The translations under genes were made by a program, and so were the position numbers. This document shows, piece by piece, positions 1 through 64,000 of a DNA stretch of 64,000 nucleotides. The stretch spans positions 22,382,001 to 22,446,000 of the forward strand of contig NC_059436.1 of the NCBI RefSeq assembly GCF_021028975.2, read 5' to 3'. The stretch is from Sphaerodactylus townsendi. Lineage: Eukaryota. The notes below the pieces were generated by a model. It was not told the origin of the DNA and did no database searches. It saw only the letters and a list, made by a program, of their open reading frames with translations. Position 1 is the first letter of the stretch. Each line of letters begins with the position of its first letter.

Positions 1-473
1 AATCAGTGGATCTGGGATAAGTGAAGAGTGAAGTTTTTTTCACAGCAATCTAAACATCATCAACAACCCACCTGTATATCATTCCCAGGTAATGCCAAGG
101 TAAACACTTCTACATCTGATCTCCTGCTAAGAAATATGGCTTGTGAGAAAAGGGTATGAGTAAATCGTAGAAACCACAGGATGCAATAGAATTTACCTGG
201 TTTTTATTTGAGTTAACATAGAAATTGTTTTTGAGGCAGCCAGCCTGTTACTGCTTTACAAGATTAGTTCACACAGTTCTCTCATACAGTTTAATAGCAC
301 AGTAGAAATTCAGTGAGGGATAAGAGGTGTACTGTATGTGACTGTTGTTACTGGTGGCAGTGGTGGAGGGCACGCTGCATCTGTTCAAAAGGCAACTGAG
401 TTTCCTGCTCAAAGGAGTAAAATACAGACTTAAGAACCAGCACACTTAATATTAATCCCTTCAAAACCGTTGC

Positions 474-3400
474 TCACTCAGCACTTGGATCTTGCTCCTT
501 TTGGCAAACAGGCATTGTGATCAGCAGGATCCCTTTCCTCTTGAAGAATCTTGCTGATACTGCTTCCTCCTCCACAGACTCTGGTAGATTCAAGTGCAGC
601 CGGTATTTGTGAGGGCATTCAATCAACAGGTCATCCTAAAACAGTAACAGAACTTCCATGTCTAGAAGCAGTAGGCTTCAAATCGTGTTGGTGGGAAGGG
701 TAGGCAACAGCAGAGGCAGGCTCTGTCGGGCGAATCTGGTAGGTCACTAAGAAACAGGAAGTTGGGCAGTACAGCTGGTATAGTGCGGTGGTGAAGAGTG
801 TTGGCCTTGTATCTGGGAGACCCAGGTTCAAATCCCCACTTGTGCCATAGAAGCTCACTGGGCGATTTTGGGGAGAGACACTCTCACCCTGACCTACCTC
901 AGAGGATTGCTGTGAGGCTAAAATGGAGAAAAGAAAAATGACGTCCGCTGCCTTGGGTCCTGACAGGGGAAAGAAGTAGGGTGTACAGAATTGTAAACAC
1001 AGGTGTGGAATTGCCGCTAGAGACTCAGGCTCACCAGACAAATAAGGGATTGGCCACAGGGAGAGGGGCAACCTTAATTTATCATTCTGACCTACCTTAG
1101 AAACACTCAGGTCACACTCGGAGACGCAGCAGACCTCAGGCATCTCAACTTTCACTTCAAGCTTCAGGACTTTTCCGCTGGCATCCCTCCTTGTGGTGAC
1201 TTCATAGGCTGGAGACCTTGGTCCGGCTGGTCTCTCCGTACCAGGAATCTCCTCAATTAGGCGTGGTTTCGGGGGACCAGTGTTCTTTGTTGGCAGAGTC
1301 AGACTTCTGTCTTCCTCAGGTGCTGTGATGATTCTCAGCTGGTCAAGTATCCTCTCTTCCCAAGATTAAATTTCCATACATGGAATTTAAAAATGTTCAA
1401 GTGAATTGCCGTGTCGGTAGTAACGGGGTGTCAAATCCATGACCCTTTGTCTGCCTCATGACAAATCTTTTGTTCTTTTTCTTTTTTAGGGCTGGCAGCC
1501 AAAAGAGCTACATCTGCTTATACTGGGCAACCTAAGGCTAGTCTTTTTGTAGCTGATGGAGCGTCTACTTGGTATAAATGTAAATAAGTGAAAGAACAGA
1601 TTAAGGCCTGCAGAAGCGAAGCTTAGGCTCATTCCTCACATGCAGAATAATGCACTTTCAAACTGCTTTCAGTGCTCTTTGAAGCCATGCAGAATGGCAA
1701 AATCCACTTGCAAACAGTTTTGAAAGTGGTTTGAAAACACATTATTTTGCATGTGCGGAAGGGGCCTTTGATAACGTGAGCTGCACCAGCATTGTCAGCA
1801 TTTCAGTATTACTTTGACACAGGGCAATGGACCTTGTGGCTGTGTGCCACTAACGGTGGCACAAGGAAGGTTCCTTGCATCTGAGAGCAGTGCTGCTATT
1901 AGTGGGGAGAAACCCAGGGCCAACTGCCAATGCATGCAGGGTTGAAAAGGGAAAAAAAGCTTTTCTCTCCTGCTTTTCTCTACCGTAAGGAGTCTCAATG
2001 TGGCTGCCAATTGCCTCCCCCACACCAGCCCCAGAACAGGCACCTTGTAAGATAGGTGAGGCTGAGAGAGTTCAGAGAGAGAACTGTGACTGGCCCACGG
2101 TCACCCAGCAGACTTCATGTGGAGAAGCAGGGAAAACAAACCCGATTCTCTAATTAGAGTCTGCAGCTTTAAACCATTACACTACATTGCTTGGTGGGAG
2201 CCACCCTGAGCCCGTCTTGAGGGGAAAGGGCAGGCTGTACATCCAATAAATAAATAATGCATGGCCATAAGCATAGTTGGCTTGCAAAGAGGGTTAGGAG
2301 GGGTCCCTCAGTGGCTGCTTGCCCAGCGACTAATCTGCATACAAAGCATAGAGTAACATTTTCTTAATGTTCCTGTGGGCCTCCAACCCTGAAATTCGGG
2401 GAGTGGGTCAGTGAACCCCCATCTTGCTTTTTGTCTGAGGTGGTTGGTTTGGACAGCTACTTACCATTCTTCATGCTCTTTTTAGGGAGAGGCGCTGTCG
2501 GCTTCTCTCCCTGTAAGCTCTGCCTCATCCTTTCCAGACTCCCTTTCATTTTAACCTTTGCAATACTGTAAGTGGGGGACAGAGTGATGCTGTAACGCTG
2601 CTCAATGAACTTCAGGGATAAACGTATCAGCCGGTCTTTCTCTAATGGGTTCTTTTCCTGCTCGAGGACAGATGGATTGTACGCAATATCGACAATGCTG
2701 CAAGAGTCTGAAAGAAGAGTCAAATTATTACTGCCCTCTGTACATGGGATTTTTTATGAGAGTGAGAATACAGCCTGCCATGAGGGCTAGAAACTTATTT
2801 TAAAAAGAATAAAATCAAAAGCTGGTCTTTAGTGTTTTTGCCTATTCACTATAATACTGCAGTTTTGTCTGTTTAATATAGAGATATATTATATATGAAG
2901 CATTTATGCTACCTCTCTGATTCACAGTGCAGGAGGTAATGCAGAATCAGTAAATATAAAATGCATCAAACAATGTTGTGCACTAATAAAGCGGTAAGGT
3001 GAAGAGCAGATAAACCCTGCCTAAGCTCCACACTATACAATCAAAAGGGACCATCAGACTGTAGATGAGACATGGGAGCACGGATCAGAAGGCCTTCTGG
3101 AAAGGAGACGGGTTGCATAGTGCCAAACAGAGGAAGTTTCATATGCAGAAAAAGAGGGAAGGCATTTCATAACCAGAAGAACCTCAGTGAAAAAGCCCTA
3201 TCCCCGACAGCTATCAGTTAACAGCCTGTCATCCTGTTGTTCTCCACCTTATGCTGTGAGAAGTTAGAGAGTGTGGAACTGCCCCAAAGTCATCCAGCAG
3301 GCTTCCATGCTAGAGTGGGCAGTTGAAACTTGAGTCTCCACAGGTGGCCTGTCCTTATGAATGTAGTGCTTGGCAGGACCAGCATTGGAGCAAGTAGTCC

Positions 3401-4223
3401 TTTAACCAGTTCATTGCTGCAATATCTTGTGGATGGACTAGAATCAGCATCAAGACATTCTGCCGACAGAAACAAGAATGATGCAACATTGGGAACTCAG
3501 TGACGAGCCTCTAGTTCCACTGTTCCTTAGCTCACCTGACTTTGCAAACATATCCATTTTGCCAGCATTTAATGGGACTGGATCGAATCGGGACTGGGGA
3601 GGAGGGACTTTATTCCAGCTGCAGAGGTTAACAAACAATCTGTTTTCAGTTGGCTCCTGAAAAGGGAATTAAAAACCCGTTTTGTTAGTGAAGCCGGCTG
3701 TAAAATGAGGCAGTCATCAGTAAAATCGAGCACTTTCCTATTCTGTATGCATGACCCACCAGCAGGAATGCTATCGAGTCTGTTTGTATTTTCTGGAGTG
3801 TTTGCTGAAGAAGATAACGTAATTGCATCTGATCTCTCCACTGTACCTGTCCCTAATGCTGTTCATGCACATGTTGTAGGCAGGTCTATATGATTCATCT
3901 TTTGTAGTCTGAGCTTGACTACAAAATGCAAATCAGGTAGACACACTCCTTACATTTGCATTCAATGGTTTTCTGTAAAGAGAGTCTCACTTAGCCAGGA
4001 GAGTTTCCTTTCCTTCTTTTTGCATCGATCGCTCACATACCAAGATCAGGGCTTCCAGGCACAGAAATGGCTCAGGAGGAGCATAATATTGCTTTGCGCT
4101 GTTGAATTGCTCCTGCATGAATTGGTGGTAACTCTCGGGAGAATTCTCGGCCATGTCATCCAGCATTGTCCACAGCTGGGATGCTTTTGCCAGCATGTCC
4201 TCTGAGTGGCAAAGGGCCTCCAT
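474..4223 (-). CDS. PIH1D2: PIH1 domain-containing protein 2 (~322 aa), 5 coding exons
   Basis: Coding exons (minus): 4223-4041, 3656-3536, 2707-2465, 1355-1096, 635-474; GT-AG, phases 0/1/1/0, 969 nt. Peptides SQLWTMLDDMAENSPESYHQFM, LFVNLCSWNKVPPP, VDIAYNPSVL, CDLSVSKDDLLIEC..KYRLHLNLP match PIH1D2. Non-coding exon 1 donor at ~4744, exon 2 acceptor at 4312, minus-strand AATAAA at 203-208. Confidence 0.95.
1626..1766. mobile_element. ~140-bp MITE, probably PIF/Harbinger-like
   Basis: ~30-bp imperfect TIRs GGCTCATTCC.CACATGCAGAATAATG / CATTATTTTGCATGTGCGGAAGGGGCC; further copies at 30464-30606 and ~41165-41292. Confidence 0.75.
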
Positions 4224-4334
4224 CGCTGCTTTTCAAGTGATGAGAAGACGACAGGAGTGGTCAAGGAGCAGCACCTGGGAGAGGAGTTGGATCCCAGACG
4301 GAGCAGCTAAACCTGTCAGTGGAAGAAGAAATGT

Positions 4335-4590
4335 TAGTGTTTAGATCCTGCTTTCCTTTCTTGTAAGGAGTAGCTTACATCAGCCTCCCCCCTGCCCTCT
4401 CAGAGTGTTTGAGAGAGTTCGAAGAAAACTGTGACTAGCCCAGGATCACCCAACAAGCTTTATGTGCAGGAGTGGGGGGATCAGATCCAGTTCACCAGAT
4501 AAGAGTTCGCTGCTCATGTGGAGGAGTGGGGAATCAAACCCGCTTCTCTAGATTAGAACACCACCATATCTTGACTACGCCACGGTGGTG
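4335..4590 (-). mobile_element. tRNA-derived SINE (Squam3-like)
   Basis: Reverse-complement match to the family; similar minus copies at ~2040-2190 and ~50885-51020. Confidence 0.72.
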
Positions 4591-4743
4591 TGAGGCCAAC
4601 CTCGCAAGGCTGCTGTGCTGATAGAGGCAAAGAGGAATTCCTGCCTGCCAAGCCGAAGTCAGAAGCTCAGAAGGCGGCGCAAAAGGGTTACTTTTTTTAA
4701 AGTGTCCCCCAAAGAGGTCTACTTGGGAGTAAGAAGACCTTAC

Positions 4744-5216
4744 TTGAATGATCCGGGCTCAGGCTCACGAAGAGGGCGGGAGGACTAATGAAATGCCCCG
4801 CTGCGAGGCCGCTCCCGGAGTAGCGTCTCTCCGCCCCGCGCCGTCTCCATGGCAACAGCCGGAAGCCGGCTCGGCCGGAAGCGGAAGCGGGGCGTCCCTG
4901 GTCCCTCCGCACCGCTCGCCCTCGGCTCCCCGCGTTCCGCGGCCTCCGGCGCCTGAGCCTGGTCCGTGCCGCCGTGAGGGGCGAGGAGCCGGCCGCGGGT
5001 GGCGGGAGAGGCAGAGTCGAGCCCGGCTGGGGCCTCCGTCGCGTGTGAATGCGCCTGGACGCGTGTTCGCCCAGGAGTCCTTCCCCGCCGCCGGGGGTTG
5101 CTTGAGAGGCCGAGGAGGCTCGTCGGCTGCGTGGCTTTCAGTCCTGCTCTTCCGCCCTTCCAACGTGGCTTCCCTTCGCCCTTCCTTCTCTGATTGCCTC
5201 CCAACAACCTTGCGAG
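4744..5216. promoter_or_regulatory. CpG-island bidirectional promoter PIH1D2/NKAPD1
   Basis: CpG-rich. RFX X-box GTCTCCATGGCAAC at 4843-4856; tandem ETS/GABP (C)CGGAAG sites at 4859-4888; outward-facing donors at 4744 (-) and 5216 (+). Confidence 0.8.
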
Positions 5217-6085
5217 GTAGGCGAGGACCGGCGGCGGCACTGAGGCAAGGGGTCCCGGCGTCCCTTGATCCTGGCGGCAGCTCTTGGGAAAAACCTCTCG
5301 GGGCTCCAGACCTTGGGGGGACTTTTGCCCTAGAGATGAGCTAGATGGGCCAAAGACCGCACCCCCCCCCTCGGTGTAAGGCAGCCACCTCAGGTCCCCT
5401 CCCCCAGGAGTATGCACTGGAGCATTTGGGAGTACACACAAAAATTATGGGTTTGCTAATACGGGGAGTAAAATTGTAGGGAAATGGGTTGCCAAGGGAT
5501 ATGCGACTGAAAAAAGGTGGGGAACCACTGTGACTTAAGTAATCCTGTAAAACACATGCTTAAATCACAGTGGTTCCCCACCATTTTCCACTCGTGTACC
5601 CCTGTAATTTGTTCAAAAGTTATGTTCACTGGTGACTTCTTCCTTTGAGTTTGGCTCTCTTCAGTTCAGCAGCATGACAAGGAAAATCTGCAATTTTCAA
5701 AGAATGCGAGATTTGTTCCAAGGATTCCTGTTTTGTTGTGGGTAACAGAAGTGACCTGTTTTTTTAATAGGCAGCAATGAATAATGCACTTGCAAACTGA
5801 CTTTGTCTTCTCTTGGTATTCTGATCTCACTTGCATAACCTGTTCTTTATCTATTGTGTTTGAGAGTTGAGAAAGTCAGAGGCTTCTCCCAGCTTGCAGC
5901 CTGACAGTTTCCCCGTGTAGATATGAGATGGTGCTGTTATTTAGGTCACAGATTCCTTCTTTGAAAGGCCAGTGAATAGTTTTCCTCCTCTGCATCCTGG
6001 AAATATTTTCTCATTTAGGCAATAGCCTATAGTGACATTTACTTAACTTACTGGATGTTTGTTGGTCATTATTTAAGGTTGAAGG

Positions 6086-9000
6086 ATGTCCCGGGTCCCT
6101 TTGGGGAAAGTCCTCCTGCGAAATGTCATTCGTCATACCGATGCGCATAACAAGGTATAGAGCAGAGTACATCACAGTCTAGGCTGTCTGTGTTCAACTG
6201 AGATTTGATATGCACCATTTTAATTTTATTTATTGTATTAAATGTATATCTCGTCCATTTCCAACCAGGGTTGGGCTCAGAGTATTACAACAATTAAAAC
6301 ATAATAATACAATAATATACAATGGATTAATATGACTAAAACCTAAGTATAAGATTTCTTGATGGCAAATAAAGCAGCAATATCCTATATATTATACCCA
6401 CCTCAGCTGTTCGTCAACCTTGTCCAAGGATAGGGGACAGCAAAAATGGGAGTGGGGGGCAGGGTTGGTAGTTGGGAGACCAGTAGATGAAATAACAGAC
6501 AGATAAGTGGCCTCAACCCAAACCCCAGTGGAGCATCTCCATCTTGCAGCCCCTGTGGAATTGTTTAAGATTTCACAGGGTTTTGGAGTCAGCCAACAGG
6601 CTGGACCCAGGGCCGAAAAAGCCCTGGCTTTGGTTGAGGCCAACCTAACATCCTTGGGACCACGAGCCACCAGAAGATTATGTTGGAGGATCAGAGCTTC
6701 TCGGGTAATATGGGGAAATGTGATTCCAAAAGATACAAAGGCCCCAGATTGCTCAAGGCCTTAAAAGTCAAAACTAAAACCTTGAACATGATCTAGAATT
6801 CAACTGGTAACCAATGCAGCCAACATAGCACAGGTATTCTGTGCTCCCTTGTGGCTGTTCCTGTGAGGAGTCTCGCTGCCGCATTCTGGACCAGTTTTAG
6901 TTTCCAGATCAGTCTCAACAGCAGGCCTGCATCGAGTGAGTTACAGTAATCTAACCTGGAAGTGATCGTTGCGTGGATCACTGTAGCTAGGTCTGAGTAG
7001 GACAGGAGGGCGCCTGTTGAAGATGAAAAAAGCACCCTCACTATGTGTGTGACCAGGGCTTCCGTAGATAAGGAGGAGTCCAAAGTCTCACCCAGGCTTT
7101 TTGACAGATGAGTGTGTTTCTTAATGTTTCTCAGATTCAGGAAGAGTCAGAAATGTGGAAAATACGAGAGATGGAAAAGCAAACTGAAGAAGTATATCAG
7201 GGCAAGCGAAAAAGTTCGCTTTCCGATACTTCCAGGTGAGATTTTATTACACTTCACCTTTCGTTACTTTTTATTGCTTTCAGATATTTTCAAATCTTTC
7301 TCCTTAGCAGCAGAATGGAAATTCCATTTTTCTTTCTTTGGACATTGGCTGTTGCTTCTTTGTTAGAGCTACACATCCTACTCAGAAGATCGTGCCTGTT
7401 CCATTCAGGATTTGAGAGAGGGAGGGGAAATTCGTTTCCTCCTTTACTGTCAATCTTCTAGCCTTTCAGTGGTTCATCACATGCCACACCTAGGATTGTT
7501 CCCAAGTACTTTAACAGGAAAGAAAGGTCAGACGACAGCAGAATGTTTGAGTGGAGAAGGTAGGGTTTTTCTGGCAGGGGCTGATGGGAATTGTAGTCCA
7601 TGAACATCTGGAGGGCCAGAGTTGGACACTCCTGCTTTAGAGTGATCCTGCATTGGTCCTGTATGACCCCGTATAAATCTATGATCCATCCCCCTTCAAA
7701 AGTCCTGGCAAACAGGCAAGCCTTGCAGTGGCTCCTGAAGAACTCTCAAGGTGGGAGCCCCCCTCATCTTCTCAGGGAGTGATTCCTCAGAGAAAGCTGC
7801 GATGGAAAAAGCCAGGCTTCTGGCTGATGCCAGGTGGGCCAACCCTAATTGGTGGGATAACTCACTGATGCCTCCCTGATGACTGTATGGAAGGGGGTGG
7901 TCTTTCAGGTTCATGGGTCCCAGGTCATGGAGGGCTTTCAGCACCTTGAATTGAGCTCAGGAACAGACTGGCCACCCATGAAGCTGTTTTAAAATGTGTT
8001 ACATATGTTGCTACATTCTACACCAGCTGCAGTTTCCAGGTTGTCTTTAAGGACTGCCTCATGTACAGTGTGTCACAGTAATCCAACCTTGAGGTTACAA
8101 AAGCATGGATCAGCATGGCCAGATTAGTTCAGTCTAGGTAACTAGAATGTTGGAGAATCAGAGGCAGCTGACAGAAGGTGCTTCTGGGCACTGGGCCAAC
8201 CTGCTTTTCAAAGAGCAAGGTGTGGGGTGTGTGACCACCCCCAAGCACCATCTAGGAACAACCCTCTCCCAGCTAAGATTGCTAGACTCATATCTGGGAG
8301 AAGTTGAATGAATGTAGCATTTCCATTTACTGCAGCAGTCTGTTTTGAAAACCTGTACCAGTGGAACAAATCTTCCCTCTTGAAGCTCTCCAAAAAACTT
8401 AACCCCTGGTGTGCATCTTCAGGATAACCTAAGCTAAGAAACTAAGTGATTTTTCTGTTTCTGATCAGAAAGGGGGCAGGCTCTCTTTTGGCTTCCTTCC
8501 CAACATTGGCAGAGCTGTTTCTTTCCCTGGGCACAGGATGCTTCTTTCATTTGCATCGACTCCTATTTAAAAAGTTTCTTTTGTCCTGTTTGCTGTAGCC
8601 GAATGCGTAGTGATGGTTTTGATGAGGGCAGCCAACAGGACTGGAAGGAGAAGAATGTTGCTCCTGCATCCATGACAACGGAAGATGACCTCCGCCATGC
8701 CCGGTACTGGAACAGGAAGCTCTACGAATGTGAAGCCGGCATGCCAGACAGGTTGGGTAGCTAATGCTATTTCTAGGATGTCCACAATGGGATGGCACAT
8801 TGCCGGCCTTTTATAGAGAAACCTAAGCTAAATGAGAAGGTCTCTGCCTCTCAGAACTTAAAAGAGTATAAACATCAGTTTTGACTGGGAAATGCTGGCC
8901 AGGGGGAGGAACAACAAAGGCCACGAAAATGAGGAATATATTTATGGTACTTATAATCTGCCAGCGTGGTGTCGTAGTTAAGAGCAGATGGATTCAAATC

Positions 9001-11891
9001 TGGAGTACTGGGTTTGATTCCCCACTCCTCCACCTGAGTGGCAGAGGCTTATCTGGTGAACCAGATGTGTTTCCTCACTCCTACATTGCTGCTGGGCAAC
9101 CTTGGGCTAGTCACAGTTTCTTGGAACTCTCTCAGCCCCACCTACCTCACAAGGTGTCTGTTGTGGGAAGAGGAACGGAAAGGAGCTTGTAAGCCACCTT
9201 GAGTCTTCTTACAGGAGAAAAAGGTGGGGTATAAATCCAAACTCTTCTTCTTCTTTCTCACAGTGACTCAAGGCTGATTATGCAGGGCAAGTCAATACAA
9301 TCAACAAAACAGGGCATTCAACAAACAATGCCTTAGAACTGTAGAAGACTGGAACCAACCAGAAAGAACTGAAGCGTACAATAAGTGCAAAAATTACATA
9401 ACAGAATGCTAATTACAGTAAGCTATATGCAGCAGTATAGACCACAGTCTCTAACCATTTATCCATATAAGTTTGTGAGCCATTGTATACAGTGTAACTC
9501 TATTACCTGCACAAAAGAGTCCTCTTGAATAATTCAGTTTTGCATGGATTGTGGAAAGCCAGGAGAATAGGAGCCTTCCTGACCTTACTTGGGCAGGCCA
9601 TCCCACAAGACAGGAGCCACAACAGAGAAGACACCTGTATGGGCACAGTTGTTGATTTTGCCCTTTTGCAGGTTGGCACATGCAGAAATCCCTGCTGACA
9701 TGAGCTAAACTGCCATGCAGGAGCCTAGGAGAGAGACCCCTAGAAATGAGGGGTCAAGGCCATGAAGGGCTTTGTATGCAATAGCTGGTGCTTTAAACTA
9801 AACCCAAAAAGTCTTTCCAAATTAATTTTGAGGGGAGACCACCTTATAGTGCATTACAGCAGCTAGGCTTTATGTTAATGTGAGAACTGCAGCGGCATGT
9901 CATTTTAGTAGGAGATACCTGCATAGAGCAGGAACGGTTGTCTTTCCACTGCTCTATTAATTTGCAATAGCGGTTGATAAAATACGTTGCTGTGTTTTGC
10001 TTCCCAGTGAACTAGTGAAGTAGAGCTGCTACAGCGTTTATAGATGTAATGTCCCCATCCTCTGCCACAAGGGATATAGCCCCGCAAGGATCATATCACT
10101 TGATTCTACGGCTGGTGCAGGCTGGCTTGTGCTTTTGTGTAGCTCTTGTGCGAGATGATATTTTCACTGACTTGGTACTGTCTTTCAGATGGGGCCACAG
10201 TGGCTACAAAGAACTGTATCCGGAAGAATTTGATACAGACAGGTAAAGCAAATAAACTACTAAAGAAATCTTGTGTGTGTGTAAAGTGCCATTAAGTTGC
10301 AGCCAACTTATGACAACCTGTACAATTTTTAAGGCAAGATATGTTCAGAGGGGTTTTTCTATGGCCTTCCTCTGCATAGAAACCCAGAACTTCCAAAGAA
10401 ATCTAACAAATATGTGAATTTTAGATCAAATCAAGCCTGACCTGTCCCCCGAAGCTAAAATGACTAAACTAAGAATATTGTATTTTGGTGGTGACATTAT
10501 AAGAAGACAAGAGTCCCTGCCAAAGACAATAATGCTAGGAAAGGTTGAAGGGAGCAGGAAAAGAGGAAGATTTAAGATGAGATGGATTGGCTCTGTAAAG
10601 GAAGCCATGGCGGCCCTCCGTTTGCAAGACTTGAACAGGACTGTTAACTATAGGGCGTTTTGGAGGACACGGATTTATAATGTCACTCTGTGACTTGACA
10701 GCATTTAACACACAAAGTTGGTAAACCCCTTAGGTAGTCTTTTTCTTTTGAAGAGCAATTTCCTTAAATAAATGTATCATTTGAGAAGGGGGTGGGTAGG
10801 TCCTTCTGATGTTGGGTGGGGACATGCAGAAGGCCTCTTACCTTTCTCTGCCATGGAGTTCTGGAAAAGCCAGGTAACAAGCTGTTGAGAACTGTGTCAG
10901 GTCTGAAAGATGTGTTGAATTAACTAGCAGTTCAGGGGACTAATCCCAAAATGCACTCAGAAGTCTGAGAAACATCATAGTAAGGTTTTAGAACAGGTGT
11001 GACACGTAGCAGATAGCAGCAGGTAACACTGTCTTGCTCGCTAGGATGAACTTCTGCCCCATTCCGTTAGAATATTTCTTCCCACTTGTGGGTATCTGCT
11101 TGAGATAGCCCAAGCACTGGGACTGTTGGCGTGAAAGAAGGCAATGCTAGTCGCCGCCTCTCAGGCCTGCCCAGCCATCAGAGCCCTCAGAGCCAAACCC
11201 AAGATTGTTACCACCACCATTCTAGAGTTCTGGCCAAATCCAGCCGTCTTCTTTCTTCCCCTCCATTATTTCAATTTGCAAGCATACCAGATGCTTCTCT
11301 TTGACACTCTCCGGCCCACCCCTGCTTTAAAATACCATGTTTTCCATTCAGTAGTCTGAGAGCTTTTATTGTTTGTATTTGCTAAACAGTGATCAACGGG
11401 AGCAAGACGAACAGAATTCTCTGAATGGAAAAAGAAAATCTCACCATGACAGGCGGTCTTCCCCGGAGCTGCACAAAAAGAAAAAGGACAAAAAGTCGCA
11501 CAAGAAGAAGCGGAAAAAGAAATCGCACAAAAAGCGGAAGAAGAAGAAAAGGGAGCAGCTGAGCACAGCATCAGATTCGTCTCAAGAATCTGAGTGTTCA
11601 GAGACCGGCGCTTCTGGCGCTGGAAAGCAGAGGCGGCAACGCCACAAGAAAGCCAAGAAGACTCCGACCAAGCAGCCGACCTCTTCCTCAGGGCAAGACA
11701 CTGACTCCAGCGGCTCAGAGGACAGTGAGCCCCGGAGGAAGCTGGAGAAGCAGCCAAAAAAAAAGCGAAGGAAACGCTGCGCTTCCACCTCGGAACGATG
11801 CAGCGAGGGAGTGCAGGAGAAGCGCAGCAAGCGGAAGAACTGGAAAGTGGCGGCTGATGAGAATTCAGAGGACAGCTCTGACGAGGATTAA
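6086..11891 (+). CDS. NKAPD1: NKAP domain-containing 1 (C11orf57), 292 aa, 5 coding exons
   Basis: Exons 6086-6154, 7135-7235, 8599-8751, 10189-10242, 11390-11891 (879 nt). [35 protein letters not shown]...RWGHSGYKELYPEEFDTD, then a Lys/Ser-rich tail ending NWKVAADENSEDSSDED. AATAAA at 12202-12207. Confidence 0.96.
6420..7110 (-). mobile_element. L2-clade LINE 3' fragment
   Basis: Translates to TSRLDYCNSL..GL...LKLVQNAAARLLTG...LHWLPV, the typical L2 ORF2 C-terminus. Related remnants at ~7690-8220(-), 20450-20700(-), 35916-36480(-), 36720-36910(+). Confidence 0.85.
8960..9256 (+). mobile_element. tRNA-derived SINE (Squam3-like)
   Basis: tRNA-like head with A box (TGGTGT.GTAGTTAAGAGC) and B box (GGTTTGATTCCC), conserved body and (CTT)n tail; many near-identical copies in the window. 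Confidence 0.85.
10420..10715 (+). mobile_element. RTE/BovB-type LINE 3' fragment
   Basis: [37 protein letters not shown] matches the RTE-clade C-terminus; other copies at ~42120-42300(+) and ~55560-55820(-). Confidence 0.85.
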
Positions 11892-12814
11892 CAATAAGGA
11901 GCAGCTCTGTGTGTGTACGTGCTCGTCCTGCAAGAGAACAGGAGGCTCTCTTCCAAATGCCGTCCTGGTGGAACAAACCAAGGTTCAAACTGGCTGTGCA
12001 AACCTTGGGATCTTGCAGGAGGCAACCTGATGTCTCCCCTGGCCTAAAAATTCCCGATTCCTGCCAGACTGCTCATGACTTGACTAACCCTTAATCGCCA
12101 AGGGATACTCTTGGGAGCGGCTCAGAAGGGAACCTGATGGCTCCAATGTTTTTTTAAGAGTCTAACTATTTTTTAATGGCCAATGTGTAAAATCTAATTG
12201 CAATAAATAATGGAGGAACACCGCAATGCCCCAAGCTATCAGTAAGGCTCTGCTGTGGATTTGAGTCCAAAGAGGCTGCATTCCCCATCATCCCTCTTCC
12301 CTGAGTGTATGGTTCTAAAAGGGGACAAGAAAGAAGAGTGGAGGTTGAGCGGTGCAGCTCACCCTGGCTTTGATGAAAAGGTCCTATTCCAGTGTGTGGA
12401 AGTTGATCACAGCACATAGTTTTTTGAGCTTTGGTCTATAAAGCGAGAAAGGATAGTTGAGCGTAGTAGCACTGTAGCTCTGCAAACGTGTGCATAGTGC
12501 TGTCTTTTAGGGAGCTGGCCAGTGCTGAAGCTGTCATTTCTTCTCTCTGGGTGTATGCAGTCCCTGACAGGCAGGCTTTCCGCTTCCGAGGCATCTTCTA
12601 AAGATTATGAGTGCCAGGTGTTCTGTCTTGCAGTGTACATTTATAGCTGTTTTGAAAACTATTCTATGGTACGCTGCTGTTAAAGTAACAGAAGCTGATC
12701 TACTGAACTATTTAATTTTGGTAATGTGCAAGAGATCGGGTTGACACAGCACAGGCTTTGCTTATCAGCAGTCAAGCTGTGTGTGAGGGGGTGCTGATAC
12801 CTGTTTTTCTAACG

Positions 12815-13009
12815 AGAGCCAGCGTGGCATAGTGGTTAAGAACAGGTGCACTCTAATCTGGAGAACCAGGTTTGATTCCCTGCTCTGCCACTTAAGCTGT
12901 GGAGGCTTATCTGATGAACTAAATTAGCCTGTGCATTCCAACACATGCCAGCTGGGTGACCTTGGCCTAGTCACAGTTCTTTGGAGCTCTCTCAGCCCCA
13001 CCTACCTCT
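12815..13009 (+). mobile_element. tRNA-derived SINE (Squam3-like), 3'-truncated
   Basis: Same head and body as 8960-9256. Confidence 0.8.
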
Positions 13010-13739
13010 GTCTGAGTTATTTGTTTCAGAGCATAGGTGTGTGGGTCCGCAGGAGAACAGTTAGATTAAAGTCCAGGACCTCCTTAGAGAACTAATAAAG
13101 GGAGCTTTGGCTGCTGAAAGCTCATTCCTCAAAAATCTTGTGGGTCTCTATGGGTCTACTGATCTCAAATCTATTTGTTCTGGGCTATCAGGGCTGCTAT
13201 GACACACAGTGTACTGGACAGAATAACTGTTATACGTTTACAAAGAGAAACTGAAGAAATTGTTTTTATTGGAAACTACTGCATCCTTACAACACATTCA
13301 TACTGGCACAAGTTCCAAGATGTGGCATGCTATACCTAAATGGTGGTATGTTGTTTCTTCCTTGGAATTCAACTTTACCAACTGGGGCAAAGGATAGCTC
13401 ACTTTCAGGTTTTCCAGCAAAACACATTTTTCATGAATCCCCTGAAGCTACTTGTATTTTAAAGCTGGTTATTTACCATTTGAAAAAGAAATCCCATTCT
13501 GCATACAAAAGAACAAAGCAGCTGATTTCCATGATATCAAGTTGTTTGGGCAAGGTTTTTTCCCCCATTTATTAAATGTCACAGAGGCAAGATGTTGCTC
13601 TTGGTGATCCCGTTCAACATCTCCTAGTAGTGGCTGGTGACGTTCCCAGAACGGGTAGACCTCCGGCACTAAGGTAGGTCTTCTCACCAAGCAGGACTTC
13701 AGATGTTGCAGGGCGGTATTAAATCTGTTGATCCAAACA

Positions 13740-14725
13740 TCAATGTCCTCCTTTCTGTACTATCTGCGCAAAGCGATTGGTGACAGACAGTGTTGCGTCT
13801 ATGAAGCGGTCGACGCAGTTGGCCAGGCAAGTTTCAGTTCTGGAGTCCAGTTTGTTGCCTGTTTTGTCAACACATTTGTCCCAGCAGACTTCCATGAAAT
13901 TGTGGACCTAGAGAAAAATTTCGGGAAAGGGACACAAATATCTTTTGTCAGCAGCATCCTTTTAATAGTAATCAAAATTAGAAGAAAGACTGACAAGCAG
14001 TGTGGTGAGAAGTGGCTGATGTGAGTCTTCTGGGCTGTGGGGCCAGGGTCTTTTGGTTTTAGCTTGTAATGTTTCACCTGCATCTGTGGCTGGCATCTTC
14101 AGAGGCATGTCACGGAGGGTTTCTTCCTGTGGCATATCTTACCATGACGTAGCTCCAAAGATGACAACCACAGATGCGAATGAAACCTCAGGAGTGAAAA
14201 CCACAAGGTCCACGGCCACACAGCCTGGAAAATTCACAACACCCAGTTGATTCTAACCACGAAAGCCTTCGATAATACATCTGTGAGAAGCGTTTGATGC
14301 TGAGCGGTTCCAGAGATGAAGGTTTAGGGACCGACCCCGCTTCGCTTCCCAGTCCAAAGGAGGTAAGGTTCTCCCCCTTCCTCGCCCCCACCCCCCAAAA
14401 CAGTTCCTGTCGTTTCTTCCAGGGTGAGTCCGAGCCGACTTCTTAGGCTGCGATGGGAAGGCCATGAGAGCTAGCAGTTGAAAGAGCGTCGTATCTGGGA
14501 GACCCAGGTTCGAATCCCTGTTCTGCCGGTCGCTGGGTGACCTCAGGCCAATCCCACGCTCTAACCCCGCCCTACCTAACAGGGCTGTTGTGAGGATAAA
14601 GCTTAGGAGACTGAGTGCGGGAAGAGAGCCTGTCGTACCTGGGCGGTGAATCGGGCCCGCTGCTCCTCGGCCGCCACCAGGCGCTGCAGCTCCGCCGCTT
14701 CGGCCTCCCCGCCCGGCTCCGCCAT
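13740..14725 (-). CDS. TIMM8B: Mitochondrial import inner membrane translocase subunit Tim8 B (84 aa), 2 exons
   Basis: Exons 14725-14639 and 13907-13740. MAEPGGEAEAAELQRLVAAEEQRARFTAQ-VHNFMEVCWDKC...ETCLANCVDRFID...VQKGGH*; twin CX3C motif. Minus-strand AATAAA at 13568-13573 and 13265-13270. Confidence 0.97.
14020..14280. mobile_element. Penelope-like pLTR fold-back element (degenerate), TIMM8B intron
   Basis: Inverted arms containing GGCATCTTCAGAGG; end motif GAAAGCCTTCGA.AATACA. Confidence 0.75.
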
Positions 14726-14889
14726 TCCGGGCCTCCACGTCCTTCCTCGGAGCTTCCGGGGACCACGCTGAGGTGTCAAGGCCTTCTCTAGGAACAGACC
14801 GGAAGCACTCGCTGACCCGGTCATGGTTGCTTCCGGGAGGCCGCGTGACCTTGGGAAGATTGCCCCGCCCTTCGGCCCAGAGCGGCAGG
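14726..14889. promoter_or_regulatory. Compact bidirectional promoter TIMM8B/SDHD
   Basis: 164 nt between divergent ATGs. ETS/GABP sites at 14753-14759, 14799-14805 and 14830-14836; ERR-type half-site TGACCTTG at 14846-14853. Confidence 0.85.
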
Positions 14890-17800
14890 ATGGCGGTGGC
14901 GTTGCGGCTGGCGGGGCTGGGGAGACCCGGCAGACGGGGTGAGTGGCGGGGCATTGTGACCCGCATACACCCCTGCAGGGTGGGACGGGGGAGGGTTTAT
15001 GGCAGGTCTGTGACCCTTCTCCTTCCCCTTAGCATCCGAAGAACTCAGAGAGGGTGAAAAGGAGGAGGGGCTGTGAGTCACATACACATGCTTACAACCC
15101 TGCAAGGTGGGACGGGAAGTCATCTTCGCACCGGAGGAGGGTTTATGGCGGGTGTACGACTCCTCTCCTTCCCATTAGCATCAGAAGAACTCCAGGAGAG
15201 GGTGAAAGAGGAGGCGGGGGATTGTGAGTCACATATACCCCTGCCAGGTGGGACACCCTCTGCTGGAGTTCTTCCGATGCTGATGGGAAGGAGAAGAGTC
15301 ACAGACCCGCAATAACACCCCCCCCACACACACACACAGAGATATGTGTTAACTGAGGTTTTCCTGTGTTTATTGAATTATAAGTTGTTTCTAATTCAAA
15401 CCACTTAAACATGGAAGCCTAGGGACTTCTATTTTGTGTTTCCTGTGAGGGGGTCCTAAGATGACGCTGCTGCACACTTTCTCATTCCTGGTGCATATGT
15501 GAGATGGAAGATATTGGGATCCATATCTGGATGATATCTCTATTAGATGAGACTTTACACTTTTTTTGTTCCTTATGGCCTCATGTGTTTGCTTCCAAAG
15601 TCCTATCTGTCAGCTTGATAAGTGGTGGTACTTACTGGCTCATAACTGTGTTGGCTGGAATTGGGAAATCCACGTGGTGCTGTTCTGTGAGTGAAATGCC
15701 TGTGTTCTGTATACAGTTCTCCTGAATAAGACTCTTCTGACCAGATCAGTCATCGCGTGCCCTGCAATTGAGGAACGCTATTCTCTGGCATGCAGAATCC
15801 ACACATCCCCCAGGAGTTTAGGTAAGTGTCTCAGGTTTATCTCATTACCTTCATTTGCACGACTGTACCCATCCGCTGGAGTTGCCAGAATTGTTCCTAC
15901 GTGTGTTGTGTCAGGATCAGTGCAAGATGTCATGGCTGGTTTCTGAACCGCAGTAAGATTGAGAGCAGACTTAATGCTTTTGTTGGTAATGGGTTGTAGC
16001 CTTAGGAACAAGCAGCCTTCCTCCAAAATCTGTTTGTTGGCAGAACATGTCAAACAAAAACACTCCGATCAGATGAAATAAAGCTGTAAGAGCTGTTTCA
16101 ATGTAATATTTTGAGAATATTTGCTTTTTAAAGGCTTTTTCTGTTATTTGTGGAAGACTGCTTGATTTGGTAACGTATTAGTCTTTAGATGTCTTACACT
16201 GTATCAGTCTCTTGGTCCATCCAGGTCAGTATTGTCCACTCAGAATGGCAGCCAGCATGGTGCAATGGTTAAGCGTGGCAGACTCTAATCTAGAGAACCG
16301 GGTTTGATTCCCCACTCCTCCACATGTGTGGCGGACTCTGATCTGGGGAACTGGATTTGTTTCCCTGCTCCTCCACATGAAGCCTGCTGGGTGACCTTGG
16401 GCCAGTTCTCTCCAAACTCTCTCAGCCCCACCTGCCTCACAAGGTGGCTGCTGTGGGGAAGGGAAGGCGAGATTGTAAGTGGCTTTGAGACTCCTTACAG
16501 TTGAAAAGCACGGTATAAATCCAAACGCTTCTTCTCTTCTTCAGCGTCTCTCTAGTCTCATGCTGAGATCTTTCATGCCAGACCTTCTGTCTGCCCATCA
16601 GGTGTTCTACCACTGAGCCACACCCCCTCCCGAATAAAATACTGTCGCCACCCCCATCACAAAGCTAGATTTCTGGTCCTCCTGGATGATTGCAGAGGAA
16701 TGTTTTGAGAACGTATAGCCAGGTGGCATGTTGAAGAAAGAAGGGTGGCTTTGCAAAGTTCCAGTTGATAGCAAGTTCATGTTTCTTGCAGCTCTGTCAT
16801 TGCGACAGTGGCCCACAACCCCATCAAATCTCCACTGGTTCCTTTTTTCTGAATTAATGAAGTTGTGGTCAAGCTCAGGGCACTGAGTGACATTCAAATT
16901 TTGTCTGCTGTATAGAGGGAGCTCCATTTTTCTTGACTTGGAAAAGTAGCAGCGTATGGATGTTTTTATTTTCCATGTGGTGGCCTCCATTGGTGTAGTC
17001 CACAGGAAGTGATGAATCATAACGACCCCAACTGGTTTGGAAAGGGCTTTGCAGTCTGATCTGTTTGTGTTTAAATGCTGTAAAATGCACTGGAGTTGCA
17101 GGAGTTTTGAAGCATCCTTCAGAGATCGCTGGTTTGTTTTGTGCTTTTCTTGGGATTCTCTGGGGTGTCTGCTAAGTAGTCAACCATTTCTCTATTCCTG
17201 GTTCCAGTGGTTGTTTGTCATTGACTCTCACACTCCCCCCCCCCTTCCAAATGCATGTCGTGGCAAAAAGACCTCTGGGTGTCTGGTGATATGTTGGGGC
17301 TCTCCTCCTGAACCGTGTAACTTAGCGCTGCTTAACATTTTTGGATTTGAAAACCGTCTTCTAAATATGTTGGGTTCTACTCCACGTTTTGAAGAAAACA
17401 TTGAATGTGTAGCAATTGGAAAATTTGCCCACAGCACACCTTTGAGCCTTTCCCTTTGTGCATAAATGCTCTGTTCCTCTTCACTGATGAACACCTGCTT
17501 CTAGTTGCTGGCTAAAACCTTGCTGGTGGTGGGGCTGTGAAACTGTAGAGGCTCTGTGCTTATCCTGCAGTGCAAATCCTATTACTTAAATAGGATTGAG
17601 TGAAAATACTCTAAATGTGCAGATTGTGACCGTATGCCTGCTGCAGCCTGGAACTGAGCTGGGGAGTTTTCTGTCATGCCGTGTTTCTTTTCTCCAACGG
17701 GTGTTCTGTGTCTTTAGTTGTGGTGTTTGCCCTCTCCTTGTGTCCTTAGGGATGCGCTCCAGAATGACAGAACCGGGTTCACAACTTCATCCTTGGAAGT

Positions 17801-20800
17801 CTTGCCTTTATTGGTTATGGTGGGTTTTCCGGGCTGTGTGGCCATGGTCTGATAGATCTTGTTCCTAACGTTTTGCCTGCATCTGTGGCTGCCATCTTCA
17901 GAGGTGTATCACTGAGAAAAGTTTGTTTCACACTGTGAATACACCTCTGAAGATGCCAGCCACAGATGCAGACGAAACGTTAGGAACAAGATCTACCAGA
18001 CCACAGCCACACAGCCCGGAAAACCCACCACAACCAGTTAAATCTGGCCGTGAAAGCCTTCAACAATATCTTGCCTTTATGTTTTTTTTTAAAAATGTAA
18101 AGAGAACAGCAACAACAATAAAAAGCATCACTATTTCATAGCTAAGAGCGGTTGTACTTTTTTTAAAAAAGCAAGTTTCTAGTCCTTTGGGCTCTGGACA
18201 TTTGCTTGGGCAAAGACAGGCCTTATTTGTTTATTTATTTATTCATTCAAAGTGTACATCTGGCACCTTTCCACACAACTTAAGGCCACCATGGTGGCAA
18301 ACATCTAACATTCAAACACTTCAAGCGTTTCAAACATTAAACCTTTTGTGTGCAAGAGCTTCAGCGTTCAATGAGTGGCGCTCGTGTGCCCTTTCGGGAC
18401 TTCCCTCCCCTTCCTTCCAAGCTGCAGTCCCAATCCTGTGCCAAGACACCCTCTGCTGCCCCACATTTCCTTCTACCATCATCCTTCTCCGAAAAGAAAA
18501 GGTACGCAAATGTCCACTGTTTGGTTTAGAAAATAATGTCTGGCAATTATTGGTGTTCAAATTTACAAAATGGAATTGACCTCTGTGATTTGGGCATTTA
18601 ATTTAAGGGGCAGGGGTGGGGGGGGAATGATACTTCTTTGTGCCACTGAAGTGCCCATCCAATGTCTGTCCCTCACTACTCATTCACATCTCAATCAGAT
18701 CAGCGGAAATTGCTTCTACCCATCAGTGCTGCATGGGTAGCTGGGTGCCTCCTGTTTGGCACTGGGCACTAATAGAATTATTTCCTGCTCCTTTTTGAGA
18801 CCCATTTATGGTCTAGCAGCTCCCTTACTTTGTAAGTCTGCCTGGCCACTGACCTAAAGGACCCTGGAACTCTCATTATTTGTGTTTAGACATTCACTTG
18901 GGGAGACGTGAAGAATATTTGGTCCTCAATGTGGGAAATACTCTCTGCATTACATGCTGGGAATTCCTGATTGCTGGAGGGACAGAGACTTGATGGTACT
19001 TCTTGGCGGCTTCCCACATTTTCAAATTTGACCCTTTAGCAACACTCAAGAAGCCAAAGCCGGCCATTATTGGAGAGTAACAGCACATTTCTCTTTGTAG
19101 CAGGTTCCAAGGCAGCCTCTCTGCACTGGACAGCCGAGCGAGCGGTCAGCGCCTTCTTGTTCGGGCTTCTCCCTGCAGCCTACCTGTACCCGGGACCTGC
19201 TGTGGACTACTCGCTGGCTGCAGCTCTCACACTCCATGGCCACTGGTAAGCAAAAAAAAACAGTCAGAAAGGGAGGCAGGTCTTCCTGACAGCGAAGGCC
19301 TGTTGCTAGGGAGTTCATTGTTGGTTAATGTCTTTAAAAAACCCAAAACTATTTAATAGCAATGTTTTACAGGAAAAAGGAGGTAGAACTTAATATCTTG
19401 GGTGCTGTGTGGTTTCCGGGCTGTATGGCTGTGTTCTAGCAGCATTCTCTCCTGACGTTTCGCCTGCATCTGTGGCTGGCATCTTCAGAGGAGAAGATGC
19501 CAGCCACACGAACATCTGGCCAGCTGAAGAATGCTAGAATTACAACCACACAGCACCCAAGTGATTCCGGCTGTGAAAGCCTTCGACAATACATAGAACT
19601 TAATATCGCCAGAAGAATCCTGAATAAATAATGACCAAGACAAAACAAACAAAAAGGGAGCTGGCTAATAGAATTACTGTTAAACAGTAATTGATTTATA
19701 CCAATAAGAATATTTTTTTAATCCTCTCCAGCTTTTTGTGCTTGTACCCTGGAAATCTTGTTTGTCTCCAAGGTGTTTCTGGCCTCAAATCCAGCTGTTC
19801 CAACACAGCTACCCTCTGAAACGATCTTCTTAAAAGGATAATTCTCTTTTCTGGGTTGATGCTTTAGTTTGACACTAGGGAGCAGTGTGGAACTTAATGA
19901 AAACCCATTTGGTCCTTAAGTGTTTTAGTGTTTTAATACATTTGCGTGCCCTCAAGGCAGATAGCAATCAAACTTAACAGTATAACATACCAGAGTGGAA
20001 AATATCATAGATCTGCAGTAAAATAAAACTAATTATGACCATCCTAAGAACAGAGCAATGAAAAAATAATGGCACTTTGCAGGCAGGCAAAACCAGGCTG
20101 CAGAACAGCAGAGATTGAGTATCCCCCACAGAGGAGGTGGGGTGCCATCACCAAAAAGGCTATTTCCCTCATAACCATCTGCCTCATTTCAGACAGTGTA
20201 CAGGGGCCTGTGCCTTCTGGGTAGAATCAGGGGAATTTTATTTATTGTGTTGATAGTTTGATGCTCAGCTCAGGGCAGCTTACAACAGAAATTCACAATT
20301 AAGATGAACTATCAGTTCCCACAGTATATTGTTCAGTGGTGCCATAAAATCAATTCCTAATTAAGGGGGAGTGAATTAAAGGAAATAGGAAAAACACAGA
20401 AAGGGAAAGGACGAGACGAAAAGAGGAGAAGGAAAGAGGGGAAGGGGAAAGGAAAAGGGAAGGGAAGTAGGAGGAGGCCATGGTTGAAGGCAGCCATAGA
20501 TCTTTCAAGCCAGGGACCACCTGAAAGTTGTTACCCATGGGGCAAGGTGCTCTCCTGGGGATGTATTTGGAGAGGCAGTCCTGTCAGTAAAAGGGCTCCA
20601 GTCTGTTCCAGATTTTGAAGTTAGCATTCCTTGAAGTGTCCTGGCCCCAGATTATCTACAGCTTTATAAGTCAAAGCCAACATTGGGCCTGGAATCCAGC
20701 AGATAGCTTGTGTTGGACTTCTGCTTCGGGACTGGTGCTCCTGTCTGGACCCTACAAATTTGTGTGGGAAAAGATGTCCGCAGCCATCTGAACTGAGGGA

Positions 20801-23800
20801 AGTAAATCTAGAGCAGATTTTCAACCATCAGCAGTGCTTCTGCTCTAGTAGTTCTTATGTTTGTCTTGTTAATCCTGGATCAGATTAACTACATGGACAA
20901 TAGTAACAAGTCCTTGTTGAGGCTCTGCATTCTCACATTTAGCACTAGGCAACTATGACCCTTAATTGGGCTGTGAATTGAGCATTCTTTGAACCAAACT
21001 TTTTAAAAAGAAGGTTTCTGGCCCTTACGACAGGCTGGAAAATGGAAGCCTCCAAGGACAGTGCGATTGGATCGGCTAGGGAAGAAAGGACTAAGGAAAG
21101 CTGATTGTGTTAAGGCTGAGTAGCTTTTGCATATGTATAGTGTACAGGTGTTGCTAGTGTACAGGCGTGTCTTCTCCAGGGCTGGGCTTTTGTTACCCAG
21201 ATGGCAACTGGAAGCCTCAGGAAGGATATAGCTAGCTGCTATGCATATTGACTGGGAGTGGCGAAAGCATGTTCAGTTGGAGCCTCTCTCTTGGTATCAA
21301 AGTTCAGAATTAAGACTTGCCATCCATTTTAGTCTGAACTGTCTAAGACACCACTAGAGGTGACTGGTGGGGCATAATTCAAAGAACAAACACCCTCCCC
21401 GCCCACCCCCCAGTCTTGCCACGGGCTTGCCTGCCGACAGCAGAGCTAAAGCGCCCCACAACACAGAAAATTTGCATTCTCCAGGCCTCTCTTTCTAGCA
21501 TAGTGGGTGTCAAAAGTTTTCTAATGTGACATTAAACCGTTATATGGCACATTTCAAGGTGAAATTTGAAGTGGGGATTTCCCTGCTTCTGCTTGAGGCC
21601 ACATCTTCTCCCCTGCTTGCGATGACTTCATCTTGTGTGAGGATCCGGGAAACCCCTGTTCCTCCCCTGCCTCTCTCTCACCGTCTGGCTCAGCAGGTCT
21701 CACGGGAGCTCTTCAGACAGCTGCTAGAAATGTCTTGGTATGCTGGCCCTCTGAGCTTGTAGTGGGAAACAGCAGCAGTTGATTTCTTGAAGAAGGCTGT
21801 GCAGTTGTGTGTTAGGAGACAGAGAAGCCATTCCCCCAAGAATGCCCTTGCAGAAGTCAAAAGAGGTGTCAAAGTCCCCCGGCAAAAAGTGGTTCAGTCC
21901 GGGTGGGGCTCTGTTCCTGCTGCTGTGAGGCAACCAGAATCAACATTTTGAAGTATTTGAGGTGGGGCAAGGCTGCGTTGCCTTTCTATCCCCCCCCCAA
22001 ATCTCACTCAGAAGAGGGGCTCGAGTGTACCTCATCCAACACATTGCTCATGGCAACCCCAATGCGCTATGCAGGGGCGTTTCTGCCTGGAGACATGGGG
22101 TAACCCATGTCCCCAGGCGCAACTAATCTGGTTACATCGGGGGCGCAAAATCAGCCCCCATGTGACCAGATGGTCGTCGGCCCCTGCAAAGTCCTGCCCC
22201 CCGCGTAGCCCTGATGTGGTGGGGTACGCAGGGGCAGGGGGGCACCCGGAGGAGGTTTGTCCCCGGCGCCATTTCCACCCCATGCACCTCTGCTGCTATG
22301 CTTACTTGAGCAGAGTGATAGCGTGTGTGTGTTTCTTTTGGGGTTGTTATTCTGTAGAATCAGCTCTTCATGATATGTTTTGTGCTCCATTCACAGTTTT
22401 GTTCAAATCAACTTTCTTCATCTTCACAGTCTTTTGGTAATGATGTTCACCTTCTACAGTCTTGTGCAGTTGGCATTTTAAAGGTCCAGGCTTATGCCTA
22501 GGACTTTTTGCTAAAGGTCCAGTTCTGGAGGATCCAAGAAGCCCTCTGGTAATCACTGTGGATTCCTGGGGAATCTTCTTTTGCATCCTCCACATCTGCT
22601 CTCAGCTGCATTTTGGCCTCCAGCAGACACGGCCCAAACCACTTTGTTGCATCTGTGGTTTCTAGACTCACACACCACTTCCTCCAGCTGCCCTTGTGTA
22701 ACTTCCTGATCTTTTGCTGTTCATGGCTCCCGTGTTGCTGTTTCTTCATCCTCTGAATTGTGATGCCGGCAGGTTGTGTTTTTTTGTTTCCTAGCAAGCC
22801 AGGGACTTTTCCCACCCAAGGCAGGAATCAGGCTGTTGAAGAAACTGGTGACAAATGAGTCAGAACTCCCCAGCTGGTTTCACGATTGACTTGGTAGACA
22901 AAGGACCACCAGAACTGATTATTTGAATCTGAGAGGCAGCTCAGCCTCTGCCTGCCTTGTCACCCCAGATTCCCCCTGTTATTGAATGCCAAACAGTTTT
23001 CAGGGTGAAATGTACAGGATTTCTTGGCATTCACTCACTTCCACTCCTGTTCCAGAGCCCAGAAAGAGTTTCCGTATGTGATTTCTCAGTGGTGTCTAAC
23101 TTTAGGTGATTGAAACCGGTAGTCATGTGCTTGGGAGTGGTGGGGCTATCCCCCACCCCCCACCGTAGTCTGTTTGGACATTCAACTGCATTTACTCTGT
23201 CTTGTGTCAACCCATACTGACCCCCCCGGCATCCTTTGTTCTTTTGTTTTTCCATCTCTGGTATAGCTGACTCTCAAAGAGGCCCAAACTGGCAGGCCTT
23301 TAAACTTTGGAGAGCCACCGTGGTGTAGTGATTAGAGTACACAGGTTCGAATCCCCACTCTTGCTACAAATGTTTGCTAAGTGACCTCGAGCAGTTAGTG
23401 GTCAGACTTCTCCTTACAATCCTTAGGGGCAGTTATAAGGGTTATAACACCCTTCGACAAGGATATGTGTGGTCCCACATGGCAACATCAGAGAGAAATT
23501 GAGTTTACCTCACGGCTAAAGAGGGCTGATGCTAACCCCAGACCCCCCCACTCCACACTTTTTATGGCATACATGGCTATATATCTCCTATTATACTATA
23601 TAATAGTGATAGCGAACCTTTTTGAGACAGAGTGCCCAAATTGCAACCCCAAATCAAGTTATTTATCGCAAAGTGCCAATGCATCAATTTAACCTGAATA
23701 CTGAGGTTTTAGTTTAGAAAAAAACAGTTGGCTCCAAGGCATGGTAACTCAGCTTGGTGGTAGTCAGTGGCTTTGCTTTAAAGCAACCGTGCAACTCTTC

Positions 23801-25904
23801 CAACGGGTGAATCATGACCCTAGGAGGGTTTACTCAGAAGCAAGCCCCATTGCCAGCAACTGAGCTTACTCCCAGGTAAAGGATCGCGCTGTAGTTCTTC
23901 GCATGAAAATCAGTGGGGTTTAACAGCGTTTAACAGGGTTACCTACACTGCTTCCCCAAAACTAGGTCTTAGGTTTAATGCCCAGCGACCCAGGCCAGCC
24001 TAGATGTGTGTGGGTGGGGGGACTCCAATTGTGCGTGCCCACAGAGAGGGCTCTGAGTGCCACCTCTGGCACCCGTCCCATAGGTTCGCCACCACTTCTG
24101 TATAACAACCTCATCAATATTGATAAGTCTTTCCTATAAGGTATTTTCCCATATGTAGAATTACTGACACCCCCTGATAAATACCTGTCTTTTACTGTAG
24201 AAGACCATCTGCAGTTTTCCCAGGGAAAGTTTCACTCAGCTGCGCAACGTGTCTTTTATCAAGGTTAAAGACACTGGCCAGCATTTCTGAATAACAAACA
24301 ATTGAGAGAATGTCTTGTTTTCATGAAGACACTCAGCTACTGTTCTCATCAGAACTAGGCATCATTCAGCATCGCTTAGACTAGGGGTGGCCAACCTATG
24401 GTGCTCCAGAAGTTCATGGACTACAATTCCCATCAGCCCCTGCCCTATATCTTTTCCAAACCCCATTCAATACTTAGATTCTGTATGAATGAATCACTCT
24501 AAGATTTATTGTACTAATTTTTATTCTTCTTCTGAGATTCAATAAAACTTCTCTTTACTGTCAAAATAGTTTTCATTATTTTAGACTCCTATAGATGTTT
24601 AGACTCCTATAGAAGGATCCTCGTAAACGGTGGTGGAGAAATATTGCTGCTCCCCACCTCTTGCATGAGTTAAATTTCCCCAGAATTATTTACTTGGTTG
24701 CAGACCACTAATTTGGGTAGCAGAGTCTGTCATACGCTTCCAACTTCAGCTACCTTGCAGGGTTGTTGTAAGGATAAAACAGAGAAGGAAGATGGTGCAT
24801 ACTTTCCTGAGCCCCTGGGAGGGTGGGCAGGATAAAACTGTGTGCTGGAGGGAGAGGGAATTGGCAGCTTGTGGCAATGTGAGAAATCCAGTGTGTTGTA
24901 ATGGTTAGGATGTTGAACTAGAATCAAGGAGACTCATGTTCAACCCCTGCTCTACCAAGGAAGCTGACTGGGTGTCCCCAGTTCAGATATGCTGCCTAGC
25001 CTACATCACAGGGCTGTTGTGAGGATAAAATGGGGCAGAAGAGATGAATGAAAGCCACTCTGGGTCCTCATTGGAGCGAAAGGTGGCAAACAAATGAAGT
25101 AAATAAATAAATTGTGTGTTGTCGAAGGCTTTCACTGCCGAACTCAACTGGTTGTGGTGGGTTTTCTGGGCTGTGTGGCCGTGGTCTGGTAGATCTTGTT
25201 CCTAACGTTTCGCCTGCATCATCTGCCAGCCACAGGCGCAGGCAAAACATTAGGAATAAGATCTACCAGACCACGGCCACACAGCCCGGAAAGCCCACCA
25301 CAACCAAATAAACTGTGCTTGGCAACATCTGAATATTCGGCACCTTCCCCAAGCCGCTGTGTGCATGCATTCCTGCTGCATCCGTGAGAGCCCCGGGCGC
25401 TCTCATCCTTTTTTCTTCCTCTGGGGATAAGATCTACCCCTTTAAGGAAAATTTCCTGGGTTGAAGTTTATCCCCCGGGGGAACCTTAGCACACTTCTGA
25501 CAGCTTCCCCAGAGAACAATCATGGTTCTGAATGTAGAAAAGGAACAGGATTCTTCTCTGTAAGCAGTCTACACCTTCTTCAGCCACGCGGAAGTCATAA
25601 AAGGTTGATGTTTGATCAGTCCAGAGTTCCTATGGAAACTGTCCTTGAGAAGTTTAGGAGGACGGGTGGGGCTGATCTGGAGGGTATTTGTAGTTTGTCT
25701 TTTTCAACCTGCTGCTTCTCTTCCTGTCCCCACTGCAGGGGCCTCGGCCAGGTCGTGACTGACTACGTCCACGGAGAGACGTCCTTCAAACTGGCCAGTG
25801 CTGGGCTCTATCTGCTCTCCGCTGCCACCTTTGCTGGCCTCTGCTACTTCAACTACCACGATGTGGGCATCTGCAAGGCCGTGGCCATGGTGTGGAGACT
25901 CTGA
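14890..25904 (+). CDS. SDHD: Succinate dehydrogenase cytochrome b small subunit (154 aa), 4 exons
   Basis: Exons 14890-14938, 15717-15821, 19101-19245, 25739-25904 (465 nt). [13 protein letters not shown]...[26 protein letters not shown]...[24 protein letters not shown] at 26336-26341. Confidence 0.96.
16250..16545 (+). mobile_element. tRNA-derived SINE (Squam3-like)
   Basis: Head, body and CTT tail. Confidence 0.8.
17811..18068. mobile_element. Penelope-like pLTR fold-back element with hammerhead core
   Basis: Inverted arms; plus-strand CTGAAGA (17947-17953)...GAAAC GTT (17974-17981). Confidence 0.82.
19398..19593. mobile_element. Penelope-like pLTR fold-back element with hammerhead core
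   Basis: 14-bp TSD TAGAACTTAATATC (19384-19397 / 19594-19607); intact minus-strand core at 19488-19454. Confidence 0.85.
23604..24097. mobile_element. ~500-bp non-autonomous hAT transposon
   Basis: TIR ~CAGTGRTGGCGAACC; 8-bp TSD CTATATAA / CTGTATAA. Confidence 0.85.
25113..25306. mobile_element. Penelope-like pLTR fold-back element (core deleted at the fold)
   Basis: Inverted arms, same subfamily as 17811-18068, opposite orientation. Confidence 0.8.
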
Positions 25905-26472
25905 GATGCGACGCCCGCTGCCGGCAAAAGACCACGATTGTCCACCGCTGCCTCGGCTGTGTCGTTTTATCACCAGGTCATTGAATAAGGGAAAGATGAT
26001 TCCAAAGCTTCTAGCTTTACAAACAAGAATGCTTTGGAGAGAGAGGCTTCCAGATGTGGATTAACAGCTGGAGCTGCTCCCCATAAAAGTGGGGAAGGGT
26101 GCGCTGCTGGCATTGGGGTGGTAAAGCCAACAGTTCCGCCTCTCCACAGCTCATCTTTCCCTGTGCAATGGCAACCTGATTTTGATCTTTTTGGTCTCAT
26201 ACTTTGGTTCTCAAGTTGTAATTAGTCAATTGTGTACACGGCATGATGCCCTGGGTTCAGACGCTGGCCCTAAACAATCGCTGTGCAAAAGGGAAGCCTT
26301 TTTGATTGCTTGTTCATTTGTTTCAAACTGTATACAATAAAGAGTTTACACAACAGCACCCCGAAGTGTTTGTTTCAGAAATATATTTTGAACCTCCTTA
26401 GCTTTTTGTCATAAAGCCTATTCTCTTCCAAAAGAGCCAGTGTGCTATAGCAAATAGAGTGTTGGTCTGTAA

Positions 26473-26759
26473 GAGAGCCAGCGTGGTGTAGTGGTTAAGA
26501 GCAGGTGGATTCTAATCTGAAGAACCGGGTTTGATTCCCCACTCCTCCACCTGAGTGGCAGAGGCTTATCTGGTGAACCAGATGTGTTTCCGCACTCCTG
26601 CATTCCTGCTGGGTGACCTTGGGCTAGTCACAGTTCTTCGGAACTCTCTCAGCCCCTGTTGTGGTGTCTGTTGTGGGGAGAGGAAGGGAAAGGAGCTTGT
26701 CAGCCCCTTTGAGTCTCCTTACAAGAGAGAAAGGTGGGGTATAAACCCAAACTCTTCTT
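26473..26759 (+). mobile_element. tRNA-derived SINE (Squam3-like), young, inserted into an older SINE
   Basis: Near-identical to 55896-56240; older SINE halves flank it at ~26433-26470 and 26760-26900. Confidence 0.85.
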
Positions 26760-29176
26760 GCAATCTGAGGGACCCAGGTTGAGATCATTGTGCTGCCATG
26801 GATGCTTTCTGGGTGACTTAGGCCCAGTCACACACACAGGGTTGTTGGGAACATAACGGAGGAGGAGAATTACGTAAGCCACTTTTGGGCCTTATTGGGA
26901 AGAATCTAGTTCTGCAAATAGTGCTAGTCTCACTGAAAAAAAAAAGGCGGGGCTCTTGGGCTTGCCATAGGCTTAATATGTTTTCAATCTAAGCCCGGCT
27001 TTTAAAATAATAGTTTAATAACCTGATCTTTTCATAGGAACCTAAGTTAAAATCTGTGGTGAAAATCAGGGGCTCCATTGAGAGACTCTACAAATTGAAC
27101 AACCTTTTCTTTGGGCAAAGGCTGTCATGGGGAGTGTCTTGATTTGCAGCTACCCCCGACCCCCAAATCTCTCACCTTTTACTGATTAGCCTCTTGTTTG
27201 GCTGCTTATTCTGAAGTGGGAGATCTTGCAATGTGGCCGTCTGTTTTGATGATGAAAGTTCAGACTGATTCATATTGTGGGCTCCCACTTGTAAAGTGAA
27301 TCAGCTGGCAGGCTGATCCTCTTACGAAATGCCCATTCTGTTATGAAGCGGCTGACTTCCCCGTCTGCAGTGCGAGGCCGTTCTGCCACCGAGGGTGAGC
27401 AACCAGGCGGCTTGTGAGTCATAGGGAGAGCGGGGCCCTGCTTGCAATAAGGAAGCACTTTCACCGCAGGGAAACTCCTGAGTGCAAAGCATTTACATTG
27501 AATGCCATTGTTGATGTTTCAAGTGTCTCTCTCGTCTTCGGTCGGCTTGTGTCGCAGCATGATGGTTTGAGTGGGGGCTGCGTTGGAATGCAGTGGAGCA
27601 TGTGTGAAAAGTCCAGAGTTAAAGGAATTCTTGCAGGCTGGGCGAGGGAAGTCGGTCAACCAAGATGACACAGAATCTGCCATAGGTGGCCAGGACTCAG
27701 TGGGATAATGATCTGCTTTAATAAACAGAGATTCCTTCCATAAGTGTGTGGCAGTTTTGGCCACTCGTATCTGTTTGCTTTGTGGCAAACTTCAGTGATG
27801 ACTGAGAAGTGTGGCGAGGCTGTGGCTCTGGTAGAGCATCAGCTGAAGGCCCAAGGTTCAATCCCTGCCATCTCCAGTTAAAAGAACCAGGAAGCAGGTG
27901 ATGTAAAAGATCTTCTTGTATCCCAGGAGAGCCAGTCTGAATAGACAATACTGACTTTGATGGACCAAGGGCCAGATTCAGTATTAGTGGCTTCATGTAC
28001 AGACCTGGATTCAAATCTCCAAGAAATGAAACTGGAATGTGACTAGTCTGCTGCCAAAGACAACTTTTCCCTTTCGTTCTGCGTGTCCCACAACACAGAA
28101 TGATTCCTATCATATGCGTGACGGAATGCAAACCTCACGTGGCTGTCCCATAGTTACACACTGCTGCATGCAGCTTCTAGATGCAACAAGGCCCTCTTCG
28201 CTTACAATGTTTTCCTAAGCATTAACCTAAAGTCATGCACAAAGCCGGTGTCTGAAATATGTATGTCATACAAGCATTCTCAGTAATGTTGACCTCAACT
28301 CCCTGTTGAGCAGGAAGATGGTGGTCAACTTGCTGTAAAACACCAGATGTTTGTATTTCACCTTCTGAATATCTTAATTTCCCCCTAAGCAGTTTGTTCC
28401 TTTGTGCCGAAAGACTGGGAGGGACCTTAAAGGCATTACAAGATTTCTTTGTGGGAGCTCTGTCTGTGTATTACTTTGGACATCTTGGGAAGGGAGTCCT
28501 TGTTCCATAGGCAAAGCTGTACCAGTGCGAAGAAACTTTGCTAATATTTCATTTTCTGCTGTTTCCCCCAAAATGTAACTCTTGGAAGTCTGTGGGTCTT
28601 TGAAAGATGTATGCAGGAGGGGCAGGAAGAGAAAAATCTGTGAAATGGAGTCCCTCTCAGGCATGCGGAGGACCTCAGATGCCAGCCTATTGCTTATGTT
28701 TTCTAAGATACTTTCACAATCAGAATGAACTACTGCAATGGAAGGAATCTCTGGTCTTAGTATTTTGAGTCCATCCTAGAGACTCCTTTAACCATTAGCA
28801 ACATATAGGAAATTGCAGGACATCAGGACGATCACAGGAGATACACTGATTGTTTTCTTTTGCATGTCATCTGTGTGAGTGGTGTGTACTCCCAATATGT
28901 CCAGACATATTTTAAAAAGAAGACAAATGTTGTGAATTTGGGGAAACTGTTGTGCGTTTTGGGAAAACAGAAATACTGTCAATTTCTTTACCTCGTCCTC
29001 CAGTTACAGTACCTATACCATAATGGAAAGATCAAAATACAGTTTCTGTTTCATAAAGTACTGTAAGATGATCATATTGCTATAAGTGAAAGTTCTTGCC
29101 TTTTAATTACAAGAACAACTTTCATTTTGCTGGTGAGATTTGTTCAGGTATTACTCAGTGTCTCATGTTCTTTGAA

Positions 29177-29410
29177 GAGCCAGTGTGGTGTAGTGGTTAA
29201 GAGCAGGTGCACTCTAATCTAGGGAACCAGGTTTGATTCCCTGCTCTGCCACTTGAGCTGTGGAGGCTTACCTGGTGAATCAGATTAGCTTGTGCACTCC
29301 AACACATGCCAGGTTGTAAGGGGGGAACGGAAAGGAGATTGTAAGCCCCTCTGAGTCTCCCACAGGAGAGAAAGGGGGGATATAAATCCAAAACTCTTCG
29401 TTTTCTTCTC
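29177..29410 (+). mobile_element. tRNA-derived SINE (Squam3-like) with internal deletion
   Basis: Head and tail match the family. Confidence 0.8.
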
Positions 29411-29938
29411 TGTTTTTTTTCTTGTGGTTTTTTCCTTATTTGCATAACAGTAATGTGGTTCAGAATTGTGGCTTTTCAGCAATAAGACATTTTTCTCACA
29501 TGCTGCCCTAACTCAGGTTGTGCTAGTGGCATCACTGCCTTGTTTGCATTTGTTAAAGAAGGACAGAGGAACAGAAGGACTGAGAAAAACCAGGGAGTTT
29601 CGGAGGCAATACCGGTAACAAAAAATGAACAGGTAAAGGTTCAAGGTCGCTGCTTTTGTCTTTTCTCTGTTGCAGAACACACTTGACACAAACCACGCCT
29701 CTTTTTCCTTCTCATTCAGCAAGTCTTTATTGGCATATAGACCAAGCCCCTTTTGCCATTTTTAATCAATCTTTTTTAAAAAAATCTCAATCTATCAGAT
29801 AAATGGAGATACCTTATTAGTTTTGTGCAGTTTTGTGCAGATTTTGCAGATTTTAATTTGCCTGTTAATGACACATTTCCCTCCACAGAGACACAGACCT
29901 AAGTGCAACAAGCCGTTTCTTGGCCTTGGTGAACAGTG

Positions 29939-32900
29939 CTAGTCTGGGGAAGGGTACAGCTTGGTGGTCTCATCCACTTCATCTTGGAGAAGTACCTCCT
30001 TCATGATTAGTCTCCTGGTGTGGTTGCCCTCACCTGGATCAAAGGCCAGGAAGTAACCCCGTTGCAGCGTGGACTCAAATTTGAAGAATTTGTTGTCGCC
30101 TTCTGAAAATGGGATTTGAAAGAAGATGATTTCGCTTCTGTCTCCTGAAATGGTTTCTGGGATGGTCCTTTCCTGAAATGGAGAGAAGGCGCTTCTGCTT
30201 AGCCGATTTGGAAGGGAAGGGAAGGAAATTGGAAACCCTGCATTTCTGGAAGCAGACCAAAGAGATTGCTCAGCTTCCCAGGGCAGCAATATTCCCCTGG
30301 TGACTGGAGGGGCTCTTAATGCTTGAAACAAACCTGTGCCCCTGCAAGTTACACTCTTAGTCGGAGAGAGATTCAAGCAACAGTTTCTTGCCCACCCATG
30401 GTCCCTATATACCTACATAGGAAGTGAAATGGGATAACCAAGTATTTGCAGGCAAATCCCTGTGGCTCATTCCGCACTTGCAGAATAATGCACTTTCCAA
30501 CTGCTTTCAGTGCTCTTTGAAGCTGTGCGGAATAGCAAAATCCACTTGCAAACAGTTGTGAAGGTGGTTTGAAAACGCATTATTTTGCATGTGTGCGGAA
30601 GGGGCCTGTGATTATAGTGGGTGGGTGGGTGGGGTTGGGGGCTTTTCAAAGGTAACCTCACATGAGGCAATACAAAATGGATTTTTAACTGCCTTGGGTG
30701 CCAAAAGGCTTTGGCCAGTCCAGGTTCTGACCACAGGAGTGGCTCCGCCACAAATCACTGCGTTGGCCTGATATACAAACTGTCACAGTGTATTTCAGTT
30801 ATTTAAAGTTGTACTAAGCTTTTCTGAAAGAGCGGATGGGTGGTGGGAAATCAATCTGAAACAGCTGTCTCTTTGCAATATCAAAAGCAGATACTCGATC
30901 AAATTAGCAAGCACAGAGTTTATAACGAAAAAACTTTCATATGTTTTTGCGGGTTTCAATACAGAAATACAATTTAACAAAGGCAAGGGGGGCCTTAAAG
31001 TACCGTAGATGCCAAAGAGCAACCATTTACCTGAAACACCACCCGCAATTCTCCGTTTGCTTGTTTCTTAGCACACAAGAAGTGGGTTTTCTTATCCTTT
31101 CTTGTGGACAGGGCTACAGTCATCCCTCTGGGCACTGTGTCGTCATAACGGTGGATGGTGAACCTGATTCCAGACTCTGTGGGTGAAGGACAAGCAGACA
31201 GGTTTCTCTTTAAAAAACACTTTGTTTTTTAGCAGACAAGAACACACAGTTGCCCGAAATGGTGGGACTCTGTCCCTTTTAGAGTGAGGGAATTAGCGAG
31301 AACAGACGGCTGAGCTTTCCTCATTTAGTTCCTGCTATCAAAACCTGCCCATGTTCCCAGCCTGTCCTTTGGTATAAAAAGGGGTTGCTGTCAGAGGTCG
31401 GGTGGCCAACTCTGATTTGAGAAATTCCTGGAGGTTTGGGGTTGGAGCCTTGGGAGGGGAGGGACTTCAGCAAAGTGCCCGGGCATAGAGCCCACCCCTC
31501 CAAACCAGCCATTTTCCTCAGAAGAATTGACCTCTGTCATCTGGAGATCAGCTGGAATTCCAGGTCTCCATGTTCCACCTGGAGGTTGGTACCTGAGTCA
31601 TTAGTATTGGTGTTCAGTTCTCGTCACAACAGATATCTTTATTGCATACCAAGCAATCTGAAAAGGATTTCAGATTTCCATTGGGGGATTGAAAGAGAGA
31701 GTGAAGGTCTATATGACCTTTGGGATTAAATTATGGTCTGTGTTAGGCCAGTGGTGGCGAACCTATGGCACGGGTGCCAGAGGTGTCACTTAGAGTCCTC
31801 TCTATGGGCACGTGCAAACAGAGCCCCCCCCCCCCCCCGCCACACACACATCTAGGCTGGCTTGGGCCTCTGGGCTCGATTACTAGCATTAAACCTAAGA
31901 CCTAGTTTTGGGGAAGCAGTGTAGGTAGCGCTGTTAAAACCCACTGATTTTCATGCAAAGAACTAAAGCACAGTCCTTTACCTGGGAGTAAGCTCGGTTG
32001 CTGGCAATGGGGCTTGCTTCTGTGTAAACCCTCCTAGGGTCATGATTCACCCATTGGAAGAGTTGCATGGTTGCTTCAAAGCAAAGACAAGACTACCACC
32101 AAGCTTAATCCCAAGTAACGCATGCCTCGGAGCCAACCGTTTTTTCTAAACTAAAACCTCAGTATTCAGGTTAAATTGCCCTGTTGGCACTTTGTGATAA
32201 ATAAGTGGGTTTTGGGTTGCAATTTGGGCACTTGGTCTTGAAAAGGTTCACAATCAATGGGTTAGGCTGTGAGATAATGGGAGTGTGATGCGGGAACTGG
32301 GCATTACAATACAATATGTTTTTCATTAGGCATGTCCGTTGGGTATTACCATCAGCTGCTTGCAAGTAGCCTTGGATTTTGTTTATATTTTCTTCCCCGA
32401 CCTGACATAGGAGCATTTGTGGGGGGGGGGGGGGGGGTTGGGGGGGGGGATGTTACATTTCAGCACAGAATGGTAGGAGTCCCAACCACCTACATCTGAA
32501 GAAGAGTTTGGTGTCTGTGAAAAGCTTGCTTCTAATGTGTTATTGGTTGATTCAATAAAGATGTTCTTAAGAGTTGTAAAATACTCTAAGAATGTCTAGT
32601 TCAGTTCCCTCTTCCAATTGACAAAGAAGTATTTTTCTCACAAGCATGAAACTTGGAGAACAAAGGTTGGGGTGACAGAGAGAGAGAGAGAGGGAGAGAG
32701 AGAGAGAGAGTTCATGGGTGACTGACTCTAGGTAAAATCAGGAATTCGGGGAGATGTGAACAATTACTATACCATCATTCTTGTCCTTGTCTGTCATATG
32801 TTCAAATACTGCCATTTGATTTTCTGGACTTCCCAGCTTCACTATGAGGATGTAATTCTCTACGTTTCGGAAGATTTGCAGATCTGAACACTGTTTAGAT

Positions 32901-35900
32901 CTTCTCCAGCTATCAGGTTCTAGACCTTTGAAACAGGTATATGAAGTAGTGCATTAGAAAGAGGGTTGATAGACAGGGCTCTTAAACTGTTCTTCCAGAA
33001 AATAATAATGCATTCCCCCACCCAACAGCCCAGGGATTACGAATTCATTCAGAAGTGACCACTATGAAGCATGATAACATCCTGGCCCTTGAATTTCAGT
33101 ACAAGTTGAAGAATCAACTTTTTTTTCATGCTGGTGCACTCTTTAATTAATCATGGAAGTTCTGTGTAGCCTACTTTTGATGTTTACAATCTCTCTTGTG
33201 GAATTTGGGCTAGCTATTGTTAGAGTACCTCCATGCAAAATTGGATCTGAACTGAAATTATTCTCACTTTTCCACTTTTGTTTTCATATATCTTTTTCCT
33301 TTGACAATCTGTCTCTGTTGTCCCGTGTGACTATATTTATGTTTGGTGACATCACGATGTCCATGAGCAGCAGCATGACACCCCCATGCCTACTGCATGG
33401 AATTCAACTGAATGGGCTGTCTCATATGGCCTTATTTGATGAAGTAGCAGCTGAATACACAGCAGGAAGGACATGGTGCAAGATACGTAAAAACTGATTG
33501 GGGTGCTGCGTGGTTTCCGGACTGTATGGCTGTGTTCTAGCAGCATTCTCTCCTGACGTTTCGCCTGCATCTGTGGCTGGCATCTTCAGAGGATCTGATA
33601 GTAGGAATGGAAAGCAAGTGGAGTATATATACTGTGGAGCTGATTAGTCACTGTCTTGATTCTAGAGTTTTTCACACAAACACAGGACAGCTATAGACAA
33701 TAGCAATCAAAGGGAACAAAGACCAGGATACTTCTATTCATTGCATTCACCTATTGACCTTGCTATCTTCATTGTTACTCACATGCTACAGACTTCTTTG
33801 TGACTCACATGCCAGGCTACTCTATTCAGATGGCCTCACCTTTTGGCCTCACAGTATATATACTCCACTTGCTTTCCATTCCTACTATCAGATCCTCTGA
33901 AGATGCCAGCCACAGATGCAGGCGAAACATCAGGAGAGAATGCTGCTAGAACACGGCCATACAGCCCGGAAACCACACAGCACCCAAGTGATTCCGGCCG
34001 TGAAAGCCTTCGACAATACAGTAAAACTGATTTTTCACAAAATTGGATTATTGCTCACCGTCATCATCTTTGTTAGGTCCCAGGTAATGGAAAGATGAGA
34101 AGAGGAAAGAGAAAGAGGTTAGAATGCATCCAGATCAAATACTATCTCCACTGCGTTCTGATCAACATCCCTCCAGCCCACACCATCACTGGCTTATTTA
34201 GGAATAAGCTGAAAGCTCACGACATGGGAATTGCACTTCCAACAGAAAGTGGCTGCTTCCTTAATGGATCTGCTTTCACTTTAAAAAGCCAAATAAAAAC
34301 AGTCTGCCGTCTTTTTTCAGTCTTCCAGATCGGAAGCCAACTGGCCAGGGCTACCTCTTCATTCCGCACTGCTCTGAGGTTGCCGCTCCTCCAGCCAGTT
34401 CATTGAGCCAGACGGTGGATCTTTCTAGCCCAGATACTTTTTTAAAAAATTAATAAAATAATATTGAAAAAAGTAGATCTGCCACTCAGTGGGGCTGATT
34501 TGCAGTGTGCAGACGCAGAAGCACAAGAAAGCAAAGTTGTTCTCTAATGGCTCAGGTACTAAGACCAGCAGCCTCAATTTGTCTGGCTGTGTTTCTAACC
34601 TGTATTGCCTTTCAGTTTTCCATGAGTGCCAGCGGGCACCATAAACCAGTTCCAAAAATTACCCCATCCTTTCATGCTTTCTCTGGGGCTGCAGGCCATA
34701 ATTCAGCACACAATTGCATGTGCTTAAATCAGGTGATTTCTTTAATTTCAGGCATTGACTTGGCTTGCAGCAGCCAGGACAGAGCTTAAAAAACACTTTT
34801 CAAATGAATTGGTCCCAGGCTTAATTTTAGGGTGGAGCTCCATCAGATTTTTAGGTGCTGGATTTGCTTAGGGCTACATAAAATGTTTGAATTCCTAAGC
34901 ACTAACATAAAATATCTAGGGACCAAGTTGGGCTATGTGCCCGGGCACTGTTCCAGCCCATTGTGCTGAGAGAGTGCCCGGTGCCAAGGGAGTGGCAGTG
35001 GCTGAATGGAGCCAAAATACCAGTGCATGGCCTGAATCATGAAACACAACACTAGTCCAAATCAGTTCGACGAGGGGTACCTTGAAAACAGAGTGTCCCA
35101 TCATCTTCAAAATACAGTGGAAACATGCGAATTGGGGCACCATTCTTCTTTGCTCTGTAACAAGGGAAATGAAAAGAATAGTTAGGACAAGGTAACAGCA
35201 TTGTATGCCCGACAGGACACTTATCTGCTCCATGATCAGGTACTTGATAGATAGTATGGGAATAGAATTTTTTTCAGGTGCCCTCTTGCCCTAAGCCACA
35301 AATGCATAGCATGGCAAGCCTTTATTGGCATAGACAACAGTACAACAATAATAAAAAAAGGATTAAAAAGCAGATACAATACAGGAAATAAATGTTAGGT
35401 CGAAGGAAATCTACTGGTGTTTAGTAATTTCCAGGAGAAAGTCTGCCACTATCATACAGAGAGAAGGATCCAACAAATAGTGTAATCTAATTAAATCGGG
35501 GAGATGGGCTAAATGTAAAGGAGTAAGATTCACATACTTGGATCTGATTCCCTTGAATCTGAGACAGTGTAGTAATTGGTGGGCCAGAGATTCAACTGAG
35601 CCATCGTTACATGGGGACAATCTTTTAGCCTTTTCTTGCTTATTAAATCTGCCATGTAACAAGGCAGAAGGCATAACATTAAACCAGGCGAGCATTATGG
35701 CTCTCCTTTGAACAGGGTTTATTAAGCAATACAGGTAGTGTGCCAAGTGGCCCCGTTCAAATGGGAGAGAAAAATACAGGGGGGAGCACGTTTTCTTGGC
35801 TGCAGTGATTAGGGTAGAGAACTCTCTATCCAATAGTTGACCTTTTAATTTCCTATAAGCGTCTGAATAGGACAAAGGGCAAAGTGAATTCACTGACAGT

Positions 35901-38900
35901 CGAGCCACAAATGCAAGAACCAGCACTCTGAATTGTGCCTGGAAACAGATGGGTAACCAGTGCAGATCTCTCAGCACAGGGGTGGCAGGATTCCTATGAC
36001 CAACCCCTAACAGTAGCCTGGTACCGCAGTTTGGACCAAAGGAAGTTTCTGAACCATTTTAAGATGACCTCTCCCAGCGGTTTCATGTTAAAAGCATAGA
36101 GGTAAGATGGAACCCTGCAGGACCCCACAGTGTAAATGTCATGGGGCCAAACAACAACCCTCTAGCACCACGTTCTGGAACTGGTGGGTCAAATAAAAGC
36201 GGAACCACCAAAGCATGGTGCCCCCCTATTCCCAGGTAGCCTGTTCTGAAGGATAACATAGCCAGTGGTATAAAAACGGGAATCAATAGGGATGCATTCT
36301 CCTAGCCTGTCACTTTTGGGGCAACCTAGGCTGTTTCCATCCCAAAGCGAGGCCTGAATCCAGACTGAAATGGATCTAAATAATCTGTCTCCTCCAAAAT
36401 CACCTGAAGCTATGTAACCATTGCCCCTTCAAGCACTCTTCCCAAGAACTGAGTATTTGTCACTGGGAAGTAGTTGCTTAGGTCATTAGGGTCTGAGAGA
36501 GAGCCCAGCCTGGCTTACTATCCATCCAAGCAGCCACAGAGCAGTAGACATAACTATTATAGAGGGGACAATGCCTGCATCATGGGGTGAGGGGGGGGGG
36601 CGCTCTTGAATCCAGCCTGCGGATGCACAGGTGGCATCTATAGAACTGACTGGCTTTTCCAATGGCTGGGGTACCACACTCTCCTGGCTATCTATTATTT
36701 TGAGCATTCTGACTTGCTTACAGTTAACCCCTTGTATGCAGCGCTGCCTCTGAAAGGTGTTCGGAAGTTCAGCTAGTTTGCAATATGCTAACCGGTTTGT
36801 TTAATGGCATAATGCGCAAGTTACACTAACAGATCCTCATAGTCTTCCACTGGCTTACCAGAAGAATTCAAAGCTGGCCATGACCTCTAAAACCCTAAAT
36901 GGTCTGTTATTAGGGGTGGTATTCATAGGAACGTTGTGTTTTATATGGCTCTGATTCTCATTTGAAGGACGGTGGCTCCAGGAATGAGGGTCCTCTTGCA
37001 TGGCACCCAAATGAGGCCGCTCTTTCCAAAAGGGACTTTTCCTTTTTATATTTTTAGTGCCAAGAAAAGACTGTTTCCCCTGCCACACATTTTTTCTTTA
37101 CTGGGTGTAAGTGTGGTGGAGCTTGTTTTACTTAATCTTCTGAGTGGAATTTGAATTGCTTTCCTCCAGCTGCTTTGTGACTTGATTTTTATTTTTGCCT
37201 GCTGCTCTGTTTCAGTCATATTCTTGTAGATTATCTGTGGCTTTTGTTGTTCTACATTTCTCTCTATAAAATGTTTTGACTGAATATTTTGTAGAAAGGT
37301 GCGAGAGGAGGACGTGAAATGAATGGAAGAACCCACATTGTGCTGTCCAAAAACTTTAGAGTGGGAAATCTGGTGACTGTGAGCATAAGTGCAGCTCATT
37401 CATCAGTGCATTCTGGGCAGAGTTCCTCCAGCCTAAGCCAGCTGAAGTGAATGGGCTTAGATTGGGGTGACTACGCAGGGCTGCCCTCTGCCATTCATTG
37501 TCTCAACAGTAGCTAGGAGACAATTCTAGGTCCCAAAGTTGCTGCTCAGCAGCACAGTGCCAAGAGGTTGCTGGAATCTGCATGTGCCCTCCCCCCTACT
37601 TCCCCCCCCCCCCCCCCGTAGTTTGCTAAATGGCCTCTGCTTCATGCTAAAGTTTCCAGTAAGAGTGACCACTCCCAAATACTTCAGTTGCTCTCTTTAA
37701 CAGCATGCAAAAATGCAAAAATATCCTGGCATGGAGGCAAAGAAAACTTTGCCTTAACCATTTCAGGCACTTATTAAAAGGAGAGCCTGACTGGAAAAAA
37801 ATGCTGGTAGCTGATATGAACTGCATGAAGTAGTAGTTACAGTGTTGGACTAATATCTGGGAAACACAGGTTTGAATCCCCTCTCTGCCATTAAAGCTCA
37901 TTAGGTGACGTTTGGCCACTTGCACAATCTCAGCCTAACCTACCTCACAGGGTTGTTGTGAGAATAAAATGGAAGAGCAAAGAATTATGTAAGCCAGTTT
38001 GGGTTCCCACTGGAGAGAAAGATGGCAAATAAATGAATACTCAATTAGATGCTTTTTGAATGCTATTGTGTGATATGTCATGGTCTGATCTACAAGAATT
38101 ACAAAGTGCTTAATAAAAATCAGATTAGGCCAGAGGATTAGGACTTTTTGTCTGATTCTGTCTAGTTATTTCATCCTGTGGACATCTGTGTTTTCAGAGT
38201 GTATCAGTTGTGCTAACCTCCCCCCCACACACACACACGGCAACTATTCTCTTGCTACTGCAGGGGCGTAATGCCCACTGGGCAAGGTGGGCAGCTGCCC
38301 AGGGCACCATCTGGAGACTGTCATGATGGCACCCCCAAGGTTTGGTGCAGTTTGGTTCAGGGGGGCCAAAGTTATGGACCCTCAAAATGGTAGCCCCCAT
38401 CTCCTTAGCAAAGAATGGGGGATGGGGCACCCCCTTTGAGGGTTCATAACTTTGGACCCCCTAAACCAAACTGCAGCAAACTTGGGGGGTCCCATCAGAC
38501 AGTTTCCAGATGATACCCTGAAATTTTGGTGCCGATACATCCAAAAATGCGCCCCCTGCAGGAACATCACAGAAATTTGCCCAAGAATCTTTGTTCTGCA
38601 TTGAGTTTTCTGTATTGCTGTCAATGGGGGTTGCAGGCTGGGGGGGGGGGCACATTTCTGAAGGCACAGTCTCAAAACTTTCAGGGTCTCATCAGAAGAC
38701 TGCCCTGATGAAACCCCCCAGGTTTGGTGCAGTTTGGTTCAGGGGGGCCAAATTTATGGACCCTCAAAACTGTAGCCCCCATCTTGAATGGGCTGATGGT
38801 ATGGCTGAGAATAAGGCTGCTTCCTTTGTCCATGTGAGTCACAGCAACTCCATCTAAAGGAAGTGTTCCATGCCAGAAACGAGGAGAGGTGGCAAACTTC

Positions 38901-40712
38901 ACACAGCAGCCCATCTTCCTTCATAGTGTCTCATTCAAGTACTAACCCTGGCTGAGTCTGCTTAATTTCCAAACTCTGACACCCCAGGTACAGATCCCTG
39001 CTCTACTCTGCCATGAAAGTTTCCTGGATGACTCCACTCAGTCTCCCACTCTCCATCTAAGCTACTTCATGGGGCTGTTGAAGATAAACTGGAGAGATCA
39101 ATTTAAGCTTCTTTGGGTCTCCTGGGAAGGGGGTTAGAAATTAAGTAAACCATCAAGCAAGCCAGATTGTTTCTTGCAGCAGTGAAGGTTTTTGGCAGCA
39201 GCAGGGGGTTCAAGATAATGCTGGGTAATATGCTGGGTAAGAAGGCAAAGGCATTTGGCACCTGCCTCTTTGTTCTTGTGATGCAGCCAGACATCTTGGG
39301 CGGATCCTGCTCTTTAATGCTCGGGGTGTTATTAGCTTTTGCAAACTTTGAGACCTTCAGCAGCAGCAGAACTTGACTGGAGTCCAGTAGCACCCTAGAG
39401 ACCAGTAAGCTTTTGGGGATATCAGCTTTCACGAGTCAAAACTCCTTTTGTTGGATGAGTCAAAAATCCCTACCGGATCAGACCAAAGGAGTTTTGACTC
39501 TCCAAACTTATTTCCACCCCTGCTGCCAAATTCTGTTGGTCTCTAAGATCTCTCTGTACTGGAATCTAGAGCTTCTTCTGCAGACCAACCAGCTTCCCTC
39601 CTAAAACTATCAGCAACCAGTAAGACACTTTGGGGGAAGCCAACAGGGTGTAGTTCTTGAGAGCAGAGGACTCCAGTCTGGATAACCTAATTCGATTCTC
39701 CACTCATTCACATGAAGCCTGCGGGGTGACCTTGGGCCAGTCAATGTCCTGTTGCAGCTTTCTCAGCCCATATGATGATGATGGAGGAGGAGGAGGAGGA
39801 GGAGGAGGAGGAGGAGAAGAGTTGGGATTTATATCCCCCCTTTCTCTCCTGCAGATCTCCTTGCCCTTCCCCCCTCACAACAAACACCCTGTGAGGTGGG
39901 TGGGGCTGAGAGAGCTCCGAGAAGCTGTGACTAGCCCAAGGCTACCCAGCTGGTGTGTGTGGGAGTGCACAGGCTAATCTGAATTCCCCAGATAGCCTCC
40001 ACAGCTCAGGCGGACGAGCTTGGAATCAAACCCGGTTCCTCCAGATTAGATACACGAGCTCTTAACCTCCTACGCCACTGCTGCTCCACAGGCCATGGCA
40101 AACCACCTCCAAACGTCTGGAAAGCCCTGCCTACAGGATGGCTGTAAGTCAACTGTGACTGGAGGGCACTTGCTCTTGGCCTGACCCCCTGCTTAATCAC
40201 TTTCCTTGAGGGGGCGATCCCTGCTTCAGCCGGGGGTCTCTTTTCTTGGGTGTTGAGCCTCAAGCATCAACCCTGAACTCAGCCTTGGGTGGGACGGCCA
40301 AGATACGTTTCAAAAATAATTTTGTTACAAACTCAGTTATCACACTACAACATTCCGCAATCACATTACAAAACATATAAAGGCTGTGACATGATAAGGA
40401 AACGGTTAGGGCAAACTTATCAGCAAGGTGGACTTTTGCCAGCTGGCATGACCAACTGCATCCTCTAACCAGGTGCTTCTACAGAACCCTGCAGGCAGGG
40501 TGGTGGCATTTCCGATGCATTCAATGCAAGAGGCACCAGCAGCCCCCCTGTTTCCTGCCCTTCTTGCAGACGGCTGGATGGGGAGGGGTGTGTGTGCGTG
40601 TGCAGGTGCACGCGGGCCCCCTTCCTTCGGACTCTCCCCCGCCTCAAATCCAAAGCCCTGGACTGCCCTTCCCAGCCTACCTGACTTGATCAGCCCCCAC
40701 CTCCGAAGCCAT
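29939..40712 (-). CDS. IL18: Interleukin-18 precursor (~215 aa if the 40712 ATG is used; 195 aa from the 35126 ATG)
   Basis: Exons (minus): 40712-40681 (inferred), 35154-35081, 34067-34059 (9-nt micro-exon), 32925-32773, 31176-31031, 30172-29939; phases consistent. Peptides TLCFQDDDGLEPD/SW, AVFEHMTD, IIFFQ...FKFESTLQRGYFLAF...LIMK..QDEVDETTK resemble sauropsid IL-18; syntenic position. The 5'-most exon is less certain than the rest. Confidence 0.88.
30464..30606. mobile_element. MITE, same family as 1626-1766
   Basis: Same TIRs; 3-bp flanking duplication TGT (30461-30463 / 30607-30609). Confidence 0.78.
31749..32259. mobile_element. Same hAT family, opposite orientation, IL18 intron
   Basis: TIRs; 8-bp TSD TGTTAGGC / GGTTAGGC. 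Confidence 0.85.
32677..32710 (+). repeat. (GA)n microsatellite
   Basis: Directly visible. Confidence 0.9.
33500..34020. mobile_element. Penelope-like pLTR fold-back element, longest copy, in an IL18 intron
   Basis: ~137-bp inverted arms (33500-33636 / 33850-33987), ~210-bp spacer, near-TSD GTAAAA(A)CTGATT (33487-33499 / 34021-34032). Confidence 0.87.
35307..35902 (-). mobile_element. 5'-truncated non-LTR retrotransposon (RTEX-like; clade uncertain) inserted into an L2 fragment
   Basis: C-terminal PC..G.VESLAH.LLHC zinc-knuckle-like peptide; tail TGCCAATAAAGGCTTG; 13-bp TSD AGCCACAAATGCA (35294-35306 / 35903-35915). Confidence 0.78.
37830..38040 (+). mobile_element. Older CORE-type (Ther1/MIR-related) SINE
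   Basis: tRNA head plus CCTACCTCACAGGGTTGTTGTGAG.ATAAAATGG core; relatives at ~775-960, 14480-14600, 24890-25110 and 43380-43545(-). Confidence 0.65.
38261..38785. repeat. DNA-transposon remnant with direct and inverted ~70-bp subrepeats
   Basis: Begins CAGGGGCGTA; unit TTTGGTGCAGTTTGGTTCAGGGGGGCCAAA.TTATGGACCCTCAAAA at ~38340(+), ~38435-38490(-) and ~38722(+). Confidence 0.65.
39783..40082 (-). mobile_element. tRNA-derived SINE (Squam3-like) with (CCT)n-expanded tail
   Basis: Reverse complement of the family; (GGA)n at 39783-39815. Confidence 0.8.
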
Positions 40713-40830
40713 CTGGACCCGCCGGGATCGCGCTCGCGACTGAGAAGCGTCTGTCGTGTTGCGGGACCGAGCCCCGGCTTAAAGGCTGGGCGGTGCCAGG
40801 GCGGGGGATCGGGGCGGTCTCCGCCTCCTC
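40713..40830 (-). promoter_or_regulatory. Probable IL18 proximal promoter
   Basis: TTTAAG TATA-like motif at ~40778-40784 (minus) and clustered GC boxes at 40788-40818, just upstream of the inferred first coding exon. Confidence 0.5.
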
Positions 40831-41164
40831 GTCCATCCTCCTGGCGAGCCAAGCTGCTCGCTGGCACCAGCCACGGGGCTCCCTCCCATAGGTTTGCCTC
40901 GCCTGCGCCCTGGCTGACGTCTGGGGACCGAATGTATGACCCCATCGTGCAACCCCAGGCGCAGAGTCGTGCGGGGGCATGCACACGATCCAGAGGCGGA
41001 GCAGGGGGCGTGCGCTTGCTGGATGCACCGACCGGGCCCGCTTCCCCTTCTCGCGTAGAAACGGGACCCGAGATTGCTTCACTCCAACCTTCCTCCTTTT
41101 GCCGGCGTGGGTTGATGCGCGCGGGAATCCGCCTGTTTGCATGAAAGGCCATGAAACGGAGGGC

Positions 41165-41292
41165 ACTGCCGCACACACGTGCAGAAGGATGCACTTTTAC
41201 AATTGTTTGCCAGTGGATTTTGCTCTTCCGCACAGTAAAATCCCGCTGCAAAGTGTATGGAAAGCGCATTATTCTGCATGTGCGAAAGCTGG
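41165..41292. mobile_element. Diverged MITE related to 1626-1766
   Basis: GCATTATTCTGCATGTGCG end and the internal GTGGATTTTGC match the family. Confidence 0.65.
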
Positions 41293-41539
41293 TATAACGT
41301 TGTAACGACGTCAAAGGGGAACTGTGGCACCCGCTCTTCCTCCCTCCCCCAGCCCAAAAAGGCCTGCCAAAACCACGCCCGCCCGTCCGCCCGCCCAGGG
41401 ATGCCCTCCGCTCTTGCCAAGCCAAGACTCCTCGGGCTGGCAGGGGGACCCCTAGGCTACCCCCTCCTCCCCGGGCTCGGTCAAGCGCTCGGCCGGGGCA
41501 AAGCAGACTGGAGATCCGGAGCACAACTTTGAGCAGGTA

Positions 41540-41830
41540 GGGAAGCCGACCCTCGAACGTCGTTATAACGACGTCAATGGTGAAAAGGGCCACTGCCGGC
41601 GGTGCCGTTTTGTAAAGTGCGGATGGGGGACGGCATCCCACGGAGGCGGGGCTTGGCCTCCACCTGAAGCCAATGACGGAAGCCCCTCCCCGGCGCCTCC
41701 TGACCAATGGCCGCGCCTCTCTCACGAGAGAGCGGGCCAATTGGGCCGCCGCCCTTCCTCCTCCCGCTTGATTGGCCGGCGGGGCCGGGAAGGCGGAAGC
41801 GTCCAGCCGGCCCCGGGAGCGAAGCGGCCG
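41540..41830 (-). promoter_or_regulatory. CpG-island core promoter with 4 phased CCAAT boxes; target transcript unassigned
   Basis: CCAAT at 41670, 41704, 41737 and ATTGG at 41771; TCTCACGAGA at 41720-41729; TTTACAAAA at 41616-41608 (-); TCT-like initiator CCTTTTC at ~41588 (-). Confidence 0.7.
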
Positions 41831-42523
41831 GTGGGGAGAAGGAGGAGGGGGCCTTTTCTGCAAGGTTGTTGTTGGCTGCTGCTGCTGCTGGAGGGTCGTC
41901 GTCGCCGCTGGGGGGACTCTGGAATCCACCCCCCTCCCCGCCCAGTTCATTTTGGAATATCAAAGTTATCCCTTGCAGAGTGTTATATTTGCTTTTGTGA
42001 AAAGTCAGCTGCTTTCGGCTGGGGGAGAGGATGGGAAAGTGATTTAAATGTGCATGGTGAAGTTGGGTGGAAAATAGATTTGTAACAGTGCACCAAAAAG
42101 ACAAAAAAAAAAAAAAGGATTCTAGATCAAATCAAGCTTGAACTGACTCCTGAAGCTAAAATGACCACACTGAGGCTATGGTACTTTGGTCACGCAATGA
42201 GAAGACAAAAGTCACTGAAAAAGACAATCATGCTATGAAGAGTCAAAGGCAACAGGGAAAGACTTGGGAGGAATTGACTCTATGAAGGAAGCCCTCAGTT
42301 TACAAGCGTTCTTTTGACAGTCTCTCCTGTATGCAAATAGCAATGATAATCACTCATAGTTACATTTACACAACAATCTACACAGAGTTACTTGCAGTGA
42401 ACACCTAGTGGTGACTGTTCCACATGCAAACACATAGTGTGTAATTAACTGTTCATTCATAGATACAGACAGTTCAGAAGCAGCAGCTGGAAACTGTAAT
42501 CCAGTCATTAAAGAACTCACACA

Positions 42524-42727
42524 GTGGGGTGTTGTGGAGTTTCCGGGCTGTATGGCCATTTTCCAGTAGCATTTTCTCCTGACGTTTCACCTGCATCTGT
42601 AGCTGGCAGATGCCAACCACGGATGCAGGCAAAACGTCAGAAGAAAATGCTACTGGAGCATGGCCATACAGCCCAGAAACCCCACAACACCCCAGTGATT
42701 CCGGCCATGAAAACCTTCAACAATACA
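42524..42727. mobile_element. Penelope-like pLTR fold-back element (core deleted at the fold)
   Basis: Inverted arms plus the GAAA.CCTTC.ACAATACA end. Confidence 0.8.
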
Positions 42728-43089
42728 CTCCTGGAATATTTTGACTGGGATGCGCACATCTCAACTTTTGAAACTCAGCTGCGTTTCAGGAGAAAATAAG
42801 AAAACGGGAGGAAGAATGCAAGCTTCCCAGGAAATGTCAACATTAGAAATAACATGAATGTTATGAGGCCTGAGCATCCCTCAATATGCCCAGTTTTTAG
42901 TTGGGGGGGGCTAACAGTTGGGGAGATGGACAGGGGACAAGCTGGTTTAGAGATGAGGCTGGCCGTGAAATGGACGTTCCTTGGGGCAGCCCCCCCTCCC
43001 CAGACTGGTGTAGCAGCACAGCCCTATTACAAAGAAGCAATAAAATTGCTGCCCCCCCACTCCTTTCTCCTCAAAGAAGTGCCCCCTCC

Positions 43090-43245
43090 CTTTTCTTTCC
43101 CGCCAAAACTGAGTGTTGCACGACGACCGTTGACGTCCCCGTGAGGAACGAGGAGGGGGAGTGGCGCCAGCCCCCGGTTGTGCGGCTGCAAGGAGGGACA
43201 CGCGAGGGGGGCGGGCAGGGCCGGCGGGAAAGTCGCATGTAAGAC
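43090..43245 (+). promoter_or_regulatory. Probable TEX12 germ-line promoter
   Basis: Small CpG-rich patch with two E2F/E2F6 sites (TTTCCCGCC ~43096-43104; GGCGGGAAA ~43223-43231), a MYB site CCGTTG and a TGACGT half-CRE at ~43127-43136. Confidence 0.6.
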
Positions 43246-44081
43246 CCGTTCATGCAATACGAGACAGGAAAGAGAGTTCCCTTTCGCCTGTGTCAAAACA
43301 CGAAACACAACATGTTCGAACCACAGATATGCGTTTACCTCAAATATTTTTCATATAAGCCACCCTGTACATTAGAGGCTAACGTCGTTCTCTCCTCAAT
43401 TTTATCCTCACAACAAGCCTGTGATGTAGGTTAGGCTGAGAGGGTGTGACAGTCCTAAGATCACACCCGACATGCTTCCATGGTAGAGTGGGGATTCGAA
43501 CTTGGTTCATCCAAATCTTACTCCAACACTTTAACCACTACGCCAATAATATAAATTGACATTATATTTTATATTATTAATATTAACATTAAAAGCATAA
43601 TGTATAAACATAAGGTGTCAGGTTCAGACAAATGAGGGCACAAAAGGGTCGTTACAGGAAAGGAAGAAATCTGTTCAAGGCTATTTCTGTGTCTTCCCAC
43701 ATAGCTGCTTGTTGGTTTATTTCTTTATTTACTATTCTTTGTTTTTGACCTCAATGTTTCTAATTACTTGCAGAGTTCTGAAAATGGCCCTCCAATTGTT
43801 TTGATGCCATCCATGTAACAGAATAATATTTACTACCATGAACATTGTTTGCATGTAGAAGCTGTAGTCAGCCCTGTCTGAATGCATTCCTCAGTTCTCA
43901 CTACACAACTTATTTGCTAACACTTTTTCTGTCTTTCAAATGTTCAACTTCATCTCAAGTTTTGACAAGCAAGGATGTTTCTTTGCAATTGTTTTTGCAT
44001 GTTTTTATTTTGCAGTGCCACAACAAGAGTAGCAGTCTGGATTCTCAGTTGTGATATTACAGTGTTTTCTGTCAGTTAACA

Positions 44082-45444
44082 ATGACAAGTAACCTAGAGA
44101 AGTCTGATGAAAATAGAAGTAAGCGTAAAAAGGAACTGGAGGTGAGCTGTTGTTGGCATTGGCCAACACTTTTCTAGCTCCTTCATGGCTGCCCTTTCTA
44201 GTCCCAGTCTCTTGGTTCTTGGTTGCAGTCTCCCTTTTGGTTGATGGAACCAAGGAATAGAAAGACTTCAACAATTTCAATTTTCTCATTCCTCCCCCTA
44301 AATCTGAGTAATTCTCCAGTACTTATTACTTTATCTTCTTGGTGTTCAGCTGTATAGGACTGTGCAGAGACCTCTTTAATTGTTCCAGCATTTATCTGTT
44401 TCGACTTCTTTTGATAGAATGAATCATCAGAAAATCCACAACTGCCTTTTGAAAAAACAGACTTGTCCCTTTCTGATAGCTCCATGTTGATTGACAATAC
44501 CGAATCACTGGAAACAGTTTTAAATGGTGATGTATGAAAAAATATATCAACCAGTCATACCCTTCACTTAAAATCAATAGCTATATCCATTATTAATTAA
44601 ATGAATGTTTATATTGACAGATGCAAGCAAAGAAATCAGTGTCCTGATATCAAAGTATGCCCATATGCTAAGGCAAGTAAACAAAACTGATGATCGTTTA
44701 TAAATGTTGTAGTGATACGATTCAGTGTAATATACAAAAGAGATAAACTAGCTGTAATTCCTTAGGCCTGTGCTGGAGATTTATGACAGCAGATTTGTTT
44801 CAGAAACTGAATTCTTCAATTGTGTAGAATCTAATTTGCACTTGATGGGGGTAATCAGTTCAGTCACTGTTAGTGATTTTAATTGATAACATAATAAATG
44901 AAATTCCCACCACCATCTTTTCATGCAGTACGTTCAGAATAAAACACTGAACCTACTTTTCAAAAATCTCGGTGGACCTAAATATTGATGCTTCATTGGA
45001 TTTTATTTAGGCACCGTAATTATTTCTCCCAAGGGCTAAGTTTCTTGTGAACATTACATTCTTCTTCAACATTAAGAAAACATATACCAATTTTATTTTT
45101 AGAGGATAACATCAATATTATTGTACAAATGTTTGTAAACAGGTGATTAGGATATCAGTTTTCACTGTAGAAATTAGGATATTGGTTTTCACTGTAGCCG
45201 TTATTGATTTGTTTGTTTGTTTGTTTGTTTGTTTGTTTGTTTGTTTGTTTTGGTGGGCGAATACAGTGAGAGAGCAGCAATGGATGCTTCCTATGTAGAC
45301 GAGTTTGAAGGAATCTTGAAAGAAGCTGTTTCTGTAGAAAACCACTTCAAGTTGAAACAGGATAGCCTGAGACAAAGATTTACAGCAATTGCAGGTCCTC
45401 TACAAAGTGAAAATGTATTACCTGGAAAATGTCCTGAAATCTAA
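44082..45444 (+). CDS. TEX12: Testis-expressed protein 12, synaptonemal-complex central element (132 aa), 4 coding exons
   Basis: Exons 44082-44141, 44418-44526, 44621-44672 (GC donor), 45267-45444 (399 nt). MTSNLEKSDENRSKRKKELE...[40 protein letters not shown]...LRQRFTAIA. Confidence 0.93.
45208..45251 (+). repeat. (TTTG)n microsatellite
   Basis: Directly visible, immediately upstream of the TEX12 last-exon acceptor. Confidence 0.95.
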
Positions 45445-47612
45445 AATGTACCCTGCATGCCTGGAGTTGTAGCTCAGTTGTATACTACTAGAGAATGAAA
45501 CAGCTTTTTATTTACCTTGATTTGTGTAATTATTTTTAGTACTGGAAAATATCCCAATATCTTTCAAAACAGTACAAACCTTAAATATTAAAAAGAATGT
45601 CAACAGTTATAAGGAGCTCATCATTCCGGCACTGGTTTTACGATGGCTTTATAGAATTGGCTTCTCGGTGAAGGCCTGCATTCCGTGAAGATCCTTATAA
45701 GGCATTATATTGAGGTTTGGTTGTGAATTTGTTGTCTGTCATGCCTAGTGGTTCTCTTTACTACCTATTGAACAGGTTGGAAGAATAGAATAGAGAGAAT
45801 AATGAAATGTTTGGCTGAAAACAGAGAATTTAAAGTGAAGAATGTAGATGACAGAGGTTCTCAACAGAAGTTATCAAAAAAATTATTTTTTGACTAATGT
45901 TTTCCTCTTGTGTGTGCAATTCAGCCAAGCATGCTTAAGTTCCATTACTTTCAGTAGAAGATATGCATAGTTAATTGCCACACTGTCATCATCTTTGAGA
46001 CTTAACTGTGCTTATCTTTAACTAGATTGTTCCCAGTTGTAATGACACATTTATAATTAAACAGCCACTAAATACTGTGTCAAAGGTTGGCCTTTGTTAT
46101 TATGTAAGCATTCTTTCATTTTTTTGCTTAGCAGTTTTTTGCAGATTCCACAAATGAAAATAAAATTGAAAGAAGCAAGAGAGTCCTAATAGTGATTTTA
46201 TTTAGCTGTGTGTGGTGTTTGTCAAGACCTACTTGTCTCAAAGAATCCATGCTTTCTTTCTGATCTTTAAAAGTGTAAGGATTTTATTTTAAGCAGTTTA
46301 TAAAAATAGATTATTAAACCACCTGCACTGAATACTATAGGCCAGCATTGTGTGGTGTATAGAATCAAGCTGAAACCTGTTCTTCACATCATTGAGATGT
46401 GCTCCACAAAAGATCCATTGCTTTTTGCTTATATAATCCATTGCTCCTGTGTTCTGGTGGTGGCAGCTGCTGCTTAAGCAACATTTTTAAAAAATCTGCA
46501 AAGCAATCAGAATACTTGAGGGACAAAAACCATACTTGGCCCTGCCCACTTCTTAAAAAGACTTGGAGAGCGCCAGAAAAGGTGTCAGTGGAGTCCGTGG
46601 TGCCTGTTTTCACAGCAGAATGGGGGTTCAAAACCGGAATTCCCACATTCTACTAGGATGATCCTAGTCTGATTCATTAACCCTTCCACCACATATTTAT
46701 AATCTGCCTGATGAACCAGACCCTGTTTGCACATTTTTTGTGGGACCCAAGTATTGGTAACAATGGAATCATCATCATCAACAACAACAGTATTCTTTTC
46801 TCATTATTTGAGGTCTGAGGAGATTGTCTAATTGTTTGCCGTCTTTCCCCCAGAAAACATACCTTGAGGAAGGACTATTGTTGCCGCAGGTTAGCAGGGA
46901 AATCCTTTAGAGAAATCTGGGGCCCTGACTACTTACAGAAACACCATTTCTTTTTAACATTTCCTTTTGGTAGCTTGATTTCTGTACCTTATCTCTTTAC
47001 ATGAAGGCAGAGGTATGTGGCAGAGGTAGGTGTACATCCACTTAGCTCTAGTAGATGGATAAGAGATGGACTGTTTGTTGTTGGCCACAACTCATCAAAA
47101 ATAGAAGGAAATTTGCCAGCAAGGAACATTACAGATTGTCAGTGGACATTTCGAAACAACTCACATTAATGTGATTTTGAATATGTTTGATAAAGAAGCT
47201 CATGATAAAATACAGGTTTTTAATGTGTGTCTTTAAAATATAGGATTAGCCCTTCTAAGTGTATTGACTGAGTTTAGGATCGCACCGAAAACACTTATTC
47301 AGTAGGTAAAAAGGAAGAAAATATTAAGGGGCAAGCTGAACACTCTTCCTTCCCTGGTTCATTTCTAAAAAACAATGGTCTATTGATAAATCCCCTCCCT
47401 AGTGCAGCGTTACTTCTGCATGATTTTGCACAAACACTGACACCACCACTTCTGGGCCCGCCCATCCCTGTTACCCATGCTCAGGCTGCTGAGAATGCTT
47501 TTATTTTGAAATGTCGTGTTCAGCCAACCCTTCTGTGTGTCAGGTGCACTGTGCCATCCTGGGAAGCGATAGGACACTTAATCTGCTTGTTATTGAGCAC
47601 AGCACCAGACAG

Positions 47613-50600
47613 ATGCTTTCCTACATTACTTCGTTCACCAGCCTCCTAGCTAAGAATGTGGCTGATCTCTTTTGGTTTTTGCTCCAGTACATCCCAGGTA
47701 AGAGCCCCCCCCCCGGTCAGTCTCCTTTAAAGGTATTTTGCTGAACCGAGTGCTTTTAAAAAGTACCCGAGATTGGGTGGACTGACTGCATGGGTCTCTC
47801 TTGTGCTGTAAAGACTGCCCAGAAGAGAAGCATTTGATTTGGGTTTAATAACCTGAATATTTTTGAACCCCCACCTCTGCAAAGCCCATACGCAGTATCC
47901 ACTGGCACTTTATTTGCAAACTGGGCAAGAACAGATGGCTTGAGCAATATTTATTTTTCTTTGCATTGTTCTGTTTGATATTGGTGGTTTTGTTTCTTTT
48001 GAGAAGGAGAACTGGCCGAGTTATTCTGCATGTTGATTTTTGTGTGGAAAAAATTAATTCATTTAAGAGCTCCTCAGAGTCATACTGGACCCAGCGTTAT
48101 TGCTGTTGAAGCAAGTTAACGCAATTGAGCCAAAGGCTTTCTTTCCGTTTAGCCCAGTTCAAAAAATAACCCTTAATCTTGATACATCTGATCTGCCACC
48201 TGGATACGTGCCACAATAACATTGAGATTAGATTACTGTAGCGTACTCGACAGAGGTCTTTCGTCAAAGTCCACTTAGAGACTTCAGTTGGTATAGAATA
48301 TTGCAGCCTGGTTATTACTAGGAGTCAGGCGGGGCATGCATATTACTTCAATTCTGCTGTCACTCCATTGGCTGCCCGTTGTGTTGGCTATGACGTATAA
48401 AATCCTTCAAGGCCTTGGACTTTCATATGTACAAGATCGCCCTCCCCACATGTGCTGCCGTGACAGCTTTGCTCATCTGGTGCTAACTTGCAAAGGGGCA
48501 AAGTCAACAACTGCCCGTACGCATGCCTTCTTGGTTGTGGCCTTATGGAACAGCCTGCCTGACGAAGTCAGGAAGGCTCACATTCTTGGCTTTCCTCAAA
48601 TTATGTAAAATAAACACATTTTTTTGTATCACAGATGGAAAAATGTCTCAATGTCCATTTAAAATTCATAAAGGGATGTACAAATTCTCGGATGTTCATG
48701 GATAATTCACACGCATTGCAGTGTCCACATCTGAAATGGCCATTAGCTTGACTATATCATTATCATTTTGTGATAGCTCAGACTTTTATTCTTGCTTGGG
48801 TTTTCTGCACGGCCCATTTATGACGGCCTGGGGGCGCCAAAAAAGGCGCCCCCAGGCCGCCGTTCGCACAGGCGCCGCTGCTGCAATGCAGCAGCGGCGA
48901 CCTGACTCTTCTTCCCTCCCCCCAGGGCGGCGTCAAGCCGCCCTAAACAACAACCCTTTAAAGGGGTTGTTGTTGGGGAGGCGTCTTCCCTGCGGCGCTG
49001 CGCGAACCGCGCCGCCGGGAAGACGCTGTCTCCCGTCTCCGCCCCACTCACGGTGTCCTCCTCGTCGCCTGCGGGGCGTCGCAGCCCCGCCCACACTGTC
49101 CTCCGACCTCCAGGGGTCGGAGGGCAGCGTGGGCGGGGCTGCAACGCCCCGCAGGCGACGAGGAGGACACCATGAGTGGGGCGGGGGAGGGCGCAGAGGC
49201 GGCTCCGTGCGGAGCCGTCTGCCGTCTGCCGGCCTTCCCTTCGCCTGCTCGCACGCTTGCGTGCGAGCAGGCTCCCGCCCCCACGCCGGCAGAACTCCTG
49301 TCGGCGTGGGGGCGCCTCCTGGCCGTGCAGAAACTGCAACCCAAAGCCCATTGATTTATCGCAAAGTGCCAACACAGCAATTTAACCTGAATACTGAGGT
49401 TTTAGTATAGAAAAAACGGTTGGCTCCAAGATGCACGTCACTCGGGAGTAAGCTTGGTGGCTTTGCTTTGAAGCAACTGTGCAATGCTTCGAACGGGTGA
49501 ATCACGACCCTAGGAGGGTTTACTCAGAAGCAAAACCCATTGCCAGCAACCGAGCTTACTCCCAGGTAAAGGATCGCGCTTTCGTTCTTCCCATGAAAAT
49601 CAATAGGGTTTAACAGCACTTAACAGGGTTACCTACACTGCTTTTCCAAAACTAGGTCTTAGGTTTAATGCTAATAATCTCCCTGAAATATATTGTCGAA
49701 GGCTTTCACAGCCGGAATCACTTGGGTGCTGTGTGGTTTCCGGGCTGTATGGCCGTGTTCTAGCAGCATTCTCTCCTGACGTTTCGCCTGCATCTGTGGC
49801 TGGCATCTTCAGAGGATCTTCTCTGAAGATCCTCTGAAGATGCCAGCCACAGATGCAGGCGAAACGTCAGGAGAGAATGCTCCCTGAAATAATTACAGTA
49901 TTATCACATGACGAATTCTGTGCACGCGTGCCCATAAAGAGGGCTCTGAGTGCCACCTCTGGCACCCATGCCATAGGTTCGCCACCACTGTCCTAGGCAT
50001 AGTGTTTGGAGTTGTTATTTACTTGGTGTTGCACACTATACCTGTTGAGTTTCTGTTTAATAATTGCTGAATAATTGCTCAATTGTTGCTGTGACTATAT
50101 GGGACATTTTGCATTTAGCTTTGGGCTCTTAGTTTTTATACAACTGGCCTGCAAAGCAAGAAGCCAAAACAAGAACTTTAAAAACACAGAACCCTGAGAA
50201 GTGCTATCTCTGTATTTGCACTGCTTGGTTTTTATGTGTGTCATCTACTTTTTAAGCAGGACAATGGGGATAAATTTTTGAATGTAATTTGTCCTTGATA
50301 AAAACTTTCCATGAGATAATTGGAGCTTTCTAGCTTTTAAGTGAAAACTCAGTATTTGGCTTTAAAAGCTGTGTAACAAATAAAACCAACAAGGGAAGTT
50401 TTTCTCAACATGCAAGGACATTGATGTGAATAGCAGTAATTATTGATCGCTGTCATTATCTATTGATTAAAGAAGTGGCAACTGTGGTAAAGTTCTGAAC
50501 AAAAACTTCCGCAGGGGGATGATCCCTTGTTGTGGGTTCATTGTTAGTATAAAGGCAGAGCTATGGTTCTCTGTTCTTGGTTCCCTTCCCCTCGCGCCTG

Positions 50601-53600
50601 CTGTTTACCACAACCCCATACTACCAGAGGGCTTATTGGAAAAATTCATAGTATGAGGGAAGAACAATATTGAATGGATTTTCCAGAACATTTCTGCTGC
50701 TGTTTGAACACTGTGGATGCTCAGTGTGGAAGCAGTCAAGAATCCATGCAACTGAGTGGGGGACAGGATCGTTGAAAACTGCTTAGCTTCTGAAATCTGA
50801 CAAGATTGGGCTATTTTGAAGGCAAGAGCCATTCAGGAGACAAAAAGGATTTTGAAGGCAAGAGATGTTCAGAAGTGGTTTGCCACGTGAGCTGAGAGAG
50901 TTCTGAAAGAGCTGTGACTGACCCAGGATCATCCAGCAGGCCTCATGTGGAAGAGTGGGGTATTGAACCTAGTTCTCCAGATTAGAGTCCGCCGCTCTTA
51001 GCCACTGTGCCACTCTGGCTCAAGGGTTGTGTTGTGCACAGAGACGCTGTCTATTAACCTCTCACTTTGTTCCCACAGTTCTGAATAGCTTCGAATCCAG
51101 CCAGAAGCAAAAGCTCACCTTCAGCAGTCGGAAAGGGTTGGAATGCATCACACCATTGTTTACCAGTGTGGAGGAGACACCCCAACAAATCCCTACATGG
51201 GTCAAAGGTCACATCCCCAACTGGCTGAAGGGAAAGTTGCTGAGGAATGGGCCAGGGAGATTCGAGTTTGGAAAGGATAAGTAAGGCCTGCTTTTGTTGT
51301 TGAATTCTCTTGCATTTATTAATTACAAACTTAGGTAGTGGCCGTAGCTATCTATAGGTGCGGTTCTGCGCTCGTTACTAGCCCAAAGAAACTGTAACTA
51401 TGCTTTCTTTCACATACCCATGTTATTGAATGTTGTCTCAGAACAAAGTAAATAAGTTCTGCATTCTTGCCCAATTGCCTAGAGGCAATTCTTGCTCACT
51501 GTTGGCGATTGTAAGTCTGGCTCAGAGGGCACCATGTCCTCCGAATGTCTGGGACTAATAATAGAGTTTGTCACAGAGGAGCCCGTCTTTCTACCTGATC
51601 TGCTCACCTGGGAATGAAAAAGAAAAGTCAACGTATATCCTTAATGATAAGCATATTTTGCCTACCTCTATTTTAGAAATATTTCTTTTCTGAACATTTG
51701 AGATTTACAAGGAAGAGGTGTTCCCAATATTTAAAAGTGCGGTGGGGGTGGGGAATCTTACAAATGTTTATCTATTAGAATTAATCCCCCCCCCACCAGA
51801 TGTATGCATTTCAATCAAAAGCTATTAAAAGATTTCTATAAATGTAGATACTTGTTTTTCCCTTTTCACTTGACTAAGGGGAAGGAAGAAGTCTGGTGTT
51901 TGCTCATCAGAGCTCTTCCCCAGAAAGCGGGACACCCTTGATCTTGCTCCTTTGATCTATGTATAGTGGGGGTAGGTTGTGTGGTCCTCATCTTGCAGAG
52001 TTTTCCTTACCTGTAGCAAGTTCAGTCTGTGCTCTTGAATGCCTACAGTTATGAATTAGGAAGCAGAAAATGATGAACTGGAGTCTTTGAAAAGAACCAT
52101 GTAGGTAGAGTGACTATGTACCTTTCTTCTCCTTTGATGGTGTTTGTGTTCTGTGATGGAAGATACAACCATTGGTTTGATGGTGCTGCCTTGCTACACC
52201 AGTTCACTATTGAGAATGGGATTGTGACATACCAAAGCAAGTTCCTAAGGAGTGACTGCTATATGGCTAACAACCAGAACAACCGAATCATGGTCTCTGA
52301 GTTTGGAACTCTGGCTATGCCAGACCCTTGCAAGAGCATTTTTGAGCGCTTCATGTCAAGGTTTGAAAAACCAGGTCAGTATCTTTCTTAGATCAGCTCC
52401 ATCATATCTAATACCTGATGCTGTTGTCTCCAATGAAGAAACTCCAAAACAAAAGTGTGGACCAATACGCTGCGATGCATGGACTTTTTTTCTTTACAGT
52501 GTTCCTGTTGCAGAAGGGTGGGCAGGATTTGGTACAAACCTGAACTCAATGGGCATGTACTTTCCTGACCCGACCTCGTGTTTCATTTCCTGTCAATTCG
52601 TGTGCCAAATTGGGAACTTGGTTAAAGCGGCCATGCTTCTTGAGGTGGAAAAACAGGAAACAAACTGTTCCTTTTGAAATAAAGAAATACTAAGAGAGCA
52701 ATTCTGGGCAGGTCTGCTCAGAATCCTACTCAAGTCTATCTGTTAGTGCACTTTCCTTCTCCCAGGGAAGTGTTCTTAGAATTGCAGAGCAAGGGTTGTG
52801 AGATCAGTTAAGTGATCAAGACAGGGCTGTCATAAGCACACACTGAGGTGGGACAGTTGCTGAGGCCCAAGGTTTCAAGCTCGGCCTATCGCTGCTGACG
52901 TGCTTCATTAGAAGTGCATTCATTTCACCAAACTAAACCAGGACTTTTGTTCCAGAGTCCACCGACAACTGCAGTGTGAACTATGTCATCTACAAAGGGG
53001 ACTATTATGTTAGCACCGAGACCAACTTAATGCATAAATTGGATGTGGAAACTCTGGAGTCAAAGGAGAAGGTAACGGAAATGAAATAACAGCAGGATTA
53101 GGGGTTCGGTCATGGCATTTCCAGGTTGATGTCCACAGTCCATCAGGGCAAGTTCAGCATATGCTGGAAGTAATCTATATTGAAGGAGATGCCACATTGG
53201 GCTGAGGTCAGTTTGTGCCTGAGACTGCACTAGAATGGCAGGGAAACCAGCTGTTTGAATCCTGAGGTGGTAGAATCAATTGAGCCTCTTCACTTTGCAG
53301 GCAAGGAACTGCAATTTTAAATGCTCCCCAAGTTACAAAAGGTCACTGCAAGCAGAAAACTCATGCAGGATGCACTGTATACTTCCATTAACCAATTAAT
53401 TTTAATCAGCCAAAAGGCCCATTTATTCAGTGTTATTACTGGTAGCATGAATATCCAAACGGCAGTGCGTATGGTTGGTTGCAAACAGAGGCACACATCA
53501 AGTCTGTGTCAGGAGTGGAAAGATTTCAAGAGCTTCATCTTGGAAATACAAACATTTTTGCATTTGCAGGTAGACTGGAGCAAGTATGTTGCAGTGAATG

Positions 53601-53756
53601 GAGCGACTGCGCATCCGCATTATGAACCAGATGGGACAGCCTACAACATGGGCAATTCATATGGGAAACATGGTGAGGCCAGTAAATTTAGAGATGGGGT
53701 CTAGTTTAGTTACTTTATGCTTGCCTGGGATTTTTTTTGTCTGTTTGTAGGCAGAG

Positions 53757-53820
<64 letters not shown>

Positions 53821-56800
53821 GTCAGTCAGTCAGTCAGTCAGTCAATCAATCAATAATTTATTGTGGTCATAGATCAGGAGGGTCAAACTTCTTTAATTTG
53901 TTCTTTAGTAGGTATTTATTTCTGCGATTGTGCTAATAAAATGTTTGGAAGTAAATAATTGGACGCATGTTCTGAATAGAAGCTGAAGTATTCTAGTGTC
54001 AGAATAGTGCCTTACAGAGTTCCTTTACATCCCCTGTGTGTGAACATGTGAACCCACAAGTCACCTTCTACTGAACCATACCATCGATCCTTCTGTCTTT
54101 GTGATAACAGCTGTTCCTTATATCAGAGATCCTTATTAAAATGTTGGGGGTGGGACATGGGAAATATTGCTTACAAAGCAAAACTCTCTTTAGCCCTCCT
54201 TTTCTTAGGATGTGTTCATATTTTTCACATGGGACAAAGGGACAAAGAATAAAATGTGAATAACTGGAGTGGGAACCCTCATGTAGAAACTGGGGCAGGT
54301 AAGGGAGGTATCTTTTTAGACAGGAAGTTTTGGAGTGTTCAGTGAATCTGGCAGTGATGAGAGCTTTCCAGTCTCCAACCGTGGCCTGCGAGTAGCAGCA
54401 AACTCACTGCCATTCCCCAGCAGTTCCCTGAATGTGCTGACTTTTCACTATTTCTGCTCCCACCCCGTGCCCTTCAGCCCTTGTTTTTGGGTCACATGAA
54501 TTTTAAAGTGGTTTGGTTATTCGCAACATAGAAACATTGGGGGAAAACCTAAGAGAATGGAGAAGTTTGTTTGAAAAAGACTAAAATGTATCATGGTCTC
54601 CTTTTTACTATCTGCCGGCCAGGCTACATTCTGCTTTTGCTGTTTCATGATTATTCAGAATGTTCCCACACAGATATTTTCTAGGAAATAAGTCCTATTT
54701 TGAGTGTATTTGATTTCCAGGCAAGGATGTTCAGCTGGCATCGATGCGCACAGCTGCAGGGAGCCAGAGAAGACTGCGCAGCTCAATTGTTTGAGTTCCT
54801 GCAAGTCAGTCTGCAAAGGCCCCAATCCTCCTGTAGCTGTTGCCAGAATCGTACCTAACTGATATGCTTTCTCCCATCCAGGTTCAAACTATAACATAAT
54901 TCAGATTCCCCCGCAGAAGTCTAGCCCCGAAGACGCCAATCTGCAGGGGGCAAAAATTCTGTGCACCATTCAGCCAGAAAACAAGATGAAGCCCTCCTAT
55001 TACCACAGTTTTGGTAAGGGTGTCCCTCCTTTGAACTGAAACCTTGCCCCTTCCGCAGAATTGCCAGAGATAAAGGCCATGGAAGTTTACGATAGCAAGA
55101 ATGGGAACTCTCTGCTTCCCAACTGAGGCCCTCAGAAACCAGGTGAACAGGCTGGAATATCACAGGCGGGGCTATCTGGGCTCTTTGAACTGTGAAAATA
55201 AAAGCTGTGAGAACATGGCCAGTATATGGGATTCAGTGCTCCAAGATGCAGCAACAAGTGTAAGCATTATAAGCATGCATTGTTTGGAAAAGGATTCGGG
55301 AAATTCATGGAGGATCGGTCTATGAACATCTAGATTCCGCATGCAAAGACACAACATAGTAACCTAGAATATCAGTTCCTGTGCACATACAGTGGCCTTC
55401 GCCTGCACGCCTTGTTTATGGGCCTTCAAGCAGAAACAACTGTGGAGTCAATGGATCTTTGGTTGGGATTACTGGGATGATTCCTAGATAAAGGGACATG
55501 AATATATTAAGTGCCATTAAGTCACTCCCAACCTAAGGCAACCTTAGGAATCTATGTTTTCCTATTGTTAACAGCCTTTCTCAGGTCTTGCAAACTGGGG
55601 GCCATAGCTTTCTTTATAAGAGACGATCCATCTTATATTGCATCTTCCTCTTTTCCTGCTGCCTTCAAACTTTCCTAGCATTATTGTCTTTTCCAGTGAA
55701 TCTTCTTATTATTATGTGACCAAAGTACAACATTTTAGCTTCTAAGGACAGTTCAGGCTTGAATTGATTTGGTCTAGAATCCACTTATTTGGTTTTTTTG
55801 GTGGTCCATAGTATCTGTAAAACTATTGTATAGTGAGACATAATTCCCACATGAATACTGAAAGGTTCTGCAGAAATGTTGGGATTCATGCTCTGAGAGC
55901 CAGCGTGGTGTAGTGGTTAAGAGCAGGTGGATTCTAATCTGGAGAACCGGGTTTGATTCCCCACTCCTCCACCTGAGTGGCAGAGGCTTATCTGGTGAAC
56001 CAGATGTGTTTCCGCACTCCTACATTCCTGCTGGGTGACCTTGGGCTGGTCACAGTTCTTTGGGACTCTCTCGGCCCCACCTACCTCCCAAGGTGTCTGT
56101 TGTGGGGAGAGGAAGGGAAAGGAGCTTGTAAGCCACCTTGAGTCTCCTTACTTGAGAAAAAGGTGGGGTATAAATCCAAACTACTACTCCTCTTCCTCCT
56201 CTTCCTCCTCTCCTCCTCCTCCTCCTCCTCCTTCTTCTTCTAAATTTACTTTATTCTAAGCATTCTATGAAGGCTGTTGGATCATTTGAAGGTTTTTTGG
56301 CAAGATTGGTTATGCCTGTAGGAGGAAATGTAGCAATGTATTGTCCAAGGAGCACAATTAAGTAGTTGTGACGGAAGGGAAGGCAGTGAGGTTCAGGAGT
56401 GTGGCTAGGACAGAGCTTGCCTGAGCAGTGACATCTTTTGCTTCCAGGAATGAGTGAAAACTTCGTGATCTTCATTGAGCAGCCTGTCAAAATCAACCTG
56501 TGGAAGCTCATCGCAGCCAGGAGTCTTGGGAGGTCGTTTTTGGATGCAGTCAGCTGGGAGCCTCAGCACAATACCCGCTTCCATGTCGTGGAGAAGCTCA
56601 CGGGGGAGGTAGATCTTGAATGCCAGGGCTGAGTCTGTCATTGCTAGGACCTGGAGGAAGGGGGGCAGGGGAGCAGGCACTCATCTGAATTTCCAGGGAA
56701 CCTCATGAGAGCTCAGGAGCCAGAGGTGTGGTCACAGATATAGACAGGTGACAGGTAGGACAGAGAGAAGCCAGCTCCAGCTTATTCTGGGCCAGATCTG

Positions 56801-59800
56801 TCCATAGTTTGGCAGGTTGTCCAGACTGGAGTAGCAGCCTCCAAGCTAGAATCTTATAAAACCTGAGGTATCCTGGTTCAGTCAAGTCATGTCTGAAGTG
56901 GAGATCGAAGCTGACACGTGGGGGTGGTTTCTGCACTAGGTGGTTCTAGTAATTGCCTTGGGTACCAGAATGCGGCAGGTACTGGAACACCAAAGCTCTC
57001 TAGTGCCTCAGTCCCAGCTCCCCCACCCAGCTTACCAGGCTGGTGAACATCTCAGAGCTTGTTGAAGGCTTTCACAGCTGGATTCAACTGGTTGTGGGTT
57101 TTCCAAGCTGTGTGGCCGTGGTCTGGTAAATCTTGTTCCTAATGTTTCGCCTGCATCTGTGGCCAGCAAGATGCCAGCCACAGATGCAGACAAAACATTA
57201 GGAACAAGATCTACCAGACCACGGCCACACAGCTCCAAAACCCCACAACAACCATCTTAGGGCTTGCCCATCCAGACTGCCTGGGCAGCCCAAGGCATCA
57301 GATGTGTCTGCCTAGCCATCTGATGGGCAGCTTTGGTGCACATACTTGCCAGCAGAGGGTTTGGGGTATGCCTGGGCCAGTCAGCAGGGGGTGAGGCACC
57401 TGGACCTGCTGGCCTTGGGCTTTATCAGCTCTTGAGTTGCTCCTGGCCATATACGGTAGCTTTGTTGGGGTGCTCACGCTCCAGGTCCTCTCTGCATTTT
57501 ATGCAACCACTGGCTTTGTGGTACACATTTTAAGGTGCTGGGGCTTGGCAAGTTGAATGATCTATTAGATTCTGGGCCTAAGGTTGCCAATCTCCAGGTG
57601 ATGGCTGGAGATCTCCAGGGATGACAGCTGATCTCCAGGCGAGGTTGCTCAGTTCGCCAGGAGAATATGGCTGCTTCAGAAAGTGGATCCTATGGCATTA
57701 TATCCCATTGAAGTCCCTCAGGCTACACCCCTAAAATCTCCAACTATTTCCTGATCCAGAGCTGGCAACCCCAACCGGGCTTCTTGGCTTCTTTGAGATC
57801 TAGGATTTCCCTGTTGTGGAATCAATTTGCCCAGTCCAGACTACCAAGTAATTTATTTGGCTACTGAAGTGGTGTTGCTTAACAGCCTTGGCTGTTGTAT
57901 AACACTGGGCTGTAGACTTTCAGGCTGTTCCCACATATAGAATTTTTTTCAGGCAACATTATGCTATTTCCAGATTTTGAGAAGGGATGCTCACGCGGCG
58001 GCATTGAGGGCTGAGATTCACAGAGAAGAAATGGCTTGCATGTCTTGTGTGTTCTTTGCACAGGTCTTGGCCACACAGTACTATACCAAACCCCTCCTAT
58101 CTTTCCATCAAATCAATGCCTTCGAAGATCAAGGCTGCATTGTCCTTGATCTCTGTTGTCAAGGTGATGGGGGAGCCATGGACATCTACCGACTACACAA
58201 CCTCCGCAAGACAGGAGAAGCCCTGGACCAGGTAAAACTCTGAGGACCCTCTTGAATGCAAGTCTTCGTTAAAGGTCACAGAACTTCATTAATCTACTTA
58301 TATTCCAGCCAATTTTATGCATCAGTGGAGTTGCCAACTTCCAGGTGGGGCCTGGAGATCTCCTGATCTCCGGATCAGACCGTTGGACCTGGAGAACCAA
58401 GATCAGTTCCTCTGAAGAAAATGGCTGCTTTGGAAGGTGGAGTCTATGGCATTGTACCTTGCTGAGGTCCCTCCCCAGGCTCCACCCCCAAAATCTCCAG
58501 GAACTTCCTAACCTAGAGGTGGCAACCCTAGTCAGTTTTCATACACAGACTCAGAGCCGCCTTGGTCATGGCACCAAATCTCTGGAACTCCCCAAAGTGA
58601 TTCCTTTGTCCCCTTCTGTTGCCATCTTCCTCCAGGGAATTAAGACTTTTTTTGTTTTGTTTGACACCTCCTGAATGATCCCACCTTCCTAACCAGGGTC
58701 TTGTATGTTTTTAAACTCTGTTTTGTATGTATTTTAATCTCTGTTTTTTAACTCTGCTTTAAAATCGTTTCTATGTTGTGTGTTTGGAAGAGGGGTTGAT
58801 TTTAATGGTTTTAAAACGTGATATTTTATCATGCACATTTTAAATTGTTAGCCACCTTGGTGGGATTTCTAAGGCCAGAAACATGGGGTAAAAATTATAA
58901 TTTTAAAAATGTACAGAGGCAAAGGACTTTAAGCTGACTTGGGGGAAAAGATCACTAGTTTAGCATTTTTCAAAAAAACCCACCCAGGTTGAGCTGAAAC
59001 ATCCTGAGGATGTTTTGGGGGGAAAAGCTGTACGGAGTTCTTCCCCAAATGCTTTTCAAAACATCCTCAAGTTGTTGTATTTGTGTTGTGCAGCAAGCAC
59101 CAGAGTCCCTCACTCTCTTTTGCTGCATCTTTTCTGTCTCCTTGGCAGGCCTATAACTCAGTAGCTCGGCCGTTACCCTGTCGCTTTGTTCTTCCCATCC
59201 ATGTGGATCCCAATAGCTCCACTGGAAAGAATCTCCACCCCTTATCTTACACATCAGCAAGAGCTGTGAAAGAGGCTGATGGAAAGGTACGCACAGACTA
59301 TGTGCTCCATTTGGGGTTTCTGGAGCGGGGCTGGGTTTTTTGCCTGATATTTCTAAAGGTGAATGTAAAGGTAGAAGAAGAGTTTGGAGATTAGAGCGCA
59401 CCTGCTCTTAACCGCTACACCACGCTGGCTCCCAGCTTGTGATCATCCACACTTGCAAAATGAACAGACTGGCGTAAATGCTGTCATTCTTGCTCAGAAC
59501 CTGAGACCCTGCTGGGATTTTATTGGGTGAGTGGGGTTTTGCGTTATGAATAGGTTTGCTTTCAAAAAGAACCTTGCAAAACTAAGAATGTGGAATGGGA
59601 TTATATTGCCTTAGCAGGAAGAAACGTTGGGTATGCAAATTTAGACCCACCTCTAAGATTGCTCAGCAGCTTTAATCTTCCTCATTCAATGCAAATAACA
59701 AATACCTGCTTTACATAAGATGCTATTGAAGTCATCTTCAGGAGATGACAACATGTCGATTCCTTTTCCAGATCTGGTGTACCTATGAAAGTCTACATGA

Positions 59801-60903
59801 TGAGAACCTTCAGGAAGCAGGAGGCCTGGAATTCCCACAGATTAATTACGCTCGTTGCAATGGAAAGAAATACCATTTTGTTTATGGCACTGGCTTTGGT
59901 CACATGGTTGGAGACTCCCTGATTAAGCTCAACACAACTACCAAGGAGATGAAGGTGACAGCGTGGGTGGCCTGGAAGTTGTGTGCTAAATATAACCTCA
60001 GCTATTGGGGATGGAGGAAATATGGTGTCCCGCTCTAGGTTGGGAAATTCCTGATCTCTGGGTGGGAAAGGTGGGCTCTGCCTACAGGAAAGGGGGGAGC
60101 ACTAACTACTGCAGATCTTTCGAGAATAAGCTTGCTAAAGGTTCTATGTAGCAGATCTGTGCATGCACAGTCCAAATGTGTGCCTGCACAGAGGGACACT
60201 TGATGAACAACAGTTACAGGTAAGTGCAACGTTGTTTTTCTTCCAGGGAACTGATCTCTGCAGAGATCACTTGTAGTTCTGGAAGAATTCCACCCTCCCC
60301 ACCTCTAGAGGTTGATGACCCCAGGGGGAGAAAAGAACCAACTTTGAAAAGCTGTATCAAAAGCCTGTTTTGATCCCTTCTTTTTTCCTGCTAGGTTTGG
60401 AAAGAGGAAGGCACATATCCTTCTGAGCCAGTGTTTGTTCCTGATCCCAGTGGCACTGAGGAAGACAGCGGAGTCATCTTGTCCGTAGTGGTCACAGCCA
60501 AACAGGTAGTTTGGGGTTTTTTTTACTTCTTTTAAAAAGGCTCTTATTCACACTTTAATTTTAGGCTACAAAAATCTGGTAGCATTCTGCCCTCTAGTGA
60601 ACGCTGTCATGTACAGCAGGTACAGTGTTGAGTTTTGAAGAGCTATGTCCTTGTATAGGTATCATGTTCTCCAGCCTTTCACCTTTCATTTGAGTTTTCC
60701 CAATTTACTGTGGAAGAATAGCCCTTCAAGTGATTATTGTGGGTGAGAAAGTAGCTGCCGTTTGTTTTTATCTATCCTTCTTGTTTCAGAATCAAGGCAC
60801 CTTCCTTCTCATTCTCGATGCCAAGAACTTCAGTGAAATGGGCCGAGCAGAAGTTCCAGTGCAGATCCCCTACGGTTTCCATGGCATATTTATCCAGCAT
60901 TAG
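47613..60903 (+). CDS. BCO2: Carotenoid-cleaving dioxygenase, mitochondrial (beta-carotene oxygenase 2; 574 aa), 12 exons
   Basis: Exons 47613-47697, 51079-51280, 52163-52374, 52956-53071, 53570-53672, 54882-55013, 56448-56608, 58064-58231, 59149-59286, 59772-59954, 60395-60505, 60790-60903 (1725 nt, all GT-AG, in phase). Motifs LRNGPG, HWFDG, PDPCK, the four Fe-ligand His (TAHPH, YYHSF, FHQIN, GFHG) and EFPQINY. Confidence 0.96.
48200..48620 (+). mobile_element. L2-clade LINE 3' fragment
   Basis: RLDYC...LQLV.NIAA...[14 protein letters not shown]...TYKILQGLG...LWNSLP. Confidence 0.8.
48798..49335. mobile_element. CpG-rich MITE with internal palindromes
   Basis: TIR TTTCTGCACGGCC / GGCCGTGCAGAAA; internal hairpins at ~48946-48974 and ~49035-49190; very high CpG content. 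Confidence 0.7.
49691..49879. mobile_element. Young Penelope-like pLTR fold-back element nested in a hAT MITE
   Basis: 12-bp TSD CTCCCTGAAATA (49679-49690 / 49880-49891); perfect 56-bp stem with 3-nt loop; intact hammerhead cores on both strands. Confidence 0.88.
49828..49875 (+). ncRNA. Minimal type I hammerhead ribozyme motif (PLE type)
   Basis: TCCT (stem I) - CTGAAGA (49834-49840) - T - GCCAGC cacagat GCAGGC (stem II) - GAAAC - GTC (49866-49868) - AGGA (stem I); loopless palindromic stem III (ACGT). Confidence 0.75.
53758..53853 (+). repeat. Compound (ATCA)n(GTCA)n microsatellite
   Basis: Directly visible in BCO2 intron 5. Confidence 0.95.
55896..56240 (+). mobile_element. tRNA-derived SINE (Squam3-like), full length
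   Basis: GAGAGCCAGCGTGGTGTAGTGGTTAAGAGC head; (CCT/CTT)n tail at 56186-56240. Confidence 0.87.
57061..57252. mobile_element. Penelope-like pLTR fold-back element (degenerate), BCO2 intron 7
   Basis: Inverted arms; imperfect flanking repeat CATCT(C/T)AG(A/G)GCTT. Confidence 0.78.
57579..57775. mobile_element. Short MITE with (G)GGTTGCCA / TGGCAACCC termini
   Basis: Related copies at ~58326-58530 and ~31398-31592. Confidence 0.6.
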
Positions 60904-61956
60904 CAGGGATAGTGTTTGTGGGGAGTGAGAGGACATAGCAGCAAGGAAAGATTTTGGATCTCAGCTATCCCCTCCTTTGTGGCCTTGGACAAAGTCAATA
61001 TGTGCCTTGATTTTCTTTGCCTTTGCAGCACTGTTTGTGGGCTGCCCTGATCCATAAAGGTATTGTAAGGGAGAATATGTTTATGGTTGCAATGTGGATA
61101 TTTTAGTGGATGATGGATAAATATTGCCCACACACAAAGCTTCAATCAAGAAACAGAAGGTTTAAGTTTGATTTATTTTGGGTGGGGGTGGAAGTTTAGT
61201 CTTTCATTCTTTATTCTTGTATTAATGTACTATAGTATGATTTTACTATGTGCGTGTGCCCAGAGCAGTTAACCATTAATTTTGTGGGTTTTAATGGAAA
61301 TATTTACAGCAATTATCAATACACTTAAAAAATTAATAGAATCATAGAGTTGGAAGCGACCACAAGGGCCATCAAGACCAACCCCCTGCCATGCAGGAAC
61401 ACACATGGTGGCGGAGGATAGGTAAAATGTCAGAGAGGGTAGATGTTACAGTTCTTCTCCCTCTTCACTAAGTGCATCTGCATGTTTTTACCAACGGGAA
61501 GGTAATGCCCCATCTTTCCAGAACCTGAGGCAGGAGAAGGAAACCTCAAGAGTCCATTCTGCACAGCACAAACAAGACGTCTGGGGGACATCTTAAAAAG
61601 AGGCAACTTCATAATTTCATTCCACACACCCAAAATAAGACATCCTGAGGATGTCTTTTAAAAAGCCGCCTATCATTTGTTTTCCAGATAGCACAGGTGT
61701 CAGAGGAGGAAAGAGGCTTTTTTTCCTGTCTGACTGGTAAGCTCTCTGGTCAGTTTCACCCTCTGCTTGTGCCCGATATTTTGAATGCTGCTGAAAGGAT
61801 TCTCCCTGTCGCCATTTGCTGAAGATTGCCCCAAGACATTGCCCCAAGAGCCTGTTCTGCAGGCTCCAATCCTGGGTGCCTTTTCAGCCCAAAAATGCAC
61901 ACAGTTGTACTCAGCTCTTCCTGCCAATTCCGGCAATATATACTTTTCCTTTTTAA

Positions 61957-62134
61957 ATTTTTAATTTTGGAGGCGCTATTTTTGAAGATGCGCAGACACG
62001 CATGTGAGAATCTTAGCTGCTCGAAGGACTCCCATCGAAAAGCTATGTATTTTTCAGTCACGGTCCTCTGAGCAGCTAAGATTCTCAAATGCGTGTCTGC
62101 ATATCTTTGAATTCAGCTCCTCCAAGATAAAAAA
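61957..62134. repeat. Long imperfect inverted repeat (probable MITE core)
   Basis: ~70-bp arms ...GCAGACACGCATGTGAGAATCTTAGCTGCTC... / ...GAGCAGCTAAGATTCTCAAATGCGTGTCTGC... Confidence 0.75.
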
Positions 62135-63026
62135 CCCCCAAAACAGTAAGGCTCCGGTTGATGACAGACAGGGCATCCAAAATGATAGATCCTTTGTATG
62201 GTTGTGACCCAAATGGTCTGATGGGTATATCTGGATATTTAACACAGTCTTGCATATAAATCCACAAACATTATCTGCAGTTTCCTAAACATTTTTGCAT
62301 GCCTACAATAGACCCAGGTTAGTTATTTGTTTCTTACAAGGAAAGAGATGAAAAAGAGCATTGAAAGAACACAACAGTTCTATTTGGTTAAATCTCCCTG
62401 CTCAGAGGCAGTTTATGCTTGTCTCAGAAGACCAGGTGAGCAGTTATTATTTTCCTGCTGCTACAGCAGCAGTAGAAAAAAAGATATCAACTGTGCCAAT
62501 TTATTCAGGCAAGACTGTATCATTTCCAACCCCCACCCCAATTCCTTTCCTAAATCCTTTCCCTACTTCAAAAGCAAGAGAGAAGCTACTTCCACACAGA
62601 GATTCTGCTCCCATTTGCAGCAGCAACCGAGACTCTGCAGGAAAGTATCCTCACACCAGCCATTTTCCCCACCCTTGCTACTGGTGGGATTTTGACAATT
62701 TTAAAAAATAAATTGGCATGGAGCCAGGACACTCCAAAAATACATTTACTGTCAGCTAAAATAAAATGGGCAAAGCTCACTCCTGTAGGGGATAAATGGC
62801 AGGGGCCAAGGGAAATGGGGAGAAAACCTATATCCATTCAGATCCCACTTGGGCTTTGAGTACAGCCTCTCTGGAGAAATTGTACCAAAGCAGGCTTTTC
62901 TGGGGTGGCAGTAGGGGAATGGCAAAGCTAAGGAAAAGTTGAAGGTGGATGAAGGCAAGATGACATTTTGCAAAATCTCCCTCAAAACTTGCTGAGCTTA
63001 AGGGGTGGAATATGGAGCAAAAGCTA

Positions 63027-63260
63027 CCCTGTTTCCCCGAAAATAAGACATCCCCTGAAAATAAGACAGGGTAGAGGTTTTGCTGAAGTGCTAAATATAA
63101 GGCCTCCCCTGAAAGTAAGACATAGCAAAGTTTTTGTTTGGAAGGATGCCCAGCAAACAGAACACCAGGAAAAATAAGTTATCCCCTGAAAATAAGACCT
63201 AGCGCATCTTGGGGGGCAAAAATTAATATAAGACACTGTCTTATTTTCGGGGAAACACGG
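63027..63260. mobile_element. Tc1/mariner-type MITE
   Basis: TIRs CC.TGTTTCCCCGAAAATAAGACA / TGTCTTATTTTCGGGGAAACACGG, TA on the left flank, internal CCCCTGAAAATAAGAC repeats. Confidence 0.8.
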
Positions 63261-63316
63261 TTAGTGTGGAAACAGCCAGAGTAGAGAAATTAGTAAAAAT
63301 GGTGTGCAGTGCGAGG

Positions 63317-63593
63317 CTAACCGTGGATTCCCCCCAGACTCAGAGTTCCAGAAAGGCAGTGGCTGTTGGCAGGGAAGAAGCAGTCATGGTTGGGCTTTTG
63401 AAGATCATTACAAAGCTTCTTTCCATCTGCGGGCATTGTACCCTTGCCTGCGGCAGCCGCCGGGGCAGGTATTCCTCCTTTATAGGTGACGCTGTTCTCC
63501 TCTGTTTCATACAGTTTTATCTTGTAAAGAGCCCCTGTGGGCAAGTACCTCTGGAGGTTTTCCCAGATGAACACGGCAAGATTCTCTGTTGTG
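63317..63593 (-). CDS. PTS: 6-pyruvoyl-tetrahydropterin synthase, last coding exon (upstream exons lie beyond the window)
   Basis: Acceptor ccctaatctgcag, exon starts at 63593. (S)[39 protein letters not shown] matches the PTPS C-terminus; synteny with BCO2. Confidence 0.9.
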
Positions 63594-64000
63594 CTGCAGA
63601 TTAGGGGAATGACAAATGCAGGAGAGAACATTAGTCTGGTTTGGGTCTTTTGTGGACATGACATTGAAAAGGTTACCGAGGGTCCACAGTTTGGTGGTAG
63701 AGCCCTTCCTTTGCATGCAGAAGATCCCTTGGCCATTTCCAGTTTAAATGATTTTGTTGTTTTTGCCATCAAGTCACAACTGACTTATGGCAACCCCGGA
63801 GGGGTTTAAAAGCAAGAGATGTCAGGAGGCGGGTCTGCCATTGCCTGCCTCCGCATTATGACCCTGGTAGTCCTTGGAGGTTTCCCATCCAAATACTTGC
63901 CAGGGTCAGAACTGAGAGTGTGTGTCTGGCTGAAAGTAATTCAGCAAGCTTCCATGGCTCCAGTGGGGATTTGAATCTGGGTATCCCAGGTATCCTCTGG

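What the first reader, a model, noticed from the sequence alone, without database searches (positions are those of the whole stretch)
14020..57252. Dispersed family of fold-back retroelements carrying minimal hammerhead ribozymes (at least 8 copies in 64 kb)
Seen: copies at 14020, 17811, 19398, 25113, 33500, 42524, 49691 and 57061. Each is an inverted pair of one ~100-140-nt unit with a single unique end (GAAAGCCTTCGACAATACA); several have 12-14-bp TSDs. The unit reads CCT-CTGAAGA-T-GCCAGCcacagatGCAGGC-GAAAC-GT(C/T)-AGG: a hammerhead core, stem II with an A-A mismatch, a short stem I and a loopless palindromic stem III. Two subfamilies differ in cleavage triplet (GUC vs GUU) and downstream sequence. 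Known: Penelope-like elements carry such minimal hammerheads in their pLTRs, proposed to cleave as dimers, and often insert as inverted pLTRs. Inference: a non-coding ribozyme-bearing family, active recently in this lineage, places self-cleaving motifs and long dsRNA stems in host introns whichever strand is transcribed. In 3 copies the catalytic CTGAAGA is lost exactly at the fold junction.
Basis: partly seen in the sequence, partly recalled or inferred. Interest (0 to 1): 0.72.

Follow-up and report, generated by a model that had tools for sequence, protein, structure and literature searches.

The report
Back-to-back stubs of lizard Penelope retrotransposon
These mirror-image repeats are short, back-to-back stubs of a Penelope-type jumping gene closely related to a well-studied lizard element; their ends suggest that both cut DNA strands likely primed a copy of the same RNA, and the ribozyme motif they carry is predicted to be locked up by its own mirror copy.

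Summary
All 8 copies are real. They are not a separate non-coding family. Each is a head-to-head pair of 5'-truncated copies of a Poseidon-type Penelope-like element (PLE). An 819-aa RT + GIY-YIG frame in this genome starts inside the hammerhead and is 85% identical to an Anolis protein, so the 'unit' is coding sequence. Inverted ends, tail and minimal hammerhead are published PLE traits. The copy population adds mechanism clues. 74 of 78 classifiable pairs join one arm ending near +85 to one ending near +118 (39 expected), the two copying start sites reported in vitro. Inner ends pile up at TATA/initiator-like sites that differ between subfamilies (-12 versus -44), and 1,152 junctions are loop-free palindromes. 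Best reading (inferred): both nicked strands prime on one RNA, run off its 5' end, and are joined by microhomology. Only 5 of 16 window arms keep the catalytic core, and folding predicts the mirror arm sequesters it, so host-intron cleavage is unlikely. The scan noted similar elements and this reading before on other DNA (120 notes, at least 29 genomes).

The parts
14013..14280 (.). Oldest head-to-head pair (arms 68% alike), 8-bp TSD; in the single intron of a Tim10/DDP-family gene (TIMM8B-like, name recalled) on the - strand; stem III broken
17812..18068 (.). GUU-subfamily pair, arms -42..+85 and -19..+117 from the ATG, 12-bp TSD; intron of the CybS (SDHD-like) gene; + arm keeps the core but has a stem II mismatch
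19397..19593 (.). GUC-subfamily pair, 14-bp TSD; intact core on - strand (ATG 19482), right arm rearranged; SDHD-like intron between exons at 19112-19249 and 25737-25898
25113..25306 (.). GUU-subfamily pair, both arms lack CTGAAGA (+13 and +2); same SDHD-like intron
33500..34020 (.). GUC-subfamily pair with 10-bp TSD; left arm -53..+83 with intact core, right arm reaches -237 into the parent's 3' UTR and ends at +118; host gene not identified
33903..34020 (+). First 39 codons of the PLE ORF (ATG at the start of stem II), ending at the outer copying start site (+118)
42527..42727 (.). GUC sub-lineage pair, both arms lack CTGAAGA (+2 and -2); no TSD found
49689..49881 (.). Young GUC pair (98-100% to parent), both cores intact, both inner ends at -13 with a short templated spacer, right arm ends at +42, 12-bp TSD; probably first intron of an RPE65-family (BCO2-like) gene
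57059..57254 (.). GUU-subfamily pair, both arms lack CTGAAGA (+7 and -3); intron of the RPE65-family gene between exons at 56447-56605 and 58082-58219

Best explanation
These elements are head-to-head pairs of 5'-truncated copies of an autonomous Poseidon-clade Penelope-like retrotransposon, likely built anew at each insertion when the two staggered nicks in the target each prime a copy of the same RNA. Shown: the parent ORF, the two outer end positions (about +85 and +118 from the ATG), their one-of-each pairing, TSDs, the inner-end pile-ups and the junction sequences. Inferred: one nick starts at +118 and the other at +85; most cDNAs use the 5' copy of the start sites and run off the RNA's 5' end at the element's own promoter (about -12 to -17 in the GUC subfamily, -44 to -47 in the GUU subfamily); the two cDNA 3' ends are joined through palindromic microhomology or short templated patches; fill-in makes the 10-14-bp TSD. 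The hammerhead is a passenger in these stubs, and in read-through RNA it would pair with its mirror arm and not fold.
For: Parent: 819-aa open frame with RVT_1 (E 1e-12) and a GIY-YIG-like C-terminus (Atlas score 0.96, family on 20-28% of members), starting at stem II; 690/816 identical to an Anolis carolinensis protein. Outer ends: two peaks among 307 arms, matching the PAc start sites (111-118 nt into the ORF, and a second site one 'tail' upstream; PMC11167929). Pairing: 74 long/short of 78 classifiable pairs versus 39 expected, p=5e-18. Separate templating: the tail-less arm reaches at least 15 nt further 5' in 25 of 74 pairs, by more than 1.1 kb in L057 with an intact 12-bp TSD; single arms ending near +85 with a TSD exist (8 of 44 short solos). 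Same source: arms share minority variants above all 500 permutations in both subfamilies. Inner ends: 73 of 160 GUC arms at -17..-11, but 2 of 91 GUU arms there and 23 of 91 at -47..-40. Exact probes fall from 23,308 to 6,532 across the GUC site and from 4,602 to 1,365 across the GUU site. TATA-like boxes lie 26-30 nt upstream of initiator-like motifs at both sites. Junctions: 1,152 loop-free palindromes and 1,294 with 0-30-nt spacers, often locally templated. PAc cleaves and extends both strands in vitro (PMC11167929).
Against: No RNA 5' ends were mapped; the promoter is read from motifs and truncation points. Shared variants fit fold-back equally well, and show one source, not one molecule. 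One-sided deletion after insertion could also make asymmetric palindromes, and deletion between the two GATC copies could make loop-free ones. The tailed arm is the longer in 12 of 74 pairs and 37 are about equal. 105 of 307 arms are unpaired, and most of these have no detectable TSD. Probe counts depend on sub-lineage conservation. Frangieh et al. saw no difference in start site between the two strands in vitro. Most sampled loci were centred on an intact core or an RT match, so they lean to young copies.
Confidence: 0.6

Rival explanations
1. Fold-back: one cDNA (or an antisense RNA, as Arkhipova 2013 proposed) self-primes and copies itself; the endonuclease then trims the second arm at +85.
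For: Palindromic junctions; arms share variants; proposed in PMC3846280 (passages) and, for the tail, PMC8557442 (passages).
Against: A copy-back arm cannot hold sequence that its template lacks, yet the tail-less arm is the longer in 25 of 74 pairs. Loop-free junctions are the hardest for a hairpin (1,152). Solo arms end at +85. PAc initiates at both sites on sense RNA (PMC11167929).
Confidence: 0.2
2. Two separate RNAs, one per subunit of an asymmetric protein dimer, each fixed to one start site.
For: Gives the one-of-each pairing; PAc is predicted to be a dimer (PMC11167929). A single dominant source locus per cell would also give shared variants.
Against: No clear GUC/GUU hybrid among 101 pairs (3 mixed labels: 2 arms too short to type, 1 old diverged copy). 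Sub-lineage sites are concordant within elements (for example column 46: 9 both-minor, 2 discordant of 45).
Confidence: 0.15
3. One reading: a non-autonomous fold-back family that spreads as a unit and cleaves host transcripts.
For: High copy number, one junction repeated 1,152 times, at least 5 of 8 window copies intronic, and a tandem retrozyme-like array exists elsewhere (L035).
Against: All 8 window junctions differ. Lengths grade into ORF-bearing copies. Cores are often lost or predicted to be sequestered. The unit is coding.
Confidence: 0.05

Closest known systems
PAc / Poseidon_Ac of Anolis carolinensis (PMC11167929)
   Same: ORF starts at stem II; cut site 26 nt after the start codon; ends at the two RT start sites; about 99 of the first 118 ORF bases agree with the paper's printed template (counted by eye); 85% protein identity to an Anolis protein whose N-terminus matches that template.
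   Different: Another host genome, two or more subfamilies (RT-EN 75% alike), an A-A mismatch in stem II where PAc has wobble pairs. The text read does not treat inverted insertions, end pairing or the transcript start.
Inverted-pLTR insertions with a one-sided 30-40-bp tail in endonuclease-positive PLEs (PMC3846280, PMC8557442)
   Same: Head-to-head arms, tail on one arm only, TSDs, pLTR that includes the first codons and a TATA/Inr-like promoter, palindromic junctions.
   Different: Here most insertions are promoter-to-start-site stubs of about 200-270 bp, in tens of thousands of copies. Those papers suggest antisense self-priming or endonuclease resolution, not paired priming.
Minimal hammerheads of metazoan PLEs (PMC4209133)
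   Same: No loop 3, palindromic stem III, extra base between positions 9 and 10.1, short stem I; dual motifs 100-700 bp apart on opposite strands were already noted.
   Different: Cleavage was not tested here; the stubs hold opposite-strand copies that cannot form the tandem dimer in cis.
Non-LTR retrozymes (bioRxiv 10.64898/2026.07.22.740005)
   Same: PLE-derived, non-coding in practice, hammerhead-bearing.
   Different: Retrozymes are head-to-tail tandems; the window copies are head-to-head and each has its own junction.

Membership tests
Penelope/Poseidon EN+ PLE | Single ORF with RT and C-terminal GIY-YIG endonuclease | tested here: met
   819-aa frame; RVT_1 hit; GVYRIPC..YIG motif and Atlas GIY-YIG clusters at 0.96. 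Pfam GIY-YIG itself did not hit at E 0.1.
Penelope/Poseidon EN+ PLE | pLTR overlapping the ORF start, direct or inverted, with a 30-40-nt tail on one end | tested here: met
   The same unit lies at the ORF start (L058) and after the 3' UTR (L061, L064); tail about 33 nt.
Penelope/Poseidon EN+ PLE | [quoted passage not shown] | tested here: met
   By inspection, no Cys between residue 604 and the GIY motif.
Penelope/Poseidon EN+ PLE | Phylogenetic placement in the clade | not tested
   No tree built; 85% identity to the Anolis protein stands in for it.
Penelope/Poseidon EN+ PLE | An intact pLTR-ORF-pLTR source copy | tested here: inconclusive
   L058 has the whole ORF but its 3' end stops in the UTR; 150 of 6,364 candidates were scored.
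Minimal type I hammerhead ribozyme | Conserved core CUGANGA / GAAA / NUH with palindromic stem III | tested here: met
   Intact in 149 of 220 motif-bearing arms (found by a motif search, so biased to intact) and 5 of 16 window arms. Rfam gave no hammerhead hit at E 1.
Minimal type I hammerhead ribozyme | Self-cleavage after NUH (as a dimer or with protein) | not testable with these tools
   Shown for PAc only with its protein (PMC11167929).
Non-LTR retrozyme | Head-to-tail tandem units, each with a hammerhead | tested here: not met
   All 8 window copies are head-to-head.
MITE / fold-back DNA transposon | Fixed terminal inverted repeats, uniform internal structure, DNA-transposase parent | tested here: not met
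   Ends are unequal (+85/+118), junctions vary, TSD length varies, and the parent is an RT element.

The most novel reading that the evidence does not exclude
PLEs integrate by coordinated twin priming: a protein dimer on one RNA assigns one target nick to the +118 start site and the other to +85, both cDNAs run off the promoter-defined 5' end, and host microhomology joining seals them head to head. That would explain the inverted pLTR and the one-sided tail in one step, and the stubs would map each subfamily's transcription start. With a parent 85% identical to the Anolis protein, the existing PAc assay could test this directly.
Probability: 0.5. Interest if true: 0.62.

Novelty: new member of a known kind. 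Interest (0 to 1): 0.4.

Why it matters
The family and its architecture are known, so the elements themselves are ordinary. How PLEs make inverted insertions is described as undefined (PMC8557442). This genome holds tens of thousands of stubs of a near relative of the only PLE with an in vitro system, and their end pairing gives a sharp, testable prediction. For the host, the stubs would seed many introns with 100-nt RNA duplexes (possible editing or silencing substrates, untested), not with active ribozymes.

Tried and rejected
DNA search of the own genome with one arm returned nothing because common words are skipped; patterns were used instead. Rfam gave only sub-threshold miRNA hairpin hits and no hammerhead. 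Splice-acceptor reading of the inner pile-up: rejected, since no shared upstream exon appears, ends spread over -17..-11, and a common GUU variant has no AG there. RT stalling at the hammerhead: rejected, since the GUU subfamily has the same core but stops at -44. Ends at the ribozyme cut: 7 of 251 inner ends at +27..+32 and 1 outer end; inspection left this inconclusive. Loop II pseudoknot (lead from e1-9296904): a complementary 6-mer lies upstream in GUU copies, is absent in GUC copies and shows no covariation; unproven. RNA evidence: no RNA holder listed, and the four runs laid were contigs, which cannot show starts. Genome-wide count of head-to-tail tandems was not obtained. Host genes around 33500 and 42527 were not identified (86 of 104 long frames scanned). 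Orientation bias in introns could not be tested without annotation. The Lunse 2017 paper on dimer cleavage was not held (recalled only). Literature searches for a twin-priming model of PLE inversion or a link of truncation to the transcript start listed none, but subscription papers are not covered and I read only listings for most hits.

Full report
Observation. Self-BLAST and direct reading confirm 8 inverted pairs at the stated places. Aligned in one orientation, 15 of the 16 arms follow the start of one open reading frame (the rearranged right arm of 19398 was left out). TSDs of 8-14 bp flank 5 of 8 copies. The window is C12:22,382,001-22,446,000 of a 1.81-Gb genome. The 34-nt core has 14,622 exact matches and the reversed control 0. 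26 blind 10-kb tiles (4 next to the window) held 15 elements, which scales to roughly 10^5 genome-wide; this is a rough figure.

Parent. One of the first 30 loci held an RT fragment upstream of the unit (L004). A search with it gave 152 matches from 150 of 6,364 candidates scored, many 96-98% identical. L058 carries an 819-aa open frame whose ATG lies at the start of hammerhead stem II. It hits RVT_1, and its C-terminus resembles GIY-YIG clusters; Pfam's GIY-YIG model did not hit. The best relative is an Anolis carolinensis protein, 690 of 816 residues identical. Its N-terminus matches, by eye, the PAc template printed in PMC11167929, and about 99 of the first 118 ORF bases agree. The GUU subfamily has its own ORF-bearing copies, 75% identical over 659 residues. 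So the unit is coding sequence of a Poseidon-type PLE, repeated after the 3' UTR as the pLTR.

What is known. PMC11167929 (parts 1-2 of 4 read, plus passages; supplements 1-2 as extracted text only, the GenBank file and figures unseen) shows that PAc nicks and extends both strands, starts copying at two internal sites that bound the 'tail', and that its ribozyme cleaves only with protein and is not needed for insertion in vitro. PMC3846280 and PMC8557442 (passages) describe inverted pLTRs, the one-sided tail, TSDs and TATA/Inr motifs, and leave the mechanism open; the former favours self-priming on antisense RNA. PMC4209133 (parts 1-2 of 4) defines the minimal hammerhead and notes opposite-strand pairs. 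bioRxiv 10.64898/2026.07.22.740005 (part 1 of 5 and passages) covers tandem retrozymes.

Population analysis. From 149 loci (1.1 Mb) plus the window, BLAST gave 330 arms, 307 after removing duplicates, forming 101 head-to-head pairs and 105 solos. Most loci were centred on an intact core or an RT match, so the sample leans to young copies; a few segmental duplicates remain. Outer ends peak near +85 and +118. In the 78 pairs with both ends classifiable (23 set aside), 74 are one of each, 2 long/long and 2 short/short; 39 mixed pairs are expected by chance. The tail-less arm reaches further 5' in 25 of the 74, the tailed arm in 12, and 37 are within 14 nt. TSDs of 9 bp or more flank 50 of 101 pairs (3 of 600 in shuffles), mostly 10-14 bp and 68% A+T against 52% background. 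Arms of one element share minority variants more than permuted arms (0.016 versus a null maximum of 0.010 in 58 GUC pairs; 0.026 versus 0.023 in 29 GUU pairs). Rare variants are mostly unshared (8 versus 150; 5 versus 140), which argues against much later conversion.

Inner ends. Leaving out the 32 RT-selected loci and the tandem array, 73 of 160 GUC arms end at -17..-11, while GUU arms peak at -47..-40 (23 of 91; 28 more at -39..-18; 2 at -17..-11). Genome-wide exact probes drop 72% across the GUC site (23,308 to 6,532) and then to 824 in the endonuclease region about 300 nt further up; they drop 70% within 12 nt at the GUU site (4,602 to 1,365). Both sites sit in initiator-like motifs 26-30 nt below a TATA-like box (consensus motifs recalled). 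I read them as transcript starts; no RNA data test this. Junctions are loop-free palindromes at GATC in 1,152 places, or carry 0-30-nt spacers, often copied from adjacent sequence, in 1,294 places.

Mechanism. The staggered nicks each prime a minus-strand cDNA, one at +118 and one at +85, likely on one RNA. Priming at the 5' copy of the start sites gives about 100-130 nt of cDNA before the RNA ends, hence the stubs; priming at the 3' copy gives kb-long arms. The two 3' ends are joined by microhomology or patching. Simple fold-back cannot give a tail-less arm longer than its template and struggles with loop-free centres, though later deletions could mimic both. Confidence is 0.6 for this mechanism and above 0.95 for the PLE identity.

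Ribozyme and host. The core is intact in 5 of 16 window arms. With the partner arm present, stem II has predicted probability 0.00 in all 5; for the arm alone it is 0.65-0.94 in 3 and under 0.04 in 2. Whole elements fold at -90 to -335 kcal/mol on either strand. Five copies lie between identified exons of Tim10/DDP-, CybS- and RPE65-family genes (gene names TIMM8B, SDHD, BCO2 recalled), a sixth probably, and two are unplaced. Long duplexes in introns are plausible; self-cleavage there is not.

Verdict. A real, very abundant, known kind of element: a new member of the Poseidon PLEs. The scan's earlier notes describe the same kind of stub and a twin-priming reading in other genomes. My reading was recorded before that look-up, and those notes are not counted as support. 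The value here is the quantified end pairing and two-subfamily promoter signal in a close PAc relative. Interest 0.4.

Noticed in passing
L035 1502-2996 (G000:C1:4701000-4704500): Head-to-tail array of GUU-type hammerhead units (12 BLAST hits, 100-130 nt apart, most starting at -24): retrozyme-like, and able in principle to form the tandem dimer.
   Followed up: no
L058 3799-6255: After Anolis proteins (85%), the named next relatives of the ORF are insect PLEs (56-57%; unnamed ones to 63%); the one named fish hit among 120 listed is 39%. Possible old horizontal transfer, or thin vertebrate coverage; no tree built.
   Followed up: no
GUU-subfamily arms, -21..-16 (e.g. L064): A 6-mer complementary to loop II, which can alternatively pair with the inferred 5' end of the transcript; absent in the GUC subfamily, no covariation.
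   Followed up: partly
runs X1, X2, X19, X23 on L049:2300-2832: Related units occur in four other coded organisms' contigs, with opposite-strand joints near the same inner site in X19 and X23.
   Followed up: partly
window 14013-14117 (-); L059, L081: A third, older subfamily with a different linker upstream of the core.
   Followed up: no
window 5495-5603, 15136-15323, 38300-38768, 49039-49184, 61958-62134: Other palindromic elements unrelated to this family.
   Followed up: no
window 8960-9259, 16250-16542, 26473-26759, 39783-40083, 55895-56198: A second dispersed repeat of about 300 bp, 72-91% alike between copies.
   Followed up: no
window 2460-63784: Exons of PIH1-, NKAP-, Tim10/DDP-, CybS-, RPE65- and PTPS-family genes in the order recalled for the vertebrate PIH1D2-NKAPD1-TIMM8B-SDHD-BCO2-PTS block.
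   Followed up: partly
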